Below are positions 1 to 64,000 of a DNA stretch of 64,000 bases, one piece after another. Positions within the stretch are counted from its first letter, which is position 1. Each line of letters starts with the position of its first letter. This DNA is from Candidatus Bathyarchaeota archaeon (GTDB taxonomy: Archaea > Thermoproteota > Bathyarchaeia > Bathyarchaeales > Bathycorpusculaceae). Both the position numbers and the translations under genes were made by a program. The stretch lies in contig CAWFFH010000004.1 in the NCBI GenBank assembly GCA_963815095.1, positions 231,790 through 295,789 on the forward strand. Direction: 5' to 3'. A model generated the notes under the pieces. That model saw only the letters and a list, made by a program, of their open reading frames with translations. It ran no database searches and was not told the DNA's origin.

Positions 1-926
1 AACCCTTGAAAGCTGGCTTCATTAAGGATGAAAGTATTACCTGCGTCGATGTGAACTCTTCCATAAAGCCGAACGGTTGGAGCTTTGTAAAATGTGCGTC
101 CATAAGAAAAGAATGTTTTTCCCTGCTGAGCTTTGGGAACAAATGGAACCTCATCGCGGCTTAAGATAAATTTGTCAGCAACGTTGCTTACTATTGCTCG
201 CTGCAGCATGTATGAGAAAAGGTATGAGTCTCCACCATTTGTTACAATGATATCTGGGTCAAGTTCCTTTACCATCTTGCTCAACTGAAGAAGTTTATCT
301 GCTTCATCCCCTGAATCGATAACTACGTTTTTTTCTTCTTGCTCTAAGTTTACACACGCTATAGAATCTTGCAGGCTTGCAATCTTACCCTCTTTTGCGA
401 TTTCGATTTTGAGCTGCATTATTCTTAGCGGTGGAATCACGTAATCTATTCTTTCAACAGAATCCATCAAAGAGTACTTTAATCCAGATTTTGAGGTTTC
501 AACTTCTAAAAAAGCAAGAGGGAATAGGTCGTGAGTAAAAAAGTAGGTTCGATCGCCGCGTAAATCGCAGTTATGAACTTCAAGCCGCAAGTAGTCGCCT
601 ATTTTCAATATTTGATTAGTTAAAGATGAAACTCTTCTGCAATCTTTGAGAGTGATCTCTAAAACGCGGGATTTTTCAGCGTCGGTTGGCTGAGCAAATT
701 TGTATACAAAGTTCCAATTGGCAATATCTGGGTTTGAATAGATACACCCAACCAGTTTTTCAACGTCTTCTTTTTTGCCTGAGACGTAAATCTGCGGTTG
801 AAATTTGTCAGTTAGTCTGATTCTTTGGCCATTTTCACTTATTATCCAAACTGCCATTTCTCCAACGTTAGATGGATAAACGTCGAATATCCAGCCTCGA
901 ATCTTAGGGCTGGCGTTTGACTGCAT
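1..926 (-). CDS. polB2: Family B DNA polymerase, PolB2 group (5' part; runs off the window edge)
   Basis: Not in the ORF track. Read by hand from ATG at 926: MQSNASPKIRGWIFDVYP..., and the same frame reads RVHIDAGNTFILNEASFQG at the window edge. Both motifs are typical of PolB2, and it follows radA-like and small helical genes. Confidence 0.85.
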   Translation of the reverse strand, partial: MQSNASPKIRGWIFDVYPSNVGEMAVWIISENGQRIRLTDKFQPQIYVSGKKEDVEKLVGCIYSNPDIANWNFVYKFAQPTDAEKSRVLEITLKDCRRVSSLTNQILKIGDYLRLEVHNCDLRGDRTYFFTHDLFPLAFLEVETSKSGLKYSLMDSVERIDYVIPPLRIMQLKIEIAKEGKIASLQDSIACVNLEQEEKNVVIDSGDEADKLLQLSKMVKELDPDIIVTNGGDSYLFSYMLQRAIVSNVADKFILSRDEVPFVPKAQQGKTFFSYGRTFYKAPTVRLYGRVHIDAGNTFILNEASFQG

Positions 927-1164
927 CTAAAGCCTTCTCTAATCGTTTAATCTTCACTTGCTGGGAAAGTAGAATTGATATGACCATGGGTTCAAAAAGA
1001 ATAGGGTTAGTCGCGTTGCTTCCAGCTGAAGCATAGCTTCTGCAGGCATCCATCAAAGCTTCAAAAGCTGCTTTATCTTCAATTCTTAGTGCTTTCTCAA
1101 AGCCGTTCCATCGATTGATTTCATCTTCCAATGCCATCCGATAGGATTCAACGGTTTTACCCAT
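904..1164 (-). CDS. Small helical PolB2-associated protein (arCOG07300-like)
   Basis: MGKTVESYRMALEDEINRW...FEALMDACR...FEPMVISILL matches the conserved partner encoded between radA-like and polB2; overlaps both neighbours. Confidence 0.75.
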   Translation of the reverse strand: MGKTVESYRMALEDEINRWNGFEKALRIEDKAAFEALMDACRSYASAGSNATNPILFEPMVISILLSQQVKIKRLEKALDAVKRQP

Positions 1165-1889
1165 TACGCATTGTCCTCCGTAAAATTAGCTAAGGTTGAA
1201 GCTTCGTTTGATAACTCTACAGAGCCCGCCGAGAGGTAGGGATGTTTATCCAGCGTTATTCTTCTGGCGTAACTTGTCCTGTTTATCGACAATACAACGT
1301 TTGCTCTTTCGCATGTTTGCTTGTGGAGAAGATCGTTTCTTGAAGTGTCATTGTGCGGGGGATAAGTGGCAATTACAATTGTTTTTGTTTCTCTAGCAAA
1401 GTTTGAAAGGTAAGTCGCGACGTGGCAGAAGATTCTTTGAGTTTCAACTTCTGGAATGTCCTTGTCTAAGAAGAACCCCGCAATATCAGAAATGATAACG
1501 AGTTTTGCATTGTAGTTTTGAATTGTTGCTTTTAATTGGTCCTTGATAAGTGCAGCTGCTTGGTAGGCTGTGAAGGCTCTTGAAATGTAAATATTATCTA
1601 AAACTTTCCTGGGGCTAAGATGGTGAAGCCGCGCCAATTCAGCTATCTGGTAGAGCCTAAAAGTGTTCCCTCCATCAATAAAGATAACACTGCTTTGAAG
1701 GCCACCTAGCTGCACGGGAAGTTGCGCCCTTACACATAACAAAGATGCCAAAGATAAAACAGATGACGACCCATGTAGAACAGCAAAATCACCTAACGCG
1801 AATCCAGGAAAAATCTCGTTAACGCTTCTTAGGTTCAGCGAAAAAACCGGCTGAGACAACGTTTGCTTAACGATAATGTTTTGACTCAA
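1164..1889 (-). CDS. RadA/Rad51-like ATPase-fold protein, probably catalytically degenerate
   Basis: VIFIDGGNTF, ISRAFTAYQ and LVIISD motifs. The Walker A region reads HGSSSVLS, without GKT. Confidence 0.8.
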   Translation of the reverse strand: MSQNIIVKQTLSQPVFSLNLRSVNEIFPGFALGDFAVLHGSSSVLSLASLLCVRAQLPVQLGGLQSSVIFIDGGNTFRLYQIAELARLHHLSPRKVLDNIYISRAFTAYQAAALIKDQLKATIQNYNAKLVIISDIAGFFLDKDIPEVETQRIFCHVATYLSNFARETKTIVIATYPPHNDTSRNDLLHKQTCERANVVLSINRTSYARRITLDKHPYLSAGSVELSNEASTLANFTEDNA

Positions 1890-1986
1890 ATCCTCAATTC
1901 TCCCAATTGTCGAAGAATAGCTAAACGTACTTTTTGGTTTTTAAAGACCCTCTCCAAACGAACTTGCCAGGTAGTGGAGTCTACTG

Positions 1987-2078
1987 TGAAAATGAACCGA
2001 AATTCAGGTTAATGAATTGAAAGTGAATTGGATGAAGTGCTTCAAAACTGTTTCATCGACTGTTTCACTCTTGTTTCA
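1987..2078. promoter_or_regulatory. Clustered TTTC(A) repeats, candidate DNA-damage-response elements
   Basis: Minus-strand ANTTTC at 1988-1993, 1999-2004 and 2019-2024; plus-strand TGTTTCA at 2049, 2061 and 2072; TATA-like TTTAAAAA at 1945-1938. Confidence 0.55.
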
Positions 2079-2129
2079 GCCAACTGCCATAAGCCTCTAT
2101 GCACATATGGTAATATGGTGATAAACAAA

Positions 2130-2450
2130 ATGAACACAAAAAAAATTGTAATAGCTTTGGTCGCAGTAGCGGCCTTAACCTTGGTTGTCGTTGGATTAGC
2201 TTCAGCCCAAATAGCCGCTGACCAAACGCCAGTTGGCGCTACCCCCAACACAGCATCTCCAAACGGCGGGTTCTTTGGCTGGATAGGACGATGCTTTGGT
2301 TATGGAGTAAACCAACCATATTACAGCAGTAGCCCAAACACAGCTCAACAAGCGCCTCAATCTGACATCTCAACCCCCTCTCCATATGCGCCCTACCAAG
2401 GCAACTACGGCTACGGATATGGCTATGGACCATGCATGGGCATTCGGTAA
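2130..2450 (+). CDS. Secreted/membrane-anchored low-complexity protein with a GYGYG-rich C-terminus
   Basis: Signal-peptide-like MNTKKIVIALVAV. GGTGA SD before ATG 2130, so the ORF-track start at 2028 is too far upstream. Confidence 0.7.
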   Translation: MNTKKIVIALVAVAALTLVVVGLASAQIAADQTPVGATPNTASPNGGFFGWIGRCFGYGVNQPYYSSSPNTAQQAPQSDISTPSPYAPYQGNYGYGYGYGPCMGIR

Positions 2451-2596
2451 ATAGCCAACAAACCTCTTTTTCTTTTGAACCTATCTCAGAATTGAAATCA
2501 TGTCACCAATTTACAAAAAGCTCTATTCAACTAATTACTGACCAGGTTTTCTTTTGTAATTCGAATATCATGTATTATATTACTCGTTTGCTTTTT

Positions 2597-2827
2597 TTAG
2601 GCTTTCATTAATTGCCCATGGTCTTTTTCCATATGCAAATCAAGGTCATTCTTCGTATTGAAGGATTTTCCGCAAACAGGACAAATAAACTCATCTGTCT
2701 CCTGCTTTTCAATCGGTTCATGATTAGGCAACGAATTCTTAACATCCGGTGTGGGCGGGATAACTTCATTTGTTTCTGGAGGAATTTCCGGTTCTGGTTT
2801 AACGGCTGGCACGTCTGGTTCAGTCAT
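2597..2827 (-). CDS. C2H2 zinc-finger protein
   Basis: FICPVCGKSFNTKNDLDLHMEKDH after a Pro/Glu-rich N-terminus. Confidence 0.8.
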   Translation of the reverse strand: MTEPDVPAVKPEPEIPPETNEVIPPTPDVKNSLPNHEPIEKQETDEFICPVCGKSFNTKNDLDLHMEKDHGQLMKA

Positions 2828-3273
2828 ACTAAATCAAAAAATGTAAGTTGCCCTCTCTATCTTAAGCGTATGTGATAGCCTTCCTACTACAACATGTTAT
2901 CTGGCGTATATTCAAGTTTGGAGTATGAAGGCTTGTATTAGCGTTTTTTTTCTTGGGCAGTGGTCGTCTATGCACCGGCCGCATCTTTGAATTGTTCGGC
3001 AGCTGTAGGGTCTAATTCGTGTTTTTCCAACTTTATTGGTTAAAAACCAAATAATTTGGTGTCGTGTTATGGAAGTTGCTACAAAACGTCCGATTTCATT
3101 CTAAACCCGTTGAAAACCCATTCACAAATTGTTCCAGAGTTATGGCTTCGATATTTTCTAGATGAAAATTGAGAGGTTTTCAATTTAGATGTCTGCCAAC
3201 TTCTATAAAAATTCAAGAAGCAGAGATTAATATTAATTTACCAAACTTAAATGAAGTTAAAAAAAACCTTTTA

Positions 3274-3396
3274 TCACGTGACTTTAAAGTTATGTTTACA
3301 ATTCTTGCAAGTATAGGATTCTATGCAGAACATGTGGTTTTTTAGGGTTTTGTCGGGTTTTAAAACCTCTTTCCCGCAGTTAGGACATTTAGCCAA
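3274..3396 (-). CDS. 40-aa zinc-ribbon microprotein, Cren7-like
   Basis: Hand translation from TTG: MAKCPNCGKEVLKPDKTLKNHMFCIESYTCKNCKHNFKVT; resembles 51076-51240. Confidence 0.7.
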   Translation of the reverse strand: MAKCPNCGKEVLKPDKTLKNHMFCIESYTCKNCKHNFKVT

Positions 3397-3615
3397 TAAT
3401 GCAACCTGCCAAACTTCTATAGTAAATCCCGAAAAATCTTATGAATGTTGGTTGGCACAAAAAGAGACAACAAACTACCAAAAAGGTTCTTTTATTAATT
3501 CATTAATTATGATCAATGGATGCATTAAGATCTATAATCGAAATAGTTTAGCTAAACTTTTCTAGTTTGCAACTCTGAAATTTATCAAATAATGAGGAAT
3601 ATAGTTAAGTATTAA

Positions 3616-3852
3616 CTATGGAGTGTAAATAGCTAAGTCAATTTCACTATCCAATATTGCCAATGAACGGTCTTTAACAATCATCTTAATTTGCTCAACG
3701 CAATCGGCGGGTAAACCCTTGAAATGTATCGTACAACCTGTTTGCAGGGGATTGTTGGGTTCACTTTCCTCTATAGACATAGCTTGCGGTCCCAAATCTG
3801 GAATTTTGCTTGCAATTTCTTTTATAAGATTCATAGCTTGAACCCTATCCAC
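3616..3852 (-). CDS. Small hypothetical protein, R-x2-A-x3-[ILM]KE[IL] family (copy 1)
   Basis: N-terminus MDRVQAMNLIKEI; similar to 27859-28074 and 37288-37569. Confidence 0.7.
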   Translation of the reverse strand: MDRVQAMNLIKEIASKIPDLGPQAMSIEESEPNNPLQTGCTIHFKGLPADCVEQIKMIVKDRSLAILDSEIDLAIYTP

Positions 3853-4338
3853 TATTAATCCCCGTATTGCTTTTTTCTTTAGCTTCTGATGGTTTTTGTT
3901 GCTTTAAAAAGAGGTAAATGCCCCCGTAGTAGCTTTTGTTTAGAAGAGGAGCTTTACGGTTGCTCATATTTTGACTACCTCTGCGTATTCTCTATGGATC
4001 ATTAGTTTAAATTCCATGATCTCAGCCTAATGGCAAGATAGCCTATTTGGTAAATAACACTTCTTAAGAAGCACGATTCTCGCAATCTGCAAAGAAACCT
4101 TTGCTTCTTGCAAACTCTATTTTGCAAATTAAGCGAACAGAGCTTCACAACAAAAATATCGAGACTTGTGTTATGTTAAGTTAAGGCAAAAAATTGTTTC
4201 CATTAAGAATGCCGTAAAACAATTTGAAATTTAGTTCTTGTAAAGATTAATCATCTTTAAGGATAAATTAGTGGTTGCAAGTTGAAGTCACATACCCTAA
4301 TATGATCTTATGAAAACTTTTCTTTGAAGGTAAACAAA

Positions 4339-4734
4339 ATGAACATACAAATCGCATACACGACTCAAACGTCAAAAACTGTGCCGCAGACGTTAGAAGC
4401 GTTAACTGGCACTCTTAAAGAGCGAAGCTTCAGTATATTAAGCACTATAAATGTAAGCAAAATAATCAAGGAAAAAACAGGCACCGACATCGATGACTAC
4501 CTCATATTGGATGTATGCAACGCCAAAGACGCCAGCCACGCCCTATCACTTCACAAAGAAGTAGGGTTAGTGCTTCCATGTAAAATCATTATCTACAAAG
4601 ACAACGAAAAAACCAAGATTTCCATGTACCGCCCAACAGAATCTATAAAAGTCCTTGGTTTTAGCGACTTAAAAGAGCTTGCGCAAGATGTTGAACATCA
4701 TTTAAAAGAAGCTATTGATAGTGCAACAGTTTAA
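4339..4734 (+). CDS. DUF302 family protein
   Basis: YLILDVCN...VGLVLPCKIIIY signature; likely start is ATG 4339. Confidence 0.85.
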   Translation: MNIQIAYTTQTSKTVPQTLEALTGTLKERSFSILSTINVSKIIKEKTGTDIDDYLILDVCNAKDASHALSLHKEVGLVLPCKIIIYKDNEKTKISMYRPTESIKVLGFSDLKELAQDVEHHLKEAIDSATV

Positions 4735-4751
4735 GCAAAACGTGACTGCAG

Positions 4752-5156
4752 TTATCTATTCCTGAGTTTGAGTCTGTGATTGCGTTTATGTTCTTTAGCT
4801 TTTTCCAACAACATTTTCTTTAACGTTGTTTTCGAAATAAACGTATTATAAGTTAATTCCCCGTCTATCCGGTTTATTTTAAGCAAGTGCTCAATAACTA
4901 ACCGTGCTTGATAGACCGTTAAGTTTAGTCTTTCAGCAAGATCGTTTAAATAGACTTTTCCGCTGGATAATTCAAAGCTCAAAGCTCCAATTTCGGTTAG
5001 CTCAAAGAAAATCGTTTCTGTCATGTTAGGAGTAAATATCCCAAGAATTTTCCCCTTGCAAATATCCTCTTCAAAAGAACGTTTGACAGCTTCAATAGAG
5101 CAATTGCTTTTTTGTGCTTCATCTTTTAAGTTAGTTACCTTCAATTTTTCTTCCAA
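4752..5156 (-). CDS. Hypothetical protein with a PCI/winged-helix-like domain
   Basis: GKVYLNDLAERLNL...LLKINRIDGEL pattern. Confidence 0.55.
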   Translation of the reverse strand: MEEKLKVTNLKDEAQKSNCSIEAVKRSFEEDICKGKILGIFTPNMTETIFFELTEIGALSFELSSGKVYLNDLAERLNLTVYQARLVIEHLLKINRIDGELTYNTFISKTTLKKMLLEKAKEHKRNHRLKLRNR

Positions 5157-5254
5157 GCTTTTTGATGACTATTAGTATTTTTTTTCCTCCGTATTCTCTG
5201 CAAGTTTTTTCTTTTAAGAAATGTGTTTAACTGTAAAGCGCTAATTTTGGTCTT

Positions 5255-6421
5255 TTATTTTTTTGACTTTTTACCTGGCACCTTCGCTAATGCGATTAGT
5301 ATAACTCCTGCAACAGCAATTGAAGCGGTGATTGTGGCGATAATTGGTAAATCAATATTGTTTGAAGATGTGACTGTTGGAGATTTTAACCGTGAATCCT
5401 GGATGGGGGTTGTCAGACTTAATGCGTTAAGTGGAGAGACGTTCAAGGAGGAATAGCTGTTTGAGAGGTAATAATTTGTTCCGATGCCATCTTTAAAAGA
5501 CGATAAAGTTGCAGAGCCTGTTACCGTTAAATCTTTGGAAGGCATCTCCCATATAACAACCGCTTTAATGTAAGGATATTGATTTGGCAACGTATTAGTT
5601 AGCAAAGTATTCCAATATTGTCCTTTATTAGCCCCAGAATACCCTATTTCTGGAATCATTACAGGCTTATTTGTCATTGCATGAATATTTGCAAGTTCAA
5701 CGTCACCTGAATGGACTAAGTCGCCATAGATGTCTGTGCCAACCCAGTCAACATAGTTGTCGCCAGGATAGACAGATTTTAATGTGCTAGTTGAATCTCC
5801 AACATCACCTGGGCACCAAACCCAGCTTATTTGATTTCCACCCGCATTCCTAACAACATTTACTATATGTTGCCATGCTTGAACAAACTTAGCAGGTGTG
5901 TTGCCTATTCCACTATCCCATGGATAAATTCCATAACCATTATTAATTGTATAGTCCGTCCAGGGTCCAGTAAATTCCCACATTAAACGGACAAAATATG
6001 GATGCCCCCATTGTGCAGAAGCTTGACCCCATGCCGTTAAGTAAGTATCACATTTACCTTCAATAATATCTTGAAGACTTGAAAATATGCCTCCATTACC
6101 TGCTTCAGGTGACCAGCTAACCATAGGTATTGCCCCATGATTTCTGCTTTGATCCATCAAAGCATTATCAAAATTGGGGATATTTTCGCTATCTTGCGGT
6201 CTGTTCCAAAGTTGTATCCAGTTCCAGATTGACACGCCTTTGCCGACTTGCCCTTCAAAATTTGTAAGTAAATTGTAGTTACCAATATGGCTACTTCCAA
6301 CCCATGCACCCCAATAAATCGGATATCTGCTTGATGAAGCCGCTTTGGTACTTGATGAGAAGATTGCGCAGACTAAAACAATGATAACAAAAAAAGTCAA
6401 AGTTTTCTTGAATAGATTCAA
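5255..6421 (-). CDS. Secreted, membrane-anchored glycoside hydrolase family 26 (beta-mannanase-like)
   Basis: Signal peptide; RLMWEFTG (acid/base), YPGDNYVDWVG and KPVMIPEIG (nucleophile) motifs; C-terminal TM helix plus basic tail. Confidence 0.85.
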   Translation of the reverse strand: MNLFKKTLTFFVIIVLVCAIFSSSTKAASSSRYPIYWGAWVGSSHIGNYNLLTNFEGQVGKGVSIWNWIQLWNRPQDSENIPNFDNALMDQSRNHGAIPMVSWSPEAGNGGIFSSLQDIIEGKCDTYLTAWGQASAQWGHPYFVRLMWEFTGPWTDYTINNGYGIYPWDSGIGNTPAKFVQAWQHIVNVVRNAGGNQISWVWCPGDVGDSTSTLKSVYPGDNYVDWVGTDIYGDLVHSGDVELANIHAMTNKPVMIPEIGYSGANKGQYWNTLLTNTLPNQYPYIKAVVIWEMPSKDLTVTGSATLSSFKDGIGTNYYLSNSYSSLNVSPLNALSLTTPIQDSRLKSPTVTSSNNIDLPIIATITASIAVAGVILIALAKVPGKKSKK

Positions 6422-6608
6422 TGTTTCTCCAATCCTAAAACATGCTGGTACTACAATAGTTGATATGATGCCAACAGCTTAACTGATTCTTTCTAATTTA
6501 AAGATGCTCAATGAAATTCGCGAGAAGCTCTTAGCAAATATGACGAATGAAAGTTGCTCTTGGATTCAATCAGGTATCTCGTATTATCCTATTTTTATGA
6601 CTTGGTTA

Positions 6609-6734
6609 TTAACTGTCTACTAGATGGGCTGTGCCGTCTGGGCAAAAGACTTTTTCGCCTAAGTGGACTTGGGCAAAGCGTCGTTTACATTCTGATAGTT
6701 GTCTTTCGCATCCGTCACAATCTCGTGATAACAT
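6609..6734 (-). CDS. 41-aa Cys/His-rich microprotein
   Basis: Hand translation MLSRDCDGCERQLSECKRRFAQVHLGEKVFCPDGTAHLVDS; AGGTGA SD and a TATA-like CTATAAG upstream. Confidence 0.7.
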   Translation of the reverse strand: MLSRDCDGCERQLSECKRRFAQVHLGEKVFCPDGTAHLVDS

Positions 6735-6834
6735 ATCATCACCTTATTATGACATGCGTCATAAGTTGCTTATAGGCTTTCTCATTTTTTTTCGATTTTA
6801 CTATAATTTAAGCCATCCAATATCATGTACCTGA

Positions 6835-6935
6835 TCTCGCCGACTATTGTTGTCGGCTACTCCCACAAACGTGTTCCCAACTAAACACCTACGAGAAATG
6901 CCCTAAATGTGGCTCCCAAACTTACTTCTTTTTTT
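6835..6935 (+). ncRNA. Candidate structured sRNA with three TCCCA motifs
   Basis: TATA-like 6801-6812; stems TCTCG/CGAGA, CCGAC/GTCGG and GTGTT/AACAC; T-run 6929-6935. Confidence 0.45.
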
Positions 6936-6946
6936 ATTTTCTGCAG

Positions 6947-9025
6947 TTAGGTTTTGAGTAACTCAAGCATTTTGTCAATTTTGTTGGTAGGTGGCATGCA
7001 GGTTTGGTCACGGCAAACGTATGCAGTGGGTTTGTGTTGGAGTTTCTCGTAGATTAAAGTTGGATTGGACTTGGCTTTTTCGGGCGTCCACATAGTCACG
7101 GTTAAGTTGGGTAAGTACGGTTTTCTTAAAGCCGCAAGCATTGCTACTATTACCTTGTCCGCTGGGTCACCCACTAAAACAACATTAAATGACGGTCCCA
7201 AAGCGAACTCTAACCCCGCAAGCAAAAACGTATGCCCAAGCGGTTGATTTTTAACTTCTTCTGAAAACGCCTTCAGCAGTTTTGTAGCGTAAGTTTCAAA
7301 GTAAACGTCTCCAGTTAAACGTGACAAACGCAGCAGATTATGCATAGCCACCGAGTTTCCTGAAGGCGCTGCTCCATCATAGATTTGTTTGAGTCTCGGA
7401 ACCGAATCGTCATCGGTTGAGGCAGTGAAGAAAAAGCCGCTTGTTTTCTCATCCCAAAATTGGTTAATCATAGTTTTGGTTAATTCAATGGAAACTTCCA
7501 AGTATTTCTCATCAAAACCAGCTTCGTAGAGCTCAATTAACCCGAAAACCAGGTACGCGTAATCATCTAAAAACCCATAAATCGCCCTTTCACCCTTCGC
7601 ATAACGATGGAATAGCTTAGAATCAGGGGTTTTCATAGTTTTTAGAATGAAATCTGTTGTTTTTGTTGCCGCTTCTAGATATTTTGGGTTCCCTAAAACT
7701 TGACTTGCCCGAGCTAAAGCAGCAATCATCAATCCGTTCCAATCAACCAGAACCTTATCGTCTTTTGCTGGATGAACCCGTTTCTCTCTATATTGGAAAA
7801 GGGCGTTAGTGATTTTTGCGAGCTTACCTATAAGTTCATCCATTATTAGTTTTGATTCTGAAGCCACCAGTTCTAGGGGTGTAGCAAGGTGAAGAATATT
7901 TTTTCCTGTTTTGCCTTTTTGTGGCTCATAATAGTTGCCTTCAGATTTTACGCCGAAGAACTTGATTGCTAACTCCGTGTCTTCTTGCGTAGCTTGCCTG
8001 ATTTCATCAAGAGTCCAGAGGTAAAATTTTCCTTCTTCTCCTTCACTATCAGCATCTTCAGCTGAATAGAAACCTCCTTCTAGTGACGCCAAATCTCTCA
8101 AGACATATTCTATTGTTTCCTTTGCTGTTATCATGAATTTTGCCTCGCCCGACTCTTGGTATGCTTCAAGGTAAGCTAACGTTAGCAGTGCTTGGTCATA
8201 GAGCATTTTCTCGAAATGCGGAACCAACCATTGAGCGTCGGTGGAGTAACGATGAAAACCAAGACCTACTTGGTCGAATATACCGCCTAACCTCATTGCG
8301 CGCAGGGTTTTTTCAACCATCGTCCAGGCGGATTTTTCTTTTGTTCTATTATAGTATCTTAAAAGGAATAATAGGTTGTGCGGGGAAGGGAATTTTGGGG
8401 CGTTGCCAAATCCTCCGTTTTCCTGGTCAAAACGTAAAAACAATTGCTCGTAAGCGTTATCAAGCGTAGCTTTGTCGAGATGATTTTCTGTTTCGGCTCC
8501 TGCCTGAATTGTTAATTGCTCTTTGACTTCTTTGCCTATTGATTCCATCTCTGCTTTTCTGGTTTTCCAAATCTCCCCAATTTGAGGAACAAGGCTCAAC
8601 ATCCCAACTGTGCCATACCGATTGTCCTTTGGGATGTAGCTGCCTACGAAAAAAGGGTTTTTTTCTGGAGACATTATGACGTTTAGGGGCCAGCCGCAGC
8701 TTCGTCCCATTGATTGGCAAACTGCCATGTATGCAGCGTCAAGGTCTGGGCGTTCTTCGCGGTCAACTTTGATGCAGATGAAAGTTTGGTTCATTAGCTG
8801 GGCAACTGGGGCATCTTCGAAACTTTCTTTTTCCATAACGTGGCACCAGTGGCATGTTGAGTAACCTATAGAAACAAAAACTGGTTTATCCTCCGCTTTA
8901 GCCCTCTCAAAAGCCTCCGGGCTCCATGGGTACCAATCAACAGGGTTGTAAGCATGCTGAAGAAGATACGGACTTTTCTCTTTAATCAGCCTGTTAGGTT
9001 TTCTTTCTTCAGAAATGTTCTGCAT
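6947..9025 (-). CDS. Thioredoxin-domain YyaL/SPATA20 (DUF255) family protein
   Basis: [25 protein letters not shown] and PHFEKMLYD motifs. Confidence 0.92.
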
Positions 9026-9096
9026 AAAAGAAGTCTCCTACTATACAAAGAACTGGTAGCTTATTTATCTATTAAACAAAAAAGAAGAATTAGGGC

Positions 9097-9543
9097 TTAA
9101 TATTTTACGCTGAGGTAAAGCAACACTGACAAAGCAGCTAACTCAAAGAGTGCAGGGAGAAATGCGAACGGTCCAAGACCGTATACTCTAAATCTAAACA
9201 GTCCAGTTACGAATGGGTGCGATGCAATGTCTTTTAGTAGGAATGCTGCTGCGAAAATTATCAGTCCAACTGTAAAGGGTGACCGAGTTTTATTATAGAT
9301 GCTTAAATATGATATTAAAACGATTACGAGTAATGCGATATTTATTGTCGCTATTATTGTGAAGGCTACGTAGAAGTATTCAAAGTCACCTGGAACGGAT
9401 CCTCCAGGTGGTAAAGCGCGTCTTACTAGAAAAGTGGGCTCGTGTAATGCGACTAGTGCCCAAAGAGCGGTAACTACTGCGACAGTTGCTATAATAGTGA
9501 TAATTATTCCTACTTTGAATCTATTGCTCATTTGTTTCTCCAT
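9097..9543 (-). CDS. Membrane protein cotranscribed with an HTH regulator
   Basis: Four hydrophobic segments; 18 bp downstream of the HTH gene. Confidence 0.75.
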   Translation of the reverse strand: MEKQMSNRFKVGIIITIIATVAVVTALWALVALHEPTFLVRRALPPGGSVPGDFEYFYVAFTIIATINIALLVIVLISYLSIYNKTRSPFTVGLIIFAAAFLLKDIASHPFVTGLFRFRVYGLGPFAFLPALFELAALSVLLYLSVKY

Positions 9544-9561
9544 TTTGGTGTTCTCCTTTTT

Positions 9562-9864
9562 CTACTTTTTCCCGATTTTTTGCATAATCTCCTCAAATAG
9601 GAAATAATTGTCTTCCATTGTTTGAGATAGAAAGTAAGTTGCTCCATACCTGTCACCGACAGAAGTTATTATTTTGTTCTTCTCTAAGACTTCAAGGTGA
9701 TGCCGCATCGTTTTGTAATCCATTTTTAGCGAGGTAGCAAGTTGATTTGCGTTCTGTGGAGTCTCTTTGAGCGAAGTGATTATTTTTGCACGGGTTGGTC
9801 CGCCTCTGGTACCTGCGATTAGCCATCCTAGCAGGTATTTTAAGGAACGTGCATTTGCGGACAT
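9562..9864 (-). CDS. ArsR-like winged-helix transcriptional regulator
   Basis: GTRGGPTRAKII...NANQLA...DYKTMRHHLEVL. Confidence 0.85.
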   Translation of the reverse strand: MSANARSLKYLLGWLIAGTRGGPTRAKIITSLKETPQNANQLATSLKMDYKTMRHHLEVLEKNKIITSVGDRYGATYFLSQTMEDNYFLFEEIMQKIGKK

Positions 9865-10558
9865 TTTTTGGGTCTCCGGGCATTCGGGATTCTTTGTCAG
9901 ATTTAATCTGATTCTGGTAATAAATGTGCGCCTTTCAGCGCTTAGACTAAATTGATTTGGATCAAAATTAGGAGTTAATTTGGGTGTAATTTTGAAATAT
10001 TATTTAATAATACATCGGGGTTTTGGTGAGATAGGTAACTGAGAAGAGATTTGAAATGAAAAAGGCCGTAAGCCCAACAACTGCCCAATCGAAAACCCCT
10101 CAAGTTTCTTCTCAGTTGCCACTTTTGTTTATCCACTAAAAATAGGTGGTAAATGTGGGAATAATCAATATAGCAATAAGATATATTTCGCAACCGAAAT
10201 TCGTGATTTACTAGTAATTCGTGCCGTCAGGTTTTTCGTTGGCAATTATGGGTTTATTCCGTTGAGTGTTTTAGCTAACCAGCAGACAGCCACCAACATT
10301 GCTAACGACTTAACTAACACCAATAAACCAGACAAGCCAATCAATCAATGCCAATTCAACGTAGATAGATTGCAGTTTATCCTCAGGTTTTGAATTTAGA
10401 GGAAGCGGAAATGGCGGGAGTTATACTCCACGACAGTATGGCCGAGATACTGCTGGTGGATCAGAAACTATCGATTCCATAGCGGTTTCGGCAATCATTA
10501 GTATGTTGGAACTTTTTGTAAATTAAATAGAAATTTGGGAGGCTGAATTTTCTTTGTG

Positions 10559-11800
10559 TTACTTTCGGATTTGTCCATCACCCAAAATAACGTACTTGGT
10601 TGTAGTTAGGTGCTGAACGCTCATGGGTCCCCTTGCGTGTAGTTTTTGGGTGCTGATTCCGATTTCTGCGCCTAAGCCGAATTGGTTGCCGTCTGTGAAC
10701 CTTGTGGATGCGTTCCAGTAGACTGCAGCTGAATCAACTTCGCGGATGAACTGCATGGCTTTTCCAAAGTCTGCTGTGATGATGCTGTCGCTATGTTTGG
10801 TTCCGTATTTGTTGATGTGTGCAATGGCTTCATCTAAGACTTTGACGACTTTGACGCCCATAATTAAATCAAGATATTCAGTGCCCCAGTCAGCTTCCGT
10901 TGCGGGTTTTACGTCGGAGACGATTTTGCGTGTCTCTTCGTCTCCTCTCACTTCCACACCATTCTTGCGCAACTCCGCAATCACTACGGGTAAGTACTGT
11001 TTGGCGATCTTTTGGTGAACCAGAAGTTTTTCGGCTGCGTTGCAGGTTCCGGGGCGTTGGCATTTTGCGTTTATCACGATGAGTGTTGCCTTATCGAGGT
11101 CAGCGTCTTCTTCTACGTAGATGTGGCAGTTGCCTGTTCCTGTTTCGATAACTGGAATTCTGGATTTCTCAACGACGGTTTTGATTAGGTCTGCGCCGCC
11201 TCGGGGAATCAACACATCGATGAACTCTCGCATACCCATCAACTCCTCTGCCACCTTGCGATCAGCTGAATTCAACACTTGAATCGCGTCAACAGGCACG
11301 TTCGTCCCAGCCAACGCATCCCGAAGTACCTCGGCAATGGCAACATTAGAGTTTAAAGCATCTGAACCGCCACGCAAAATCACTGCATTGCCCGATTTTA
11401 CGCAGATACCAGCGGAATCCGAAGTCACGTTGGGACGCGACTCGTAGATTATGCCGACTACTCCTAAGGGTACGCGAACTTGACTAATTATTAGACCGTT
11501 GGGGCGCGTCCAGCTACTAAGGATGGTACCGATCGGGTCAGGGAGAGCGGAAACCTCCCGAAGTTCATTTGCCATGGTCTGAACCTTCTTTTGGTCTAAC
11601 GCTAAACGATCCAGCAACGCTGCTTTAACGCCTTTAGCTTTTGCAGTTTCAACGTCTGCTTTATTCGCCGCCAAAATCTTCTCAGCATTCGCTTCTAAGG
11701 CGTTTGCCATTCTGCAAAGTGCCACATTTTTGGCATCTGCTGAAAGCTTGCCTATTTCAAAGGCTGCAACTTTGGCTTTTACGCATATTTCACGTATCAT
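10559..11800 (-). CDS. proA: Gamma-glutamyl phosphate reductase
   Basis: GIIYESRPNVT, CNAAE, NASTRFTDG and GISTQKLHARGP motifs. Confidence 0.96.
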   Translation of the reverse strand: MIREICVKAKVAAFEIGKLSADAKNVALCRMANALEANAEKILAANKADVETAKAKGVKAALLDRLALDQKKVQTMANELREVSALPDPIGTILSSWTRPNGLIISQVRVPLGVVGIIYESRPNVTSDSAGICVKSGNAVILRGGSDALNSNVAIAEVLRDALAGTNVPVDAIQVLNSADRKVAEELMGMREFIDVLIPRGGADLIKTVVEKSRIPVIETGTGNCHIYVEEDADLDKATLIVINAKCQRPGTCNAAEKLLVHQKIAKQYLPVVIAELRKNGVEVRGDEETRKIVSDVKPATEADWGTEYLDLIMGVKVVKVLDEAIAHINKYGTKHSDSIITADFGKAMQFIREVDSAAVYWNASTRFTDGNQFGLGAEIGISTQKLHARGPMSVQHLTTTKYVILGDGQIRK

Positions 11801-12921
11801 TTCTCTTCCTCGATTAGGTGGATGTTTCGATGCTCAATAACGTCCTTGGACTTTTCCGAACCAAGTTTTCTGTGCACTTCTGTTACCTGCAAGCCTTTAA
11901 TTAGGTTTAACTCGCCGCTGCTAAAGTTTGGGTTACCCTTGGCAAACGCTACGCCAGTTTCGTCGATGATGCTTACGACGTCGCCGACGTTGAAGCTGCC
12001 AACTACCCGTAACATGCCAACGGGGAGCAAGCTGGAACCATCAAGAATAGCTTTTTTTGCGCCTTCATTAACATGGATTTGTCCCTTTACCGCTGCACCG
12101 TAAGCTATCCAGCGTTTCACAGCGGGCATTCGGCTTTGAGGCTTAAAGTAAGTTCCAATATCTTTCCCAGCGAGAATATCCAAAATTACGTTTGCTTTTC
12201 GGCTGTTGGCTATGACTACGGGGATGCCGCAGGAAGTCGCGATTTCGGCTGCCTTGATTTTGCTTTGGATTCCCCCCCGACCCAATTTACTTTTACCGTT
12301 AAGGGAGTTTTTCAGTTCAGCGGTGATGGCATCGACTGTTTTGATAAGTTCGGCTCCTGGTTGCGAGGGATCCGCTGTATATAATCCTTCAACGTCGGAG
12401 AGAATAATCACTAAATCTGCGCACACGGCTCCAGCAACAAGAACTGAGAGTATGTCGTTGTCGCTAAAGTTTACTTTGTAGCCTTCTGTACGCATGAGTT
12501 CATCTACGGAGACTACGTCGTTTTCGTTTATTATTGGGATAACCCCGATTTTGAGAAGTAAAGCCAGCACATCGCATGTGTGAACGTAGGATGCCCTGTT
12601 AGAGAGGTCCTCAGCAGTCAGCAAAATTTGAGCAACTTTCAAACCAAATTTCTTGAAAAGCTCCCGATACTTTGCCATTAAAACGCTCTGACCTGTGGCC
12701 GCTGCTGCTTGCTGGAAAGCTACATCTTTGGGTTTAGGGGGAATTTCAAGTTCTGCGATGCCCGCTGCAACTGCTCCTGAGGTTACGAGTACTATTTTGT
12801 CTCCTTGTTTGGTGGCGCCGGCTATTTGGCTGGCTAAGTTTTCCATTTCTTTTTCATCCAGCTTTCCCTCGCTGGTTATGCCGTTGGTGCCGACTTTAAC
12901 AACGATTAATCTTGAAGGCAT
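11797..12921 (-). CDS. proB: Glutamate 5-kinase with PUA domain
   Basis: IVVKVGT, VTSGAV, INENDVV, DNDILS and C-terminal PUA; 4-nt overlap with proA. Confidence 0.96.
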   Translation of the reverse strand: MPSRLIVVKVGTNGITSEGKLDEKEMENLASQIAGATKQGDKIVLVTSGAVAAGIAELEIPPKPKDVAFQQAAAATGQSVLMAKYRELFKKFGLKVAQILLTAEDLSNRASYVHTCDVLALLLKIGVIPIINENDVVSVDELMRTEGYKVNFSDNDILSVLVAGAVCADLVIILSDVEGLYTADPSQPGAELIKTVDAITAELKNSLNGKSKLGRGGIQSKIKAAEIATSCGIPVVIANSRKANVILDILAGKDIGTYFKPQSRMPAVKRWIAYGAAVKGQIHVNEGAKKAILDGSSLLPVGMLRVVGSFNVGDVVSIIDETGVAFAKGNPNFSSGELNLIKGLQVTEVHRKLGSEKSKDVIEHRNIHLIEEEK

Positions 12922-13094
12922 CGGTCAATCACTTTTAGTTAGACTTATTTGAAATAGGGTTGACTTGCTTAAAAATGCAACCAAACACAGAAACAGAAAA
13001 TTTGTTTTATTGATTTAAAATTCATATTTTTGATGTGTAACCACTAAATTTTTTTGGAAAAATATATAAGGAATATGGACATGGCGTATGAAAC

Positions 13095-15302
13095 ATGTTC
13101 ATACCCTTACAAGCATTAGCTTCATTATCGGTTAATCCGGTTGTCTTTTGGATTGCACCAATCGCTGGCGTCATCGCTGTCATTGCTTCGCTTTTACTCA
13201 TGTACCGAATAGGCAAAATGAGTCCAGGCGGACCAAAAACAGTGGAAGTTGGCAACGCAATCAGGGAAGGCGCCTACGCTTTCCTCAAAAGACAATACAA
13301 AACAATTGCCATAATTACAGTAGTTATTTTCGCTCTACTGTGGGTCGCTTTGCCAAGCGGTCCTTACGGTGTAGGCACCGCAGCGGCATTTTTGGTAGGC
13401 GCAGTTGCCTCCTTAGCTGCAGGCTACATCGCCATGGATAATGCGACAAAAGCAAACGTTCGCACCGTGGCGGCGGCAAAAGATTTCGGCGCAGAAAAAG
13501 CGCTGAAAACAGCGTTTTACGGCGGTGCCACAATGGGAATGGCGGTCGTCGGATTATCCTTGTTGGGTGTAAGTTTTCTCTTCTTGCTCTACGGCGGTTA
13601 CAATGCATTGTTTAACACATTGGATGTCACTGCCGCAGCTCAACTTGGAAGAGATGCAGCAAGCGGTATAGTCGGTATGGGTTTTGGAGCCTCACTTATC
13701 GCGCTCTTTGCGCAGCTTGGAGGCGGAATCTACACTAAAGCCGCAGACGTTGGTGCAGACCTCGTCGGCAAAGTGGAAGCAGGCATTCCAGAAGATGACC
13801 CACGCAACCCTGCTGTCATAGCAGACAACGTTGGAGACAACGTAGGTGACTCAGCTGGGAGAGGCGCAGACCTCTTTGAATCAGCCACTGGGGAAAACAT
13901 TGGTGGCATGATTATCGGTGGCTTAATTAGCATCGCCACAGGCAACCTGATCTTCTTGATTTTCCCACTGATTGCCCGTGCTCTCGGAATCTTCGCTACT
14001 TTAGTCGGAATGCCCTTTGTAAAACTTAATGCATCCGAAGCCAAACACCCAATGAAAGCGCTAAGAAAAGGCCTAATGGTTACAACAATAGTTTCAGGCA
14101 TATTATTCCTGTTTGCAACAATATTTCTCTTAGGCAACGGCGAATGGTCCATGACGTTCCTATACCTGTACTTCGCCCTGCTCTCAGGTTTAGGAGCAAG
14201 CGTAGCCATCGATTACATTACTGACTACTATACTGGCAGCGATAGGGGACCAGTCGGCAGAATCGCTAAAGCAAGCGAAACAGGGGCAGCCACCAACATC
14301 ATCACAGGCTTCGCAGTAGGACTCGAAACAACTTTGTTGCCTATAGTTTCGCTCGTAATTGCCCTGATAGTTTCGTATTTCTTTGGAACACAATTCGCAA
14401 CATCTTGGAACGCCACACATACGGCACAAATAGCACCATTCATCGGTGGAATATACGGAACCACCCTTGCAACCATGGGTATGCTCGCAGTCATGGGTAT
14501 GGTCTTAGCCTTAGACGGCTTCGGTCCAATCGCAGACAACGCGGCAGGTATAGCCGAAATGTCGGGTGAAGGCGGAGCAGAAGAAACCATGGAGGCACTA
14601 GACGCAGTCGGCAACACTACAAAAGCCTTAACCAAAGGATTCGCACTCGGCTCGGCTTTACTTGCGGCACAGTTGCTATTCCAAACGTACGCTTCAGAAG
14701 TTACAGCACGAACAGGCGTACCTTTTGTCGTGGACATCTCTAACCCAGCCGTACTGATCGCCGGCTTCTTGGGTGCAATGTTGCCATTCTTCTTCAGCTC
14801 ACAAGCCATCAGCGCAGTAGGAAAAGCAGCAGCAGAAATGGTCGAAGAAGTCAGACGTCAATTTAGAGAAATCCCCGGTATCATGGACGGAACAGGCAAA
14901 CCTGACTATGGTAAAGCAGTTGACATCAGCACAAAATCTGCACTAAAAGGCATGGTCCTTCCAGGGCTAATCCTAGTGATTTTCCCAATCATAGTCGGTA
15001 TCCTGTTAGGTCCAGAAGCAGTAGGAGCATTCGTAATCGGCGCTACACTCTCAGCAGTTCCATTGGCACTATTCATGAACACTGGTGGAGGAGCATGGGA
15101 CAACGCAAAGAAATTCATCGAATCAGGTCACTATGGTGGCAAAGGTTCCCCAGCACACGCAGCAGCAGTAGTCGGCGACACAGTTGGAGACCCACTAAAA
15201 GACACAGCAGGACCAAGCCTACACGTACTCATAAAACTGCTCAGCACACTGTCAATCGTCTTCATCCCACTGTTCTACAATCTGCTACAGCTGATCCACT
15301 AA
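13095..15302 (+). CDS. hppA: Membrane proton-translocating pyrophosphatase, K+-independent type
   Basis: DVGADLVGKVE and DNVGDNVGD motifs; GNTTKA has Lys at the K+-dependence position. Confidence 0.95.
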   Translation: MFIPLQALASLSVNPVVFWIAPIAGVIAVIASLLLMYRIGKMSPGGPKTVEVGNAIREGAYAFLKRQYKTIAIITVVIFALLWVALPSGPYGVGTAAAFLVGAVASLAAGYIAMDNATKANVRTVAAAKDFGAEKALKTAFYGGATMGMAVVGLSLLGVSFLFLLYGGYNALFNTLDVTAAAQLGRDAASGIVGMGFGASLIALFAQLGGGIYTKAADVGADLVGKVEAGIPEDDPRNPAVIADNVGDNVGDSAGRGADLFESATGENIGGMIIGGLISIATGNLIFLIFPLIARALGIFATLVGMPFVKLNASEAKHPMKALRKGLMVTTIVSGILFLFATIFLLGNGEWSMTFLYLYFALLSGLGASVAIDYITDYYTGSDRGPVGRIAKASETGAATNIITGFAVGLETTLLPIVSLVIALIVSYFFGTQFATSWNATHTAQIAPFIGGIYGTTLATMGMLAVMGMVLALDGFGPIADNAAGIAEMSGEGGAEETMEALDAVGNTTKALTKGFALGSALLAAQLLFQTYASEVTARTGVPFVVDISNPAVLIAGFLGAMLPFFFSSQAISAVGKAAAEMVEEVRRQFREIPGIMDGTGKPDYGKAVDISTKSALKGMVLPGLILVIFPIIVGILLGPEAVGAFVIGATLSAVPLALFMNTGGGAWDNAKKFIESGHYGGKGSPAHAAAVVGDTVGDPLKDTAGPSLHVLIKLLSTLSIVFIPLFYNLLQLIH

Positions 15303-15397
15303 AACATAAAAAACGGGAAGTTTTTTCTTCTTCCCAAAAAATTTTTATTTTTAAAAGGTAACTTGTTATCTGTTTTTTCTTTATGATAGTTGGCTAG

Positions 15398-15733
15398 TCA
15401 AGGTTGCTTTATAGGCGCGCTTTCAGTCATTTCATCCACGAAGGATTCTTTTCGGATAATCTGCGCCATTTCTTTGCCTAAATCTGTTAAGGTAAACACT
15501 TCGTAGCGGTTTCGTCCATCTCGGGTAATTTTAGTTTCTGCACGGAAAAGTTTGGCATCAGTCAACATCTCGCAGTTTCTTATATCAATGGAGGGAACAG
15601 GAGTGCCTAAGCTCATATCCAGATAGCTGAGATATTGGTCTTGGTTGTCTAAAGCTGCTAAAAGATACTTTTTAAAGACATTTGTCTGTTCTTGGATGTA
15701 TTTGCACATATAATCTTCAAATTTTTGAGTCAT
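15398..15733 (-). CDS. Hypothetical protein, winged-helix-like C-terminus
   Basis: RNRYEVFTLTDLGKEMA wing pattern; AGGTGA SD. Confidence 0.65.
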   Translation of the reverse strand: MTQKFEDYMCKYIQEQTNVFKKYLLAALDNQDQYLSYLDMSLGTPVPSIDIRNCEMLTDAKLFRAETKITRDGRNRYEVFTLTDLGKEMAQIIRKESFVDEMTESAPIKQP

Positions 15734-15893
15734 AAAATTTCACCTAAAAATTAGTTATATAAATTTAGTAAGTGATAGGATTTAACTTTTCCTACCTGGT
15801 TTTGTTAGGTAAATTGAGATAACTCGTTGGTTCTTCCGCAGTATATTTTTACTTCGCTATGCATTCACCTAAGCTAACTGAGATGGCACCCGC

Positions 15894-16982
15894 TTGAAAA
15901 TTATCGAAAAAAATCTTGCGCAAGGCTTCGTTAAAGTGGTTCCAGATTCGCCAGATGACCTATGGCACTTATACAACGTTATATACAAGGGTGACGAAGT
16001 TTATGCTTACAGTTCCAGAGCCATAAAAAACGACACCGAAACCTCTCGTCCAAAAAGTGCAGAGCGGGTTTCTGCATTTATGGGTGTAAAGGTTGAGTCG
16101 GTTGGTTGGGACAAGTTCTTGGGGAAGTTGCGGGTTCACGGTTTGATTTGTCATGCTCCAGACATTATACCCACAGGTGCACACCATACTCTTAGCATTG
16201 CTTTGAATCAGCCTATGACGATTGTAAAGAAGGAATGGCCCAAGCATCTCTTAGATAGATTAACTAAGGCAAGTGCAACTGAAAAACCTATACTAATCCT
16301 ATCCATAGACGACGAAGGCTTCGCTGTAGCGGAAACCAAACAGTATGGCGTAGAAACCCGTGTTGAACAACGCATGAGGCTTCCCGGAAAAGTTGAGGCA
16401 GAGAAGCGGGTGGAAGCAACGAAAGCGTATTTCAAACTTGCACTAACTAGTTTGAACAATTTGTGGGCTCAAAACCACAATCCTATTGTTATCATCGGTG
16501 CTGGCTACGTTAAAACTGATTTCGTAAAATATCTCAATGAGGAATCAAAGGAAATGTCTCGAGCGGTGGTTGATGTAAAAAGTGTTAACAATGGAGGGAC
16601 CGCAGGGGTCGATGAGGCATTGCGGTCGGGTGTTTTGTTGAAGGCAGCACATCAACTTCGAGTTGTAGATGAAACGGAAACGATGGAAGAAGTTATGAAA
16701 CGCTTGGGCAAGGGCGAAGGCAAAGTGACATATGGTCTCATTGAGGTCGAGAACGCGATTATGATAGGTGCAGTCGAGAAGTTGGTGGTTGCAGACACAA
16801 CGCTTCGCGATGCAGACGAGACACAGCGGCTTAAACTTGAAGACCTAATGCATCAGGTCGAAAAGCGCAATGCACCCATAACTGTGGTCAGTACAGAGCA
16901 TGAAGCAGGCGCCAAATTATTATCGCTAGGTGGAATCGTTGCACTTCTAAGGTTTCCTCTATATAGAGACACTCCAGCGTAA
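15894..16982 (+). CDS. pelA: Pelota (aDom34) ribosome rescue factor
   Basis: DDLWHLYNVI, GAHHTL and LGGIVALLRF motifs; the usual PGF reads AGY. Confidence 0.93.
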   Translation: MKIIEKNLAQGFVKVVPDSPDDLWHLYNVIYKGDEVYAYSSRAIKNDTETSRPKSAERVSAFMGVKVESVGWDKFLGKLRVHGLICHAPDIIPTGAHHTLSIALNQPMTIVKKEWPKHLLDRLTKASATEKPILILSIDDEGFAVAETKQYGVETRVEQRMRLPGKVEAEKRVEATKAYFKLALTSLNNLWAQNHNPIVIIGAGYVKTDFVKYLNEESKEMSRAVVDVKSVNNGGTAGVDEALRSGVLLKAAHQLRVVDETETMEEVMKRLGKGEGKVTYGLIEVENAIMIGAVEKLVVADTTLRDADETQRLKLEDLMHQVEKRNAPITVVSTEHEAGAKLLSLGGIVALLRFPLYRDTPA

Positions 16983-17109
16983 AAAGTTGTTAGAAATAAA
17001 AAAAATTCAAATTCCATTTCTAATAACCTTATAAGCTAGCCGTTTATAGCCCTTTAAATAGATGCTTTATATACCCCATTTTCTATTTAAATACTCAACC
17101 GTGAGTGAC

Positions 17110-17679
17110 ATGAGTAAAAGAAAACCAATCATTAACATCCAAAACATAGTGGCCTCAGTCTCACTTAACCAGAAAATCGATTTACAAAAAATCGTCGAAA
17201 AATTCCCCCAAACCGAGTACAACCCAAGTGTCTTCCCAGGTCTTGTTTTCCGATTAAAAAAACCGAAAACAGCAACTCTCATTTTCGGCACAGGCAAAAT
17301 GGTTTGCACAGGTGCCAAATCTGAAAAGGAATCTCGCAGTGCAGTGGAAAAAGTTGTCAAGGAACTTCGCGCCGAAGGCATCCAAATTACCGAGAAACCA
17401 ATTGTAAATATCCAAAACATTGTTGCCTCAGCAGAACTTGGTGGAGAAATCGACTTAGAAAGTCTCGTTTACAAACTCAGCAAGGTCATGTACGAACCAG
17501 AACAGTTTCCAGGTGCAGTTTACCGAATGGATGAACCTAAGGTAGTGTTCTTAATTTTCAGTGCAGGAAAACTCGTATGTGTCGGCGCCAAAAAAGAGGA
17601 ACAAGTTTACGAAGCAGTAGACAAAATCCAAGCGCTGTTAGAAGAAAAAGAACTCATCTATTACCCTGCTCCTCCATAA
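17110..17679 (+). CDS. tbp: TATA-binding protein
   Basis: Two repeats of IQNIVAS...YxPxxFPGxV; likely start is ATG 17110. Confidence 0.97.
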   Translation: MSKRKPIINIQNIVASVSLNQKIDLQKIVEKFPQTEYNPSVFPGLVFRLKKPKTATLIFGTGKMVCTGAKSEKESRSAVEKVVKELRAEGIQITEKPIVNIQNIVASAELGGEIDLESLVYKLSKVMYEPEQFPGAVYRMDEPKVVFLIFSAGKLVCVGAKKEEQVYEAVDKIQALLEEKELIYYPAPP

Positions 17680-17819
17680 ATTCTTCGCAGACTAAGCTCT
17701 GCATAAAAATTTTTTTCATTTTAACTACAAACTTGTTAGGTGTTCCTCTGGTGGAACAGCGTGTTCCATGAGTAGAACTAAATATCTTATTTTGCATTAA
17801 CCAGAATGGTTGATGCAAC

Positions 17820-18725
17820 ATGAACTACGTCCAAAAAACTGTTGTTTTTACAATTGCATTTTTGACTTTAGCCTTATGTTTTGGTCAATTATCAGAAATA
17901 AAATGTGATTTAGCGACACCAGCATCTCCTGACATAATTCAGAAAGCCTACACCTGCTTAACTACCGTTTACAATTTAGACTTCAACCACTACACTGTTA
18001 CACTTGGCGAAAACTATACATTGCCTTCAGGGCCAAATGACACATCCGTTTGTCAAGGCGTCGATTATTTACTCGACGCCCCAGATAGCAAATTGACAGC
18101 GGTATTCGTTTTCCAAGATGGATTCCTATATCAGTTTGCACTAAGACCCATTAATGGCCCTATAATTGCATCTAGACAATATCCAAATATGACGGCCGCA
18201 GCAAACGATTTCCTCACCCGTTACCAAACTATAAGTGACGTAGATTTGACGCCCCTAATTCGCCTCTTGTACACACTAAACCAAGGCAATACCACATCAG
18301 CTACCGCAGGTAACCTTAAATTAAACATGGATAACGGTACGATTTTTCCCGGTCATTATGCTACAACTTTCACTTGGAGGTACGCATCTGACGATGCCTG
18401 CGTCAATTTAATTTTTGACAATGGTGCATTTTACACGTTTATGGATGCCCCCAAATTTACGAGCCAAGATAGCGTTCAAGCCATTGCCGATTTAGCCGAA
18501 TTACCAACCGCTTCACCTTCGCCGGTAAATTCGCCCTCGTTAACTCCAAGCCTTACCCCGTTTTCATCAACTGTGAAGTCTCAGCAAAATCAAAATACCC
18601 AATTAGACCCAAAAACGCCAACAGAAAACAGCACAGAATACATGATTGTATTTGCGCTCTTAATAGTCATCGCTGTCTGTGTCACTGTTATACTATTCAT
18701 GAAGAAAAGGGCGGATCGTCTTTAG
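17820..18725 (+). CDS. Secreted lineage-specific surface protein with S/P/T linker and C-terminal TM anchor
   Basis: Signal peptide, Ser/Pro-rich linker, TM helix followed by KKR. Confidence 0.75.
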   Translation: MNYVQKTVVFTIAFLTLALCFGQLSEIKCDLATPASPDIIQKAYTCLTTVYNLDFNHYTVTLGENYTLPSGPNDTSVCQGVDYLLDAPDSKLTAVFVFQDGFLYQFALRPINGPIIASRQYPNMTAAANDFLTRYQTISDVDLTPLIRLLYTLNQGNTTSATAGNLKLNMDNGTIFPGHYATTFTWRYASDDACVNLIFDNGAFYTFMDAPKFTSQDSVQAIADLAELPTASPSPVNSPSLTPSLTPFSSTVKSQQNQNTQLDPKTPTENSTEYMIVFALLIVIAVCVTVILFMKKRADRL

Positions 18726-19444
18726 GTTTTCATTCTTCGCCTAACCGCAGGATTTAGTTCCGAGACTCTTTTTAAGGCCAACTCAAACGTCTCGTCCTGC
18801 ATCAATTCCTTTTTAACAAATACTCCTGTTCTCCCGACAGTATCCCGCTTCATCAAAGCATGAACCCTATCCAAAACCGTCTCAGCTGCAACTCCCAAAA
18901 TTTTGGCTGCAGACTCTTCTCTTCCGATGACGCCGCTCTCAACGTGCCCAATCTCCGTAGGTTCAATAAGCATAAGTCGTTTATCCACGCCCACAACTCT
19001 CACATTCGCTTTAAGCTGGTTCAGATTGACTTCTCCGCCGAAACGATAAAATTCCCGCTCAACACGGCGCATCTCCATAAGCGGAAAAGAAACCGTTGTT
19101 TCCTCATCAATTTCGATGTGGGCTTTCATGGCGTAAGATGGTGTTGCTTGGACGATAAACCTTGAATTGATTGGGATTTTGGCTTTTTCAAGAGCGGCTT
19201 CAACCAAGAAACTGTTCTGCACCTCAGGAATGAAAACGTCAATGTCGCTGCCTTGTTTTACATCGCCTCTTGCTATGCTCCCATGCGTAAGCGACTGTAG
19301 ATGAAACGCTTCTAACGCCGACATGACCCAAACCGCTTTTCCCCTAAGAACCTTTAGCTTCTCCCAGCGTGCACTGGAATATGTTACTTCTTTGTATTCT
19401 CCATGTCGTGTGGGTTTAACAGCCATTTTTACGCGCCAAATCAA
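18722..19444 (-). CDS. Archaeal nucleotidyltransferase (COG2413-like)
   Basis: HGSIARGDV...SDID and GVDKRL motifs; true start probably MAVKP. Confidence 0.85.
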   Translation of the reverse strand: MIWRVKMAVKPTRHGEYKEVTYSSARWEKLKVLRGKAVWVMSALEAFHLQSLTHGSIARGDVKQGSDIDVFIPEVQNSFLVEAALEKAKIPINSRFIVQATPSYAMKAHIEIDEETTVSFPLMEMRRVEREFYRFGGEVNLNQLKANVRVVGVDKRLMLIEPTEIGHVESGVIGREESAAKILGVAAETVLDRVHALMKRDTVGRTGVFVKKELMQDETFELALKRVSELNPAVRRRMKT

Positions 19445-19714
19445 AATTGATTAATAGAAATAAATAATAAAGCAAAATAATGTTTGAATTGTTGGTAAAC
19501 ATTATTTTTCTGTTGGATCTGTTTTTTCTTTGACCTACATAATCCTCATAATGCTTACTTGCGTGTTTCAATAATAAATATTATTTGTTACTTCCAATCA
19601 CTAGGGAATATGAACTTGTTTACTAAGCTGAGGTTAAATTATTTGATGTAAGACAAAAATTCATTATTTGAAATTCATAAAACCTATAATAGACTTCAAA
19701 CGAAAAGATAGACA

Positions 19715-19789
19715 AAGAGTTGCAGTCATGAAACCTTCCCCTTCTCCATTAAGGTTCATCCCAACTTTTATCCCGAGACTGCAACTCTT
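19715..19789 (+). ncRNA. Candidate sRNA (13-bp outer stem, TGAAACCTT/AAGG core)
   Basis: AAGAGTTGCAGTC/GACTGCAACTCTT perfect inverted repeat; TATA CCTATAAT at 19683-19690; core shared with 37779-37841. Confidence 0.6.
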
Positions 19790-19965
19790 AAACTAATTAC
19801 TCGATGAATCGTCTTAAGATCAAATTGTTAATTTATAGCGTGTTTTTACGGAGAATTGCTTTAAGGAAAATTCAATATTTCATTAACAAAAAGAATGTTT
19901 CGTTGATAATGTTCATGGGAGAAGACATAATTAGTTTAATATCCAATCAAAAGAGAGGAAACCCG

Positions 19966-20904
19966 ATGGATACACTTGTTTGCAGCGCTTGTAAGAGCAA
20001 AGAAGCCTTTTTTTTCAGGCAATACTCAGGTGAGCGGCTATGCAAAAAATGCTTCACCGAATCCATCGAGACAAAAGTCCGCTCAACCATAACTCGTTAC
20101 CATATGCTTAAATTCGATGACAATTTGGCGGTAGCGGTTTCAGGTGGCAAAGACAGCCTCAGCATACTGCACATACTTGCAAAACTGAAGAAGTCCAGAC
20201 CAAAAACCCACCTAACCGCAGTCACTGTAGATGAAGGCATCAAAGGCTACCGCGACGAAGCTTTAGAAATCGCCGCATCAAACTGCCAAAAACTCGAAAT
20301 CCCACACCACATCGTTTCATTCAAAGAACTTTACGGTTTTACACTTGACGAAATGATTTCTAGGGCACGCGAAAGGGGGAAGACAGAGTTAACTGCATGT
20401 GCTTACTGTGGAGTGTTACGGCGTAAGGCCATTAATGCTGGTGCGCGACAGGTTAAAGCCACCAAAGTCGCCACCGGGCATACTCTCGACGACGAGGTGC
20501 AGACAGTTCTGATGAACATTTTCCATGGCGACATCGCAAGATTAGCAAAAGAAAAACCCGTCACCAGTGAAGTCCATCCATTATTCGTCCAGAAAATTAA
20601 GCCCTTCTGCGAAATTCCCGAAAAAGAAAGCGCACTTTATGCTTACGTTAAAAAAATCAAGTTCCAAGACACACCTTGCCCATATGCTTCCGAAGCCCTT
20701 CGCAATGATATCAGAGGGATGCTTAACCGAATGGAAGAAAAGCATGCTGGAACCAAATTCACAGTTTCCAAAGCCATTGAACGTTTACGTCCTGCTCTTG
20801 AAGAAACCGCTCGAAAAGAAGATTTCAAAACTTGTACTGAATGTGGAGAACCGTCGGCGTTGGATTTGTGTAAAGCTTGCGAATTGCTCAGGCACGTTCG
20901 TTAG
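19966..20904 (+). CDS. ncsA: tRNA 2-thiolation protein, TtuA/Ncs6 (TIGR00269) family
   Basis: N-terminal Zn finger, PP-loop SGGKDS, CAYCGVLRR, TGHTLDD, CPY and C-terminal Zn finger; likely start is ATG 19966. Confidence 0.9.
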   Translation: MDTLVCSACKSKEAFFFRQYSGERLCKKCFTESIETKVRSTITRYHMLKFDDNLAVAVSGGKDSLSILHILAKLKKSRPKTHLTAVTVDEGIKGYRDEALEIAASNCQKLEIPHHIVSFKELYGFTLDEMISRARERGKTELTACAYCGVLRRKAINAGARQVKATKVATGHTLDDEVQTVLMNIFHGDIARLAKEKPVTSEVHPLFVQKIKPFCEIPEKESALYAYVKKIKFQDTPCPYASEALRNDIRGMLNRMEEKHAGTKFTVSKAIERLRPALEETARKEDFKTCTECGEPSALDLCKACELLRHVR

Positions 20905-21106
20905 CTCTATGGTTTTGTTTTTGTTGTCCCTTCAGTTTGCGTAGCATCTCTGAAGCTTCAGAGGCTGTGTTGGCAGCTGTAACTCTTTGGGCTTTCTGAA
21001 GATTTATTTGGGTTCCACAATAAGGGCAAACCTTCGTCTTTTGAGCTTTACCGGTTAAGGTTAAGCCTCCGCATTTTGTGCATTTTATGATGAGTGTTGC
21101 GCCCAT
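20888..21106 (-). CDS. DUF1922-like zinc-ribbon protein
   Basis: CTKCG...KVCPYCG. Confidence 0.75.
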   Translation of the reverse strand: MGATLIIKCTKCGGLTLTGKAQKTKVCPYCGTQINLQKAQRVTAANTASEASEMLRKLKGQQKQNHRANERA

Positions 21107-21176
21107 TTTAGGTTGCTTCCGAAAGCCTTTTCATCATACAGCTTCATTAATAGTTTGTTAGGGAAAAGCGAGCATT

Positions 21177-21539
21177 ATGAGCGTTGATGGTGAACAGTTT
21201 AAGTCCAGGTCCCAATTGACCGATTTAGCAGTTGTCTATTTCAAGAAGGAAGGTTACAAGGTCAACAGCGAAAACGTCAAGATAGAAGGCCACAGCGGCG
21301 TAGCGCGTCATTTTGATTTGATAGTTCAGAAAGGACGTTTGGAGCAAGGCGTTTGGGTCCGCGATTGGAACCGAACCATCGGCGTCAACGTCATCATCAA
21401 CTTGGACACATCCTCCGAAGACGTAGATTTAGCTAGTCCTATTATGATTGGCGAAAAATTCAGCGACCACGCCAAATCCTACAGCAACCGACGCAAAATC
21501 ACATTGCTAACAAAACAAAAAATCGGCAGCTTCCGCTAA
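21177..21539 (+). CDS. PD-(D/E)xK restriction-endonuclease-fold (Mrr-like) small protein
   Basis: KIEGHSGVARHFDLIV and FSDHAK pattern; the catalytic ExK appears degenerate (WVR). Confidence 0.6.
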   Translation: MSVDGEQFKSRSQLTDLAVVYFKKEGYKVNSENVKIEGHSGVARHFDLIVQKGRLEQGVWVRDWNRTIGVNVIINLDTSSEDVDLASPIMIGEKFSDHAKSYSNRRKITLLTKQKIGSFR

Positions 21540-21540
21540 C

Positions 21541-22122
21541 TTAAGTCTTCAAGTACTCGTCGAGAATGCCTTCCTGCTCAAGCAACCCAAGCCAATCCAC
21601 TATTCCAATGTAACATTGTTTGCGTTTCTCCAAAACATCGAGGATTTCCCTCACGTTTTCATCCACAGTTTTTCCTGTTATATCTAATTCACAGACTTTT
21701 CCTCTCTGTGTCTGTATAGCTTCGATGAGGCAGCTGTCAATGATTTCTGCGGATAGGTTTTCGTAGAGTTTGGCATCACTGAAATCGCTTTTCTGCATAA
21801 ACACTTTGAGTTCTTTGGGGTTACGACGTAAAACAAAGACATTGGATACAAGTTTTGTTGGTGTGACTGCGGCTGCATAGTGTCCGTCGACGATAATGTT
21901 GGCGTTAGCTGAAGATTCGATAGTTTCTTGGAGTCTTTGCTGCATGGCTTCTTCGTCGATTATGGTGGTTTGGCGTTCAGCATCTTCGCCTAAAGTTAGG
22001 TGGTTGGTTTTAGCGAAGTCTGTGAGGTTGATGTATTCGGCTTGGAGTTTGGTCGCAAGTTGTTTTGCAGTGGTTGTTTTGCCGACGCAGGGAGTTCCCG
22101 TAATTAGGATGACACGGTTCAT
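21541..22122 (-). CDS. Adenylate kinase 6 / Fap7 family
   Basis: ITGTPCVGKTT P-loop, IVDGH and ENLSAE motifs. Confidence 0.88.
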   Translation of the reverse strand: MNRVILITGTPCVGKTTTAKQLATKLQAEYINLTDFAKTNHLTLGEDAERQTTIIDEEAMQQRLQETIESSANANIIVDGHYAAAVTPTKLVSNVFVLRRNPKELKVFMQKSDFSDAKLYENLSAEIIDSCLIEAIQTQRGKVCELDITGKTVDENVREILDVLEKRKQCYIGIVDWLGLLEQEGILDEYLKT

Positions 22123-22221
22123 AGGCTAATGTTTGCTGTGCGTATAGTTATTGGTTTTGGGTTTTTTGTTGGTTAAGTTGCCTATAAACAAATATATTCC
22201 AAACCTCAAACAGAGTTATAT

Positions 22222-22755
22222 ATGTACATCCGAGAAACTATTGCAGCTGACCTCAACGACATCCTATATGTCGAAAAAGCGGCGTTCACCCGCGATATCG
22301 AAGCCAACCTGACAAAGGAACTATTAACTGATCTATCGGCAAAACCACTAATTTCCCTAATAGCATACATCGACGAACAACCGGTAGGACATATATTGTT
22401 CACCAACGCATACCTAACCAATCATCCAGAGGTTTCGGTTTCCTTTTTGGCTCCCCTCGCAGTCATACCCAAATATCAAAAGCAAGGCATCGGTGGTAAA
22501 CTGATCCAAAGAGGCTTACAACTGTTATCAAAAAACAATTTTGACTTGGTCTTTGTGGTAGGTCATCCGCAGTATTATCCGCGAAGTGGATTCTCCCCAG
22601 CCACTAAACAGGGCTTTGAAGCAACGTACCCAATCCCTGAGAAACAAATTGACGCTTGGATGGTTTTAGCCCTTAGCCCAAACATAATTGGCAAGGTCTC
22701 AGGCAGAGTCATTTGTTGTGACACTTTAAATAAACCTGAACTTTGGAGAGAATAA
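22222..22755 (+). CDS. GNAT N-acetyltransferase (YhbS-like)
   Basis: LAPLAV..YQKQGIG and VVGHPQYYPR motifs. Confidence 0.88.
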   Translation: MYIRETIAADLNDILYVEKAAFTRDIEANLTKELLTDLSAKPLISLIAYIDEQPVGHILFTNAYLTNHPEVSVSFLAPLAVIPKYQKQGIGGKLIQRGLQLLSKNNFDLVFVVGHPQYYPRSGFSPATKQGFEATYPIPEKQIDAWMVLALSPNIIGKVSGRVICCDTLNKPELWRE

Positions 22756-22836
22756 TCTAAAGCTCCGTATTTGTCATTCTCTCGATTAGAATTCCGTAAA
22801 GAGTATGTTTATTGCTTTCGTTATCGCATTTTGGTG

Positions 22837-23148
22837 TGGGCTGGCGAGTTGGTGTGTGGCTTTCGGACCCAAATTTGGGTCTGAGGAAACTCCGCCCACA
22901 TGTAGAATTGCAGTCCTCCGGGACAGCGCGAGAGCGTTGGCAACGGAGCAGAAACGAAACGTCCACCCAGACAGGCAATGACACATTTGTGATGTCGAGT
23001 GCGCTGGATTGGAAGCGGTGAAACGGCCGTCCTGCAAGTGGAAAGGGCAAACAGTCGCCGATGAAGCATCTACCGGAAGGCGCGGGTAGCCCGATTAGCC
23101 GAATGCCACAGACAACAGAAGGCGGGTTACTGCCAACACACCAGCCCA
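22837..23148 (+). ncRNA. rnpB: Archaeal RNase P RNA
   Basis: GAGGAAACTCC (CR-I) and AACAGAAGGCGGGTTAC (CR-V); terminal P1 TGGGCTGG/CCAGCCCA; GC-rich island. Confidence 0.95.
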
Positions 23149-23315
23149 AATCTTTGATCCATATCCACTTTTCCAGCGTCGTAGAAAAAGTCGCCCTAAT
23201 TCTTGAACATCTGAGTTAGATATATTTAGCCAGCTTCTAATTTTTACCTCGATTTCTATCAGTTTCTATTAATCCAAATCAAGGCTTTACAGAAATGACA
23301 ATTAAAAGAATATTG

Positions 23316-23690
23316 TTAATCCAGTGTTTTACTAGTAAATGGCGTTTCACAGTAAGGACAAAAAGAAAAATTCGTAGATTGCAATTCGTTACCACAGTTT
23401 CTACATTTAACTAGCATTCCGTTTGCGGGTTTAAATTTGGCACCCAGAATTCTTGGTTCGGATTGCTTGATATTTTTCGCTGCATATGCTGCTGCTATTC
23501 CGATGGCCAAAGAAATAGCTGAGCTAATTGCTAATGAGAAAAAATATTCTTTGTAAGGGTATTGAGGATAAGTTCCTAATGGACCGAGGTCGACTTTAAT
23601 CACATAATATTGGGTGAAGACAGTTGCAACAATTAAGATTAGAAAGATACTAGTGGCAATATTTCCAATTATTTCAGCTGAGTTACCCAT
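23316..23690 (-). CDS. Membrane protein with C-terminal zinc ribbon
   Basis: Two TM segments; CRNCG...FCPYC. Confidence 0.75.
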   Translation of the reverse strand: MGNSAEIIGNIATSIFLILIVATVFTQYYVIKVDLGPLGTYPQYPYKEYFFSLAISSAISLAIGIAAAYAAKNIKQSEPRILGAKFKPANGMLVKCRNCGNELQSTNFSFCPYCETPFTSKTLD

Positions 23691-23940
23691 AATTTAATTC
23701 TCAAACATTATTTATCAAATTCTAATTTAAATTTATAACATCTCTGGTTGTCAAATGCAAGACACCTCGCTTAACGAGTGCACTTCCCTAATGCTTACCC
23801 ACCTCGCAAGGAAGGGCTTTAACTTGCAACATTCTAATCCTATTACAATGCAATTTTGAGTCTATCCAGTAAGACGCGAAAGCGAATAGAAAAGAGAATG
23901 CATATATTTAGAACAAATCTACATTATATTAGTGAATTTT

Positions 23941-24228
23941 ATGATTAATTTTGAAGAAATTATGGGGTTAAAGGTAGTAACTTCAGAAGCGCATATTATT
24001 GGAGAAGTGAAAGGAGCAAAAATTGATACCGCAACTTGGACTATAAAGTTCTTGAACGTGAAACTTACCGGTGACGCTGCTGAGAGTCTTGGATTCAAAA
24101 AGAGATTTAGAAGTTCCAAAATTTGTATTCCAGTTGGTATGGTTCGAGCAGTTGCGCATGTCGTGACGATCTCAAGGACTATAGCAGAGTTGGAAAGCTC
24201 TCAAGAAATTGTAGAGTGCAAAGACTAA
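23941..24228 (+). CDS. PRC-barrel domain protein
   Basis: GLKVVTSEAHIIGEV...IDTATW...IPVGMV pattern. Confidence 0.8.
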   Translation: MINFEEIMGLKVVTSEAHIIGEVKGAKIDTATWTIKFLNVKLTGDAAESLGFKKRFRSSKICIPVGMVRAVAHVVTISRTIAELESSQEIVECKD

Positions 24229-24402
24229 AAAACGCAAAAGGAATTTAGGAATTCAGTAAATAGTTGAAAACTTGAATAAACTCTAGCAAACAGACTCTTC
24301 TTTCGTTTAACCCTTATCAGCAACTGATTTACCTTGGACCCCTAAATCCCTTTATTTGCTGTAGTAGAAAAAAGGAGACTTGGCAGTTCAAGAAAAGTTA
24401 AA

Positions 24403-24894
24403 GTGTTTGATGACTTGACTGTTATTGGAGTGGATATTTTGACTTTCAATGCACTGGAAGTAGTTCCCAAAGTGGAACTTAACAAATACTTAGGCAAATG
24501 GTACGAAATAGCTCATCTTCCAGCCAAATTTCAAGAAGGATGTGAACAAACCACTGCAACTTACTCACTATTAGATAATGGCAGCATCGCTGTTTTGAAC
24601 GAGTGCAAAAAAGATGGTAAATATAAAAAAGCAAAGGGTAGTGCAAAAGTAGTTGACAAAATCACCCAGGCGAAACTTAAGGTAACATTTTTTTGGCCTT
24701 TTTATGGTGATTATTGGATTATAAAATTAGGAAAAGAGTATGAGTATTCTGTTGTGGGCACTCCAAATCGCAAGTACTTGTGGATATTGAGTAGAACCCC
24801 CAAAATGGATGAGCCGCTAATTTCTCAGTTGTTGGACTTTGTTAAGTCAAAGGGTTTTGATATTACAAATCTTATCAGAACCAATCATAGCTAA
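24403..24894 (+). CDS. Lipocalin (Blc-like), no signal peptide
   Basis: YLGKWYEIA, LKVTFFWPFYGDYW and YLWILSR motifs; likely start TTG 24439. Confidence 0.92.
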   Translation: MFDDLTVIGVDILTFNALEVVPKVELNKYLGKWYEIAHLPAKFQEGCEQTTATYSLLDNGSIAVLNECKKDGKYKKAKGSAKVVDKITQAKLKVTFFWPFYGDYWIIKLGKEYEYSVVGTPNRKYLWILSRTPKMDEPLISQLLDFVKSKGFDITNLIRTNHS

Positions 24895-25105
24895 AATGTA
24901 AAGCGTAAGTTTCTATAGCAAAGCGTTTTTCATTAAGTTAACTCCAAAAGCCTACTCCTCGCAATCATTGACTCTGTCTTGCATAACTGGCTACAAGCGA
25001 AGTAGGAATAAGATACTTGCTTAGCGCGCCTAAGTGTTTTTTATTAAATGCAAAGATGTTTTTCTGAAACGATTAAGCTTTAAAAGAAAGACCGCATTTC
25101 TATTA

Positions 25106-25435
25106 ATGAGTGATTCTAATTTGGTTTTAATCAGAAGGGCTACTTTTCATTTTAAAGAAGGAAAACGTGATGAAGCCGTCTCAGAATTAGAATTAATGCT
25201 AAAAAAAGAAGTGCGAACCGCAAAAGGCTTCCAAGGCTATATTTCAATGCTTTCAAAAGATTCAGAAAACGAAGTATCAATCTTAACATTATGGGAAGAT
25301 GAATTATCGTTCAACTCGTCTGGAATTATACTTTTAGCACCTGCGGTTAAGCGAATCTCGAATACATTAGAAAAAGAACCTATCTTTGAAAACTTCAAGC
25401 TATCCTCAACAGAAATGTATTTAGGAGCGCGCTAA
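25106..25435 (+). CDS. Antibiotic biosynthesis monooxygenase (ABM)-like protein
   Basis: KGFQGY...ILTLWEDE ferredoxin-like pattern; likely start is ATG 25106. Confidence 0.7.
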   Translation: MSDSNLVLIRRATFHFKEGKRDEAVSELELMLKKEVRTAKGFQGYISMLSKDSENEVSILTLWEDELSFNSSGIILLAPAVKRISNTLEKEPIFENFKLSSTEMYLGAR

Positions 25436-25444
25436 AAAAAGAAA

Positions 25445-25954
25445 ATGGAGCCTAAACGAAATAGACACTGGGAACTATGGCTCTCAGCAATTATTATAAT
25501 CTTAGCTGTTTTCTTAATGTTTGCCTACTATAATCGCTGGTTCAGCTTTGCTGATCGAATAGGTCCGTTTCGCATTATTCACTACATTGCATTTGCTGGA
25601 ACTCTTTACATTGCTTTTATGGTGATTCTATTTGCAGTACTAAAGCGCCGTTACCCCAACAAGTACAAGGTGTTATTGAGAACACACACATTAGGCAATC
25701 TCTTAGCGTTCCTTCTGATATCCCTACATTTTGCCGGTCAAGTTGGCCGTCCAGCAAATTTCTATCCCACTTTAGGAACAGGCTTAGCCTTGTATATGGC
25801 AATGGTCTCACTGGTTTCAACAGGTTTAGCTTTCAGATTCAGGTTATTCAGAAGATTTTCTCCAGGAACAAACAGATTTGTCCATACTGGATTGGCATTT
25901 AGCTTTTACATAATAATATTTGTTCACATTCTTCACGGATTAAACATAATTTAG
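25445..25954 (+). CDS. Membrane protein with His-bearing TM helices (cytochrome b-like)
   Basis: Five hydrophobic segments with His pairs (RTHT...SLHF, FVHT...FVHILH). Confidence 0.65.
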   Translation: MEPKRNRHWELWLSAIIIILAVFLMFAYYNRWFSFADRIGPFRIIHYIAFAGTLYIAFMVILFAVLKRRYPNKYKVLLRTHTLGNLLAFLLISLHFAGQVGRPANFYPTLGTGLALYMAMVSLVSTGLAFRFRLFRRFSPGTNRFVHTGLAFSFYIIIFVHILHGLNII

Positions 25955-26480
25955 CGCACGCATCTCAAGTCAAAATAGGCTATTCTTGATGAATAATCGC
26001 TATAGGCATAAAAAGTTACTGCTGTCAGCTCAAAACAAGACCTTTCCAATATTGACTGCGATGACTTAACTCCTAGCTCGTGTGCTTTAAGCTTTATAAT
26101 ACTTATATCAAGAATCATTAATCACCCTCTACAGAATAACAAGTTTCCTTGGAAAAAAGACAATAGAAAATTTATGGCTATTTGTCAAGAATAAGAATAC
26201 CGAGATTAGAATGAGTGAAGAAACTAAGAAATTACTAAGTCCCAAAGGCGGATCATAACCAGCACGCACGCCAAATTTTCTCACAAACAATGCCTTTGAG
26301 AAAATAAACCTTTTCCTACGAAAATGGATTGACTTACATTTTCCTCTTGCTCTTTCCTTGAGCCGATGTAATTGTTTGAATTTTTGTTGATTACTTTTGT
26401 ACCATTGGGGTCACAAATTTGTGGATAATAAACCCACAATAGGGCACCCCCCTCACACATATGGTCTCTGTTTGTGAAGC

Positions 26481-27396
26481 CTATTTTAACGCAGTATGTT
26501 TCGGTGATTTCTTCAAATGGAGTACAAATGTCCCTACTATGACAAGAACTAGCACTATTGCTACAACATAGATAAAATAAGGAACATTGTCTGGTTGAAT
26601 AGGCACAACGATCTTTTCAGGAGTTCCCAGCACAAAAACACTTTCAGGGTTAATTAGATGTCCATCGGCTGTCAATAGGCTATTATTGTAACCTTCAGCC
26701 GTTACTTCATATCTATAAATCTCCTCCAATCTCCCCCCTTCATTAAACCCGTTTAAAGAAACTGAAAAAGGACCAGTTTCATCAAGGGTTAAACCTCTGC
26801 CGCCTTCCATTGCGACAGCTAATACTTCTCCGTTCTCTTTGTAATAAGTCACAAAGACGCTAAGGCTATCCATACTAACTGACCCAATATTTTCTACTTC
26901 ACCTTCAACAAATAATGTACTGCCCGCTTCATGCGAATTATTTGACAATATCACAAGGCCAGGATGGTAAATACTCGCTGGAGACGTATTAATAACCAAA
27001 TCATAGTGGTCAACTAATCGGAAGTTGCCTTGTTCATCAAATCTTGAAAACCAAACTGAGAAAGGGGACTTGTGGTCTGGTAATAGAACATGCAAATAAC
27101 AAGGAGCAGCTTCAGGTAAAGAATCAGACAGATAAGAAGTACCAAGAATAGACCCCCGATGCATCATAGAACGTAGCAGTCACATTGAATTGTTGTGCTT
27201 CAGAACCGAAATTCTCAATTTCACCCACAACGAAGTAGTCACCTTTACTTACTGAAAAAGGAGAAAATCCATACGTCTGATAGATCGTTGTCGATAAGAT
27301 ATTGATATCTTCTTGAGCTTTCACTTCAGAAAAAAAACCAATGCAAAGCGATAAAGACATTATCAATAACAGCGAGATTAACGTTCTATTTAGCAT
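26481..27396 (-). pseudogene. Frameshifted secreted protein with two FxLYD-like domains and a TM anchor
   Basis: ORFs 27124-27396 and 26481-27167 join as ...TFYDASG|SILGTSYL... if one G is removed from the G5 run (C5 at 27153-27157). Domains carry GEIENFG/GEVENIG. Confidence 0.75.
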
Positions 27397-27858
27397 TCTA
27401 AGTGCCCGTTTCTAATTCAAGGTTAATCAAATATAACATTTTCGAAATGAACTTAGGTAAATAATAGAACTATGGGCACTTCATTTATCAAAAATGCTTA
27501 TAACTAGGCATCAATAAAAGGAAAAGTGAGAATGATATAAACAAAGTAAGTGAAAAATACTAACCCAAAAGCGGGTTACCGCCAATACATCATCAAATCG
27601 GTACCTTTCTAAAGTTGTAATTAACAGAAGCTCAATCGTATGTAACGTAGGATTGCTTTATTTAACATCTAGAGCACTGTATTATTGGCAAATGACCTAA
27701 AATTTAAACTAAGAGGCTACTATAGTCAAATATGAAATGAATTTTGTAGAATTCTTAGAATTTATCAGCGAAAATCCTGATATTATAGTTCTTAAAAGGC
27801 AGTTTTTTTTATATTACTTTGCGTAATTCGATTTGATACGCGATAACGAAGAATAGAA

Positions 27859-28074
27859 TTAATGAGAAGATACTGTTACAATGCCTTTAACTTTATCTTC
27901 ATGAAGCAACAAATTTCTATCAGATGTAAACGCGCTTAAGAACAATGAGTTTCCTCCTTTCAAAATTAGCCTGTAGGCACTGGTTTTATCCCATTGTATG
28001 GCAACATTAGCTGCATCTATGAATTGATGTTCTATAAGTTCTTTCATTACTTCAAGCGCTTTATTTCTGTCCAA
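27859..28074 (-). CDS. Small hypothetical protein, R-x2-A-x3-[ILM]KE[IL] family (copy 2)
   Basis: MDRNKALEVMKELI...YRLILKG. Confidence 0.7.
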   Translation of the reverse strand: MDRNKALEVMKELIEHQFIDAANVAIQWDKTSAYRLILKGGNSLFLSAFTSDRNLLLHEDKVKGIVTVSSH

Positions 28075-28373
28075 GGCTAAAACCCAATTAAACTAAGTTA
28101 GCAAACATATTTAATTCTTTACAATCGCTTAATGCATTCGCAAAAAACTTCTAGTGGTGAGAAGATTTTTCTATAGCTAAGGAAAAAGTACACCTCATTT
28201 TAGGGCATCTCCTTTGTACCCAAGGCTCTGTTTTTGCACAATAGACAAACAAATGAAAAAATGAGCCGTTATGTGCTTTAATTAGCCAAGATGTTTATGG
28301 ACAATTACAACGATGAGTAAAACAACTTATAAAAAGTTTAATAGTTGAGTAAACTCATGTTATTTGGTGATTC

Positions 28374-29474
28374 TTGCGAGAGAAGATGTCTCTCTTAGTA
28401 AAAAAAAAATTTGAAAGCGATAAAAAAGAAAATAACAGCCGAATCCAGAGATACCCTGATTTATATGAAGATTTTGATGAAGCCTTCATTGCTGTCGATT
28501 GGGATTTAACTATCATACACTGGAACAAGGCCGCCGAACGAGTTACAACCGTTAAAGCAAAAGATGCTCTGAAAAATAAAATTTATAATGTCTTACCTGA
28601 GATGATCACTGTTGACTTTGCCCCTCATTTAACTTTGCTTCAACAAGGAAAGCGAGCTCGTTTTATGATGAATACAGTCAGTAGAGAGACCAAAAAGCCA
28701 TCTATTTTTGAAATCTCACTATACCCTTCTGAACAAGGCATCATTATTTTTGTTGAAGACAAAACTGAAGAAGAGAAAACAAAACGGTTGTCTGCTATTG
28801 GTGCAACTGCTGGTATGGTTGGTCATGACATACGAAATCCTCTGCAAGCAATTGTTGGGGACATTTACTTGCTCAAGGAATATCTTACTTCAATGTCCGA
28901 ATCAGAAACCAAAAAAGAAGTTGCTGAGAGCTTAGACAATGTAGAATCGAATGTTAATTATATTAACAAGATTGTGCCTGATTTGCAAGACTATTCTCGT
29001 GCAATAAAACCGGAATATTCAGAGTTTAACTTAAACGATTTGATTTCATCCATTTTACAATCTGTTAGTCGCCAAAATAAATTAGAAGTTTTGTTGAATA
29101 TCGACCCTGCATTTACTGTCACTTCAGACCGCTCAATAATCAGGCGAATCCTGACTAACTTAATTATTAATGCGATTCAAGCCATGCCCGATGGAGGTAA
29201 AATAACTCTGAGTGGCTCCAGAAAGGACAAAAATGTTTTGATTATGGTGGAGGACACTGGCACTGGGATTCCTGAGAGTATTAAGCCTAATTTATTTACG
29301 CCGATGTTAACGACTAAGGCGAAAGGTCAAGGACTTGGTTTAGCGGTTGTTAAGCGCCTAGTGGAAGCATTGAATGGAACTATTACTTTTGAAAGTCAAG
29401 AAGGGAAGGGAACAAAATTTGTTATTACGCTGCCTAATGATAAGAAGCTACTTTTAAGTAATAGAATAACCTGA
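28374..29474 (+). CDS. PAS-domain sensor histidine kinase
   Basis: PAS WNKAAE; H-box GHDIRNPLQ; N-box NAIQA; G-boxes DTGTGI and GQGLGL. Confidence 0.92.
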   Translation: MREKMSLLVKKKFESDKKENNSRIQRYPDLYEDFDEAFIAVDWDLTIIHWNKAAERVTTVKAKDALKNKIYNVLPEMITVDFAPHLTLLQQGKRARFMMNTVSRETKKPSIFEISLYPSEQGIIIFVEDKTEEEKTKRLSAIGATAGMVGHDIRNPLQAIVGDIYLLKEYLTSMSESETKKEVAESLDNVESNVNYINKIVPDLQDYSRAIKPEYSEFNLNDLISSILQSVSRQNKLEVLLNIDPAFTVTSDRSIIRRILTNLIINAIQAMPDGGKITLSGSRKDKNVLIMVEDTGTGIPESIKPNLFTPMLTTKAKGQGLGLAVVKRLVEALNGTITFESQEGKGTKFVITLPNDKKLLLSNRIT

Positions 29475-29615
29475 AACTTTATGACTATCCATTTATAGAG
29501 CCAAAGAGAGACTATTCACTTGTTTATTCTGTTTCTCAAAGTTCTAACACCCTTTAACGCGCGCAGTAGAATAAGCCATATTAGCTTTAATAATAATGTA
29601 TGAAAAGGCGTATCG

Positions 29616-30038
29616 ATGTACGAGGTTTACATCTTCATTTTAATATCTATCATCTTTGAAAGTGGAGGCGGCATGCTATATGGGATCGCCGTTGGATTCG
29701 ACCCCCTGTTGGTTTTTGCAACGACGCTCACGATAAATATCTTAACAGTTTTTGCATCCATGTTCGTGATAGATAGATTATTAAACTGGAAAAAAGGCTT
29801 GAGAAGTTGGCTTGAAAAAAGAACAGCGAGAGGTCAAAGACTTATCAACAAATATGCATGGATAGGCATAATAGCTGGGGTATTTGTGCTCTCGCCCATT
29901 CAGGTAGCAGTTATTAGTCGTCTAATATGCATTCAGCCAAACAAATTTTACCTACCATTAGTATTGGGGACAACACTTAGTGCTTTAGTATCTATGGGAA
30001 TCGCATTAGGCATATTCAAATTAATACTAGGTTGGTAA
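29616..30038 (+). CDS. Small multi-pass membrane protein (small multidrug-export/DedA-like)
   Basis: Four hydrophobic segments; weak family resemblance. Confidence 0.6.
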   Translation: MYEVYIFILISIIFESGGGMLYGIAVGFDPLLVFATTLTINILTVFASMFVIDRLLNWKKGLRSWLEKRTARGQRLINKYAWIGIIAGVFVLSPIQVAVISRLICIQPNKFYLPLVLGTTLSALVSMGIALGIFKLILGW

Positions 30039-30209
30039 TAACAAGTAAGGAAAAGCAAATTCTCAAAATGGAATTCGATTATATGTACTCCTAAAGAAGA
30101 AAGAAGGTTTATGAACAAACGGGAAAATGAAAATAAAGCTTTTCATTTGCTTTAGTTACAAAACAATTATATTTAATAAAAAACGTATTTGTAGATACAA
30201 CATTATTTA

Positions 30210-31370
30210 GTGGATTTGATGCCCAACAAGCTTAATAGTGAATTTGCAGGAACTGGAATATATTCGATTTTGAAACTTGTTCCTGTGGGCATAATTATTT
30301 TGGAAAATCCTTCGAGAAAAATCACATACGCTAATGAACGTGCGGTAGAACTCTATGGTACAAACCCACTGGGACTCGAAATGAAAAATTATTCAACGAA
30401 AATGATGAAACTGCTCAGAACAAACGGTGAAATTTATCCCACTGAAAAACTTCCAGCAAACCGCGCTTTAAAAGGAGAAAAAATCTTTTGCGATAAAGCA
30501 ATAATCGAGCGAGATGATGGTTCAAGAATACTAATTTCCTCAACATCGGCTCCATTAACTGACGCGAAAGGCGAAATAATAGGTTCTGTTGCTATTTTTG
30601 AAGACATCACAGAAAAAAGTGAGCTTGAAGATAAACTCGCTTTGCATATGAAGCATCTAGAAACGCTTGTTTCTCAGCAAGTTGAACAACTTAAGAATGC
30701 TGAAAGACTGTCTGCTATCGGGCAAACTGCAGGTATGATTGGACATGACATAAGAAACCCCCTCCAATCAATTTGGAACGAAACATACTTGACCAAAAAA
30801 GATGTTGACCAATTACCTCAAAGCGAATGCAAAAATAGCATAAAAGAAAGCATCAAAAATATCGAAGAATACCTTTCTTACATAGACAGAATAGTTGCTG
30901 ACCTGCAAGATTTTGCTAAAACTCCAAAGCCAACCTTAGAGAAGGTTGCGGTGGAAAAAATCATTCACGATGTAATTTCAAGCATGGATATTCCAGAAAC
31001 TATACACGTTTCTCTTTTACTAGAAGATGGTTCTCTGGCACTTAAGACTGACCCAACATATATGAAGCGAATACTCACCAATCTGGTTTCTAATGCAATA
31101 CAAGCGTTGGCAAACGGCGGAACAATATCTATAAAAGTGAAACGCACGGAAAATAAAGCGCTCTTAATTGTTGAAGATAATGGAATGGGTATACCTTTTG
31201 AGGTTAGAGATAAAATATTCATGCCTTTGGTTACGACGAAAGCTAAAGGTCAAGGTTTTGGCTTGGCAGTCGTTAAGAAATTGGCGGAAGCATTAAATGG
31301 TAACGTGACTTTTGAGAGTGAAATAGGAAAAGGGACACGGTTTAATATTGAACTTCCATTAAGCGGATAA
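30210..31370 (+). CDS. PAS-domain sensor histidine kinase
   Basis: PAS/PAC ending FEDITE; GHDIRNPLQ, NAIQA, DNGMGI and GQGFGL. Confidence 0.92.
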   Translation: MDLMPNKLNSEFAGTGIYSILKLVPVGIIILENPSRKITYANERAVELYGTNPLGLEMKNYSTKMMKLLRTNGEIYPTEKLPANRALKGEKIFCDKAIIERDDGSRILISSTSAPLTDAKGEIIGSVAIFEDITEKSELEDKLALHMKHLETLVSQQVEQLKNAERLSAIGQTAGMIGHDIRNPLQSIWNETYLTKKDVDQLPQSECKNSIKESIKNIEEYLSYIDRIVADLQDFAKTPKPTLEKVAVEKIIHDVISSMDIPETIHVSLLLEDGSLALKTDPTYMKRILTNLVSNAIQALANGGTISIKVKRTENKALLIVEDNGMGIPFEVRDKIFMPLVTTKAKGQGFGLAVVKKLAEALNGNVTFESEIGKGTRFNIELPLSG

Positions 31371-31510
31371 ACATTCCTGATTTTGATTAATACTCAAAAG
31401 TAACCTTCTAAAAACTTTAAGATCAGTGCAGGTAAAACGAGCTGTGGCTCGATAAAAAATTAGAAATCCTGTACTTTTAAATATCAAATGAAGCCTTCGA
31501 CTATCCATAG

Positions 31511-31905
31511 ATGAGCACGGTGAAAACACAAGTCTCCAAATATGAAAAAATGCTCAAACGGGAGAAAAAGCCTCTGCATACATGATTCAAATGTATTGTG
31601 AAAGCCATCACAAATGAAACGGTGAGCTATGCCCCAAATGTAGCCAACTCAAGGAATATTTTTGGTCAAATCTTGAAAACTGTCCAGATCAAGAGAAGAA
31701 AAGCTGTTGTGGCCGATGTGGCTTGCGTTGTTACCCGCTTGAACGAAGGGAAGAAATAATGGAAGTTATGGGTTACGCAGGTCCAAGAATGATTACTAGT
31801 CATCCTATTGTAGCAATACAGCATCTTTGGGACACCCGAATGGAGCCTGGGCAACTAAAGAAGAGCAATCAAAAACCTCTAAAAAAAAGAATTAACTCCT
31901 GCTAA
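31511..31905 (+). pseudogene. YgbA / nitrous-oxide-stimulated promoter family protein, disrupted
   Basis: KREK followed by a frameshift in the A5 run near 31565, then MIQMYCESHHK, an in-frame TGA at 31615-31617, and ELCPKC...CYP...YAGPRM..HP. Confidence 0.8.
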
Positions 31906-32119
31906 AAGGCAAATCTTAACTTAGGAAAGCATTCAGCGTCAAAGAAATTTCAAGAACAGTTGAAAAAAATCGTTGAAAAGTTAGAAAACGAGGCCAAAAG
32001 ACCTTAACTTGTTTTTTCAGATAGGAAGACTTAAAGAACAAGTCAACGTAAAGCTAAAGGAGAGAAAAAGACAGTCACGACTTATCAGTTTTGACTTTTC
32101 AATGTTTAGGTGAAAAAAT

Positions 32120-32296
32120 ATGAAAGATTTCAAATGCCCAATATGTGGTGCATCAACGGAAAAAGTTTGGGAAAATGCAACCAAAACAAAATACGGAATG
32201 AGATGCACGAAGGGCCACAAAAAAACAGGTGGCAAATCACATGATTCAATAGAGTACCCTACATTTCTTGTTCCAGCAGAAGAACTTGCCAAGTAA
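32120..32296 (+). CDS. 58-aa zinc-binding microprotein
   Basis: MKDFKCPICG...MRCTKGH...; AGGTGA SD directly upstream. Confidence 0.7.
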   Translation: MKDFKCPICGASTEKVWENATKTKYGMRCTKGHKKTGGKSHDSIEYPTFLVPAEELAK

Positions 32297-32670
32297 AGAG
32301 TACCCCAAAAAATATTTTTATACAAACATGACAGATGAATTACATCAATAAATCCACTAGCCCATCAAAACGAAGAACGAACATAAATTGCGTTTTTAGT
32401 TAAGGATGATTCTTTAAATTTATTGATAATCTGAGATTTTTATTGGCTTTCTATCTTGCAACGGTGCAAAAATTTTTGATAATAAAATAGTAATTGCAAA
32501 TCCAAATTATAGACAAGAAATTCGCCTTTCTAAAAGCTTATCATTAGACGCCAGCATTAGGAATCAAGGAAAAAAAGAGCAAGCTATCCACGAGTATACT
32601 AAGTACTTTCGTTTTTTTGAAAACTTGTTTCGGTTGATTATAGATTCGTAAAAAGCCTTGTGTTTTTGTT

Positions 32671-32745
32671 TTAGAGTTTTCTTTTGGCTTTGCCAACGTC
32701 TTCTTTGATTTTTCCTTTAACTTTTTCTGCTTCGCCTTTAACCAA
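32671..32745 (-). CDS. 24-aa CsbD-like micropeptide
   Basis: From TTG: MVKGEAEKVKGKIKEDVGKAKRKL, resembling the CsbD KGKxKExxGK repeat. Confidence 0.5.
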   Translation of the reverse strand: MVKGEAEKVKGKIKEDVGKAKRKL

Positions 32746-32916
32746 ATTTTTCCGAAAAACATATATTATAAAAAAACCGAATTAAATTAGATGCTTTTTG
32801 ATGTTTTCTTTTCAAATCGTATTGAAGTTAATAAATGACAGGACATTTGATCAGTGATGATTTCGTATAGACAATTAACTTTTTTTGATAACCGTTGTTA
32901 TTAGAGTCGTGATTGC

Positions 32917-33432
32917 ATGGCAAAACGTGTTTTAGACATCGTGGATTCGTTAAGATTAAGAATTATACGGTTGACTAGACGTAGAGGGCGAGAAATTAAC
33001 ATCGACGTGTTTGCTAATCCAGAGAAGTACTTACTACGGTTGCCAATAGAAAAAATCGTTGCGGACACAAAAGTGGACCCGGAAGCTATAGAGATGTACA
33101 AAAAGAAAATCGAAAACGGAGAGAAAATCGCGCCCTTAATTGTCGTTAAGCATCCAAAATTTGACGTTTACGCAGTTTTAGATGGTCACCATAGGTATTA
33201 CGCTCTTTTAGAATCAGGAAAGAAAGAAGTAGATTGTGCCCTAGCCGGAGATTTCTCAAGTTTAATGTTTTACATGACTGAACAAGGTTATTTTCAACCA
33301 AAACCGCAAACGAAAGAAGAAAATCAAAAAAAGATTATCCATTTACACGAAAATGTCCAAGATTTTCTTCAGAATTTTCTGAAAGACCCAAACAAATTAC
33401 AAAAACCCAAGAGAGAAAAGCAACCAAGTTAA
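32917..33432 (+). CDS. ParB/sulfiredoxin-like N-terminal domain protein
   Basis: PLIV...VLDGHHRYYA motif. Confidence 0.8.
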   Translation: MAKRVLDIVDSLRLRIIRLTRRRGREINIDVFANPEKYLLRLPIEKIVADTKVDPEAIEMYKKKIENGEKIAPLIVVKHPKFDVYAVLDGHHRYYALLESGKKEVDCALAGDFSSLMFYMTEQGYFQPKPQTKEENQKKIIHLHENVQDFLQNFLKDPNKLQKPKREKQPS

Positions 33433-33574
33433 TCGATATTTCAGAATTTTTGAGCATTTAAAAATGTATCTTTGGGAGCATGCGAGAAAAAATTGTAACG
33501 TCCTCTATATGGTTTGAATGTTTACAAAAAAGTTGGGAAGCAGCTTCTGGGCTGCTAATTGTCTTCGTTTGATG

Positions 33575-33733
33575 TCATATTCTGCGTCCTGTTAGTAGTC
33601 TGTAAAGTATTATGAGAACGGCAATGACAAGGAGTACCCATACGATGGTGCCGAGGTTGAAGATGAAAAAGCCCAGAAGCCATAGCAAAACAAGGATCAA
33701 AGCTACTACGAAAAGAAAATCAAGTGCTCGCAT
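33575..33733 (-). CDS. Lmo0937/DUF5670-like small membrane protein
   Basis: Hand translation MRALDFLFVVALILVLLWLLGFFIFNLGTIVWVLLVIAVLIILYRLLTGRRI. Confidence 0.8.
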   Translation of the reverse strand: MRALDFLFVVALILVLLWLLGFFIFNLGTIVWVLLVIAVLIILYRLLTGRRI

Positions 33734-34029
33734 TTTCAAAAACTCTATTTACCCTTAACTCGCTAGCCTATTTTAAGCTGTGTGACTGTCAATTAACAGT
33801 AACAGCTTTTTGGTGTCTTTAATTTACTTTCTTCTTTTTCGACTTCAAGAATCTATTTCGAATTTGGTCATAAAATTGGGCGTTTGACGAATATTTGGTT
33901 GTTTTTTACCTGACTTTTTTGTAGAACTCCTTTTTCTTTTAGGGTCCCGCAAATAATACACGCATGAAATAATCTCAAACCTCCTTATGCTCGATTTTCA
34001 GCAGCATTCCCAAAAAAAGGGCTGTTTGT

Positions 34030-34356
34030 TTATGATAATATGAAGCCTATGACAAAGCCAACGATTAGTCCTAAACCGAGTGGTAGAATACCCATAAGAA
34101 GTACCCCGTATTGAACTGCAATAGGACCATATGTGTCTGCAATGCTTTTTAATGCGTCAAGACTTAAACCGAAAAACCCAAAGTAAGCTACCACGACAAG
34201 TATAATCGCAGCTATAATCGCGATTTTTAGAAATTTATGAAATAGATAGCCAACGATAAGTCCGATGACAAATGGAATAATCATCAAGACTAATGGTGGA
34301 ATACCGCCGATGGTTCCAGAGGTAATAAAATGAATAACTTGGTCTATAGCACCCAA
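34030..34356 (-). CDS. FUN14-like small membrane protein
   Basis: IGLIVGYLFHKFLKIA pattern; three TM segments. Confidence 0.65.
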   Translation of the reverse strand: MGAIDQVIHFITSGTIGGIPPLVLMIIPFVIGLIVGYLFHKFLKIAIIAAIILVVVAYFGFFGLSLDALKSIADTYGPIAVQYGVLLMGILPLGLGLIVGFVIGFILS

Positions 34357-34568
34357 AATTCACAACTCCAAACAAGTAAGGGGTGACTAACGCGACTATT
34401 AAACGCTCGTTGTTGTAGTCACGCAATCACAAAGTTAAGAGATTCAATAAAGAATTACTTTTTCCAAACTCAGAATGCTTAAGCTGAATCCAGATACATT
34501 TTAACAAATTTTAAGGAAACAACAAGTTATTTAAACAAATTTAAAGATACTTAATCTCGGTAATTAGA

Positions 34569-34949
34569 ATGGAAAAAGAAGACCAAATTATAGAAGAATT
34601 AAAGAAAATTAGAGCTGCCCTTGAAAAACCACCAGCACCAGAACCTCCAAAAGGCTTTGTGAACGAATTCAAAGATTTCTTGTCGAAGTACAAGATTCTT
34701 GGCTTGGCAGTTGCGTTTGTTTTAGCATTGTATGTGGGTCTTTTGATTCAAGCGCTTGTTAAAGACTTTATTATTCCGCTTTTGGGCTTAGCAATACCTG
34801 GCTTGTCAAACTTGGCTACCTATTCTGTTGACGTTTTGAAGCAGACATTTGGTGTAGGCGACTTTTTAGTTGCTCTCATTACTTTCATTATAGTAGCACT
34901 TATTGTGTTCATTATAGTGAAAGTGGCTAAAAGAATGAAAATAGAATAA
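34569..34949 (+). CDS. mscL: Large-conductance mechanosensitive channel family protein
   Basis: EFKDFL...GLAVAFVL...LVKDFIIPL...GDFLVALITFIIVA. Confidence 0.85.
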   Translation: MEKEDQIIEELKKIRAALEKPPAPEPPKGFVNEFKDFLSKYKILGLAVAFVLALYVGLLIQALVKDFIIPLLGLAIPGLSNLATYSVDVLKQTFGVGDFLVALITFIIVALIVFIIVKVAKRMKIE

Positions 34950-35048
34950 ACCTATTTTCTTTTTTTTAACTAAAAAACCACAGGGAATTTTTGCTTTTTA
35001 AAAGCTTAAATTTGTAAGTAACAGAATAACGTTATCCAGGTTTTCATT

Positions 35049-35396
35049 GTGAGCACCCAAAAAGTTGATGAAGTTCTAGAAAAAACTTACAGGCTTACAA
35101 TAAGAGTGGTCACTTTTCAAAAAAATGTGGCAATAGAAAATGTTAATGTTCAAGTTTCCAGATTGGAAAAAGAAGCGATAACACCCAAGCAATGGGCTGA
35201 AAACCTCAAAAATGGATCTCCTTTTAAAACCTTGATGCTCTCAATGAATACTGATAGTAATGGGACCGTAATAGCTGATCTTCCAGTAGGAGTCTATGAA
35301 GCTAAAGTCGAAAAGTACGGGTTAAGTAAAGTTTGCGAATTAACCCAAAACGTTGACGTTCTCTTTCTTGAACCGAAAAAGCATTGGTGGCAATAA
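35049..35396 (+). CDS. Hypothetical beta-sandwich (carboxypeptidase-regulatory-like) protein
   Basis: NTDSNG...LPVGVYEAKVEKYG pattern. Confidence 0.65.
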   Translation: MSTQKVDEVLEKTYRLTIRVVTFQKNVAIENVNVQVSRLEKEAITPKQWAENLKNGSPFKTLMLSMNTDSNGTVIADLPVGVYEAKVEKYGLSKVCELTQNVDVLFLEPKKHWWQ

Positions 35397-35484
35397 TTTA
35401 ATACAGAGCACAGAAATAGACCAATTTAAGGAATAGTTGAACATGTGCTATCCACTTTTGAATCTGAATCGGCCAAAACCATTG

Positions 35485-35913
35485 TTATACTATATTGAAA
35501 AAGTGTATAATTAACCCCAATAACAATACGAGAGCCCAAATTAAAAAAGTGGGTTTCATAAGTTTCCATGTTTTGGCGCAACCGAGTTCTCCTAAAGGAT
35601 GCAGTATCCATGAAACAATGATCACTAAACCCAGCGAAATTGCGGCTATTCCTAAGCCAACATGGAACCAAACGATTATAGATTGCAAGATAGACAATCC
35701 AAGGATGAAAGTGAGTTGTGTACTAAAAACAGGAATCATTGTATAAAATATTGTAATAAGGTTAAGTGCAAGCGCTAAGATGCTTAGAAAGCCATGCATT
35801 ATGAGGTTTCTGGTTTTGGTCCTCATTCTTATTGGATAAACCCCTATTATAAGCAGGATTAATGCGATAATTTGAATAACAGAAACTACATTTCCTTGAA
35901 AGTCAAGTGCCAT
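35485..35913 (-). CDS. DUF420-like four-TM membrane protein
   Basis: Conserved His in helices 2 and 3 (IMHGF, WFHVG); paralog of 36830-37246. Confidence 0.7.
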   Translation of the reverse strand: MALDFQGNVVSVIQIIALILLIIGVYPIRMRTKTRNLIMHGFLSILALALNLITIFYTMIPVFSTQLTFILGLSILQSIIVWFHVGLGIAAISLGLVIIVSWILHPLGELGCAKTWKLMKPTFLIWALVLLLGLIIHFFNIV

Positions 35914-35924
35914 TATTTTAACCG

Positions 35925-36102
35925 CAGTTATTTTAAAATAACTGAACCTATCTATTAATTGTTTTATTCTTCCAAAAGGTGCTTAAATGGCGCTACTACG
36001 CCTTTTGAACCCAAAGCTTTTTCTCTATCTTAGAAACATGTGAAAAAGTTAGTCAAGAAAGTTTGACTAAACAATCCGGATTCAGATCAGAGGTTAGTCA
36101 AG
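35925..36102. promoter_or_regulatory. Palindromic operator-like sites in a divergent promoter
   Basis: Perfect 20-bp palindrome CAGTTATTTTAAAATAACTG (35925-35944); TTAGTCAA-N6-TTGACTAA (36049-36070); extra half-site at 36093-36102. Confidence 0.55.
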
Positions 36103-36158
36103 GTTTCTTTACGAAAAAGCTTTAAAACGGCTGCGTCAACGGGCTATATTGATGAGAA

Positions 36159-36833
36159 ATGAAGGTCTTCAATGCTGTCTTTTTGGTAAGCATCCTGTTT
36201 TCTGTTTTAATCGTTGCCTCACCCTCACACGCTTCTGGCGGACCTTCAGTGGGAGTCAAAGAGGGCGATTGGATGGAATACAACGTTAACATAACAGGCA
36301 ATGCTCCACCAATACATCAAGGCGTTGTTGAAATGAGAATAGAAGTCATGCATGTTGAAGGCGCAGCGTTCCCAGCAAATTTTACTCTCAGGTTCGCTAA
36401 TGGGACCTTGTCCAGTTCCATTTGGCAGTTTAATTTTACTGAAGGCAATGTTGGAGGTTGGATAATTATTCCTTCCATTCTTGCGCCAGGAAAGACTTTT
36501 TTTGATAACTTTTCCAAAACAGATAAAGAAATAACTATTCAAAGTCAAGAACGACAAACAGTGCTAGGTGCTAGCCGAACCGTAACATACGCAAACGACT
36601 CATATAGATTTAAAGAATGGGACAAAGAAACTGGCGTTTTTATTCGCTCTTCCGAAATTTTCAGAAATTGGAGTGCATATGTAAATTTAATTTCGACAAA
36701 CCTGTGGAGGCCTCAAATTCTCGGATTAAATCCGACAGTGTTCTATATGCTAACATCCATAAGCGTAGGGTTGGCAGTTTTGATAATGTCTTCCGCAATT
36801 GTTGCTTTCCGAAAAAGAGGAAGAACTGAATGA
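36159..36833 (+). CDS. Secreted membrane-anchored hypothetical protein
   Basis: Signal peptide, VGVKEGDWMEY, WDKETGV and C-terminal TM plus RKR. Confidence 0.75.
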   Translation: MKVFNAVFLVSILFSVLIVASPSHASGGPSVGVKEGDWMEYNVNITGNAPPIHQGVVEMRIEVMHVEGAAFPANFTLRFANGTLSSSIWQFNFTEGNVGGWIIIPSILAPGKTFFDNFSKTDKEITIQSQERQTVLGASRTVTYANDSYRFKEWDKETGVFIRSSEIFRNWSAYVNLISTNLWRPQILGLNPTVFYMLTSISVGLAVLIMSSAIVAFRKRGRTE

Positions 36834-37246
36834 GTGTTGCTGAGATTAATCTTGTCATGCAAACTTTTTGGACAGCTTTGATCTTAGTAAGTATGTGGTT
36901 TAGAAACAAAGGCAATTATCTTGTACACGGAATTATCATGATAGTTGTGGTTGGCGCAACGTTAATCAGTTTTTCTACTGTGCTGTTTATGACTCCCCCA
37001 AACAGCGGTTCCATGGAAATATATTTCAGTTCACCTTTGAAATTGGCCGAATTTATTTCGCATGCAATTTTATCAATTCCCGCGATATTCTTTGGAGTAT
37101 GGTTTGTTGCCCTTTGGCGTCCTAAGTCAACATCATTTGCAGCCAAGAGCAAAAAGATAGCGCAAGTAACAGCAATTTTGTGGGTCCTATCCTATGTGGC
37201 GGGTGTTTTGGGTTTTTTGGCGGACTACACCTCTCTTTTTGGATAA
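36830..37246 (+). CDS. DUF420-like four-TM membrane protein
   Basis: LVHGII and ISHAIL His motifs; ATGA overlap with the upstream gene. Confidence 0.7.
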   Translation: MSVAEINLVMQTFWTALILVSMWFRNKGNYLVHGIIMIVVVGATLISFSTVLFMTPPNSGSMEIYFSSPLKLAEFISHAILSIPAIFFGVWFVALWRPKSTSFAAKSKKIAQVTAILWVLSYVAGVLGFLADYTSLFG

Positions 37247-37287
37247 TGCACGTTGACAATAGCAGCTTTTTGGCAAATCCTGGAAGT

Positions 37288-37569
37288 TCATTTTCTGTAA
37301 ATTAGGAGAGTGTCAGGTTCAGTTTTGTTTGGGGAATATTTTGTTTTCCAAAAACTGCCCGTTTGGAAGTTAAGTTGATGATTAAATAGTGTGCCTTGTA
37401 CGCATTTTTTTGTTTCCTCATCAAGAATTCCTCTAATAATAATTTGATACCCCGAGGTAGGAGTGTTGGGTGAGGTTAATTCTAATCCATGTCCATCCAA
37501 ACCTCTGCAGTTATCAAGGAGTTCTTTTAACACTGATATTGCTTCTTCACGTTTCAAACCAATTCCCAC
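37288..37569 (-). CDS. Small hypothetical protein, R-x2-A-x3-[ILM]KE[IL] family (copy 3)
   Basis: LKREEAISVLKELL...GYQIIIRG...LLIYRK. Confidence 0.7.
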   Translation of the reverse strand: MGIGLKREEAISVLKELLDNCRGLDGHGLELTSPNTPTSGYQIIIRGILDEETKKCVQGTLFNHQLNFQTGSFWKTKYSPNKTEPDTLLIYRK

Positions 37570-37778
37570 CTATCTCAAAGTAAATTCTCATAAAAACATT
37601 AGGCTTAGGTTACAATCTAAAATAGGCAACGCTCAAGGATTGTTTGAAATTGATGTTTTCAAATGTCAAACCATCATTCTAAGGATAACTTATTGATTAT
37701 TTTGAGCATTAGATGATTGGGTGAACCCGTATGTGTAAGGGGCAAAATATTTATACATAAATAACACTGTTATACGTA

Positions 37779-37841
37779 ATGAGCAGGAAGCATAAATTGA
37801 AACCTTGCCCAAGGACCAATCCCCTTATGCTTCCTGCCCAT
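37779..37841 (+). ncRNA. Candidate sRNA (13-bp outer stem, TGAAACCTT/AAGG core)
   Basis: GCAGGAAGCATAA/TTATGCTTCCTGC perfect inverted repeat; TATA ATTTATAC at 37749-37756; T5 at 37846-37850. Confidence 0.6.
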
Positions 37842-37924
37842 ATAATTTTTCATACAATCATAATTTAATTTTTAATTAAAAAGACAATAACAAAATAGAG
37901 GGAATTTAATTAATCCCTAATCAA

Positions 37925-38578
37925 TTAGGTTTCTAAGCTTGTGCGTTTATTTTGGCCAATTCCGATTTCTACTTCAGGAATCTTTTCTTTTAGCCTATTT
38001 TCTGCGATACATTCTGCTTCTTCTAAGATTTGCAATGCATCTGCACTTGCCATTATCGTATTTACCGGTGTATCAGCACCTTGGTTGGTCGTAGTTGTAA
38101 CTATGTCTGAAAGAAGGTTTCCAATGTTTCCGAGTTCTTGGCTTGCTTCAGGAAATATGCTGCACATTTCAGAGCGGATATTATTTATCATGCTTTTAGC
38201 GGGGCTCAACACTGCAACTACGTCACCCAGTTCTGAAACCGTACTCAACCGCATCGACATACTTTGCATGGCCAGGGAAGCTTGTGAGAGCATTTTTTCA
38301 ACTTTACGTATCTCGCCTAATTCTGTAGCAAGAATGTTTGCGCGCGCCGTATCCCTTTCTGTCATGGCTTTCACAACCCGCTTAAAAATGTCCGCATCAC
38401 GAACCTCAAAACGTTGCACTGCAGCATCCAATGTCCTAGTCTGAGCGTCAAGACGTTGAGTAACCACGCCAATTTGCTCTTTGAGGTTTACTTGCGGCTT
38501 GGCCATGTTTTTAATCTTTGAAACAACATTAGGCTCTTTTTCTTTTTCCGTCCACCTGCTAATGAAATGGTTAACCAA
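37925..38578 (-). CDS. Snf7/ESCRT-III family protein (CdvB1/2-like)
   Basis: RDADIFKRVV...ANILATELGEIRK...MRLSTVSELGDVV...LSPA; ILEEA near the C-terminus; no C-terminal wH extension. Confidence 0.85.
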   Translation of the reverse strand: MVNHFISRWTEKEKEPNVVSKIKNMAKPQVNLKEQIGVVTQRLDAQTRTLDAAVQRFEVRDADIFKRVVKAMTERDTARANILATELGEIRKVEKMLSQASLAMQSMSMRLSTVSELGDVVAVLSPAKSMINNIRSEMCSIFPEASQELGNIGNLLSDIVTTTTNQGADTPVNTIMASADALQILEEAECIAENRLKEKIPEVEIGIGQNKRTSLET

Positions 38579-38823
38579 ATTAGTTATCTCCTAAGCTACA
38601 CCTTAAACCTGAGGCAATAAAAGAGTGTTCTACCTTTAAAGTTAAAACGAAGCTCTGATAAATGCTGGTTTTTAATCTTCCCTATAAACATCTCAAGTGA
38701 CTTAAGATTTGTTCTCCATGAGTTTTCTAATAAAGCATGGCACGGGGTGAGAATTTGTATTTATGCTCCATGGGGGCAGGTTCCCTTCCAAAAATCTTTT
38801 TTCGACCAGAGTCGTTTTAATTG

Positions 38824-39357
38824 CTACAATAGCAAGTTAGCAGCTTCTACGTTTCTGCGAAGTAGCCTGGAACGTGTTTCATATTTAACTCTCTTGTCCG
38901 TTATTGGCAACTCAAGGTCTTTAGCAGTCAACTCTAAAATTTTTTGAACAAGGGTTTGCGCAGCTTTTCCAATTTCTTCAACAGGCAACGTTTTTTCTTT
39001 TTCACAGACTCCTGTGCAGCAGGATGAAAATGGGAAGTTCAATTCCAACTCTATTGTGTTTTTCTCAAAATCAAAGTCCACGATTGTAAAGGGCTCTAGT
39101 CTACAAACTGCTGGACGCACCTCGTAAATCGCACATTCATTATTTTTCGTAAGAAACCAGCAGCCGTCGTCCTTTTTTCTCCGAATCCACGCAATTCCTG
39201 TTCCGTCGGGATGTTCCAAAAAATCCTTAAAACCTTTGGCTTCTATCTTTTTCTGTTCCTTTTTATTTACGTCGGGAGGCTGCATGCCGCAACAAACCCC
39301 GCAGTTTCTGCATCGAAAGCCTATTGAATCAGGAAAGACAACGTTTTCGAATTTCAA
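38824..39357 (-). CDS. YkgJ family cysteine-cluster protein
   Basis: FRCRNCGVCC...CWFL...CAIYEVRPAVCRLEPF. Confidence 0.88.
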   Translation of the reverse strand: MKFENVVFPDSIGFRCRNCGVCCGMQPPDVNKKEQKKIEAKGFKDFLEHPDGTGIAWIRRKKDDGCWFLTKNNECAIYEVRPAVCRLEPFTIVDFDFEKNTIELELNFPFSSCCTGVCEKEKTLPVEEIGKAAQTLVQKILELTAKDLELPITDKRVKYETRSRLLRRNVEAANLLL

Positions 39358-39497
39358 GGTAATTGTGAATTGGGCTGAATGGTTTATTTAGATTGCGTGG
39401 AAAAAATAAATATTGATTTGCTTGTGGTCGTTCCAGTTTTTATCTGGAAGTTTAGGCCTTTCAATGATCGAATCAGTGGAGCACTTAGGAACTTCTG

Positions 39498-39998
39498 TCA
39501 GTAAAGTGAAGCTACGATTGCAGTTACAGTTCCTTGAATGAAAGGAACTTTTTCTTGAATCTGAGCAATAAGCTGTTTTAGGTCTTCCTTGTCTTTCGCT
39601 TTTACTGCAACAATAACATCGTATGGTCCCAGAACCGTGTCAGCAGATAAAACCTGCGGAATCTTTCCAAGTTTTTCTTGAACTTCCTCTAAATTTCTTG
39701 GCTGCGTATTTAGGAACAAGAATGCATAAGGTTCTTCGGCGAAGGGTTTCCCTTCAGAGATGACTATTAGCGTTTGTGTTCGTTCAACCAGAACTTCTTG
39801 TGGAGTGATGTTTCTGATAGGATTAAACCATTTGTTGATGAATTCGTCGAGTTTTTTTAAGTCGCGGAATTGGATTAATATGTCGATGGGACCAAAAAGC
39901 AGGAAAACATCTTTTTTGGAAAGGTTCAGTTTTATCAGTTCGTCTAAGACTCTGTTGAAGGCACCTACTTTACAGGATAATCCCATGTAGGCTTTCAT
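39498..39998 (-). CDS. Tandem Lrp/AsnC ligand-binding (RAM) domain protein without HTH
   Basis: Two repeats with FGPIDIL / LGPYDVI. Confidence 0.8.
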   Translation of the reverse strand: MKAYMGLSCKVGAFNRVLDELIKLNLSKKDVFLLFGPIDILIQFRDLKKLDEFINKWFNPIRNITPQEVLVERTQTLIVISEGKPFAEEPYAFLFLNTQPRNLEEVQEKLGKIPQVLSADTVLGPYDVIVAVKAKDKEDLKQLIAQIQEKVPFIQGTVTAIVASLY

Positions 39999-40224
39999 AA
40001 ATATCCCTGAAAGTTAATAGCGATTTCTTCTTGATAAATATAGCTAATTGTTAACATTTAGTTATCTTTACTGTGTTGATTACAAGTAAGCGATACCACA
40101 ACTGATTAAACTTTAAGTTCCACAAAAATGAAATCAGTTGATGAAAAGATAGCTATAGCAATTCAGGCATCTTTAAGTTTATAACGTATTTTAACAACCG
40201 TGGCATTGAGTAAACTCGATTACC

Positions 40225-40428
40225 ATGCCAGCAAAAGTTGAGTTTAATCCCATAAAAATACAACGCCAAAAAAGAGCTATCGGCATAATCGCAGTTACTC
40301 TACTTTTAGTAATTACTGTTTTAGCCATTTTGCTTCATACTAATTTTATTATTTGGGTACTGGCCGATTTGGTTGTGGCTGGAGTCGCTAATTTGTTACT
40401 AAAAAGAGTGGGAAGAAGACCTCTATAG
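40225..40428 (+). CDS. Small membrane protein
   Basis: Two TM segments and a basic tail. Confidence 0.6.
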   Translation: MPAKVEFNPIKIQRQKRAIGIIAVTLLLVITVLAILLHTNFIIWVLADLVVAGVANLLLKRVGRRPL

Positions 40429-40433
40429 GCAAT

Positions 40434-41123
40434 TTACCATAGAAGTGGAATTAAACGGAACCTAACTTTTTGGATGTAATCGTTGTATCCTTGCAGATTT
40501 TTGATAAGAAACTTTTCTTCTTCCCGTAACCTCACAGCGATTGCTATGAGGATGGGTGGAAAAACAAGTACCCCCCAAAACGAGCCCAACGCAATAGGTG
40601 CAAAAAGCAAGATTAGTAATGCTCCAGAATACATTGGATGGCGAACGACGCTATATGGACCTGTTGAAACAACTTTTTGAGTTTCGTTCACTTCAACGAG
40701 TACAGAGGTGTAGGTGTTCTCTTTAAAAACCAGAAAAATTATCAAGAGCCCAACTGCAACAAAAACATTCCCTGCTACACTCAGGTACGATGGGACTGTG
40801 GACCATTGGAAATGATGATCAAGAGAAGGCACCAGCAATAACAAAACAAAAAAAACGGTTATGATTGCCTGCGTAATTTTTTGGCTGCCTTGCTGTTCTG
40901 AGGCAGGACCCACTTTTAATCGACTTGCAATAAGGTTAAGGTCTTTCTTGATGAAATAGATGCTGATCGTTGTTATGGATACAACAAAGATAACCCAAAA
41001 GGTCCATGCTTGCCAATAATTCAATGTCCAGGCCGGCACAAATAGGGCAAGCCACAGTACAACTGCAAGGGTAGCTAATCCAGTAATCGCTTGCTTTTTA
41101 ATGCTGAACTTTGGTTTGTCCAT
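40434..41123 (-). CDS. Isoprenylcysteine carboxyl methyltransferase / PEMT family
   Basis: GPYSVVRHPMY and EEEKFL...Y motifs. Confidence 0.88.
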   Translation of the reverse strand: MDKPKFSIKKQAITGLATLAVVLWLALFVPAWTLNYWQAWTFWVIFVVSITTISIYFIKKDLNLIASRLKVGPASEQQGSQKITQAIITVFFVLLLLVPSLDHHFQWSTVPSYLSVAGNVFVAVGLLIIFLVFKENTYTSVLVEVNETQKVVSTGPYSVVRHPMYSGALLILLFAPIALGSFWGVLVFPPILIAIAVRLREEEKFLIKNLQGYNDYIQKVRFRLIPLLW

Positions 41124-41363
41124 TTTTTTGCCTCGATAACTTGGGTACCTAACTTATTATGTCAATAGGCGAAGCTCATTAAAATAAATACATACGATGA
41201 ATCAGGTTTAGTGAAACAAATCAATTCACTATTATTCCAAAAACCCTGCTTTCTCATCATTTACTGTCACGTTAATAGTTGCCGTATTGATTTGGCAAAT
41301 CGTGACAAAATAGATTCCAAAAAAACTGAAATATTATCTAAAACTAAAGAAACTAACCGATAA

Positions 41364-41684
41364 TCATAGTTGATATTTTGAGCGTTTAGATTCTTTCACC
41401 CAAAACTGAGGATCATCAACTTGAATAATTTGAACTTCACAAACATTATTTGGATTAGTGATTGCCGCTCGAAACTTTGTGGGTAACGCTGGGTCAGCTA
41501 AGAAAGCCATTCGTGAAGTTTCTAATTGCTCTGCGATTCGTTCAGCTCTATTGTTTGCGTAGCCGTGGTACTTTACGCTTTTACCTTCAATAATAGCTTT
41601 GTCGAAAGCTTCTTTTTTGCATTGGATTAGTTTGGCGCCATCTCGAATAAACCAGCAGTGAGTAATTGGAGAAGCCTTATTCAT
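41364..41684 (-). CDS. Hypothetical protein
   Basis: 106-aa ATG ORF with no competing gene. Confidence 0.6.
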   Translation of the reverse strand: MNKASPITHCWFIRDGAKLIQCKKEAFDKAIIEGKSVKYHGYANNRAERIAEQLETSRMAFLADPALPTKFRAAITNPNNVCEVQIIQVDDPQFWVKESKRSKYQL

Positions 41685-42069
41685 TACAATCGTTAGAAAT
41701 ACGGATGCCGATTGTTAATTAACGTTGTCACTGAATTTGGGATTTAGCGCCTCAGAAACTAAATTTGTTTTAAAGTCATCTTGGCGAAACAGAATTAACT
41801 GTAACTCCACTACTTTCGTGCAATTATCATCATAGGCGCTTGCAATTTCAAGTTAACCTACTGCGTTTAGGCTTAAAAAAGGAGCGTTTGTGCCTCAGAA
41901 TTCGTATAACTGACATCATCGCTTGGACTACCAATCCTGGCTCCGACTGACGTGTATATCTTCATAGGCAACTTCTAATGCGTAAAGTTAAATAAAAATA
42001 ATCCATTCAATAAGAATTTAAAAAAAAATAAAAACTTAAAGGGGAAAACAAAGCACATTTTAGACTATC

Positions 42070-42162
42070 TTAACTAGTCTGTGTTTTGCTCTGTTTTGAC
42101 TTTTTTGCTTTTCGTTTTTCGTCGCGTTCTTTCTTAGTTAATGGTTTTTCTTTTTTCGGCAT
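42070..42162 (-). CDS. 30-aa highly basic micropeptide
   Basis: MPKKEKPLTKKERDEKRKAKKSKQSKTQTS; TATA-like TTATTAAAG at about 42209-42201. Confidence 0.5.
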   Translation of the reverse strand: MPKKEKPLTKKERDEKRKAKKSKQSKTQTS

Positions 42163-42219
42163 CGGGTTTTACTCCGAGAGTATCAATATAGCGATTACTG
42201 CTTTAATAACTTTTCAAAA

Positions 42220-42573
42220 TTAAGTGTATTCCCTGAACGTGTGTCCGCATTTTGTACACCGCATAAACTGAGTTGACGCTTCATCGCCGCCTCTAGTCTG
42301 CACCTGCCAAACGAAAACCTCATTGTTTTCGCATTTTTCGCATTTCATCTTTATGGTCTGCATGGTCTTTATCTTTGAATCTTCTTCCGAAATTATCGTC
42401 ATGAAGGGTTTCGGCGTATTGTTGTGTTGAATAACTTTGCCTGTTTTCGCTTCAGCTTTCTTGTCAATCGGCTGCTTGGTGTATCCACATTTTTGGCAAG
42501 ACAATACAAACGAGTTGCCAACGCCTGTCTTTTTAGGTTCAAGGCGGCAACCGCAGGTTGGACAAAACTCCAT
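42220..42573 (-). CDS. tfs: Transcription factor S (TFS/RpoM)
   Basis: MEFCPTCG...CQKCG; QTRGGDEASTQF with intact DE; C-terminal CTKCGH. Confidence 0.93.
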   Translation of the reverse strand: MEFCPTCGCRLEPKKTGVGNSFVLSCQKCGYTKQPIDKKAEAKTGKVIQHNNTPKPFMTIISEEDSKIKTMQTIKMKCEKCENNEVFVWQVQTRGGDEASTQFMRCTKCGHTFREYT

Positions 42574-42718
42574 TGAACAGAATTCCCTCACTTTACCTGC
42601 CATAGAGCATAGCAATAAGATATAAGGCTTATTTTACTGGTCACGAAAATTGTTATTGAAAAGGTCGCAAACCTTAACTAGAATATCCTATCCACATTCT
42701 TAACGCAAGGTAATAAAA

Positions 42719-43366
42719 ATGCCGAAACAAGACACATCAAAAAGCGAGTGGCAAACCATTGAGCATGCATTAACATACTTAGCCAGAGCCGATAAGCTAC
42801 CACATCGCACCGAAGGCGAAAAAGTTTTGTTAGAACAGATTCCGCCAAATGCAAAGCGCGTTTTAGATTTAGGAACTGGTGACGGAAGGTTGCTGGCTCT
42901 TGTAAAACTGAATAATCCATTTGTCGAAGGGGTGGCTTTAGATTTTTCTGACCCGATGATTGATCAAGCCAAAAAACGATTCGCAAACGAAAAGAACATT
43001 ACAATTGTTAAGCACGATTTCGGCTTACCTCTGCCGGCATTGCAGCTGGGCCGTTTTGACGCGGTAGTCTCCAGTTTAGCTATACATCATTTGACACACC
43101 CACGAAAAAAACTGCTATATGCAGAAATATTCAACCTGTTAAATCCCCACGGCGTTTTCTGTAACCTCGAACACGTTTCCTCAACAATTAACCTTCACCT
43201 TAAATTTTTAGCCGCAACCGGTTTCACACCTCAAACTGAAGACCCTTCAAACAAGCTATTAGACGTCGAAACACAGTTGCAATGGTTGAGGCAGATTGGG
43301 TTTGTGGATGTTGATTGCGCTTGGAAATGGCTTGAATTAGCGCTTTTAGCTGGTTTTAAGCCTTAA
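42719..43366 (+). CDS. Class I SAM-dependent methyltransferase
   Basis: VLDLGTGDG and FDAVVSSLAIHHL. Confidence 0.9.
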   Translation: MPKQDTSKSEWQTIEHALTYLARADKLPHRTEGEKVLLEQIPPNAKRVLDLGTGDGRLLALVKLNNPFVEGVALDFSDPMIDQAKKRFANEKNITIVKHDFGLPLPALQLGRFDAVVSSLAIHHLTHPRKKLLYAEIFNLLNPHGVFCNLEHVSSTINLHLKFLAATGFTPQTEDPSNKLLDVETQLQWLRQIGFVDVDCAWKWLELALLAGFKP

Positions 43367-43446
43367 AACTTTTTCAGGTTAAGCAAGCGACAGAAAGATA
43401 TTAATAACAACATTGTAACTGAATTAATAGGAGTTTTATAAAAAAC

Positions 43447-43947
43447 ATGACAACTAATTCTGAGCAGATAGACTGGGGACATTGGATTATTCGTCTCATA
43501 GCCTTAATTATCGACGGAATCATACTTAGCATCGCTGCAGCAATACTTGGCTTTATCTTGGCAATTGCAACGCTATTTTCAGGCGGCTTCGGTTATTTCT
43601 TTGGAGGCCTTGGCTTTGTTTTCTTCTGGTTTATATGGGGAATACTAGCAGTGCTTTACTACACAATCTTTGATTCATCTTGGGGTGGAACATTAGGTAA
43701 GCGAATTATGGGCTTACAAGTTCAAATGCTAAACGGCGGCAAAGCCCCTATAGACAAAGCATTCATACGTAACATAAGCAAAATCTTCCCACTATTACTA
43801 TTGCTTGACTGGCTAGTAGGAATTGCAACACCAGGAGACAAACGCCAAAAATATACAGACCGCATTGCAGGAACCATCGTCGTTCAAACTAAACAGGCAT
43901 TTGGGATGGCATCACCTAATCCTCCACCACCGCCACCACCAGCATAA
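43447..43947 (+). CDS. RDD family membrane protein
   Basis: RLIALIID, TLGKRIMGLQV and DRIAGTIVV; poly-Pro tail. Confidence 0.9.
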   Translation: MTTNSEQIDWGHWIIRLIALIIDGIILSIAAAILGFILAIATLFSGGFGYFFGGLGFVFFWFIWGILAVLYYTIFDSSWGGTLGKRIMGLQVQMLNGGKAPIDKAFIRNISKIFPLLLLLDWLVGIATPGDKRQKYTDRIAGTIVVQTKQAFGMASPNPPPPPPPA

Positions 43948-43979
43948 AAACTCTATTTTCTTTTTTTTCTTTTTATTAA

Positions 43980-44312
43980 TTAAATATTCTTAAATTCTTC
44001 TATCCATTTTTTGAATTCGTTTTCACTTAAACCTCTTCCAAGTTGTGCGTCAAGACGTTTGCTAACCTTTCCGTCTTCAAAGAAAATAATCGTGGGAACA
44101 GCAGGAATATCAAAATCATCCCATAATGGATTATCGTAATCGTCTAGTAACACATGAATGATGTTTTCAAAGTGCATGCCTGCAACTTTTTTTTCGAAGG
44201 TTGGCACAAACCTTACACAGTAGGGGCACCAAGTGGAATAGAATATCGCAAGAACGGTTTTGCTTTTCTTTAACTCTGTGTTGAGGTCTTGGAGGTTGTT
44301 TACTTTGATCAT
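43980..44312 (-). CDS. Thioredoxin family protein
   Basis: WCPYC and cis-Pro VPT; likely start is ATG 44312. Confidence 0.88.
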   Translation of the reverse strand: MIKVNNLQDLNTELKKSKTVLAIFYSTWCPYCVRFVPTFEKKVAGMHFENIIHVLLDDYDNPLWDDFDIPAVPTIIFFEDGKVSKRLDAQLGRGLSENEFKKWIEEFKNI

Positions 44313-44434
44313 ATATTCTCTTGAAGGGAACGGTTTTGGGGTTTGATAAACATGCCGTTTTCTTCTCTCTTTGGGCGCAATCTCATAAGACAAGCAACAA
44401 CTAAAATAATCAAAGTAACAGATGAATAAGCCAA

Positions 44435-45157
44435 ATGAAACCGAAAAACTACAAACGTGGGTATCCCGTCGCAGTGCTCGTTGGAATCGAGCAGGACCAT
44501 GCGGCATTGTGGCAGATTTTTAGCCAAGTTGCCAAACAACAACAAACCATTGCTCTAAATGGAGAGCGAAGAGATTCTAAAGTAATCTATAGCTTTCACG
44601 AAAGTATAATTAACGCATTAAGACCCGTGCTAAAAGAGGGCGTAAGAAGCATAGTTGTTGCTTCGCCATCCCGAACCAGTTATGCTCAAGACTTCCTCAG
44701 CCACATCAAAGGCCACCACGCATGGCTTTTGCAGGGCACAAACAAAGCATCCATCTCGCAGATAACGGGTTCTGCAAGTTCGCCATCACAAGTAGGTGCT
44801 TTAACAAAAACATCCAGCTTCAAAGAGTTAATCCAAGAAAACGCAGTAGAGGAAACAGAGAACTTGCTTGAGATTCTCGAGAAACGTCTTAACAAAACTG
44901 ATGATTTGGTGTTTTTTTCGCTGGTAGAATCAGAAAACCTCATTCTAAACCTGCAGGCACCAGGAAAACCTCAGCCTGAATATCTAATGTTAACTAATGA
45001 TTATCTTGCAGCGACCCGTCAAAAGAATCGAGTGAACAGGCTCATGCAGATAGCCGCGAGAAACGGGGTAAAAACACGAGTTATAGATGCTGAGTCGAAC
45101 GCTGGCAAACGCTTGACGCAATTGGGTGGAATTGTTTGCTTGGCAAAACGCGGCTAA
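44435..45157 (+). CDS. Pelota/aRF1-like protein with only M and C domains
   Basis: IVVASP, AVEETENLLE and ESNAGKRLTQLGGIVCL align with the C-terminal part of pelota (EHEAGAKLLSLGGIVAL). Confidence 0.7.
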   Translation: MKPKNYKRGYPVAVLVGIEQDHAALWQIFSQVAKQQQTIALNGERRDSKVIYSFHESIINALRPVLKEGVRSIVVASPSRTSYAQDFLSHIKGHHAWLLQGTNKASISQITGSASSPSQVGALTKTSSFKELIQENAVEETENLLEILEKRLNKTDDLVFFSLVESENLILNLQAPGKPQPEYLMLTNDYLAATRQKNRVNRLMQIAARNGVKTRVIDAESNAGKRLTQLGGIVCLAKRG

Positions 45158-45161
45158 CGGT

Positions 45162-45893
45162 TTAGAGAAAGCCTTCGTGTTTTAACTCCCCTATGGAGAT
45201 TTTGCCTGTATGCAAAGCAGTAGCTACCAAAGCACCTGTAACTCCAAGTTTTCTCAGTTCAACCAAGTCGTTCATGTCTCGGACTCCCCCACCAACATAA
45301 ACGTCAACGCCAACCTCCGTGATTACTTTTTTGACGAAATCAACGTCTACTCCTTCACCGCTGCCAACCCGAGCTAAATCCAAAACAATCACTTGGGAAA
45401 CACCCATTTGCTTGAAGTCTTGCAGTAGACATATAGGACTTTTGCATCCGTCAAACCCCAATTTAACAAGAATTTTATCGCCCTTCAAATCTAAACTCAC
45501 AACAACACGGTCACTTCCAAAACTCTTGACCGCTTCCCCAATGAAACTCTCGGTTTGCAAAGTCTCTGTTCCTATAATAAGCTTGGAAACTCCACTATCC
45601 AGTAACTTTTGGGCTCTTCCTATACTTGTTACACCTGCATCAGCCAATAATCTGAGACCAGTTTCGTTATTAATGTTTTTGAGGGTTTGAAAATTGGAAG
45701 AGCAATCGATAATGGCATCTAAATCAGCCACATACAACTCGTTAAAACCAAGTTCCTTGAACGCTTTAGCTACCACTACTGGTTCTATTGATTTAACAAG
45801 GTTGCTTTCTAGCGGCTTATACTCGTTTCTTTTGCCCCTAACCGCGTGTACAACTTTGCCTCCCAAAACGTCAATTACTGGGATAACTTTCAA
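45162..45893 (-). CDS. HisA/HisF-related TIM-barrel protein (C1-cofactor-linked type)
   Basis: IPVIDVLGGKVVHAVRG, YVADLDAI, VLDLARVGSGEG and YVGGGVR. Confidence 0.85.
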   Translation of the reverse strand: MKVIPVIDVLGGKVVHAVRGKRNEYKPLESNLVKSIEPVVVAKAFKELGFNELYVADLDAIIDCSSNFQTLKNINNETGLRLLADAGVTSIGRAQKLLDSGVSKLIIGTETLQTESFIGEAVKSFGSDRVVVSLDLKGDKILVKLGFDGCKSPICLLQDFKQMGVSQVIVLDLARVGSGEGVDVDFVKKVITEVGVDVYVGGGVRDMNDLVELRKLGVTGALVATALHTGKISIGELKHEGFL

Positions 45894-46042
45894 ACTAAAG
45901 CACCGACAGAATCAAACTCTAACACATACAAAAACCTAACCTTTCTTAACAAATACCCTTTAACCGAACTGAATAAAGAAAGGTTGCTTTTTTCACAGGA
46001 AAACTTTAAAGGCACCAACAAGCCGCATCAATATGACCTTAC

Positions 46043-46783
46043 GTGAAGCTGCTCATAAGTCCCATGAATGAGAAAGAAGCCTTAGAAGCTATTGCTGGAG
46101 GCGCAGATATTATAGATGTCAAAAACCCCATAGAGGGCGCTTTGGGAGCGAATTATCCTTGGGTTATCAAGCAAATAAAAGAAGTAACGCCCAAGAATCT
46201 TAAAGTTAGCTGTACATTAGGCGAGGTTGGGAACCTTCCAGGATCAGTTGCGCTAGCCGCACTTGGTGCAGCATCGTTGGGCGTAGATTACATAAAAGTG
46301 GGTCTTTACGGAATCAAAACCCCCGAGGAAGCCATTTTTCTTTTACAAACCGTCAAACGAGCAGCCAAAGAATGCAACCCAAAAATCAAAATTGCCATTG
46401 CCGGCTACGCTGATGCAGAAAAAATCGGCGCAATCAACCCGTTGCTCATTCCCGAAATAGCACATCAAGCCAAAGCGGATGTTGCCATGATCGATACCTC
46501 AGTTAAGGACGGCAAAAACCTCTTTGACCACCTCACAAAAGAGCAATTAAAGAAATTTGTGGATTCAGCCCATTGTCTTGGTTTGGAAGCTGCGTTGGCT
46601 GGCTCATTGAGAAAACAGGATTTACCCATCGTGTACAGTTTAGGCGCTGACATTGCTGGGTTAAGAGGCGCAGCCTGCACAAACAGCAATCGCGTCACGG
46701 GACAAATCAACCGAAAATTGGTCAGCGAATTGGTTGAGGTCGTTCGGCAAGCAGAAAGCCAGGTGTGCATCAAGAGGGCTTAG
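46043..46783 (+). CDS. mfnB: (5-formylfuran-3-yl)methyl phosphate synthase
   Basis: GGADIIDVKNPIEGALGA, DYIKVG, DTSVKDG, ALAGSL and GLRGAAC. Confidence 0.93.
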   Translation: MKLLISPMNEKEALEAIAGGADIIDVKNPIEGALGANYPWVIKQIKEVTPKNLKVSCTLGEVGNLPGSVALAALGAASLGVDYIKVGLYGIKTPEEAIFLLQTVKRAAKECNPKIKIAIAGYADAEKIGAINPLLIPEIAHQAKADVAMIDTSVKDGKNLFDHLTKEQLKKFVDSAHCLGLEAALAGSLRKQDLPIVYSLGADIAGLRGAACTNSNRVTGQINRKLVSELVEVVRQAESQVCIKRA

Positions 46784-47922
46784 CTTTGCTACCTAAAGGG
46801 TTAAGCGAAAAGACTGTTTTAGCTGAACTAAAAAAGATGCATACTCTCGACGAAGGGTATGCTAATGGTAAAATCCTATGTTCAATGTGTACCAAACCCC
46901 ACCCAATAGCTGAAAAAGCCTACCGAATGTTTTTTGGGTCAAATTTGGGTGATTCAGGACTTTTTCCTGGGAGTGCACAGATAGAAAAAGAAGTTATTAA
47001 CCAACTTGCTTCTCTTCTTCATGACAAAAGCGCAGTTGGCTTTGTTGTATCAGGCGGCACCGAAGCAAACCTGATTGCGTTGTTAGCAGCAAGAAACATG
47101 GCGAAAATCAATCAGCCTGAAATTGTTCTGCCTGAGTCGGCTCATTTCTCTTTTACTAAAATCTGCAATCTATTGAATCTCAAACCTGTGTATGCAAGCC
47201 TAGACAATTCTTTCAGGGTTGACCCGTTAATCGTTGAAAAGTGCATCAACAAGAACACCGTTGCAATTGTTGGAACAGCTGGAACTGCAGAGTTAGGCGT
47301 AATTGACCCCCTTGATAGACTCTCGGAAATTGCGTTGCGGCATAATGTTTACTTGCATGTTGATGCTGCATTTGGCGGTTTAGTAATTCCCTTTCTGAAG
47401 AATACAAAGCCAAGCTTTGACTTTAATTTAGAAGGCGTGCGATCTGTCACCGTTGACCCACACAAGATGGGTATGGCGGCAATACCGGCAGGCGGAATAC
47501 TCTTCAAAAACGCCCAAACTCTGGATTTTATAAAAACTGAAACACCTTACCTAATCGACAAGGTCCAATATACCCTCGTTGGGACAAGAACTGGAGCCGC
47601 AGCAGCTTCCGCTTGGGCAGTGCTTAAAGCATTGGGCGTGGAAGGTTTTCAAAAGGTTGTCGCAAACTGTATGAAAAACACAAATTTTCTCGCTGACTCC
47701 ATCAAAAAGCTCGGTTTTAACCTTGTCACCGAGCCATCTTTGAATCTGGTTGCTTTTCACTGCGAGAATACAAAGGGTGTGGTTGGGAAATTGAGGGAGC
47801 GTGGTTGGTTTGTTTCCTATGTTCCGCGATATGATTGCGTTAGAATCGTTGCAATGCCACATGTAAAGAGGCGGCATTTAGTTGCTTTTTTGAAGGATTT
47901 ATGTGAAATCGAAAAGCTTTAA
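46765..47922 (+). CDS. mfnA: L-tyrosine decarboxylase (PLP-dependent)
   Basis: SMCTKPH, NLGDSGLFPG, SGGTEAN, HVDAAFGG and DPHK. Confidence 0.93.
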   Translation: MHQEGLALLPKGLSEKTVLAELKKMHTLDEGYANGKILCSMCTKPHPIAEKAYRMFFGSNLGDSGLFPGSAQIEKEVINQLASLLHDKSAVGFVVSGGTEANLIALLAARNMAKINQPEIVLPESAHFSFTKICNLLNLKPVYASLDNSFRVDPLIVEKCINKNTVAIVGTAGTAELGVIDPLDRLSEIALRHNVYLHVDAAFGGLVIPFLKNTKPSFDFNLEGVRSVTVDPHKMGMAAIPAGGILFKNAQTLDFIKTETPYLIDKVQYTLVGTRTGAAAASAWAVLKALGVEGFQKVVANCMKNTNFLADSIKKLGFNLVTEPSLNLVAFHCENTKGVVGKLRERGWFVSYVPRYDCVRIVAMPHVKRRHLVAFLKDLCEIEKL

Positions 47923-47962
47923 GGCGTCTTTAACGTACCAAACGAATCTTGAAGGTTGACGA

Positions 47963-49192
47963 TTGAAGGTTATCGTTTACGAGCACGTTTCAGGCGGAGG
48001 ATACGCCGAGCAACCTATTCCACCTAACGTTTTAACCGAAGGATTTAGTATGCTTCACTGTGTCGTTGCAGATTTTAAAGCTGCAGGAAACGAAGTAACC
48101 GTTTTAATGGATGCCAGAATATCAAAACTGAACCCGCCCATAGACGCCGACTGCATAGTACCAATATTTTATCCTCAGGAACCAGCGAAATTCATAAACA
48201 ACATCGCAAAAATCAACGACGCCATCTATATCATTGCCCCCGAAGCACGACAAATCCTGCAATCATTTGTTGAACTCGCTCAAAAAACAGGAAAAATCTC
48301 ACTCAACAGTGAATCCGAAACAATAGGCAAGGTTGCAGATAAAGCGGACCTGTACAAACATTTGCAGGAAAACGGTTTTCCAACGCCAAAAACATTAATC
48401 TTTACCTTTAAGGACAGTTTAGCAGAAGTAAAACAAGCCATCAATCACGAGCTTAATTATCCCTTAGTCTTCAAGCCAGTGGACGGTGTGGGATGCGGAG
48501 GATTAAGTTTTGTTAAGGAAGAAGCTCAAATACAGAAAGCAATAGAAAAAATAAAGTCTGAATCAAGTAACACACGTTTTATGGTTCAAGAATTCATCAA
48601 TGGTGAATCGGCAAGCGTCAGCTTACTGTCCACCGGCAAAAAAGCAATGTCGCTCAGCTTAAACAAGCAAAACATAATTCTTGGGGATCCCGAATCAGCT
48701 TCAAGCTATGAAGGTGGTATTGTTCCGTTTGATTATTGGTTAAAACAGGACGTATTCAAAGTTGCTGAGAAACTTGCTGAAACCTTCTCTGGTTTGAAAG
48801 GTTACGTGGGGGTTGATTTTATTTTAACTGAACATAAAGCTTGTGTGGTTGATGTTAACCCAAGGTTGACCACGTCCTTTGTGGGTTTACGTAAAGTTGC
48901 TAATTTCAATGTTGCTGGCGCGTTAGTGAATGCTGTTTTGAAAGGCAAATTGCCAGTTAAACCAGAAAATCGCGGTGTTGTTTGCTTTTCGAAATTAGAA
49001 ACCCCAAAACCTTCTCTCAGTGTTTTCCAAAAATCAAGTAAGTTGGAAGATGTGGTTTCTCCCCCTTTTCCTTTAGAAGATGAATCAAAATCCAATGCAC
49101 TCGTAATTGGACATGGAGAAACCTTGGAGATTGCAAGATTGCATTTAGAAGAAGCTAAAAAGCACTTACTCAACACTCTATCTTGGGGCTAA
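47963..49192 (+). CDS. mfnD: ATP-grasp tyramine--L-glutamate ligase
   Basis: EGFSML, IIAPE, KPVDGVG, QEFINGE and VNPRLTTS; cluster context. Confidence 0.85.
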   Translation: MKVIVYEHVSGGGYAEQPIPPNVLTEGFSMLHCVVADFKAAGNEVTVLMDARISKLNPPIDADCIVPIFYPQEPAKFINNIAKINDAIYIIAPEARQILQSFVELAQKTGKISLNSESETIGKVADKADLYKHLQENGFPTPKTLIFTFKDSLAEVKQAINHELNYPLVFKPVDGVGCGGLSFVKEEAQIQKAIEKIKSESSNTRFMVQEFINGESASVSLLSTGKKAMSLSLNKQNIILGDPESASSYEGGIVPFDYWLKQDVFKVAEKLAETFSGLKGYVGVDFILTEHKACVVDVNPRLTTSFVGLRKVANFNVAGALVNAVLKGKLPVKPENRGVVCFSKLETPKPSLSVFQKSSKLEDVVSPPFPLEDESKSNALVIGHGETLEIARLHLEEAKKHLLNTLSWG

Positions 49193-49196
49193 CAGT

Positions 49197-50258
49197 TTGG
49201 TTGATGCGTTAGGTTATGATATTGGTGGCGCCAACACTAAAGCAGTACTTGTCACAGTTAAAAACGGGAAGCTGGTTGATTCTGAAGTAGCGGTTGAGTA
49301 TTTTCCAATCTGGAAGCAACCTGAAAAACTTGTTAGTGTTCTTTTAACTCTGAAAGAGCGGTTGGGCGCGAATGGGTTTAAAGGTGTAGGCGTAACCATG
49401 ACTGCTGAATTGTCTGACGTTTACCAAACAAAAAAAGAAGGAGTCAACCACATTTTAGGCTGCACCAAGAAGGCTTTTCCTAATATGCCAATTTACGTAT
49501 TGAATGCAAACGCTCAACTAGAACCCCTTGACATCGCCGTTCAAGAGCCTCTTGGGGTCGCGGCGGCGAATTGGGCAGCAACTGGCTGGATAGTGGCTAA
49601 TTATCTAAAAAATTGTGTCGTGGTTGATGTGGGAAGCACAAGTACCAGTATAATTCCCATAGCAAATGGTAAAGTTGTGGCGCGTGGCAAGACTGATTTG
49701 GATAAGCTCATCTATGGTGAACTCGTTTACACAGGAAGCCTCAGAACCAATGTGGCAGCAATCGTGCAATCAATCCCAATCAAACAGGGCCTTGCCGGTG
49801 TCTCGTCGGAACTTTTCGCGTTATCAGGTGATGTACACTTAGTCTTGGGCAACATTACCGAACAGGATTACAATAGTGAAACGGCTGATGGGCGAGGAAA
49901 AACCGTTCCTGGAGCAATGGCTCGATTAGCTCGAGTGGTCTGTGCTGACGCGGAAATGTTGACTAAACATGAAATCTTCAAAATGGCACAGTTCATTTAT
50001 GAAAAGCAACTGCGACAGATTGCGGAAGGCTTAACCAAAGTTTACTCTTACACAAAATCGCTGACTCAAGATAAGGTTCCAGTAGTTGTTACTGGACTTG
50101 GAAAAATTTTCCTCGCACGGAGCGCTACTGAAACGCTTTGCGTAGACGCGATTATTGATTTAGATACCTTATTACCCAAAAAAGCCGTTTTGGCTACACC
50201 TGCGTTTGGCGTTGCATTAATGATGGCAAACAAACTTGAAGGGGAAACCGCCAAATGA
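49197..50258 (+). CDS. mfnF: Hydantoinase-A-family methanofuran coupling enzyme
   Basis: GYDIGGANTK, TMTAELSD, AAANW, DVGSTST and TADGRGK. Confidence 0.88.
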   Translation: MVDALGYDIGGANTKAVLVTVKNGKLVDSEVAVEYFPIWKQPEKLVSVLLTLKERLGANGFKGVGVTMTAELSDVYQTKKEGVNHILGCTKKAFPNMPIYVLNANAQLEPLDIAVQEPLGVAAANWAATGWIVANYLKNCVVVDVGSTSTSIIPIANGKVVARGKTDLDKLIYGELVYTGSLRTNVAAIVQSIPIKQGLAGVSSELFALSGDVHLVLGNITEQDYNSETADGRGKTVPGAMARLARVVCADAEMLTKHEIFKMAQFIYEKQLRQIAEGLTKVYSYTKSLTQDKVPVVVTGLGKIFLARSATETLCVDAIIDLDTLLPKKAVLATPAFGVALMMANKLEGETAK

Positions 50259-50929
50259 AAGCCACTGTCATTAAAGTTGGCGGCAGTTTAGCTCTGTACC
50301 CTGAAAAGCTAAGAGCCTTATGTGTAATGTTAAGTGAAGTCTCCAAAAACCAAAGGTTGATTGTGGTTCCTGGAGGCGGCGAATTTGCTGACGTCGTTCG
50401 AAGTTTGGATAAGAGGATTTCTTTGTCAAGTAGTGCCTCGCATCGAATGGCGATTTTAGGTATGGACCAATATGGTTTGCTTCTTTCGGATTTGATACCT
50501 AACTCAGTAATCGTAAGCAAACTTGAAGAAATAAAATATTTTTTAGATTCAGGCGGATTGCCCGTTTTCTTGCCCTCGAATTTATTGTTAGGCGAGAACG
50601 TATTGGAGAACTCTTGGGATGTTACATCGGACTCAATTGCACTGTTCATTGCAGGCAAGCTGGAGACGACAAAGGTTTTGTTGGTTACAGATGTAGACGG
50701 GATTTACATGGAAGATCCAAAAACCAATTCAGAAGCTAAATTGATTAGGAAATTATCAGCTGGTGAGCTTTTAGCTATGAACAAACGGACAAGCGTGGAC
50801 AAAGCCTTGCCTAAGTTGCTTTTGCACTCGTCCATTGACTGCTTCGTAGTTAATGGGTTTTTCCCTGAAAGGATTGAAGCTGTATTGAATGGTCAAGATA
50901 CCCTTTTCACTTTGATTAAAAGCGGTTAA
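50255..50929 (+). CDS. mfnE: Amino-acid-kinase-family [5-(aminomethyl)furan-3-yl]methyl phosphate kinase
   Basis: VIKVGGS, VPGGGEFAD, SWDVTSDS and TDVDG. Confidence 0.85.
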   Translation: MKATVIKVGGSLALYPEKLRALCVMLSEVSKNQRLIVVPGGGEFADVVRSLDKRISLSSSASHRMAILGMDQYGLLLSDLIPNSVIVSKLEEIKYFLDSGGLPVFLPSNLLLGENVLENSWDVTSDSIALFIAGKLETTKVLLVTDVDGIYMEDPKTNSEAKLIRKLSAGELLAMNKRTSVDKALPKLLLHSSIDCFVVNGFFPERIEAVLNGQDTLFTLIKSG

Positions 50930-51075
50930 TTATAGTTGTTTTGCTTTGACCATTAGCCTAAGGGGTCATCAATTTGCTAATGTTTTTTTTTTGAAACATT
51001 GAGTTAAACAAATAAGTAAAATATTTTGTATAAAAATAGAAGAAAAAAGAAAAAGGAAAATGGAAGTTTTTGTGT

Positions 51076-51240
51076 TTAAATCTTTTTCTTATCTAATACT
51101 TCGCGGAAAGTCTTACCGCAGCATTCATAGAGCGCTATGGTAAGTTGTGTCCGTTTGCCTTTTTTGTCTGGTTTTCCAGCCATCTTCCAGGTTTTCTTTG
51201 CAGTTTTGACATCTTTTGCACATATTGGGCATTTTGCCAT
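51076..51240 (-). CDS. Cren7-like chromatin protein with Cys ligands
   Basis: Hand translation MAKCPICAKDVKTAKKTWKMAGKPDKKGKRTQLTIALYECCGKTFREVLDKKKI; KxW...IxL[YF]...GKxFR pattern of Cren7. Confidence 0.8.
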   Translation of the reverse strand: MAKCPICAKDVKTAKKTWKMAGKPDKKGKRTQLTIALYECCGKTFREVLDKKKI

Positions 51241-51479
51241 GGTTATTCCTCTAATGGGAACGTATCGTATGTATGGGTTTAAAACACTTTCTATCGGTTG
51301 CCTGTTAAATGGATAAAATGGGGCTTTTTTTAGGCAAAAACATGTTGAATTTACTATTTTTTATTGAAAAAAGTGAGTCCTCAGGGGCGGATTGCGGTGG
51401 GCAAATCAAACCCCTGAGTCTATATGATGTCAAGTTCTTGTCTAACTAGTATGAATCTAACGATTTTTTTCTTTTTTTC

Positions 51480-52034
51480 TCATTTGAGCCATTTAAGAAC
51501 GGCAGGTTTATTTCGTTTCCCTGATCCCTGTTTTGTTTTAGGATGTCCCATAATAAATGGAACCATCATGCTGTGGTTTTCAGGAACCCCAATTTTCTTT
51601 AGTGCTTCGGGATTGTTGTTTAGGAAGTTAACGAACCCCATGTAGCATGTTCCAAGTCCTAGTTCGTAGGCTTTTAAAAACATGTTCTGAGCTGCAAGTA
51701 CGCTATCGAGCAAATTCAAGTTAGCCCATTGGTCATCTTTTTCGCTACATATCAGTATGAGTACTGGTGCTTTGTAGCATACAATGTCTTCTTTAGTAGA
51801 GAATTGTTTAGCTAACGGAGGCATATTTTGTTGAACCAAAAGCTTGGTTTCATCTGAGACATATTTGATTAGTTGTTTATCTTCGATAACTATGAATTTC
51901 CAAGGTTCTCTATGCATTCCACTTGGAGCCCAAGTACCCGCTTCGAGGACAGTTTCAATTTGTTGTTTTGAAACAGGTTCATCTGTGTAAGCTCTAACGC
52001 TTCTTCTGCCTTTAATACAAACATCGAGTTCCAT
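51480..52034 (-). CDS. Nitroreductase family protein
   Basis: RRSVRAY, APSG...PWKF and QNMFL...GLGTC. Confidence 0.92.
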   Translation of the reverse strand: MELDVCIKGRRSVRAYTDEPVSKQQIETVLEAGTWAPSGMHREPWKFIVIEDKQLIKYVSDETKLLVQQNMPPLAKQFSTKEDIVCYKAPVLILICSEKDDQWANLNLLDSVLAAQNMFLKAYELGLGTCYMGFVNFLNNNPEALKKIGVPENHSMMVPFIMGHPKTKQGSGKRNKPAVLKWLK

Positions 52035-52079
52035 AAGTTAATTCCCATTTATTGCAAATGATTTTGGGTTTATAAAACT

Positions 52080-52703
52080 TTATAGCTTTTTTTTCAACTT
52101 TGAAGTTAACTGTTTTTTGTAGAGAGTTAAAAGAATTATGATGTTTATGATTATAAGATAGATGGGAAAAGCATATGCTGAAAAAGTCCAATATGTAATA
52201 ACGACCAAACTTGAAGATGCTCCAAATACTCCTATTATGAATGGCCAAACAGATTCAGTTTCAGGATTTGTCAATGATTTCTTAAGTGTGGGTATTGATG
52301 CCAATGCATCGCTACCTATAGCAAAAACGATGGCGACATTAGGTTCCTTGGTCAGCCACCACATCACAAGGGCAAGACCTGACAGCACACCGCAGAAATA
52401 GTCAAAGGTTGAAAGTTTCCAATAGGCCTTCTTTGCAAAGAACGAAGCCGTGAAAATCATAAGAGGAGAAAAACCAGCCATAAACACTGGCAAAACAGCC
52501 CAGCCAACACCGTTTGAAAGAGACGCAGCCGCAGCAATCAATGGCGCAATAGACCACATGAGCCAAGTCACGCGGTTAGGCTTGGTGTTTCCTGTAAACA
52601 TCGACCGTATGTAAACTAATGCTGCAGTCGTCGACGCAACCGCCGTGGCGAAGACGAGGTACTCGTACATATGCAAACAATTAGCGTTTGCAAATATAAG
52701 CAA
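52080..52703 (-). CDS. Conserved multi-pass membrane protein
   Basis: GNTKPNRVTW and PTLKKS..PETES; likely starts at MYEYL. Confidence 0.75.
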   Translation of the reverse strand: MLIFANANCLHMYEYLVFATAVASTTAALVYIRSMFTGNTKPNRVTWLMWSIAPLIAAAASLSNGVGWAVLPVFMAGFSPLMIFTASFFAKKAYWKLSTFDYFCGVLSGLALVMWWLTKEPNVAIVFAIGSDALASIPTLKKSLTNPETESVWPFIIGVFGASSSLVVITYWTFSAYAFPIYLIIINIIILLTLYKKQLTSKLKKKL

Positions 52704-53029
52704 ATTATCACAAACTGCATCTTTTTTGAATTAGGGTAAGTTTTGGAATTAATCTAGAAAAATTTCTTAGTAGCCGTTTAGAATCTGACATTATAGAGGT
52801 TGCTAAAGGCTCTAAAATTACTCCTAAAAGTTTTTTCATTTTAACCTTCTCATTAATGACTACGAGCCTCTTCTCAAAAGTGCAATATTTCATCTTCGGT
52901 CTTACACAAGACCTTTAATTGAAACTTAATTCTGAATAAGTATTTGTAGCAAGTAAACGTTTTATAAAAAAACCAAATTATACCTCCGTTGTGAAATAAA
53001 TAGCTAATATTTATGACGCTTTCTCAAAT

Positions 53030-53831
53030 ATGTCTACAAGCATAGTCAACGCTTTGCCTTCAATCCTTTTTGCAATCACAGTTATCATCATTGGCTTTGT
53101 AATCGGCTATTCGTTGGCAAATTAGCAACAAACTATCCACAAAATTGGGTTTAGAAAAGACATTTGATAAAACAACTGCTGGCGTTTCTTTCAAATCATC
53201 TGGTTTAGACCTCTCCAAAATCATCGGAGGATTAGTGACAGCATTCATAACGGTCATAGGAATAGTTCTAGGCATACAAATGCTCAGCATAGGTGGCACA
53301 GTCGGAGAATACTTTATTTCGATAGCAAGTTATCTTCCAAGACTCTTGGCCGGCGTAGTAATCATTATCTTTGGATTAATACTAGTGGAATTACTTGCAT
53401 CATTCATTGGAAACATGCTAAAACCAATGTTCCCAACAACAAAAGCAAACATAGCGGATATGCTCAAAAACCTGCTTCTAATCGGATTAGTGGCTTTCGT
53501 ATTACTCACAGCTCTCAACATCATGTTACTCTCAGGAAGCATAATCTACTCGCTAATACTTGGATTTGTAATTATAGCAGCTGGCATCGCCTTAACAGAT
53601 GGTTTAATGAAATCATTAATCGACGACCATGAAGAGTTTAAAGCAGTCGCAGGATACGCAAAATTCGTGCTATACAGTATTTTCCTAATAATTGGCGCAG
53701 GAGGAATATTCGCTACATTCCCAGGAGTCACAAGCATCATAGCCAACATCTCGTGGGGTTTCGCAATAGCCTTAGGAATTATGCTAATCCCGATAGCTTA
53801 TGCCTTAGCAAAAAAGATGACTAAAGAATAG
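53030..53831 (+). pseudogene. MscS-associated TM-helix-repeat (CmpX-like) protein with a 5' frameshift
   Basis: ATG 53030 frame (NALPSILFAITVIIIGFVIG) stops near 53123. The downstream frame carries the second repeat YLPRLLAGVVIIIFG. Confidence 0.65.
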
Positions 53832-54028
53832 ATACCATCAACTATTTTCTTTTTTTTAATAATAATAGATAAATTCCGATTTTGTTTAAGCGAACAACAA
53901 AACGCTAATTCTAATTGCCGATTGCATAGAAAATGATTGCTCATTTAGGGACTTTATGCATAAATCTTATGTGGATTTGTTTGACTTTTAGCTATTGAGT
54001 TGGCAAAACGAAAACAGAAATAGTTAAA

Positions 54029-54442
54029 TTACGTTTTGCGCGAAAGATACCCAGCCAAAGCTATTATGATAAGTTTCCATGCTGACCAGATAAGCCAAGC
54101 AACGTTTGGCTCAAAAATAACCTCCAAAGCAAGCACGCGATTCACTACAGAAACGGCAATAATCAGAGGCGGTGCCCACTTTAATTTACTCAACAACCCA
54201 AAGACAGAAACAGCATAAACCACCGCGTAGCCTAAAAGAATGGCGCTTGTTATCATAACGGCGCCATTTTTTCCTGCAAAACTTGCAATCAAACCACCGT
54301 ATACTGACAGCTCTCCTAATGAAGGGTCCCACAGAAAAAACGCCGCAGCTAAAACGTCCCCAGCAATGTTGAATATGACCAGAAATATCAGAATTTTGGT
54401 AATTAAGCTAGCATAATTTGGCTTTGAAGTTTTGGCACCCAT
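54029..54442 (-). CDS. Membrane protein
   Basis: Four hydrophobic segments. Confidence 0.65.
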   Translation of the reverse strand: MGAKTSKPNYASLITKILIFLVIFNIAGDVLAAAFFLWDPSLGELSVYGGLIASFAGKNGAVMITSAILLGYAVVYAVSVFGLLSKLKWAPPLIIAVSVVNRVLALEVIFEPNVAWLIWSAWKLIIIALAGYLSRKT

Positions 54443-54624
54443 GACTTACTTTTATGTCCCTTTTCTCTATTTATCGCTTGTCTCTACTGTTAGCCAGCCA
54501 TTAGAAAACCCTTTCTCCAGTTCACATAAAACAAACTGTTAAAAAAAAAATAAGAGCATTCTCCCTAAACTTCAAGAATTTAAATACAACTTAAGCAAAT
54601 TGAAACGCGTGGAGTAACGGAAAA

Positions 54625-55083
54625 ATGAAATGTTTGCTAATTGTCTACTCTTACCATCACAACAATACTCTAAAAATAGCGGAAGTCATGGCAAAGGCGC
54701 TTGAAGCAGAAATTAAAACGCCCCAGCAAACAAACCCAGAAGAAACCCAAAAATATGACTTAGTGGGGTTTGGCGCAGGAATTGATAGCGGAAAACACTA
54801 CAAGGTGTTGCTTGACTACGCCGAAAAACTGCCCCAAGTAGACAACAAGGACGCGTTCATTTTTTCCACTGCCGGAGTAACAGGAGAGAAAAAACTATCC
54901 AAGGACCATTTAAAGCTTAGGGAAAAATTGGAAGCTAAAGGATACCGAATAGTTGATGAATTCCAATGCAGAGGTTTCAACACAAACGTTTTCCTCAAGT
55001 ACTTTGGAGGTATGAACAAGGGTAGGCCCAATGAAGAAGACCTCAAACATGCGGAAACCTTCGCTGAGAAGCTGAAATGTTAA
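54625..55083 (+). CDS. Flavodoxin family protein
   Basis: YSYHHNNTLKIA, YDLVGFG, FIFSTAG and GRPNEEDL. Confidence 0.9.
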   Translation: MKCLLIVYSYHHNNTLKIAEVMAKALEAEIKTPQQTNPEETQKYDLVGFGAGIDSGKHYKVLLDYAEKLPQVDNKDAFIFSTAGVTGEKKLSKDHLKLREKLEAKGYRIVDEFQCRGFNTNVFLKYFGGMNKGRPNEEDLKHAETFAEKLKC

Positions 55084-55113
55084 ACCAAACTAAAAACGAA
55101 AAGTTTGACAAAC

Positions 55114-55530
55114 TTAACTTTTAAAATGGGTATGCGTGTGCAAACCGTAATCAGGTTGGGCGCGTAGCCTTTTGTATAGATAGCCAATAATTACTCCAAC
55201 AAAGAGAAACCTTGGTACATTAAGCATTGTACCGAAGAGGAAGTAATAAAGGGCATCACTCGTCCCAAAACTTGCGGGGGCTTCCAGTAGGATTGTGCCA
55301 ATGACTAGGGCAATGATGCTTAGTATTACGGATTTTAGAATTGAATTCTTTGTCGGAATCTTTTCAAAAAAACGAAACAGGAAAAAGCTGACAAAGAATC
55401 CGATAATTAAACCAGCAGGCAAAGAACCGACCCAAACCGTTTCCGCGCTCCATCGCGCAACTCTATAATCCGCTGCGAAGGGAAGAAGGGAAGTTGCGAT
55501 GGAAATTGTCCAGAAGGCTAATCCGCCCAC
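55114..55530 (-). CDS. Membrane protein
   Basis: Four TM segments; start uncertain because the frame stays open upstream. Confidence 0.6.
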   Translation of the reverse strand: MGGLAFWTISIATSLLPFAADYRVARWSAETVWVGSLPAGLIIGFFVSFFLFRFFEKIPTKNSILKSVILSIIALVIGTILLEAPASFGTSDALYYFLFGTMLNVPRFLFVGVIIGYLYKRLRAQPDYGLHTHTHFKS

Positions 55531-55611
55531 GATCGCCAGTACTACTATTTTTCTCCAGATATCTTTTGATTGGGCTATCTTTTTTCTCCCTCTTACTTAA
55601 TTATAGTCTTT

Positions 55612-56331
55612 CTATTTCTGTTCCTTAACTGCCATAATCAAAAGCCATACAGTAAGAGCAATTTCCGCAATGAAGCTGATCGCATTTCCTGGATAAGCTA
55701 ATATTTTGTAGTCAGGGAGAAGGAAACCCTGTAAAAACCAACTCATGTTGCCGAAGAAATCAAGGATCAACAGTAGACCTAAAAATTTAGGAAGGAAGCT
55801 CGATTTGTAAACTAAGTATCCAAGGGGAAGTAGCCAAGCGCTAAAAAATATCTGGGCGATTAGAAAGCCATTTGTGTATAGATTGAGAGATGACATTGCC
55901 ATGGCTTGCAGTTGCCCTGTTTGAAATACGCTTAAGTAGTTAGCGCCGCTCAAAAACTGAAGGGCGGCAAATAGATTTAGCGCATTAAGGCACTCTACAG
56001 CGACACCGCCCAAGTTTAATACCAAGAGCAGCAAAGCCAAGTTTTTGTTTACCGGTTTTAATAACACGTATAGTGCCCATGCCGCTAAAACAAAAAACAC
56101 TGCAGATACTAGCTCAGTTATAAAACCGAATCGGAATAGCCCCTGAGAAGATACAATATTATTGGCTGTGGTTGCTGCCTCTCCGGATACAATAATATTT
56201 CCGCGAATATACGAGGCTAAGACTGTAGTTAATATGAAAATGAGATAAAACAGTCCCGCCATTCTTGCGGTCTTGCGTGGTGATAGATCTGCGATCTTCT
56301 GGCGGATAGAATTTTCTCCTTCAATTGACAT
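55612..56331 (-). CDS. DUF4386 family membrane protein
   Basis: ARMAGLFYL, YVLLKPVNK, GYLVYKSSFLPK and EIALTVWLL. Confidence 0.85.
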   Translation of the reverse strand: MSIEGENSIRQKIADLSPRKTARMAGLFYLIFILTTVLASYIRGNIIVSGEAATTANNIVSSQGLFRFGFITELVSAVFFVLAAWALYVLLKPVNKNLALLLLVLNLGGVAVECLNALNLFAALQFLSGANYLSVFQTGQLQAMAMSSLNLYTNGFLIAQIFFSAWLLPLGYLVYKSSFLPKFLGLLLILDFFGNMSWFLQGFLLPDYKILAYPGNAISFIAEIALTVWLLIMAVKEQK

Positions 56332-56890
56332 AAATGATAGTTCGGCGGTTATGCCTTATAAAAGTAATTGGCAAGGTGCTACTTGTTACAAGAGCGCTGA
56401 CTCTACTGCTTCATTGGGTTAAATAAGGCATCTTCAAAGAATGACTCCACGAATTCACTTCTTGAGCGCTTTTGTTTTAGAGCTTCTTTTTCTATTTTCT
56501 CTAATATACGTTTAGAAAGGGCTATGCTTACTGGGTGTTTGCGATAGTCAAATTTTCTTGACCTAAAAGGGACAGAGGATCGGCAAACTCAACCGTGGGA
56601 AGAGGTCTTATGATTCTATCGTTTCCCTGACTTGATTGCTTAATGCTAAGTCCAAGCAGAGTCAACATGCGACGGGCGCCGATTTAGCAATCTTTCCTTA
56701 CTACGCTTCAAGGGTACCCCCTTTTTTTCTACAAATCTGTAGAATTATATGCTTTCACATATCGGGCGCTTTCTAAGCCCCTCAAAGGCATCCATCTCGC
56801 GCGATAGCAATAACTTATTGGCATTTTAGAAAACCACTTATCCTGTAATATCCAAAGGAAGGGTGAGTACAATCATCCGTGGGAAAAGGT

Positions 56891-57163
56891 CTACTTTTTC
56901 AACGAATCCGGTTTTCGATCCCTAATTAGCATCGAAACTAAGAACAAAGAAATGAGCAAAGGCAGAATTGTGATGCTGTCGAATTCTGGTACGGTTGGAC
57001 TTGGTGAAATGGAAGTTGCTTGTATAGTTATGGTCTGTGTGGGACTCCATGCACTTTCTCCATCGGCAAGAACACCAAAAGCAGTCTGAGAAGGAACGAG
57101 AGGATCATGACTTGCTGGTTCTTGCGTGTAATAGTATCCATAAATGGCTAAAACTTGCTCAAG
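56891..57163 (-). pseudogene. 3' fragment of a PEF-CTERM-type surface protein
   Basis: Start-less 90-codon frame ...QVLAIYG...GESAWSPTQTITI...PTVPEF-hydrophobic-RDRK; begins 25 bp from the tRNA-Phe 3' end. Confidence 0.75.
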
Positions 57164-57188
57164 TTAGGCTTAATTTCAGGGTAATTGG

Positions 57189-57265
57189 TGGTGCCGAGGG
57201 CAGGGTTTGAACATGCGACGACTCGGTCTTCAGCCGAGCGCTCTCCCAGGCTGAGCTACCTCGGC
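57189..57265 (-). tRNA. tRNA-Phe(GAA), intronless, CCA encoded
   Basis: Acceptor GCCGAGG/CCTCGGC; anticodon arm CTCGG-CTGAAGA-CCGAG; one T-stem mismatch (U52-C62). Confidence 0.92.
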
Positions 57266-57539
57266 ACATAACCCGGGATACCACATCAAAAGTAAAGCTA
57301 GGTATTTTAAATGTTTCTGATGATTTTTATGCTTAGATTCCAAATAACGCATAATGGTTCATAATGAGATAACCCGTAAGTGCGCTGCCCAAAAAACATG
57401 CGAAGATTAGAAAACCGTCATGCTTGTGTTCTTCAAAGCGGTGGTTTTCATTCATTTGAATTCCCTATTATCGTAGTTTATGTGTTTGATAAGTAAAGGT
57501 TTTATGAAGGAAAACTATGTATTCACAATCCCCAGTTAG

Positions 57540-57613
57540 GGGCCGTTAGTCTAGCTGGCTAGGACGTCGCCCTCACGCGGCGAAGATCACCGGTTCAAAT
57601 CCGGTACGGCCCA
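57540..57613 (+). tRNA. tRNA-Val(CAC), intronless
   Basis: Acceptor GGGCCGT/ACGGCCC; anticodon arm TCGCC-CTCACGC-GGCGA; T arm ACCGG-TTCAAAT-CCGGT. Confidence 0.96.
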
Positions 57614-57798
57614 TTTTCATAGTTATTTTGCTTTAAATTTGATAAAAAATTCCATTTGCGCGTTTGATAATTGTGGATTAATTTACTAATTGCTATATGT
57701 GTTCTAGTGAAACAGCTTTAGTAACTACGGGCCCATCCCCCTTGAGGTCTGAGTCCGGTAGAGACCCAAACCGCTTTAGGATAGAATCCATTAAATCA

Positions 57799-57921
57799 TT
57801 AATACTTGAATTTTGCGTTTGCGGTTAGGATGGCGATTTCGTCTTCGATTCCTTCGAATATGTGTTGGAATGCTCTTTCCTTGAAGCCTCTTCTCTCGGC
57901 TGATTGATTGTCGTTTTTCAC
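57799..57921 (-). CDS. 40-aa microprotein divergent from the Ni/Co transporter
   Basis: GTG start with AGGAG SD; MKNDNQSAERRGFKERAFQHIFEGIEDEIAILTANAKFKY. Confidence 0.5.
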   Translation of the reverse strand: MKNDNQSAERRGFKERAFQHIFEGIEDEIAILTANAKFKY

Positions 57922-57980
57922 CGTTTATCTCCTGATTTGACGGTGATACTTGTTTTAAAGAAAGTAACGCTTATATTTAA

Positions 57981-58008
57981 GTAACACCTTTTTTAAAAAT
58001 CGTGTTAC
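57981..58008. promoter_or_regulatory. NikR-type operator
   Basis: GTAACA-N16-TGTTAC directly after TATA TTATATTTAA (57971-57980). Confidence 0.7.
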
Positions 58009-58039
58009 TGGAAAACAGGGGCGAAAAGGAGAACAAAAT

Positions 58040-58726
58040 ATGCACATACCTGATGGATATCTGACCCCATACGTCTTCATACCCGCATTTATAATAACTA
58101 TAATTTTCTGGGCAATATGCCTCAAAAAAGTCAAACTCACCGAAAAACAAGTCCCTATAATGGGCTTGCTAACCGCTCTTTTCTTTGCGGCAATGATGAT
58201 GAATTGGCCTGTCGTTGGCGGAACCACTGCACACTTGCTTGGCGGAGCCTCAATGGGTCTAATACTTGGACCTTTCGCAGGCGGCATCTCAGTAACCATA
58301 ATCCTAGTCTTACAAGCTTTTCTTTTTGGCGACGGCGGATTAACCACTCTTGGCGCAAATGTCTTAAACATGGGCATAATCGGCGTACTCGTGCCCTGCG
58401 CAATATTCTGGGTACTAAACAAATTGGTTGGAACAAAAGGCAACAAATTATACGCTATTATTTTTGTTTCTGCGTTCGCAGGTGACTTACTCGCGGCTGT
58501 TGCGGCAGGCACAGAACTTGGTCTCTCTCAGCCAGTGTTCCAGTATGGACTAAATGTAGCAATACCCGCCATGGCATTGAATCATTCCATAATAGGCGTA
58601 GGTGAAGGCATCATAACAATGATTCTAGTAGGCACATTGCTGAAATTACGGCCAGATGTCTTGCAGCAAAGCCCAATCTTAAAACGACTCTCTTTTTTCC
58701 AAAACGAGGAAGATGCTAAGGAGTGA
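58040..58726 (+). CDS. cbiM: ECF Ni/Co transporter substrate-binding component CbiM/NikM
   Basis: MHIPDGYL metal-binding N-terminus; GTTAHLLG and GDGGLTTLGAN. Confidence 0.93.
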   Translation: MHIPDGYLTPYVFIPAFIITIIFWAICLKKVKLTEKQVPIMGLLTALFFAAMMMNWPVVGGTTAHLLGGASMGLILGPFAGGISVTIILVLQAFLFGDGGLTTLGANVLNMGIIGVLVPCAIFWVLNKLVGTKGNKLYAIIFVSAFAGDLLAAVAAGTELGLSQPVFQYGLNVAIPAMALNHSIIGVGEGIITMILVGTLLKLRPDVLQQSPILKRLSFFQNEEDAKE

Positions 58727-59024
58727 GATGAAAAAGTTGGCGCCAATATCTACCAAAAAAACGGTTCTAATCGTGCTGACACTGGCTATGATCTTTGTTT
58801 TGGTCGGTGTCTTCGTGTTGTCTTTCTCTTTTGAAACTTTGGATAAGCAAGCCGGCAAACTTGGGGCAGAAGAAAAACCTGTGTACAAGGCGCCGTTTGC
58901 AGACTATAACATTCCAGGATTAGATAATATTTGGGGAGCTCTTATCGTCGGCGTTGGCGGGACTCTGCTATTGTTAGTTATGGGTTTAATATTAGCCAAA
59001 ATCATGCGCAGGAAAAAGAGTTAA
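58713..59024 (+). CDS. NikN/PDGLE-like ECF component
   Basis: Two TM segments around YKAPFADYNIPG. Confidence 0.8.
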   Translation: MLRSEMKKLAPISTKKTVLIVLTLAMIFVLVGVFVLSFSFETLDKQAGKLGAEEKPVYKAPFADYNIPGLDNIWGALIVGVGGTLLLLVMGLILAKIMRRKKS

Positions 59025-59842
59025 TGCGCATGAGGGTTCCTCAATCTTTAAGAGATTTAGTTGAAAGTTCGGAGTCACTAGTATACGTTGAAGACTTAAG
59101 CAGCAAACCTGGATTAATGCAAAGCTTAAATCCACTCATCAACCTGATCGTTGTAGTCTTCATGATAGTGGCGTCCATTTTCATCTTCTCCCTTTCATAC
59201 TTAGCATTAATCTGTGTAATACCCTTCATTTTAGCTCTGGCATCAAAAATTCCACTAAGACACTTTATTGCAAGAACAATCTTTATTCCCGCATTTGCAG
59301 CCTTAATTTCTGTGCCCGTATTATTCATAACTCCGGGGTACCCAATCTTTTCAACAAATATAACCGTTTTAAATTTGGCAATTACTACAGAAGGTTTGGT
59401 GCGCTTTCTAGTATTTTCAGTTCGAGTATGGTTCTGCGTAGCCTCTCTGAGTCTTCTAATCCTTGCCACAGGCTTTGACAAAATGCTAAAACTACTTTCT
59501 TCTATGAAAGTTCCTCCGCTAATCGTACAAATGTTTGGTCTCACATATCGCTACTTCTTTGTATCCGTCCACGAAGCACAGAGCTTCCTAATCGCTAAAG
59601 AAGCCCGAACATATGTACATAGGCGAACAATGAATTATCAAGCCCTCAAAGACTTTGCATCTATACTTGCCACGTTATTTATCCGAACATACGAGCGCTC
59701 TGAGAGAGTTTACCTCGCAATGAAGTCACGGGGCTTTAGCATGGAAAATAATGCTAAATTAAAGTTGCCAGCATTTAGAGTTCGGGATGCTTTCTTTGCA
59801 TTATCGATAATAGCTACATTTGCCTTACTCTTCCTGCTTTAG
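59024..59842 (+). CDS. cbiQ: ECF transporter T component CbiQ/NikQ
   Basis: YRY, LFIRTYERSERVYLAMKSRG; likely start is ATG 59024. Confidence 0.9.
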   Translation: MRMRVPQSLRDLVESSESLVYVEDLSSKPGLMQSLNPLINLIVVVFMIVASIFIFSLSYLALICVIPFILALASKIPLRHFIARTIFIPAFAALISVPVLFITPGYPIFSTNITVLNLAITTEGLVRFLVFSVRVWFCVASLSLLILATGFDKMLKLLSSMKVPPLIVQMFGLTYRYFFVSVHEAQSFLIAKEARTYVHRRTMNYQALKDFASILATLFIRTYERSERVYLAMKSRGFSMENNAKLKLPAFRVRDAFFALSIIATFALLFLL

Positions 59843-59853
59843 AGGATCACTAT

Positions 59854-60684
59854 ATGTCTGAGCCAATCGTTTCAGTAAAAAATGTCGAGTTTACTTATCC
59901 AGCAGGTGTTAGCACCGCTTTAAAAGGTGTATCGCTTGAAGTTAATCAAGGGGAACGCGTGGCTTTACTTGGCCCAAATGGCTCTGGAAAATCAACCCTA
60001 ATTCTTCTAATAGCCGGCTTATTAACTCCCGAAAGGGGACAAATCAGTGTTTTTGGAGAAAAAACGGTCTCAAAAAACTTCGATAAATTCAGATCTCGAA
60101 TAGGCATTGTTTTCCAAGACCCCGATGACCAACTTTTTACTCCCAGCGTAAAAGAAGATATCGAATATGGCCCCAAAAACCTTGGATTACCCGCAGAAGT
60201 TATCAGTGAAAGATGTGACCATATTCTTGAGGACATCGGCATAAGTGATTTGAAAGATCGCCCTCCGCATAGGCTAAGTTTTGGAGAAAAGAAAAAAGTA
60301 TCATTGGCAACTGCCTTGATCTTAAGACCTGAATTGCTTATACTTGACGAACCTACCGCAAATTTGGATTTGGTTTCCAGAAGAGGACTTATCGATTTGC
60401 TAAATGAACTAAACGCCGAGGGAACTACCATTGTCATTTCCACTCATGATGTGGAGGCGCTACCAGAACTTGCAGACCGAGTAATCGTTGTTAGTCACGG
60501 GGCATTGCTTGGGGGCGGAGAAATGCATAAGGTTCTGCAGAATGTAGCTTTGCTTGAATCCGCTGGCCTTGAACTGCCTTCTATCGCGAGACTTTTTACT
60601 AAGCTCAAGGACTTAGGGTTAGTTAATGAAGTTCCTATCACCTATGAAGAAGCGCAAAGCCTACTACAAAAAGAGCTTAAGTAA
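59854..60684 (+). CDS. cbiO: ECF transporter ATPase CbiO/NikO
   Basis: GPNGSGKST, FQDPDDQLF, LSFGEKK and LDEPT. Confidence 0.93.
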   Translation: MSEPIVSVKNVEFTYPAGVSTALKGVSLEVNQGERVALLGPNGSGKSTLILLIAGLLTPERGQISVFGEKTVSKNFDKFRSRIGIVFQDPDDQLFTPSVKEDIEYGPKNLGLPAEVISERCDHILEDIGISDLKDRPPHRLSFGEKKKVSLATALILRPELLILDEPTANLDLVSRRGLIDLLNELNAEGTTIVISTHDVEALPELADRVIVVSHGALLGGGEMHKVLQNVALLESAGLELPSIARLFTKLKDLGLVNEVPITYEEAQSLLQKELK

Positions 60685-60754
60685 GAAATTAACATATCAA
60701 AATTTAGGTAGCTTTAAAAGTATTGAGAATATCGTGCTTAAAGGTTGAAAGTTC

Positions 60755-62014
60755 ATGCCTCTGGAAAGTCACAATAATCCATATGACAAACTCGAACATT
60801 GGCCACCAATGACATACAGAAACCACTCAACCATCAGTTCTGAGACTAAAAATGCCTTTATGAGCCTCATTGAGACAGAAAACAAATCCAACCATAACAT
60901 GGAATTGCAGCCGTGGATCCCATTCTGTGACGGCAAATGCACCTTCTGCTATTTCCCAGTAAACTGCGAAAAGCAAAACATCGAATTATATGTGGAAGCG
61001 CTAAAAAAAGCGTTGAACTTCTATGCTGAAAGCCTATATGTTAAATCAAGCACATTCAGCGAATTTTACATAGGCGGAGGAAGCCCATCTGTTCTCTCCA
61101 AAGATCAAATAGAAGAAATTCTCCACTTTTGCAGAGAAAAATTCAGTTTCAATCCCAACTCTACCACGAAGTTTACTGCATGCACCAATAATCTTACTGA
61201 AGAAAAAATCCGACTTTTTTCCTCGAATGCAGTTGACCAATTAGACATAGGCATCCAAACCTTTGACGAGAGTCTTCGCAAGATTCTCATGCTTCGTGAT
61301 AGTAGCACTAAGGCAAAACAAAAACTCAAAGAAGTCAAAAAACACGGAGTGCATGTTAGCATTGACCTGCTCTACAACCTCCCAGGGCAAACGGTTGAAC
61401 AATGGAGAGAAGACCTAAAACGATCGGTTGAACTAGATCTGGAAAGCGTTGACTGTTATCCATTGGAGTTATACCCTGGCACGCCTCTTTCAAACATGAT
61501 TGCTAAAGGAGAACTGCCTCCAGCAAATGGCGATGCTATAGAGCTTGAAATGTACCTCGAAGCGTATCGTTTCTTCAAGGAAAACGGTTACGCACCAACT
61601 TGTCATAACAGGTTTTCAAAGCTTAAAGAAGACTTCAACAAACCTTCTGCCGAAGTAATTGGAACAGGCGCGGGCTTTTTCATGGGACGTTTAGGTAGCT
61701 ACCTATATTCGGACATAGAGAACGTTGAAGAATACATCTCAAAGGTTCAAAATGGAGAGTTGCCAATTTCAAAACTTGTTAAGCTCTCCTTGGAAGATGA
61801 GCTGAGAACAGCGATGATGATGATTTATGTCCATGTTCCAGTAGATCGAGAGGAATTCAAATCTCAGTTCGGAAAGTTTCCAGAAGAAGCATTTCCAGAC
61901 GCCATTGATAAACTTCAACAAAATGGGTTAATCAAAGTGGAAGATGGTAAAATAAGACTGACTGAGAAAGGTGACCCTTGGAGATTCAATATTGCGTGGG
62001 AGTTCTTTAAGTAA
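60755..62014 (+). CDS. HemN-like radical SAM protein
   Basis: IPFCDGKCTFCYF, YIGGGSPS, GIQTFD and DLLYNLPGQT. Confidence 0.88.
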   Translation: MPLESHNNPYDKLEHWPPMTYRNHSTISSETKNAFMSLIETENKSNHNMELQPWIPFCDGKCTFCYFPVNCEKQNIELYVEALKKALNFYAESLYVKSSTFSEFYIGGGSPSVLSKDQIEEILHFCREKFSFNPNSTTKFTACTNNLTEEKIRLFSSNAVDQLDIGIQTFDESLRKILMLRDSSTKAKQKLKEVKKHGVHVSIDLLYNLPGQTVEQWREDLKRSVELDLESVDCYPLELYPGTPLSNMIAKGELPPANGDAIELEMYLEAYRFFKENGYAPTCHNRFSKLKEDFNKPSAEVIGTGAGFFMGRLGSYLYSDIENVEEYISKVQNGELPISKLVKLSLEDELRTAMMMIYVHVPVDREEFKSQFGKFPEEAFPDAIDKLQQNGLIKVEDGKIRLTEKGDPWRFNIAWEFFK

Positions 62015-62030
62015 GGGTTTGGACAGATTT

Positions 62031-62360
62031 CTACCGCTTAGGGTTAGCAACAATCCATTTTACGTTATCAAACCCATACTTTGACAACAGCGGCGCCAAA
62101 AAATTTGGCAGAACCTCATCCGCTACCTCGCCCAAAACCACGGTGTCGCCTTCCTTATAGACCAATGCCACACAGAAGGCATCTTGTTGGTATTCGTATT
62201 TAGATTGGATTTGACAGTACTCTTCTATGCCTTTGCCTTTCTCGATTGTCCAGACGCATTTGCCGTTTGGTGTTTCTTCTTCAAATGTGTTGAATACACG
62301 GACGACTTCAGCTACCGTGTTTGGAGTTTGGGCTGTTTTGACGCAGAACCAGATTGTCAT
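62031..62360 (-). CDS. Hypothetical protein
   Basis: 109-aa ATG ORF with its own upstream region. Confidence 0.65.
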   Translation of the reverse strand: MTIWFCVKTAQTPNTVAEVVRVFNTFEEETPNGKCVWTIEKGKGIEEYCQIQSKYEYQQDAFCVALVYKEGDTVVLGEVADEVLPNFLAPLLSKYGFDNVKWIVANPKR

Positions 62361-62638
62361 GTAATCCCTACCGCCAATAGAGTTGACCGGCTTATTTGTT
62401 TTCCTATCAAACCGATTTTTGCTTTCAAAAGAGGTCTTTACGTAACGGTTACTTTTTCTTTTCCTTAGTTACTTTTCTAAAGTGCGCACTCTTTCGTACG
62501 TCTTTTGGTATAGAATTTGACGCTGTAAGAAAATTGCTTTAATTGCCCTATTGAATAGGTGTTTCAATAGACATTCCTTTGTATTTGGTGCTTAGAAATA
62601 ATCTATTTTAGAATTCGATTCAAATTTCAAAGACTTTT

Positions 62639-63976
62639 CTAATACTCCAAGAAATCAGCTTTGACACTTGACGTTGTCTTTTGGGCTTTCAGTTCTTCAG
62701 TAGTGTACTCTTTAATTATGCCATGGATGCCTTTGCTTATTACCCACATGAAGATATATGATAATACAAAGACCGTGATGACAACTACTGGAATAGCTAG
62801 TAATTGAAGCCCGAGTTGATGCAAAGCAGTCATCCCGCCGCCGAAAAATATGCCGTTTGAAAGACCAAACCCACCTCCGAAATCCGCAAATGACTTCTGT
62901 GTAAAAAACGCAACCATAATGAAACCAAATATGCCACCTAAAAAGTGCCCTGGAAACAGACCAACTGGATCGGTAAACCATTTAACTCGCTGGAAAAGTT
63001 TCTCACCTAAAATAAACAAAATTGACCCCAATATTCCCAGAATAACCGCACTTTGAGGACCTACATATCCCGCAACAGGGGTTATGACGATTAAACCTAT
63101 GAGAATACCATTTGCTGCATACATTATACTTGGCATTTTCTTTATCTCAAGGTACTTAAAAAACATTGTAAACAAAAAGCTGGTCGCTGCAGCCAGAAAA
63201 GTGATCATGACTACAATGTAGGATTGAATATTTAGTGCTAAAGTGCTTCCCGGATTGAAACCAAACCATCCTAACCAAAGAAGAAGAATTGACAGAGATA
63301 ACCATGGCGTGTTAGGCTTAGGTTTTATTTGCGGGCTTTCCCGGAAGCCTTTCTTTTTTTCTTCCTGCCAGATTTTAAGAACAATGGCTAACCCTGCTGC
63401 TCCTGCTGCTCCATGGACAACTAATCCGCCTGCAAAGTCTCTTACGCCTAATACGTAAAGCCACCCCTGTGGGTTCCATATCCAGGCTGCTGGCAATGCC
63501 CAAATGAGGATGAAGTAAGGAATTGAATAAAGAATGAACGCTTCCAGCTTCATTTTTCTTAAAACAACCACACCGACCAATGCAAGGGTTACCGTCGCGA
63601 AGGCTGTTTCAAAGAAAAAATAAGAAGGAAGAGTAACTGAATTGTTAAAATATTGTGGACCCATTGACCACCAAACTTGCGTAAATATATCTGCAGAATT
63701 ACTTTGGAAGCCTCCCATGAATGGAAAATTGTACAGCGGATTACCCATTAAGCCCCCGCCTATTGCAGGTGCAAAAGCCACGCTAAAGCCGATAAATGCC
63801 ATGAAGAAGAAGCCTGAACACGATATCATAATATTTTTCATTAAGGCTCTGTTGGCGCCTCTGCCAAGTTCGCCTCTCTCAAGTATTCCTACTGAAATAG
63901 TCATGATAAAAACTAGGACTCCGCATATCAAGACCCAGAGATTATTGAATAGGTTTTCTGTAGGAAGAGCTGACAT
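62639..63976 (-). CDS. amt: Ammonium transporter
   Basis: DFAGGLVVH, WLGWFGFNPGS and DPVGLFPGH (both channel His present). Confidence 0.93.
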   Translation of the reverse strand: MSALPTENLFNNLWVLICGVLVFIMTISVGILERGELGRGANRALMKNIMISCSGFFFMAFIGFSVAFAPAIGGGLMGNPLYNFPFMGGFQSNSADIFTQVWWSMGPQYFNNSVTLPSYFFFETAFATVTLALVGVVVLRKMKLEAFILYSIPYFILIWALPAAWIWNPQGWLYVLGVRDFAGGLVVHGAAGAAGLAIVLKIWQEEKKKGFRESPQIKPKPNTPWLSLSILLLWLGWFGFNPGSTLALNIQSYIVVMITFLAAATSFLFTMFFKYLEIKKMPSIMYAANGILIGLIVITPVAGYVGPQSAVILGILGSILFILGEKLFQRVKWFTDPVGLFPGHFLGGIFGFIMVAFFTQKSFADFGGGFGLSNGIFFGGGMTALHQLGLQLLAIPVVVITVFVLSYIFMWVISKGIHGIIKEYTTEELKAQKTTSSVKADFLEY

Positions 63977-64000
63977 CTTTATCCATCCATAAATCTACTT

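Follow-up and report, generated by a model that had tools for sequence, protein, structure and literature searches.

Three rather than nine: predicted structured small RNAs in a genome window of an uncultured soil archaeon

Introduction

Does a 64,000-nucleotide stretch of the genome of an uncultured soil archaeon (Candidatus Bathyarchaeota archaeon), in the following called the window, carry a multi-copy family of small RNAs? A first-pass annotation had listed nine intergenic fold-backs, here e1 to e9, as one undescribed TATA-driven family with exposed C-rich loops, and reading back the window confirmed that all nine sequences are present where they had been placed. Our comparative analysis argues for three separate structured small RNAs instead of nine, namely e3, e7 and an element missing from the list, e10 (Table 1).

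Materials and Methods

The genome carrying the window (G000) was compared with its closest relative (G112) and with a genus set of 120 species genomes. Folding of each element was compared with 200 dinucleotide shuffles. As a TATA-like word we counted A/T runs that were 7 nt or longer, contained TA and were centred near -26. Fold-back clusters were defined by perfect inverted repeats with arms of 11 bp or more on either side of a 20-70 nt spacer. Covariance models R1, R2 and R3 represent the families of e7, e10 and e3, respectively. For strand and covariation, the paired cells of an alignment were compared with cells whose partners had been slid; shuffle-based covariation counts overstate independence because the genomes are related.

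Table 1. Predicted RNA elements, rejected candidates and neighboring features in the window.
Feature	Position	Strand	Description	TATA-like word	Fold z (shuffles of 200 as good)
ArsR-like winged-helix regulator gene	9562-9864	-	100 aa, divergent from e10 promoter
e1	6835-6935	+	local hairpin, T7 run at its end	upstream	-3.4 (0)
e2	10368-10496	-	inside decayed permease gene	yes	-2.0 (9)
e10 promoter module	9964-10010	+	direct repeats ATTAGG.. / ATTTGGGT; TATA box TTTAATAA ends 23 nt before RNA
e10 RNA	10034-10120	+	21-bp terminal stem, small GGC/GCC hairpin
FtsX/MacB permease remnant	10157-10463	+	frameshifted and truncated; encloses e2
AT-rich hairpin	16974-17039
e3 promoter	19664-19691	+	TTATTTGAAATTCATAAA, then TATA box CCTATAATA ending ~23 nt before RNA
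e3 RNA	19715-19789	+	13-bp terminal stem; inner hairpin with pyrimidine loop ..CCCCUUCUCC..; unpaired ..AUCCCGA	yes	-6.1 (0)
e4	23756-23828	+		yes	-1.1 (23)
e5	24318-24361	+		no	-2.8 (3)
e6	29522-29576	+		yes	-0.2 (75)
Small multidrug export protein gene	29616-30038		matches Pfam PF06695
e7 promoter	37726-37773	+	upstream element, TATA box, palindrome
e7 upstream element	37726-37747	+	CCCGTA-N-TAAGGGGCAAAA
e7 TATA box	37750-37757	+	TTTATACA
e7 promoter palindrome	37761-37773	+	ATAACACTGTTAT
e7 RNA	37779-37841	+	13-bp terminal stem; inner hairpin presents UUGCCCAA, then unpaired UCCCC	yes	-6.2 (0)
T5 run 3' of e7	37846-37850	+
Zinc-ribbon ORF	51076-51240	-	54 aa
e8	51380-51418	-	hairpin around genus-conserved word CCCACCGCAAT	no	-4.8 (1)
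tRNA-Val 3' end	57613
e9	57725-57761	+		no	-0.2 (76)

Results

Seven of the nine listed elements lack support

Against dinucleotide shuffles, e3, e7 and e8 folded clearly better than expected by chance and e1, e5 and e2 had intermediate scores, whereas e4, e6 and e9 equalled their shuffles. The TATA-like box claimed upstream of most elements is present in six of the nine but absent from e5, e8 and e9, and its enrichment over the base rate of 16% of the non-coding positions in the window is to be expected because the elements had been selected on such boxes. This is the one point in favor of a single multi-copy sRNA family comprising all nine. With filters off, however, R1, R2 and R3 gave no match to e1, e2, e4, e5, e6, e8 or e9 at E<=10 in the window, and together with the shuffle-like folds of e4, e6 and e9 and the fate of the individual elements in other genomes this makes a nine-member family extremely improbable. 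A genome-wide excess of fold-backs was not found either (37 clusters vs 33 in complement-only and 70 in mirror controls).

In the closest relative, e4, e5 and e6 have either drifted as much as the sequence around them or lost base pairs: the match to e4 starts only at 23796, with the shared part more diverged than the adjoining promoter, both arms of e5 are altered without compensation, and a change in e6 breaks a stem pair. The similarity around e9 ends at the 3' end of the tRNA-Val. Thus e4, e5 and e9 are not supported and look like chance; e6, judged by position only, probably corresponds to the 5' UTR in front of the small multidrug export protein gene. Placed within a pseudogene remnant, e2 is not supported as an RNA gene either. 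e1 is neither supported nor rejected: among the 150 listed DNA matches from the genus none outside G000 covers it, as the matches stop at about position 6784 of the window, and a contig end accounts for the lack of its region in the assembly of G112.

The hairpin of e8 is confined to G000 and G112; relative to G112 one of its pairs is compensatory and one is G-U. Its 5' arm is missing in 19 other genomes, where about 150 nt downstream are conserved. The zinc-ribbon ORF lies downstream of the element, together with its promoter and leader. A TATA-like word abuts the stem of e8 and is therefore not at -26. Regarding a role as terminator, the stem lies 61 nt past the stop of a nitroreductase gene, a bacterial-type scan gave 0 matches, and a T6 run read by eye starts 10 nt past the stem.

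Conserved RNA families represented by e7 and e3

In the first-pass annotation only the pair of e3 and e7 was rated strong, which was borne out. Among the nine, conservation supports just these two, and the comparison of genomes indicates that both are real, conserved, structured RNAs. The family of e7 was detected in 31 of the 120 genus genomes. R1 scored 65.8 bits on the plus strand and 35.6 bits on the minus strand, and in the alignment of 33 sequences 92.9% of cells were paired vs 36-43% after sliding, with 11 of 19 pairs compensatory. The promoter is conserved in the 30 family members viewed with flanks, and a search with its pattern among about 185,000 species genomes returned 28 stretches, all titled Bathyarchaeota/Bathyarchaeia or, in two cases, 'uncultured archaeon'. 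Four or more consecutive T within 25 nt downstream occur in 22 of 33 members, compared with 20% of 25-mers drawn at random from the window. The T5 run behind e7 is likely an archaeal termination signal, and e7 appears to stand alone as a unit with this run behind it.

The e3 family is smaller (8 sequences from 7 of the 120 genomes, two of them nearly identical) and shows four compensatory pairs. R3 scored 109.8 bits in sense and 28 bits in antisense orientation. Between G000 and G112 only 1 of the 75 nt is changed, which keeps a G-U pair, while the flanks differ by about 6%. All eight family members have the promoter upstream, and seven of them keep UCUCC in the loop.

A predicted leader of an exporter operon outside the first-pass list

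The best non-self match of R1 within the window (19.5 bits) was e10, a conserved element that the first-pass annotation did not contain and that is the most widespread of the three. Of the 120 genus genomes 85 carry it, as do 2 of 23 genomes from other genera of the family; a search of 115 genomes from 11 further families within the order gave 0 matches. R2 reached 90.9 bits on the plus strand and 28 bits on the minus strand; 94.1% of cells in the alignment of 24 sequences were paired vs 40-57% after sliding, and 10 of 24 pairs were compensatory. The stems contain many G-U pairs, which are A-C on the opposite strand. The unpaired segment reads GCCCAAC..CUGCCCAAUCG..ACCCC. The promoter module is conserved in a DNA search with matches in 66 of 120 genomes, and in relatives it is also seen in front of a second gene. 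The distance from TATA box to RNA start varies between 17 and 30 nt across the 24 sequences. The conserved promoter directly adjoins the 5' arm in both e7 and e10.

The gene context of e10 is conserved as well. The ArsR-like gene is present in 110 of 120 genomes, with orthologues 70-95% identical and the one in the relative G046 matching Pfam HTH_5 at 2.2e-9; a divergent ArsR-like gene lies upstream within 3 kb of 82 of the 99 e10-family copies, including paralogous ones. In G046 an intact operon follows e10, encoding FtsX+MacB_PCD, ABC_tran and Trypsin_2+PDZ proteins. In G000 the first gene is a remnant, the pieces of which (10196-10321, 10323-10415 and 10404-10463, in different frames) match the 5' coding region of the relatives' permease by tblastx. 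The end of e10 lies 28-41 nt upstream of the permease start codon in 22 of 23 relatives, a placement in the 5' UTR that is conserved across species. A T run was found in only 7 of 24 members, which is close to background; therefore, e10 in relatives appears to be a leader and not a separate sRNA, more precisely the predicted 5' leader of an operon for a MacB/FtsX permease, an ABC ATPase and an HtrA-like protease. Despite the decayed permease the e10 stem is perfect in G000, via two adjacent compensatory changes unique to this genome.

Relations among the three families

A common plan can be recognized in e3, e7 and e10: a covarying terminal stem pairs both ends, and the TATA box precedes it by about 21-24 nt. 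In addition, e7 and e10 share the motif UGCCCAA(UCG)...CCCC, with UGCCCA in 31 of 33 e7 and 22 of 24 e10 sequences, and they are reciprocal best cross-matches. The score of R2 on e7 is 21.2 bits; R2 also gives 21.0 bits on an AT-rich hairpin, and therefore part of the R2-e7 score reflects generic hairpin geometry. From these sequence relations e10 appears to be a true relative of e7. A homology between e3 and e7 was undetectable, as the e3 model scored 12.5 bits in sense and 15.4 bits in antisense orientation on e7 and UGCCCA occurs in none of the eight e3-family sequences. Thus, e3 seems to be a third family, of different sequence and with a UCUCC-rich loop. The C-rich unpaired interiors claimed for the whole list hold for these conserved families (C 29-32%, G 12-13%, at 40-42% G+C of the contigs overall). 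When motif plus flanking stem was searched genome-wide, e10, e3 and e7 were the top three (stems of 21, 13 and 13 bp); the remaining matches had stems of 9-11 bp and occurred at control frequency.

Using Rfam 15 on the whole window, only RNase P RNA and two tRNAs were detected at gathering score or E<=1, and e3, e7 and e10 were unmatched. Fold-back RNAs that are promoter-driven, expose C-rich segments and are undescribed so far seem to exist in this window, but not as a family of nine. In archaeal C/D box sRNAs the C box (RUGAUGA) is situated close to the 5' end and the D box (CUGA) close to the 3' end; the two boxes together were found in 0 of 33 e7, 0 of 24 e10 and 0 of 8 e3 sequences.

It is also conceivable, if very improbable, that the fold-backs are palindromic protein sites in DNA, relics of mobile elements or small protein-coding genes. 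Several genomes have e7 or e10 opening with ATG or GTG and short frames that can be read through, and some genomes carry 2-4 copies. Nevertheless, the many stem G-U pairs on the modeled strand would fail to match on the opposite strand or in a DNA cruciform, and sense models score 30-80 bits above antisense. Indels that are no multiple of three lie between start and conserved motif, and several members have no ATG. With regard to mobile elements, e3, e7 and e10 are each present once in G000 (blastn, covariance models), their outer stems differ between families, and their promoters are conserved along with the element; the earlier view that the fold-backs are not MITE ends thus holds for them. 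For all three elements we infer transcripts, with their ends and strand, from sequence comparison.

Discussion

Which function could such RNAs have? The first-pass annotation suggested an action on G-rich leaders, i.e., C-rich unpaired segments pairing with G-rich ribosome-binding sites and blocking translation. This is in line with the C-rich and G-poor interiors, and UCUCC in the e3 loop could pair with GGAG/GGAGG-type words seen 5' of start codons here. Furthermore, in the duplexes predicted between the e10 interior and its own start region CCCA repeatedly binds the UGGG of AUGGG at the start, and AGGUG is bound by another C-rich word. However, the proposed action received no computed support, as complementary words are not enriched from -50 to +25 around 3586 crudely called gene starts (observed vs expected: 35 vs 33 for TTGGGCA, 4 vs 8 for GAAGGGG and 26 vs 30 for AAGGGG), and pairing between e10 interiors and start regions equals that of shuffled interiors (mean z=-0.43, 22 sequences). 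UGCCCAA is nearly invariant at each of its seven positions, of which just the four of CCCA are able to base-pair with the conserved AUGGG around the start codon. We consider the antisense model rather unlikely, although individual specific targets may exist.

Alternatively, e10 might be a ligand-sensing, riboswitch-like leader of the exporter operon with e7 as a stand-alone copy of the aptamer. Many orphan riboswitch candidates stand before exporters, and the 5' UTR position in front of a transporter operon in the 22 of 23 relatives examined, the highly conserved unpaired nucleotides inside a covarying closing stem and the lack of an Rfam entry would fit. On the other hand, no structure competing with the 21-bp closing stem is visible by eye, and the distance and sequence between stem and Shine-Dalgarno word are not conserved. 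Moreover, the first half of the motif lies in a hairpin loop in e7 and in a single strand in e10; therefore, one common binding pocket is not obvious. Taken together, we regard a riboswitch as a distinctly unlikely reading.

Several known systems resemble parts of this arrangement. Riboswitches and protein-binding leaders are a class of 5'-UTR regulatory elements before exporter operons. Likewise, e10 in relatives lies between the promoter and the Shine-Dalgarno word of the MacB/FtsX-ABC operon, but its stem is unusually long and stable and a stand-alone paralogue exists with e7. CsrB and RsmZ are protein-titrating RNAs with many copies of a GGA motif and a CsrA-like partner. Similar to this target/decoy logic, a short unpaired motif recurs in a leader (e10) and a separate sRNA (e7), although each RNA has one to three motif copies, which are C-rich rather than GGA; protein titration is conceivable.

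RsaE/RoxS-type sRNAs and Staphylococcus RNAIII expose unpaired C-rich words on a structured scaffold and pair with ribosome-binding sites. The RNAs described here likewise have UGCCCA/CCCC or UCUCC in predicted unpaired positions of a G-poor interior on such a scaffold. Compared with these C-rich sRNAs of Firmicutes, among them RoxS (PMC5419742), the RNAs described here belong to another domain of life, have no Rfam match at E<=1 and show no enrichment of complementary words at start sites. In archaea, a review (PMC5867862) describes sRNA41 and sRNA154 of Methanosarcina mazei as intergenic sRNAs with loops proposed to mask the ribosome-binding sites of target mRNAs, a precedent for the antisense model. 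By this description they are comparable to the RNAs reported here in being archaeal, intergenic, promoter-driven and small; the latter differ in the terminal stem of 13-21 bp that closes them, in the motif UGCCCAA, which is no plain anti-Shine-Dalgarno word, and in that one family is the cis leader of an operon.

The best explanation overall, to which we give about an even chance, is that of three separate structured RNAs, with one and the same partner reading both the e10 leader and the e7 sRNA. The 21-bp stem of e10 has no evident alternative pairing, which is unlike most riboswitches and counts against this explanation. The terminal stem would define and protect the RNA ends, and the invariant unpaired motif would be the working part. 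As a best guess only, leader and stand-alone RNA would offer one motif to a common partner. A protein or ligand is more probable in this role than Shine-Dalgarno sequences in bulk, and e7 could compete with the e10 leader or act in parallel. The third RNA, e3, may act separately as an sRNA of the anti-Shine-Dalgarno type.

Evaluation of the Listed Fold-Back Elements

The genome under study (G000) comprises 2.69 Mb in 9 contigs with a contig G+C content of 40-42%, and the collection contains 120 species genomes of its genus. Outside the window, a long poly-T run that leads straight into poly-A near a contig end looks like an assembly artefact. The only Rfam matches in the window are the archaeal RNase P RNA and two tRNAs, whether the gathering score or E<=1 is applied.

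The first-pass annotation had proposed a family of nine TATA-driven fold-back small RNAs with C-rich loops (e1-e9), and all nine stretches are found where it placed them. In comparison with 200 dinucleotide shuffles, the folds of e3 (z -6.1) and e7 (z -6.2) are far beyond chance, those of e8 (-4.8), e1 (-3.4), e5 (-2.8) and e2 (-2.0) are intermediate and e4, e6 and e9 fold like their shuffles. Using a simple criterion, a TATA-like word was confirmed for six of the nine elements, with a base rate of 16% at non-coding positions, and not for the remaining three. All nine are single-copy in G000. For perfect inverted repeats (11 bp or longer, spacer of 20-70 nt) we counted 37 clusters genome-wide compared to 33 and 70 in the controls, and therefore fold-backs as a class are not in excess. 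What is left of the proposed set are two real members, whereas the best one, an element designated e10, was absent from the list; TATA-like words in combination with short stems are a weak criterion for scanning. e3, e7 and e10 match no Rfam family and, being single-copy in G000, are not MITEs; a test for C/D box sRNAs did not place them in this class either.

Positions of the features discussed (window positions; those with a C prefix refer to contigs of G000)
Feature	Position	Strand
Conserved unit of Cys-rich ORF and promoter	6598-6782	
41-aa Cys-rich ORF	6609-6734	-
ArsR-like gene	9562..9864	-
e10 RNA	10034-10120	
Match of the e7 model within e10	10039-10115	
AT-rich inverted repeats	16974-17039, 34925-34971	
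e3 RNA	19715-19789	
Region where matches to the ttuA-like gene begin	19804-19930	
Stretch lacking in G112	23152-23795	
ORF with weak DUF7575 match	23316-23690	
Region with two copies in G112	23796-24984	
e7 RNA	37779-37841	
54-aa zinc-ribbon ORF	51076-51240	-
Conserved stretch ahead of zinc-ribbon ORF	51241-51405	-
End of similarity to G112	57613	
Poly-T/poly-A stretch	C1:176936-177049	
Further sites of the e7 palindrome	C3:1354778, C3:734168, C8:32622, C4:173172	
Motif-bearing fold-back candidate	C3:~523545-523632	-
Second e10 promoter module	C3:1525947-1526040	

The e7 RNA

A DNA search detected relatives of e7 in 7 of 24 sampled genus genomes, and the covariance model R1 built on it finds e7 in 31/120, at times at two to three distinct loci, with a single copy in G000. 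In the oriented alignment an upstream element CCCGTA..TAAGGGGCAAAA, a TATA box, the palindrome ATAACAnTGTTAT and the RNA follow each other in this order, and all of them are conserved. The pattern of this locus retrieved 28 stretches from ~185,000 species genomes, the titles of which name Candidatus Bathyarchaeota/Bathyarchaeia MAGs and in two cases an 'uncultured archaeon'. For the structural analysis we used 33 sense-strand sequences, leaving out the 19 opposite-strand ones among 52 cmsearch matches. Paired cells amount to 92.9% compared to 36-43% with slid alignments, in which the pairing partners are shifted, and changes on both sides occur in 11 of 19 pairs, with both the 13-bp terminal stem and the inner hairpin represented. 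Of the 33 sequences, 31 carry the loop word UGCCCA, and in 22 a run of at least four T lies within 25 nt 3' of the RNA (background 20%). Between G000 and its closest relative G112, which are 91-95% identical, promoter and RNA (~140 nt) show only two changes, while the flanks differ by ~10%. Synteny is partial, with a CxxCxxCC-domain gene located downstream in five genomes.

Elsewhere in G000 there is no other convincing instance of the upstream element. The palindrome or near variants of it recur at four further loci (10 strand hits in total), which gave no functional lead; at one or more of these, namely at least C3:1354778, its position between TATA box and gene start suggests a shared operator.

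The e10 Leader RNA

With filters off, the best non-self matches of R1 in the window are located within e10 (19.5 bits) and at e3 (18.4 bits), with noise starting at ~12 bits. e10 is a fold-back with a 21-bp stem, the interior of which carries CUGCCCAAUCG and ACCCC. The region is conserved at the DNA level in 66/120 genus genomes and its covariance model, R2, finds e10 in 85/120, as well as in 2 of 23 genomes of the other genera of the family, but in none of 115 genomes from 11 other families. In a 24-sequence alignment the proportion of paired cells is 94.1% (40-57% when slid), compensatory pairs account for 10/24 and the many G-U pairs in the stem fix the strand. By reading, we rejected a coding potential for e10 as well as for e7, as the reading frame is not kept from one species to the next and a start codon is missing from several members.

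A conserved promoter module precedes e10, with the RNA starting 17-30 nt past its TATA box; in 22 of 23 relatives a gene follows, the start codon of which lies 28-41 nt past the RNA end. In G046, a relative with an intact operon, this gene codes for a permease of the FtsX/MacB type, and genes for an ABC ATPase and a trypsin-PDZ protease come after it. T runs after e10 are at background level (7/24), which indicates that e10 is a 5' leader in the relatives. An ArsR-like gene lies upstream and divergent within 3 kb of 82/99 e10 copies (median 886 nt), and this linkage holds for paralogous e10 copies beside paralogous regulators. In relatives, a 185-aa gene without Pfam match lies between regulator and e10 and is driven by the same promoter module. 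G000 lacks this gene and retains the permease only as a frameshifted remnant, yet the e10 stem is perfect despite this decay, owing to two neighbouring compensatory changes that are unique to its sequence. On contig C3 of G000 a second e10 promoter module is followed by what seems to be a shortened 5' arm of an e10-type stem, probably left by a paralogue that has decayed.

A Shared Motif and Its Possible Partner

e7 and e10 share UGCCCAA(UCG), followed by CCCC a few nucleotides on, and are the best cross-hits of each other's models. Part of this cross-score is geometry, since one AT-rich hairpin matches R2 equally well. In all, two AT-rich intergenic inverted repeats score 21 and 18 bits with R2 purely as hairpins, and these repeats may be 3'-end structures. 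When motif and flanking stem are combined, e10, e3 and e7 are the top three genome-wide (stems of 21, 13 and 13 bp), whereas all other matches have 9-11 bp and occur at control frequency (11/155 sites vs 11/132, 18/132 and 20/155). Repeated CCCAA as the mark of a wider family including e1 was rejected, as its 591 pairs and 91 triples are no commoner than those of other permutations, for example CCAAC (591 and 122). A comparison of genome lists revealed that 28 of 31 e7-positive genomes are also e10-positive and all seven e3-positive genomes are e7-positive; this fits a nested history, although it is confounded by the shared ancestry of the genomes. A further motif-bearing fold-back candidate with CUGCCCAAACG..ACCCCUUC is located outside the window on contig C3, with a module-like promoter upstream and a divergent winged-helix (HTH_45) gene alongside, and has relatives in two of five genomes tested.

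The terminal stem, which joins the predicted first base to the 3' end, would protect and define the RNA, and the invariant unpaired motif would be the working part. The action on G-rich leaders, one of two options envisaged in the first-pass annotation, in which C-rich motifs act as antisense sequences on translation-start regions, gained no support. Across 3586 crude translation starts there is no excess of words complementary to the motifs, the pairing of the e10 interior with its own start region does not exceed that of shuffled interiors, and pairing with the conserved AUGGG start accounts for only CCCA among the seven invariant letters; target prediction by word enrichment and duplex energies gave nothing significant. 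Therefore we favour, with low confidence, a common partner, protein or ligand, that would recognise the motif; e7 would then supply, in trans, a copy of the motif in the e10 leader. We give very little credence to the further idea that e10 leader and e7 sRNA are target and decoy of one trans-acting factor, in the boldest form the ArsR-like protein, an arrangement that would correspond in archaea to titration of the Csr/Rsm type. This protein is tightly linked to e10 and unusually conserved. By reading, the presumed operator repeats on one strand of the e10 promoter, ACCCAAAT..ACCCTAAT, have CCC starts 11 nt apart, and the tandem GCCCAAU..GCCCAAU of the e10 RNA has the same spacing, so that an RNA made from this promoter would act as an operator mimic, with feedback on the factor that controls its own transcription.

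The e3 RNA

DNA searches found e3 only in G112, with one change in 75 nt that retains a G-U pair. The model R3, built from these two sequences only, detected six further copies in five other genomes, which results in 7/120 genus genomes. All eight copies have the promoter TTATTTGAAATTCATAAA..TATTAT upstream, four pairs show compensatory changes, and the loop UCUCC and the 3' single strand AUCCC(U/G) are each present in 7/8. UGCCCA occurs in none of the eight, and no homology to e7 or e10 is detectable, only the architecture being common. With its UCUCC loop, e3 is a better fit for an anti-Shine-Dalgarno sRNA and may act separately from e7 and e10.

The neighbours of e3 vary, with ttuA in G000 and G112 and a convergent 347-aa gene in the other genomes, so that e3 looks like an independent gene. 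In 12 other genus genomes there is no e3-like hairpin ahead of ttuA; the homologues of e3 have other locations. Matches of other genomes to the ttuA-like gene begin ~125 nt past the first ATG of its reading frame; the true start codon may be further downstream, and in G000 and G112 e3 may be part of the region ahead of it.

Other Listed Elements and Their Surroundings

With e1 as a possible exception, the remaining elements were not retained as small RNAs of this kind. e2 is placed antisense within the permease remnant. e6 starts ~22 nt past a TATA word and reaches the start of a small multidrug-export gene, a position that suggests a 5' UTR; it shows no fold beyond its shuffles (z -0.2) and one of its pairs is lost in G112. 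Only half of e4 is present in G112 and has diverged there, and both arms of e5 have changed without compensation. G112 lacks the stretch with the ORF that weakly matches DUF7575 and has instead two copies of the region following it. e9 is not present in G112, as the similarity breaks off right at the 3' end of tRNA-Val, possibly the border of an element integrated in one of the two genomes.

e8, the TATA-like word of which abuts the stem, has one compensatory pair in comparison with G112. Conservation in 19 other genomes is limited to its 3' part (CCCACCGCAAT) and ~150 nt downstream, the latter being promoter and leader of a zinc-ribbon ORF, and a scan for bacterial-type terminators at e8 found nothing. 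The stretch ahead of this ORF is conserved near letter-for-letter in ~20 genomes, more strongly than expected of a plain promoter, and could contain a leader RNA or several binding sites. The candidate e1 combines a hairpin with a T7 run and a TATA word, and no counterpart in other genomes was among the matches listed. The conserved stretch adjoining it is a Cys-rich ORF on the other strand without Pfam match; together with its promoter it forms a multi-copy unit in 104/120 genus genomes, often with several matches each, and in at least three places in G000.

Known Systems and Implications

Among archaea, the nearest precedents are the Methanosarcina mazei RNAs sRNA41 and sRNA154, presented as anti-RBS sRNAs (PMC5867862), and the closest in form are the C-rich sRNAs of Firmicutes (PMC5419742). 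For non-coding RNA, riboswitches and sRNA of Bathyarchaeota, no paper on such RNAs was among the literature results listed. Small RNAs of this kind are already known, and e3, e7 and e10 are new families.

Bathyarchaeia are abundant uncultured archaea of soil and sediment. Three RNA families are now defined with promoters, structures and covariation, and their models and coordinates are concrete enough to look for them in peat and soil metatranscriptomes. The compact leader/sRNA pair of e10 and e7 has an invariant motif and is testable in vitro. Furthermore, one of the families, e10, is linked with a conserved cluster of regulator, exporter and protease genes.

Follow-up and report, generated by a model that had tools for sequence, protein, structure and literature searches.

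What is encoded by the long hairpin in the intergenic region upstream of an ncsA-like gene in a Candidatus Bathyarchaeota genome: a small RNA, part of an mRNA leader, or a structure of another kind? The hairpin, here termed c1, occupies positions 19715-19789 (plus strand) of the 64,000 nt stretch of DNA that was analysed in full, hereafter the window. Sequence inspection and an inverted-repeat search found it to be exact in sequence and coordinates, and the outer stem, inner stem, loop and 3' bulge that an initial annotation had described are all in place. A second hairpin, c2, lies about 18 kb away. Their parts are as follows.

19715-19727, plus strand: 5' arm of the c1 outer stem, 13 bp and perfect (inverted-repeat search, fold)
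19728-19737, plus strand: 5' strand of the c1 core, AUG-AAA-CCUU, common to c2 (core comparison)
19738-19750, plus strand: apical loop of c1, 13 nt, C/U-rich, containing UUCUCC (unpaired in the ensemble)
19751-19759, plus strand: 3' strand of the c1 core, AAGG-UU-CAU (hand alignment)
19760-19776, plus strand: 3' bulge of c1, 17 nt, with CCC at its start as in c2 (unpaired in the ensemble)
19777-19789, plus strand: 3' arm of the c1 outer stem (inverted-repeat search, fold)
37779-37841, plus strand: c2, the paralogue, with stem 37783-37795/37825-37837, core 37796-37806/37811-37820, loop GCCC and bulge CCCC (fold and core tests)

Two hairpins with a common core

The predicted fold of the c1 plus strand has the expected shape (-22.8 kcal/mol, matched by none of 200 shuffles), with a single bulged A in the inner helix 19728-19737/19751-19759; when 19712-19995 is folded as a whole, the c1 structure remains intact and does not pair with the start of ncsA. 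The z-scores of the folds (-6.14 and -3.62 for the plus and minus strands of c1, -6.18 and -5.82 for those of c2) prove little by themselves, since these stretches had been picked for folding. The frequency of such repeats is a separate matter: with spacers of up to 100 nt, no other perfect inverted repeat in the window reaches the 13 bp of c1 and c2, and both are intergenic, neither overlapping a protein gene. Shuffled windows contained a mean of 0.17 perfect 13 bp repeats, one being present in 34 of 200 and two in none of the 200. Further long-range inverted repeats of 10-11 bp are found between genes at 27400-27481 and 36013-36123, and do not have the c1/c2 core.

The outer arms of the two elements are unrelated, being identical at only 4 of 13 nt, but the cores agree at 12 of 13 nt in register and at the same offset from the outer stem, a likeness reached by 6 of 200,000 shuffles. 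This confirms that the inner core of c1 matches the element 18 kb away; it also means that the two are related by core and shape and are not copies of one another, so the word 'copy' used in the initial annotation was too strong. Without anchoring on the stem the likeness is weaker: the global alignment score was attained by 18 of 20,000 shuffles, the longest common word, of 9 nt, by 133 of 5,000, and 3 of the 63,793 29-mers in the window scored as well. In a structure-anchored alignment made by hand, the 5' sides of c1 and c2 respectively consist of the 13 bp arm, A-UG or AUUG, AAA, CCUU, and a loop of 13 or 4 nt, whilst the 3' sides consist of AAGG, UU or AC, CA-U or CAAU, a bulge starting with CCC of 17 or 4 nt, and the arm. 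The common core can thus be written UG-AAA-CCUU/AAGG-NN-CA, with CCC in both loops. This two-member structured element is real and statistically supported.

Two other structural features were observed. The segment 37733-37742, just 5' of the TATA box of c2, can pair with 37821-37830, comprising the CCCC bulge and 3' arm, which would give an alternative fold in a longer transcript. The minus strands of 19715-19789 and 37779-37841 each have three runs of at least three G, and neither has a canonical four-run quadruplex.

Transcription signals and neighbouring genes

The host is Bathyarchaeia-like, an uncultured archaeon of the sediment or soil type. The window encodes an archaeal RNase P RNA, two tRNAs, TBP, pelota and a CdvB1/B2-like protein, and its named protein matches are to Bathyarchaeota or Bathyarchaeia. 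The genes and signals surrounding the two elements are listed here.

18722-19426, minus strand: divergent left neighbour of c1, a conserved archaeal gene with a nucleotidyltransferase domain (Pfam NTP_transf_2)
19679-19690, plus strand: BRE/TATA-like AAAA-CCTATAAT, the putative c1 promoter, with CCTATAAT at 19683-19690 (matrix score 1.8, weak; unchanged in the related contig L023 described below)
19966-20904, plus strand: right neighbour of c1, an NcsA/TtuA-like tRNA thiolase (NCBIfam NF047749, E 2.9e-67, under the curated cut-off)
37288-37569, minus strand: a neighbour of c2, an ORF of 93 aa (no Pfam, NCBIfam or PADLOC match)
37743-37757, plus strand: BRE/TATA-like CAAAATA-TTTATACA of c2 (matrix score 6.9)
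37846-37850, plus strand: T5 tract, the putative archaeal terminator of c2 (sequence)
37925-38578, minus strand: the other, convergent neighbour of c2, a CdvB1/B2-like ESCRT-III gene with its stop 84 nt from c2 (NCBIfam NF041005, E 1.3e-43, under the curated cut-off)

The element had been described as sitting alone in a gap of 520 bp. The gap is 521 bp long, from the ORF at 18722-19444 (minus strand) to the ncsA ATG at 19966, and 'alone' slightly overstates the case because it also contains an AT-rich 12 bp perfect inverted repeat at 19474-19508. This repeat lies 5' of the nucleotidyltransferase gene, differs in L023 in the spacer only, and may be a transcription factor site. No partner gene common to the c1 and c2 neighbourhoods was found with Pfam or NCBIfam, and PADLOC, run on 17 window proteins for a defence context, gave only two marginal matches; atlas look-alikes of the ORF at 37288-37569 all score below 0.8 and are mostly viral. 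Elsewhere in the window, a 12 bp hairpin with a 3 nt loop lies at 17792-17818, between tbp and the ORF at 17820, and is kept with changes at 6825-6849 of L023; about 640 bp following rnpB (23142-23795, including the ORF 23316-23690) are missing from L023 (compared with 12182-12291); and the genes at 44435-50929 form a cluster like those for methanofuran or pterin biosynthesis (4-HFC-P synthase, pyridoxal decarboxylase, ATP-grasp, hydantoinase-like, kinase and HisA-like).

Promoters were scored against a background of 30,477 intergenic positions, using a 14-position matrix whose training set was 46 upstream regions from the window. On the plus strand, TATA-like words end equally far upstream of both elements (motif end at -22), with c2 ranking in the top 1.4% of the background and c1 in the top 32%; the minus-strand scores of the two elements, at 45% and 55% of the background, are not good in either case. 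The matrix is noisy, placing rnpB and the two tRNAs at 43%, 16% and 46% of the background in the equivalent slot. A sigma-70 scan was also run, which is not meaningful for an archaeon. The AAAA-CCTATAAT word said to precede c1 by 25 nt is present, although the actual distance from 19683-19690 to the first base of the element is 24 nt. A TTTTT tract begins around 4-5 nt past the end of c2, and similar tracts are found 3' of rnpB and the tRNA-Val gene; the first T-tract downstream of c1 is some 53-54 nt away.

Downstream of c2 on the plus strand, no protein gene with a family match is found before 42719, around 5 kb away. With its TATA box, its T-tract and no downstream gene on the same strand, c2 has the appearance of an independent transcription unit. 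Hence the motif common to c1 and c2 cannot be only the 5' leader of ncsA, although c1 taken alone may still be read through into that gene; the initial annotation had named a mere part of the ncsA 5' UTR with no conserved structure as an outcome that would refute a small RNA. The small RNA claim itself is partly supported, by the two-member structure and by the promoter and T-tract of c2; it is weakened by the middling promoter of c1, by the distance of the latter from a T-tract and by the minus strand of c2 folding better than the plus strand (-31.6 against -25.4 kcal/mol). Signals of strand do conflict: two positions of c2 are A.C on the plus strand and G.U on the minus strand, favouring the minus strand, whilst the one change in the c1 orthologue of L023 leaves a G.U pair on the plus strand.

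These conflicts bear on an improbable alternative in which both elements act in cis, c1 as the 5' part of a 250 nt ncsA leader and c2 as a stabilising hairpin in the 3' region of the cdvB1/B2 mRNA, on the minus strand. It would account for the lack of a T-tract near c1, for the low matrix score of the region upstream of ncsA (-0.1), and for the better folding of c2 on the cdvB strand, 84 nt past the stop codon. However, the same core would then have to work in opposite orientations, and c2 has the best promoter score on the strand with no downstream gene; furthermore, ncsA has a word of its own, TTTAATAT, seen by eye at 19935-19942, and the fold of c1 avoids the ncsA start. Less credible still are short or leaderless ORFs, of 22 codons in c1 (19728-19796) and, from the predicted start site, 29 codons in c2 (37779-37868), for which the hairpins would be regulatory or incidental. 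The shared core is in the same frame in both and the c2 ATG coincides with the predicted 5' end, but the start codons lie within helices, the peptides have in common only K-P and one R, and neither gives a Pfam match at E<=1. Separate small RNAs are the likely interpretation of c1 and c2.

Distribution and comparison with known RNA classes

An exact-core pattern covering both cores (40 bits) was scanned over 185,579 species genomes; having been built from two sequences, it misses variant cores. Thirty loci were found, against 30.4 expected by chance, and 29 are bacterial, with no more than seven perfect base pairs in the outer stem. The remaining locus is the c1 orthologue in L023, a Candidatus Bathyarchaeota contig 94.7% identical to the window over 12 kb. 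This orthologue (8747-8821) is identical at 74 of 75 nt, the difference being an A>G change in the 5' arm of the outer stem that keeps the pairing. As 74 of 75 is not above the identity of the flanking intergenic DNA (442 of 464; P=0.12), the contig is too close to the window to show conservation. The exact-core scan yielded no c2 orthologue in L023, nor, with the exception of L023, was the exact core present in any other archaeal genome of the collection. Many relatives have a neighbour protein that is 82-90% identical; some of them are NCBI assemblies, not necessarily in the scanned set. Given that such relatives exist and the other scanned archaea do not have it, the exact core would either be confined to a narrow lineage or be more variable than two sequences suggest.

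The alignment of c1 with 37779-37841 and a search with a covariance model had been proposed as a check. The cores were aligned by hand, and a model built from the core found no third copy in the window and L023 (78 kb), the next match having an E-value of 0.48. A relaxed descriptor gave two more matches in the window (10614 and 48659), both within ORFs, and blastn searches with c1 against phage and plasmid records gave 4 and 9 short matches respectively, at chance level (E=3).

This distribution bears on a rather unlikely explanation, that the elements are functionless, non-transcribed DNA relics: a repeated core, either a mobile element remnant or a protein-binding site, with flanks made into perfect repeats by template switching. 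Local template switching can turn flanks into perfect inverted repeats, and confinement, as far as the scan shows, to a single species-level lineage, the absence of excess conservation and the conflicting strand signals would all be accommodated. Yet the terminal repeats within a MITE family are alike, whereas the arms here are unrelated; there is no third copy and, by eye, no flanking direct repeat; and the same core is found at the same offset in two independent perfect stems, one of them with a TATA box and T-tract. A MITE or similar short mobile repeat was rejected in its own right, given the 4 of 13 identical arm positions and the lack of another copy in 78 kb. Only L023 was compared for an empty site, and the c1 site is occupied there. 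The finding that the arms are unrelated but both perfect, the shape being kept without the sequence, instead supports small RNAs as the best explanation.

Searches for known families were negative. At gathering thresholds, Rfam 15 identified only the RNase P RNA and the two tRNAs in the window, and at E<=10 the best matches (E-values of 2 for c1 and 0.11 for c2) fell far short of the cut-offs; no CRISPR-DR or snoRNA model came close to its cut-off at either element. No description of a regulatory RNA from Bathyarchaeia was found in Rfam or in the literature covered, most subscription journals being outside that coverage, and c1 and c2 are apparently undescribed.

Box C/D guides have a box C of RUGAUGA and a box D of CUGA; CUGA is absent from both strands of c1 and c2, which have only box C-like words with one mismatch. 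Such guides also form 10-12 perfect pairs with rRNA or tRNA; complementarity to the rRNA operons of Halococcus and E. coli, used as proxies for the rRNA of the host, did not rise above shuffle level in any of 16 tests. H/ACA guides have a two-sided pocket, a K-turn or K-loop, and ACA 14-16 nt from the pocket; here the bulge is one-sided, tandem GA pairs are not in register and there is no ACA at the expected distance. The bulge-helix-bulge splicing substrate is a 4 bp helix between two 3 nt bulges, whilst in c2 the 4 bp helix is flanked by a 3x2 loop and a 4 nt bulge, and c1 has a helix of 3-5 bp and a bulge of 17 nt. The hammerhead core CUGANGA and the T-loop word GUUCRA are absent from both strands, and there was no ARAGORN call, so that hammerhead and tRNA-like RNAs were also rejected.

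A constant core with variable loops is nonetheless guide-like. The ATTGAAAC of c2 resembles the sequence in which many archaeal CRISPR repeats end on the 3' side, and c1 has an inner length of 49 nt, close to that of C/D RNAs. With no box D, no two-sided pocket, rRNA complementarity at shuffle level and no cas families, guides of a known machine (C/D, H/ACA, or CreA or crRNA-like) are largely refuted already and seem very improbable. No cas family was detected with Pfam among the 68 window proteins, which argues against a CRISPR-cas locus. CreA needs two repeat-derived units that flank a spacer, and processing by Cas6 (PMC8501985). Like CreA and minimal CRISPR RNAs the present elements are short, and c2 has a handle-like 8-mer; no flanking repeat-like units or cas genes were found, and the word resembling a handle lies buried in a helix and is degenerate in c1. 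Logos of Bathyarchaeia CRISPR repeats, part of the material in PMC10541130, may also bear on a CRISPR-like origin.

There is also a structural likeness to selenocysteine insertion elements. Euryarchaeal SECIS elements, which PMC11227280 defines by a GAA_A bulge, three S-S pairs and a position within the 3' UTR of selenoprotein genes, also have two stems, an A-rich internal loop, a short upper stem and a variable apical loop, and the 5' and 3' sides of c2 likewise hold GAA and A, respectively. Departures from that definition (PMC11227280) are nevertheless apparent: c1 has UU in place of the 3' A and c2 is only a loose fit to the bulge; the upper stem, CCUU/AAGG, provides two G-C pairs and not three consecutive ones; and no credible selenoprotein, with an in-frame UGA on the same strand, lies beside c1 or c2 when TGA is read as Sec. 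The Asgard (eukaryote-like) SECIS, with its AUGA_GA quartet at the foot of an upper helix, was rejected too: c1 has AUGA, and GA before the 3' arm, but no stackable helix, and c2 has neither.

Possible modes of action

Judged from their sequences, c1 and c2 are most likely two small RNA genes, so far undescribed and belonging to a narrow lineage of Bathyarchaeia, with a function that we infer. They would be paralogous non-coding RNAs, separately transcribed from the plus strand, about 75-80 and 65-70 nt long. A long closing stem of free sequence would clamp the 5' and 3' ends of each, and a short core (a helix, the AAA internal loop and the CCUU/AAGG helix) would be fixed in sequence, presumably for a protein partner, whilst displaying two single-stranded C-rich segments. 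These C/U-rich segments may pair in trans with the G/A-rich ribosome-binding regions of mRNAs, such that translation initiation would be blocked. We infer the transcription, strand, protein partner, base-pairing mechanism and any target from these features; that the elements are stand-alone small RNAs is the likelier part, and stand-alone small RNAs acting by anti-Shine-Dalgarno pairing are a tentative proposal. The absence of the exact core from every other scanned archaeal genome stands against the small RNA interpretation as a whole.

There are precedents for such pairing, which are analogies and not evidence of membership. The C-rich loops of 6C RNA pair with mRNA targets, with no need of a chaperone, and block translation initiation in mycobacteria (PMC6486639); this RNA of Actinobacteria, including mycobacteria, is likewise small and structured and exposes C-rich loops. 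Compared with that account of 6C RNA (PMC6486639), the present elements have no Rfam match, consist of one nested hairpin carrying a loop and a bulge, are from an archaeal host, and have pairing that is predicted. In Methanosarcina mazei, an anti-RBS loop of sRNA154 masks a ribosome-binding site, sRNA41 masks ribosome-binding sites inside polycistronic mRNAs, and sRNA154 is conserved across its genus (PMC5867862). These two and sRNA162 (PMC3510493) are, like c1 and c2, intergenic and archaeal, and the candidate target of c1 would similarly be polycistronic; unlike sRNA154 and sRNA41 as described in PMC5867862, c1 and c2 are short, have one long closing stem, form a paralogous pair without an Rfam match, and have a core found here in one lineage.

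The UUCUCC of the c1 apical loop is the complement of GGAGAA, the type of Shine-Dalgarno word used in this genome: GGAG is present 4-20 nt upstream of 9 of the 58 window genes, and GGAGAA in 4 of the 58 upstream regions. One candidate target can be listed, as a lead only.

9536-9575, minus strand: the stretch in which the ArsR-like ORF 9562-9864 ends, together with the ribosome-binding region of the membrane protein ORF 9097-9543 (pairing energy)

Taken together, the two c1 loops can pair with two minus-strand segments, 9575-9564 and 9544-9536, which lie in the antiparallel order required, with a joint energy of -25.5 kcal/mol compared with -17.9 kcal/mol for the next of the 58 initiation regions, a result found in 11 of 749 shuffles. 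The site was, however, found post hoc in 64 kb and ranks only 13th among all window sites, leaving aside the self match, and the single loops are not significant against targets (fractions of 0.07 and 0.50 of 300 shuffles). Homologues of ORF 9097-9543 often begin at the second Met (3 of the 8 sequences read), for which reason its GGAGAA-type word is likely to be its Shine-Dalgarno sequence, the membrane protein probably starting at 9531. Genes at 9097-9864 on the minus strand comprise the ArsR-like gene followed by this conserved Bathyarchaeia membrane protein (PF26119 in precomputed matches) and then a gene with a DUF255 thioredoxin domain.

A separate match concerns c2. Its blocks ACCTTGCCCA (37802-37811) and TATGCTTCC (37826-37834), of 10 and 9 nt, are contiguous in the ncsA frame at 20673-20691 (plus strand), unchanged in L023 (near 9705); a match of 19 nt was reached by 37 of 13,533 shuffles. 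The gene adjoins c1 and not c2, and the best such match of c1 itself is at shuffle level. This too is a lead only, being post hoc among many tests and having one block buried in the c2 stem.

Anti-Shine-Dalgarno pairing has further difficulties: the c2 loops, at 4 nt each, are short for seeding base pairs, only complements of 10-11 nt were seen for them among initiation regions, and any UUCUCC loop would pair with the Shine-Dalgarno words of this genome. Slightly more doubtful is the possibility that the RNAs are protein ligands, either decoys or scaffolds of a small RNP, in which the protein would read the core and CCC and loop length would be irrelevant. The two elements share the core and the CCC with which both loops start, whilst the loops themselves vary from 13 to 4 nt and from 17 to 4 nt, and the 4 nt loops of c2 would suit protein binding better than pairing. 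Against this, the two neighbourhoods have no partner gene in common, and a protein-bound core would be expected in related species, where the exact-core scan did not find it. Pairing in trans is placed just ahead of it, a narrow preference given that the single loops are not significant, the candidate site ranks 13th and c2 has no lead of this kind.

A bolder reading, which we regard as very doubtful, is that c1 and c2 are the first of a modular class of Bathyarchaeia small RNAs, combining a constant protein-docking core, an arbitrary stem and two exchangeable, single-stranded inserts that would act as a split guide. It is suggested by the antiparallel match of the c1 loops to two neighbouring mRNA segments and by the contiguity of the c2 blocks in the ncsA frame. 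If the pair were ordinary anti-Shine-Dalgarno RNAs of one lineage, the gain would be modest; were the core to dock a protein whilst the loops guide, the result would be a new RNP; and a split guide, if true, would mean that a major uncultured archaeal class has an RNA-guided system distinct from C/D, H/ACA and CRISPR RNAs. With its fixed core and free stem, the paralogous pair offers a concrete and searchable entry to RNA regulation in Bathyarchaeia, a class of archaea that is abundant and has hardly been cultured.

Follow-up and report, generated by a model that had tools for sequence, protein, structure and literature searches.

Does the hairpin at positions 37779 to 37841 of this archaeal DNA encode a structured small RNA and, if it does, when would that RNA be made and what would it do? 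Bathyarchaeia are abundant and uncultured, and in the titles and opening parts of abstracts that made up the literature we searched, we found no regulatory RNA for them. We analysed the hairpin within its window, by which we mean the whole stretch of 64,000 nucleotides from a Candidatus Bathyarchaeota archaeon, and in the genomes of its relatives. The locus is a real and new gene for a structured small RNA that is restricted to one lineage, a group of uncultured archaea from soil and sediment. Our preferred account, to which we attach a probability of about 0.6 when it is taken as a whole, is that of an independent gene of a Bathyarchaeia genus that produces an sRNA of ~63-72 nt from a sulfur-linked promoter, with the RNA acting in trans. 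The locus offers a well-defined RNA family with firm covariation support and a full promoter with two candidate operators. It also offers a concrete and testable link to how cysK and homocysteine synthase are controlled, and a sulfur-responsive regulon in archaea, the regulator behind it, and the lineage's first sRNA can all be tested without culture.

A long hairpin with a C-rich interior

The hairpin is built around a perfect 13 bp stem in which GCAGGAAGCATAA (37783-37795) pairs with TTATGCTTCCTGC (37825-37837), and this stem is lengthened to the full 37779-37841 by ATG.A on one side and.CCAT on the other. An inverted-repeat search over the whole window returned it as two 17-nt arms (37779-37795 and 37825-37841) that are 94% complementary and lie 29 nt apart, and among 26 inverted repeats it is one of the best three with a long interior, the other two being at 10034-10120 and 19715-19789. 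Folded as RNA of the plus strand, the hairpin reaches -26.4 kcal/mol, where shuffles average -9.95 (z -6.83; 0 of 200 shuffles equal it), and the minus strand gives a z of -5.61.

The predicted product is a 63-nt RNA of the plus strand whose 5′ and 3′ ends are paired with each other. Its purine-rich 5′ arm, AUGAGCAGGAAGCAUAA (37779-37795), reads GCGGGAGGC, GUGGGAGGC or otherwise in other genomes and is matched there by changes in the pyrimidine-rich 3′ arm, UUAUGCUUCCUGCCCAU (37825-37841), which is defined by complementarity and covariation. Enclosed between the arms is an inner helix of ATTG/CAAT and CCTT/AAGG with a GCCC cap. The cap belongs to the apical motif UUGCCCAA (37805-37812), whose UU and AA are paired here so that the loop is GCCC. 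On the 3′ strand, a bulge of CCCC (37821-37824) adjoins the outer stem, a place where nearly all homologs carry a C-rich (UU)CCCC. The stem, the interior ATTG-AAA-CCTT-GCCC-AAGG-AC-CAAT, and the bulge are all present as the original prediction had described them. It had further placed the element convergent with an ESCRT-III gene and divergent from a gene of a small-protein family. These neighbours are confirmed: a CdvB1/B2-like gene (37925-38578, minus strand; NCBIfam E 1.3e-43, below cutoff) is convergent with the hairpin, and a 93-aa ORF (37288-37569, minus strand) that matches no family is divergent from it.

Covariation and distribution of the RNA family

BLAST against relatives returned orthologs of the hairpin RNA at 71-80% identity, and a covariance model, R1, was built on 18 homologs (alignment A2). 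R1 scores the RNA of this genome at 64.5 bits (E 9e-14). Across 32 homologs, 90.2% of the cells are paired and both-sided changes occur in 13 of the 21 pairs (58 cells), values that 0 of 500 shuffles reach, the sequences being kin and the shuffle counts not being probabilities. Sliding the 3′ partners by 1-3 columns leaves only 35-46% of cells paired. The 18-sequence seed, subject to the same reading, gives 90.9% of cells paired, both-sided changes in 14 of 21 pairs, 0 of 500 shuffles reaching these values, and 33-48% in the slid controls. Outer-stem column 13-71 is A-U in 13 homologs, G-U in 13, and G-C in 6, while inner-stem column 30-51 is C-G in 14 and U-A in 10. Fourteen of the 32 homologs come from genomes outside the seed and have the same fold. 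On this comparative evidence, the compensatory changes that keep the helices across homologs mark the locus as a structured non-coding RNA gene. That it would prove to be one had been proposed at the outset, with a covariance-model search as the check; both helices covary and, of the genus's 119 other genomes (by title, Candidatus Bathyarchaeota), the search matches 34.

The conserved block, first seen in a five-way alignment, runs from about -55 to the last paired base and ends there. Within it, UUGCCCAA is exact in 30 of the 32 homologs, the remaining two carrying TTACCCAA and CTGCCCAA, and the internal loop keeps a 5′ strand rich in A and, on its 3′ strand, (UU)CCCC; the spacing between the arms varies from 29 to about 45 nt. 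The core ATTG-AAA-CCTT...AAGG-AC-CAAT, which had been taken for the conserved part, is limited to this genome and its nearest relative, and the orthologs keep only UUGCCCAA and the CCCC bulge. The outer arms are conserved in sequence beyond what the structure needs, even in paralogs in two other genomes that have a differing interior with a CUGCCCAGA loop, and this conservation is unexplained by the sRNA model.

The RNA is single-copy in this genome (R1, E<=1), and 12 members of the genus that were drawn within a sample of the order had no R1 match. Among the 149 other genomes of that sample, R1 gave one borderline match outside the genus (23.9 bits), in another genus of the family. Exact matches to the promoter pattern in the species collection were titled Candidatus Bathyarchaeota archaeon in 17 of 24 cases, the other seven being scattered chance matches. 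A metagenome scan with two 9-nt arm cores yielded at least 120 stretches; among the 80 matches listed, one is a family member (L164, 79.3 bits) and the remaining stretches are chance inverted repeats of 25-31 bits. A possible paralog at C3:896045, where 16 nt are identical to the interior, does not fold into a hairpin. A genome-wide search outside the window for perfect stems of >=11 bp, judged by eye, turned up no further hairpin of similar C-rich interior.

Gene neighbourhoods and the case for an independent gene

The company that the RNA keeps differs from locus to locus. It is found with CdvB-like and CxxCxxCC genes at five loci including this one (a CdvB neighbour at 5 of 30), with a CxxCxxCC gene and an AsnC-type ligand-domain gene at six, flanked by a MiaB-like radical SAM gene and by cysS at 6 of 30, and next to MoaC/MoaB and an ArsR/Cdc6 pair at three; several further contexts are unique. 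The MiaB-cysS spacer of the present genome is without the RNA. At loci L052 and L057, small gene pairs that look HicB/HicA-like by eye in translated sequence lie between the RNA gene and cysS. At least four differing neighbourhoods, together with an RNA-free cysS here, argue for an independent gene, and the variety of neighbours rules out a cdvB terminator as a general explanation.

The alternative that survives these comparisons best, and that we still regard as unlikely, is that the hairpin and its T-run start a longer mRNA, as a cis-acting 5′ leader or attenuator that controls read-through and has been orphaned in this genome. In six genomes the MiaB-like gene, the RNA, and cysS all point in one direction, and a place in a cysteine regulon would suit cysS. 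A co-directional gene (YCII-like or other) follows 80-400 nt downstream at about half of the loci, and 8 of 32 homologs lack a nearby T4 run. A look-alike hairpin in the window (10034-10120) also has an equivalent in relatives that lies ~45 nt before an FtsX/MacB permease gene, with a T-run between. The downstream genes, however, come from unrelated families, and the next gene is convergent here and at at least 12 other loci. HicAB-like genes separate the RNA from cysS at two of the six loci, the spacer holds a conserved element, the cysS of this genome is without such an RNA, and no antiterminator fold is evident. T-box and other aminoacyl-tRNA synthetase leaders also invite comparison: the RNA resembles them in lying upstream of cysS in six genomes and in holding a UGC in its loop, but most copies are without a downstream synthetase, there is no UGGN-type element, and pairing with tRNA-Cys is poor.

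Promoter, strand, and ends

A conserved putative archaeal promoter can be read upstream of the hairpin. The most distal element is palindrome 1, CCCGTATGTGTAAGGG (37726-37741, plus strand; -53 to -38), with the consensus CCCnTA-N4-TAAGGG. This putative transcription factor site was matched by regular expression in 28 of 32 promoters, lies just upstream of the BRE, and is the sole such site in the 2.69 Mb genome. A conserved BRE-like CAAAATA and TATA box TTTATACA (37750-57; -29 to -22) follow, together spanning 37743-37757 on the plus strand. The promoters of orthologs read GCAAAA-N3-5-TTATA(G), and in all groups the BRE/TATA lies at -36 to -22. Between the TATA box and the putative start is palindrome 2, AATAACACTGTTATA (37760-37774, plus strand; -19 to -5), an operator-like site with the core ATAACRnYGTTAT that is present in 28 of 32 RNA promoters.

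Transcription would begin at a conserved RUG at 37779, ~23 nt past the BRE/TATA, a spacing that is the usual archaeal geometry, and would end at the T-run after the hairpin. A run of five Ts at 37846-37850 on the plus strand is the likely archaeal termination signal; T4 or longer runs lie within ~20 nt of the hairpin in 24 of 32 homologs and are missing nearby in the other 8. The TATA and T5 that had been noted beforehand are both in place, with TTTATA ending 23 nt before 37779. The start, the T-run termination, and the choice of the plus strand are our reading of sequence. In every neighbourhood the promoter block is on the same side of the hairpin, and there is a modest wobble bias that would favour the plus strand, with 43 G-U against 28 A-C cells across the 32 homologs, which are kin, and 21 against 21 on the first 18.

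The matter of strand bears on a further alternative, namely that the element acts from the minus strand, where it would terminate transcription of the CdvB-like gene or form a hairpin in the 3′ UTR of that gene, or that it is a DNA palindrome serving as a protein site or cruciform. The hairpin lies 84 nt past the cdvB stop, the minus-strand fold is itself strong (z -5.6), and the 28 A-C cells would be G-U on that strand. Against this, CdvB adjoins at only 5 of 30 loci, the side of the promoter block is constant whatever the neighbours, and the interior motif is invariant and strand-specific. An arm spacing of 29 to about 45 nt combined with covariation of the arms is unsuited to a dimeric DNA-binding site. 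We consider this group of explanations improbable.

Coding potential and known RNA families

The hairpin also coincides with a 29-codon ORF from 37779, MSRKHKLKPCPRTNPLMLPAHIIFHTIII, which might be a leaderless gene for a small protein. The position equivalent to 37779 is ATG in 22 homologs, GTG in 7, and something else in 3, so that 29 of 32 have ATG or GTG at the putative start, and the first six or seven codons are alike (MSRKHRK, VSRRHRK, MSGRQK). Beyond them the reading frame falls apart: one-base indels shift it, the invariant TTGCCCAA is read in frames 0, 1, and 2 in 14, 8, and 10 homologs, and ORF lengths range from 6 to >32 codons. Even in codons 2-5 the changes are often non-synonymous and yet are compensated in the 3′ arm. 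The ORF had been named beforehand as the thing that might be conserved; with its loop motif in three frames it is not, and we hold a small protein gene to be very improbable. A Cys-rich leader peptide was rejected along the way, being unlikely because TGC is in frame as a Cys codon in only 10 of the 32 homologs.

Known RNA families account for the element no better. Rfam 15, run over the whole window at gathering thresholds, reported nothing at the hairpin and elsewhere only the archaeal RNase P RNA (22844-23141, plus strand, 181.8 bits), tRNA-Phe(GAA) (57189-57265, minus strand), and tRNA-Val(CAC) (57540-57613, plus strand), all of them ordinary. With the threshold relaxed to E<=10 over 37700-37900, the best match was mir-483 at 20.7 bits against a gathering value of 60 (E 0.099). 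Archaeal single-hairpin H/ACA RNAs invite comparison, given a size of ~65-70 nt and the succession of lower stem, internal loop, upper stem, and apical loop, and the 5′ AUGAGCA is faintly like a C box. Unlike those guides, the RNA has no ACA box, K-turn, or K-loop, and its pocket strands are not conserved. An ACA box within 8 nt 3′ of the stem occurs in only 1 of 32 homologs, and the C box RUGAUGA and a D box CUGA at the 3′ end occur in 0 of 32 each. Inspection of the 32 sequences, whose apical region reads (C)UUUGCCCAAUCG, showed no conserved GA/AG pair for a K-turn or K-loop, and the internal loop has nothing but C and U on its 3′ strand, leaving no sheared G-A pairs for a K-turn. A bulge-helix-bulge substrate was also rejected, the bulges lying 3′ of a short helix in mirror image and in this genome only. 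A guide RNA of the H/ACA or C/D box type, which the original prediction had wished to see excluded, or a bulge-helix-bulge substrate is accordingly hard to credit after negative tests for Rfam families and for the ACA, C, and D boxes.

A promoter element shared with sulfur amino acid genes

The connection between the RNA gene and sulfur metabolism comes from palindrome 2. The 2.69 Mb genome contains six ATAACRnYGTTAT sites, a number that is about chance for ten fixed bases, and our claim of a regulon is based on conservation at three promoters and not on the count of sites. Three of the six are the promoters of the RNA, of cysK (TIGR01139, 471 bits against a cutoff of 351), and of an O-acetylhomoserine/O-acetylserine (OAH/OAS) sulfhydrylase gene (TIGR01326, 640 bits against a cutoff of 495). 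At cysK the palindrome again comes after a TATA-like box and before the Shine-Dalgarno/start region. Among 30 genus genomes, RNA-free ones included, it is found before cysK in 29 and before the sulfhydrylase gene in 27. Because the site is kept at these two genes even in genomes that have no RNA, it appears, as far as promoter comparison can tell, that a sulfur amino acid regulon existed first and that one sub-clade later brought the RNA under its control.

The shared control site also suggests when the RNA gene might be switched on. Since ATAACRnYGTTAT holds the same place before cysK and the sulfhydrylase gene, genus-wide, as it does before the RNA, the RNA would most likely be switched on and off in step with sulfur amino acid synthesis, and a single repressor would probably govern both. 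The gene divergent from that for the sulfhydrylase (G000 C8, L277:837-1388, minus strand) encodes a 184-aa protein with HTH_3 and CBS domains, which is a plausible candidate for the regulator that binds palindrome 2, though regulator and signal alike are guesses on our part. In the spacer between these two genes (G000 C8:32560-32690, orthologs L277-L305), another palindrome, AATATTC-N5-GAATATT, is also strongly conserved and precedes ATAACGCCGTTAT. Two more exact ATAACAnTGTTAT sites lie outside the window, at G000 C3:1354778 and C4:173172; one, followed by an 11 bp hairpin, precedes a gene for a 378-aa predicted secreted protein without a Pfam family, and the other has a TiaS-like gene on one side and a 4Fe-4S ferredoxin gene on the other.

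How the RNA might act

Under our preferred account of a trans-acting sRNA, the transcript would be one long hairpin in which a 13-15 bp purine/pyrimidine outer stem unites both ends. Moving inward, an internal loop with an A-rich 5′ strand and CCCC on the 3′ strand would lead to a 6-8 bp inner stem and the apical UUGCCCAA. The exposed C-rich loop and bulge would be the natural functional sites, and we suspect that the RNA acts in trans through GCCCAA and CCCC. One possibility is that these sites pair with G-rich stretches of target mRNAs. Alternatively, they may bind and titrate an RNA-binding protein that also recognises GCCCAA...CCCC in an mRNA leader.

The first possibility has parallels among trans-acting sRNAs with C-rich exposed loops, which include the bacterial RsaE-type RNAs with UCCC loops and sRNAs of Methanosarcina with C/U-rich loops. 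Like them, the RNA has a stand-alone gene with a putative regulated promoter and a predicted T-run end, forms a small stable hairpin, and combines invariant single-stranded GCCCAA and CCCC with stems that are free to covary. It differs from them in having no Rfam similarity and no target that we found, and its motifs do not fit the CCUCC-type anti-Shine-Dalgarno logic. The 3′ end of the 16S rRNA is the ordinary GGAUCACCUCCU here, so that the partner would be GGAGG, which CCCC matches poorly, and the RNA has no match in the 16S rRNA. Genomic complements of the loop and arms gave no convincing target, as they lie inside longer ORFs (for example a 15-mer at C3:429695 within a 368-codon ORF) or are single chance hits.

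Pairing with tRNAs was likewise considered and rejected. GCCCAA is complementary to U33-C38 in the anticodon loop of tRNA-Pro(UGG), one of two 6-nt matches among 40 tRNAs and at chance level, and this anticodon loop is unchanged in the genome whose RNA reads UUACCCAA, so there is no covariation. The tRNA-Cys loop, CUGCAGA, pairs poorly.

The second possibility recalls the titrating RNAs CsrB and RsmZ, in that one motif is common to the small RNA and to a leader-like hairpin before the FtsX/MacB permease gene, an analogy of logic only. In contrast to CsrB and RsmZ, there are one or two motif copies per RNA here and no known partner protein, and to our knowledge Archaea have no CsrA. A bolder form of the preferred account, which we put forward tentatively and consider doubtful, is that this is the first archaeal sRNA in the control of sulfur and of cysteine and methionine. 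The HTH-CBS protein, through sensing of an adenosyl ligand, would lift repression at ATAACRnYGTTAT from the RNA as well as from cysK and homocysteine synthase. Sharing its GCCCAA/CCCC module with an mRNA leader, the RNA might serve as a sponge for an archaeal C-rich-RNA-binding protein or as a riboregulator that re-allocates sulfur, in logic like the iron-sparing RyhB.

Other hairpins of the window and genome

The hairpin at 37779-37841 had been presented as the second copy of an sRNA that kept its core while its stem was wholly substituted, a pattern offered as the signature of an RNA family. This argument was not supported. With <=3 mismatches allowed, the 25-nt core is matched nowhere else in the window, and R1 finds no second copy in the genome; nor does the model detect the other hairpins of the window. 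The hairpin at 19715-19789 (plus strand) shares only TGAAACCTT/AAGG with it and has a 13 bp perfect stem of its own, a C/U-rich loop, an AUCCC bulge, and a conserved promoter, GAAATTCATAAAnCCTAT. Its orthologs have a UCCCUUCUCC-type loop, and 5 of 80 genus genomes contain homologs. This hairpin is followed after 15 nt by a TtuA-like PP-loop gene (19804-20904), which is absent from that place in one relative checked.

The third hairpin, at 10034-10120 (plus strand), has a 21 bp stem and the interior AAGGCCnUAAGCCCAAUAACUGCCCAAUCG..CCCC and occurs in 13 of 80 genus genomes. Its promoter, at about 9990-10015, has its own conserved BRE/TATA, TTTTGAAAAATTATTTAATAA, unlike that of the hairpin at 37779-37841, and an ArsR-type gene (9562-9864, minus strand) is divergent from it. 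The module TGCCCAATCG...CCCC is common to these two hairpins, and the interior at 10034-10120 carries AGCCCAAUAACUGCCCAAUCG...CCCC, including a second GCCCAA. The three hairpins are separate families with a shared architecture of promoter, long stem, and C-rich interior. If an sRNA and an mRNA leader have a motif in common, a partner that binds both, be it protein or RNA, would make sense of it; we regard this as a lead. Downstream of the third hairpin, remnants of the FtsX/MacB permease gene can be seen at 10146-10393 (plus strand), where the reading frame that opens with VGIINIAIRY.. is cut off after 19 codons and an ORF further on, ..LANQQTATNIAN.., resembles the relatives. In this genome, then, the gene has apparently decayed with its upstream hairpin intact.

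Two observations from elsewhere in the genome may be added. Long homopolymer tracts, tens of T followed by A, occur at G000 C1:176936-177073 and C3:1320184-1320243 and are possibly assembly artefacts. Hairpins whose stems are nearly identical stand in tandem, three or four to a cluster, at G000 C3:64100-64380, C3:510720-510890, and C3:1453340-1453660, with the stems GAAGAAGAAG/CTTCTTCTTC, AGAACAACAAC/GTTGTTGTTCT, and TTGTTGTTGCA/TGCAACAACAA, and single copies at ~15 further places; they look like a further family of repeated hairpins, or like an RNA made up of several hairpins.
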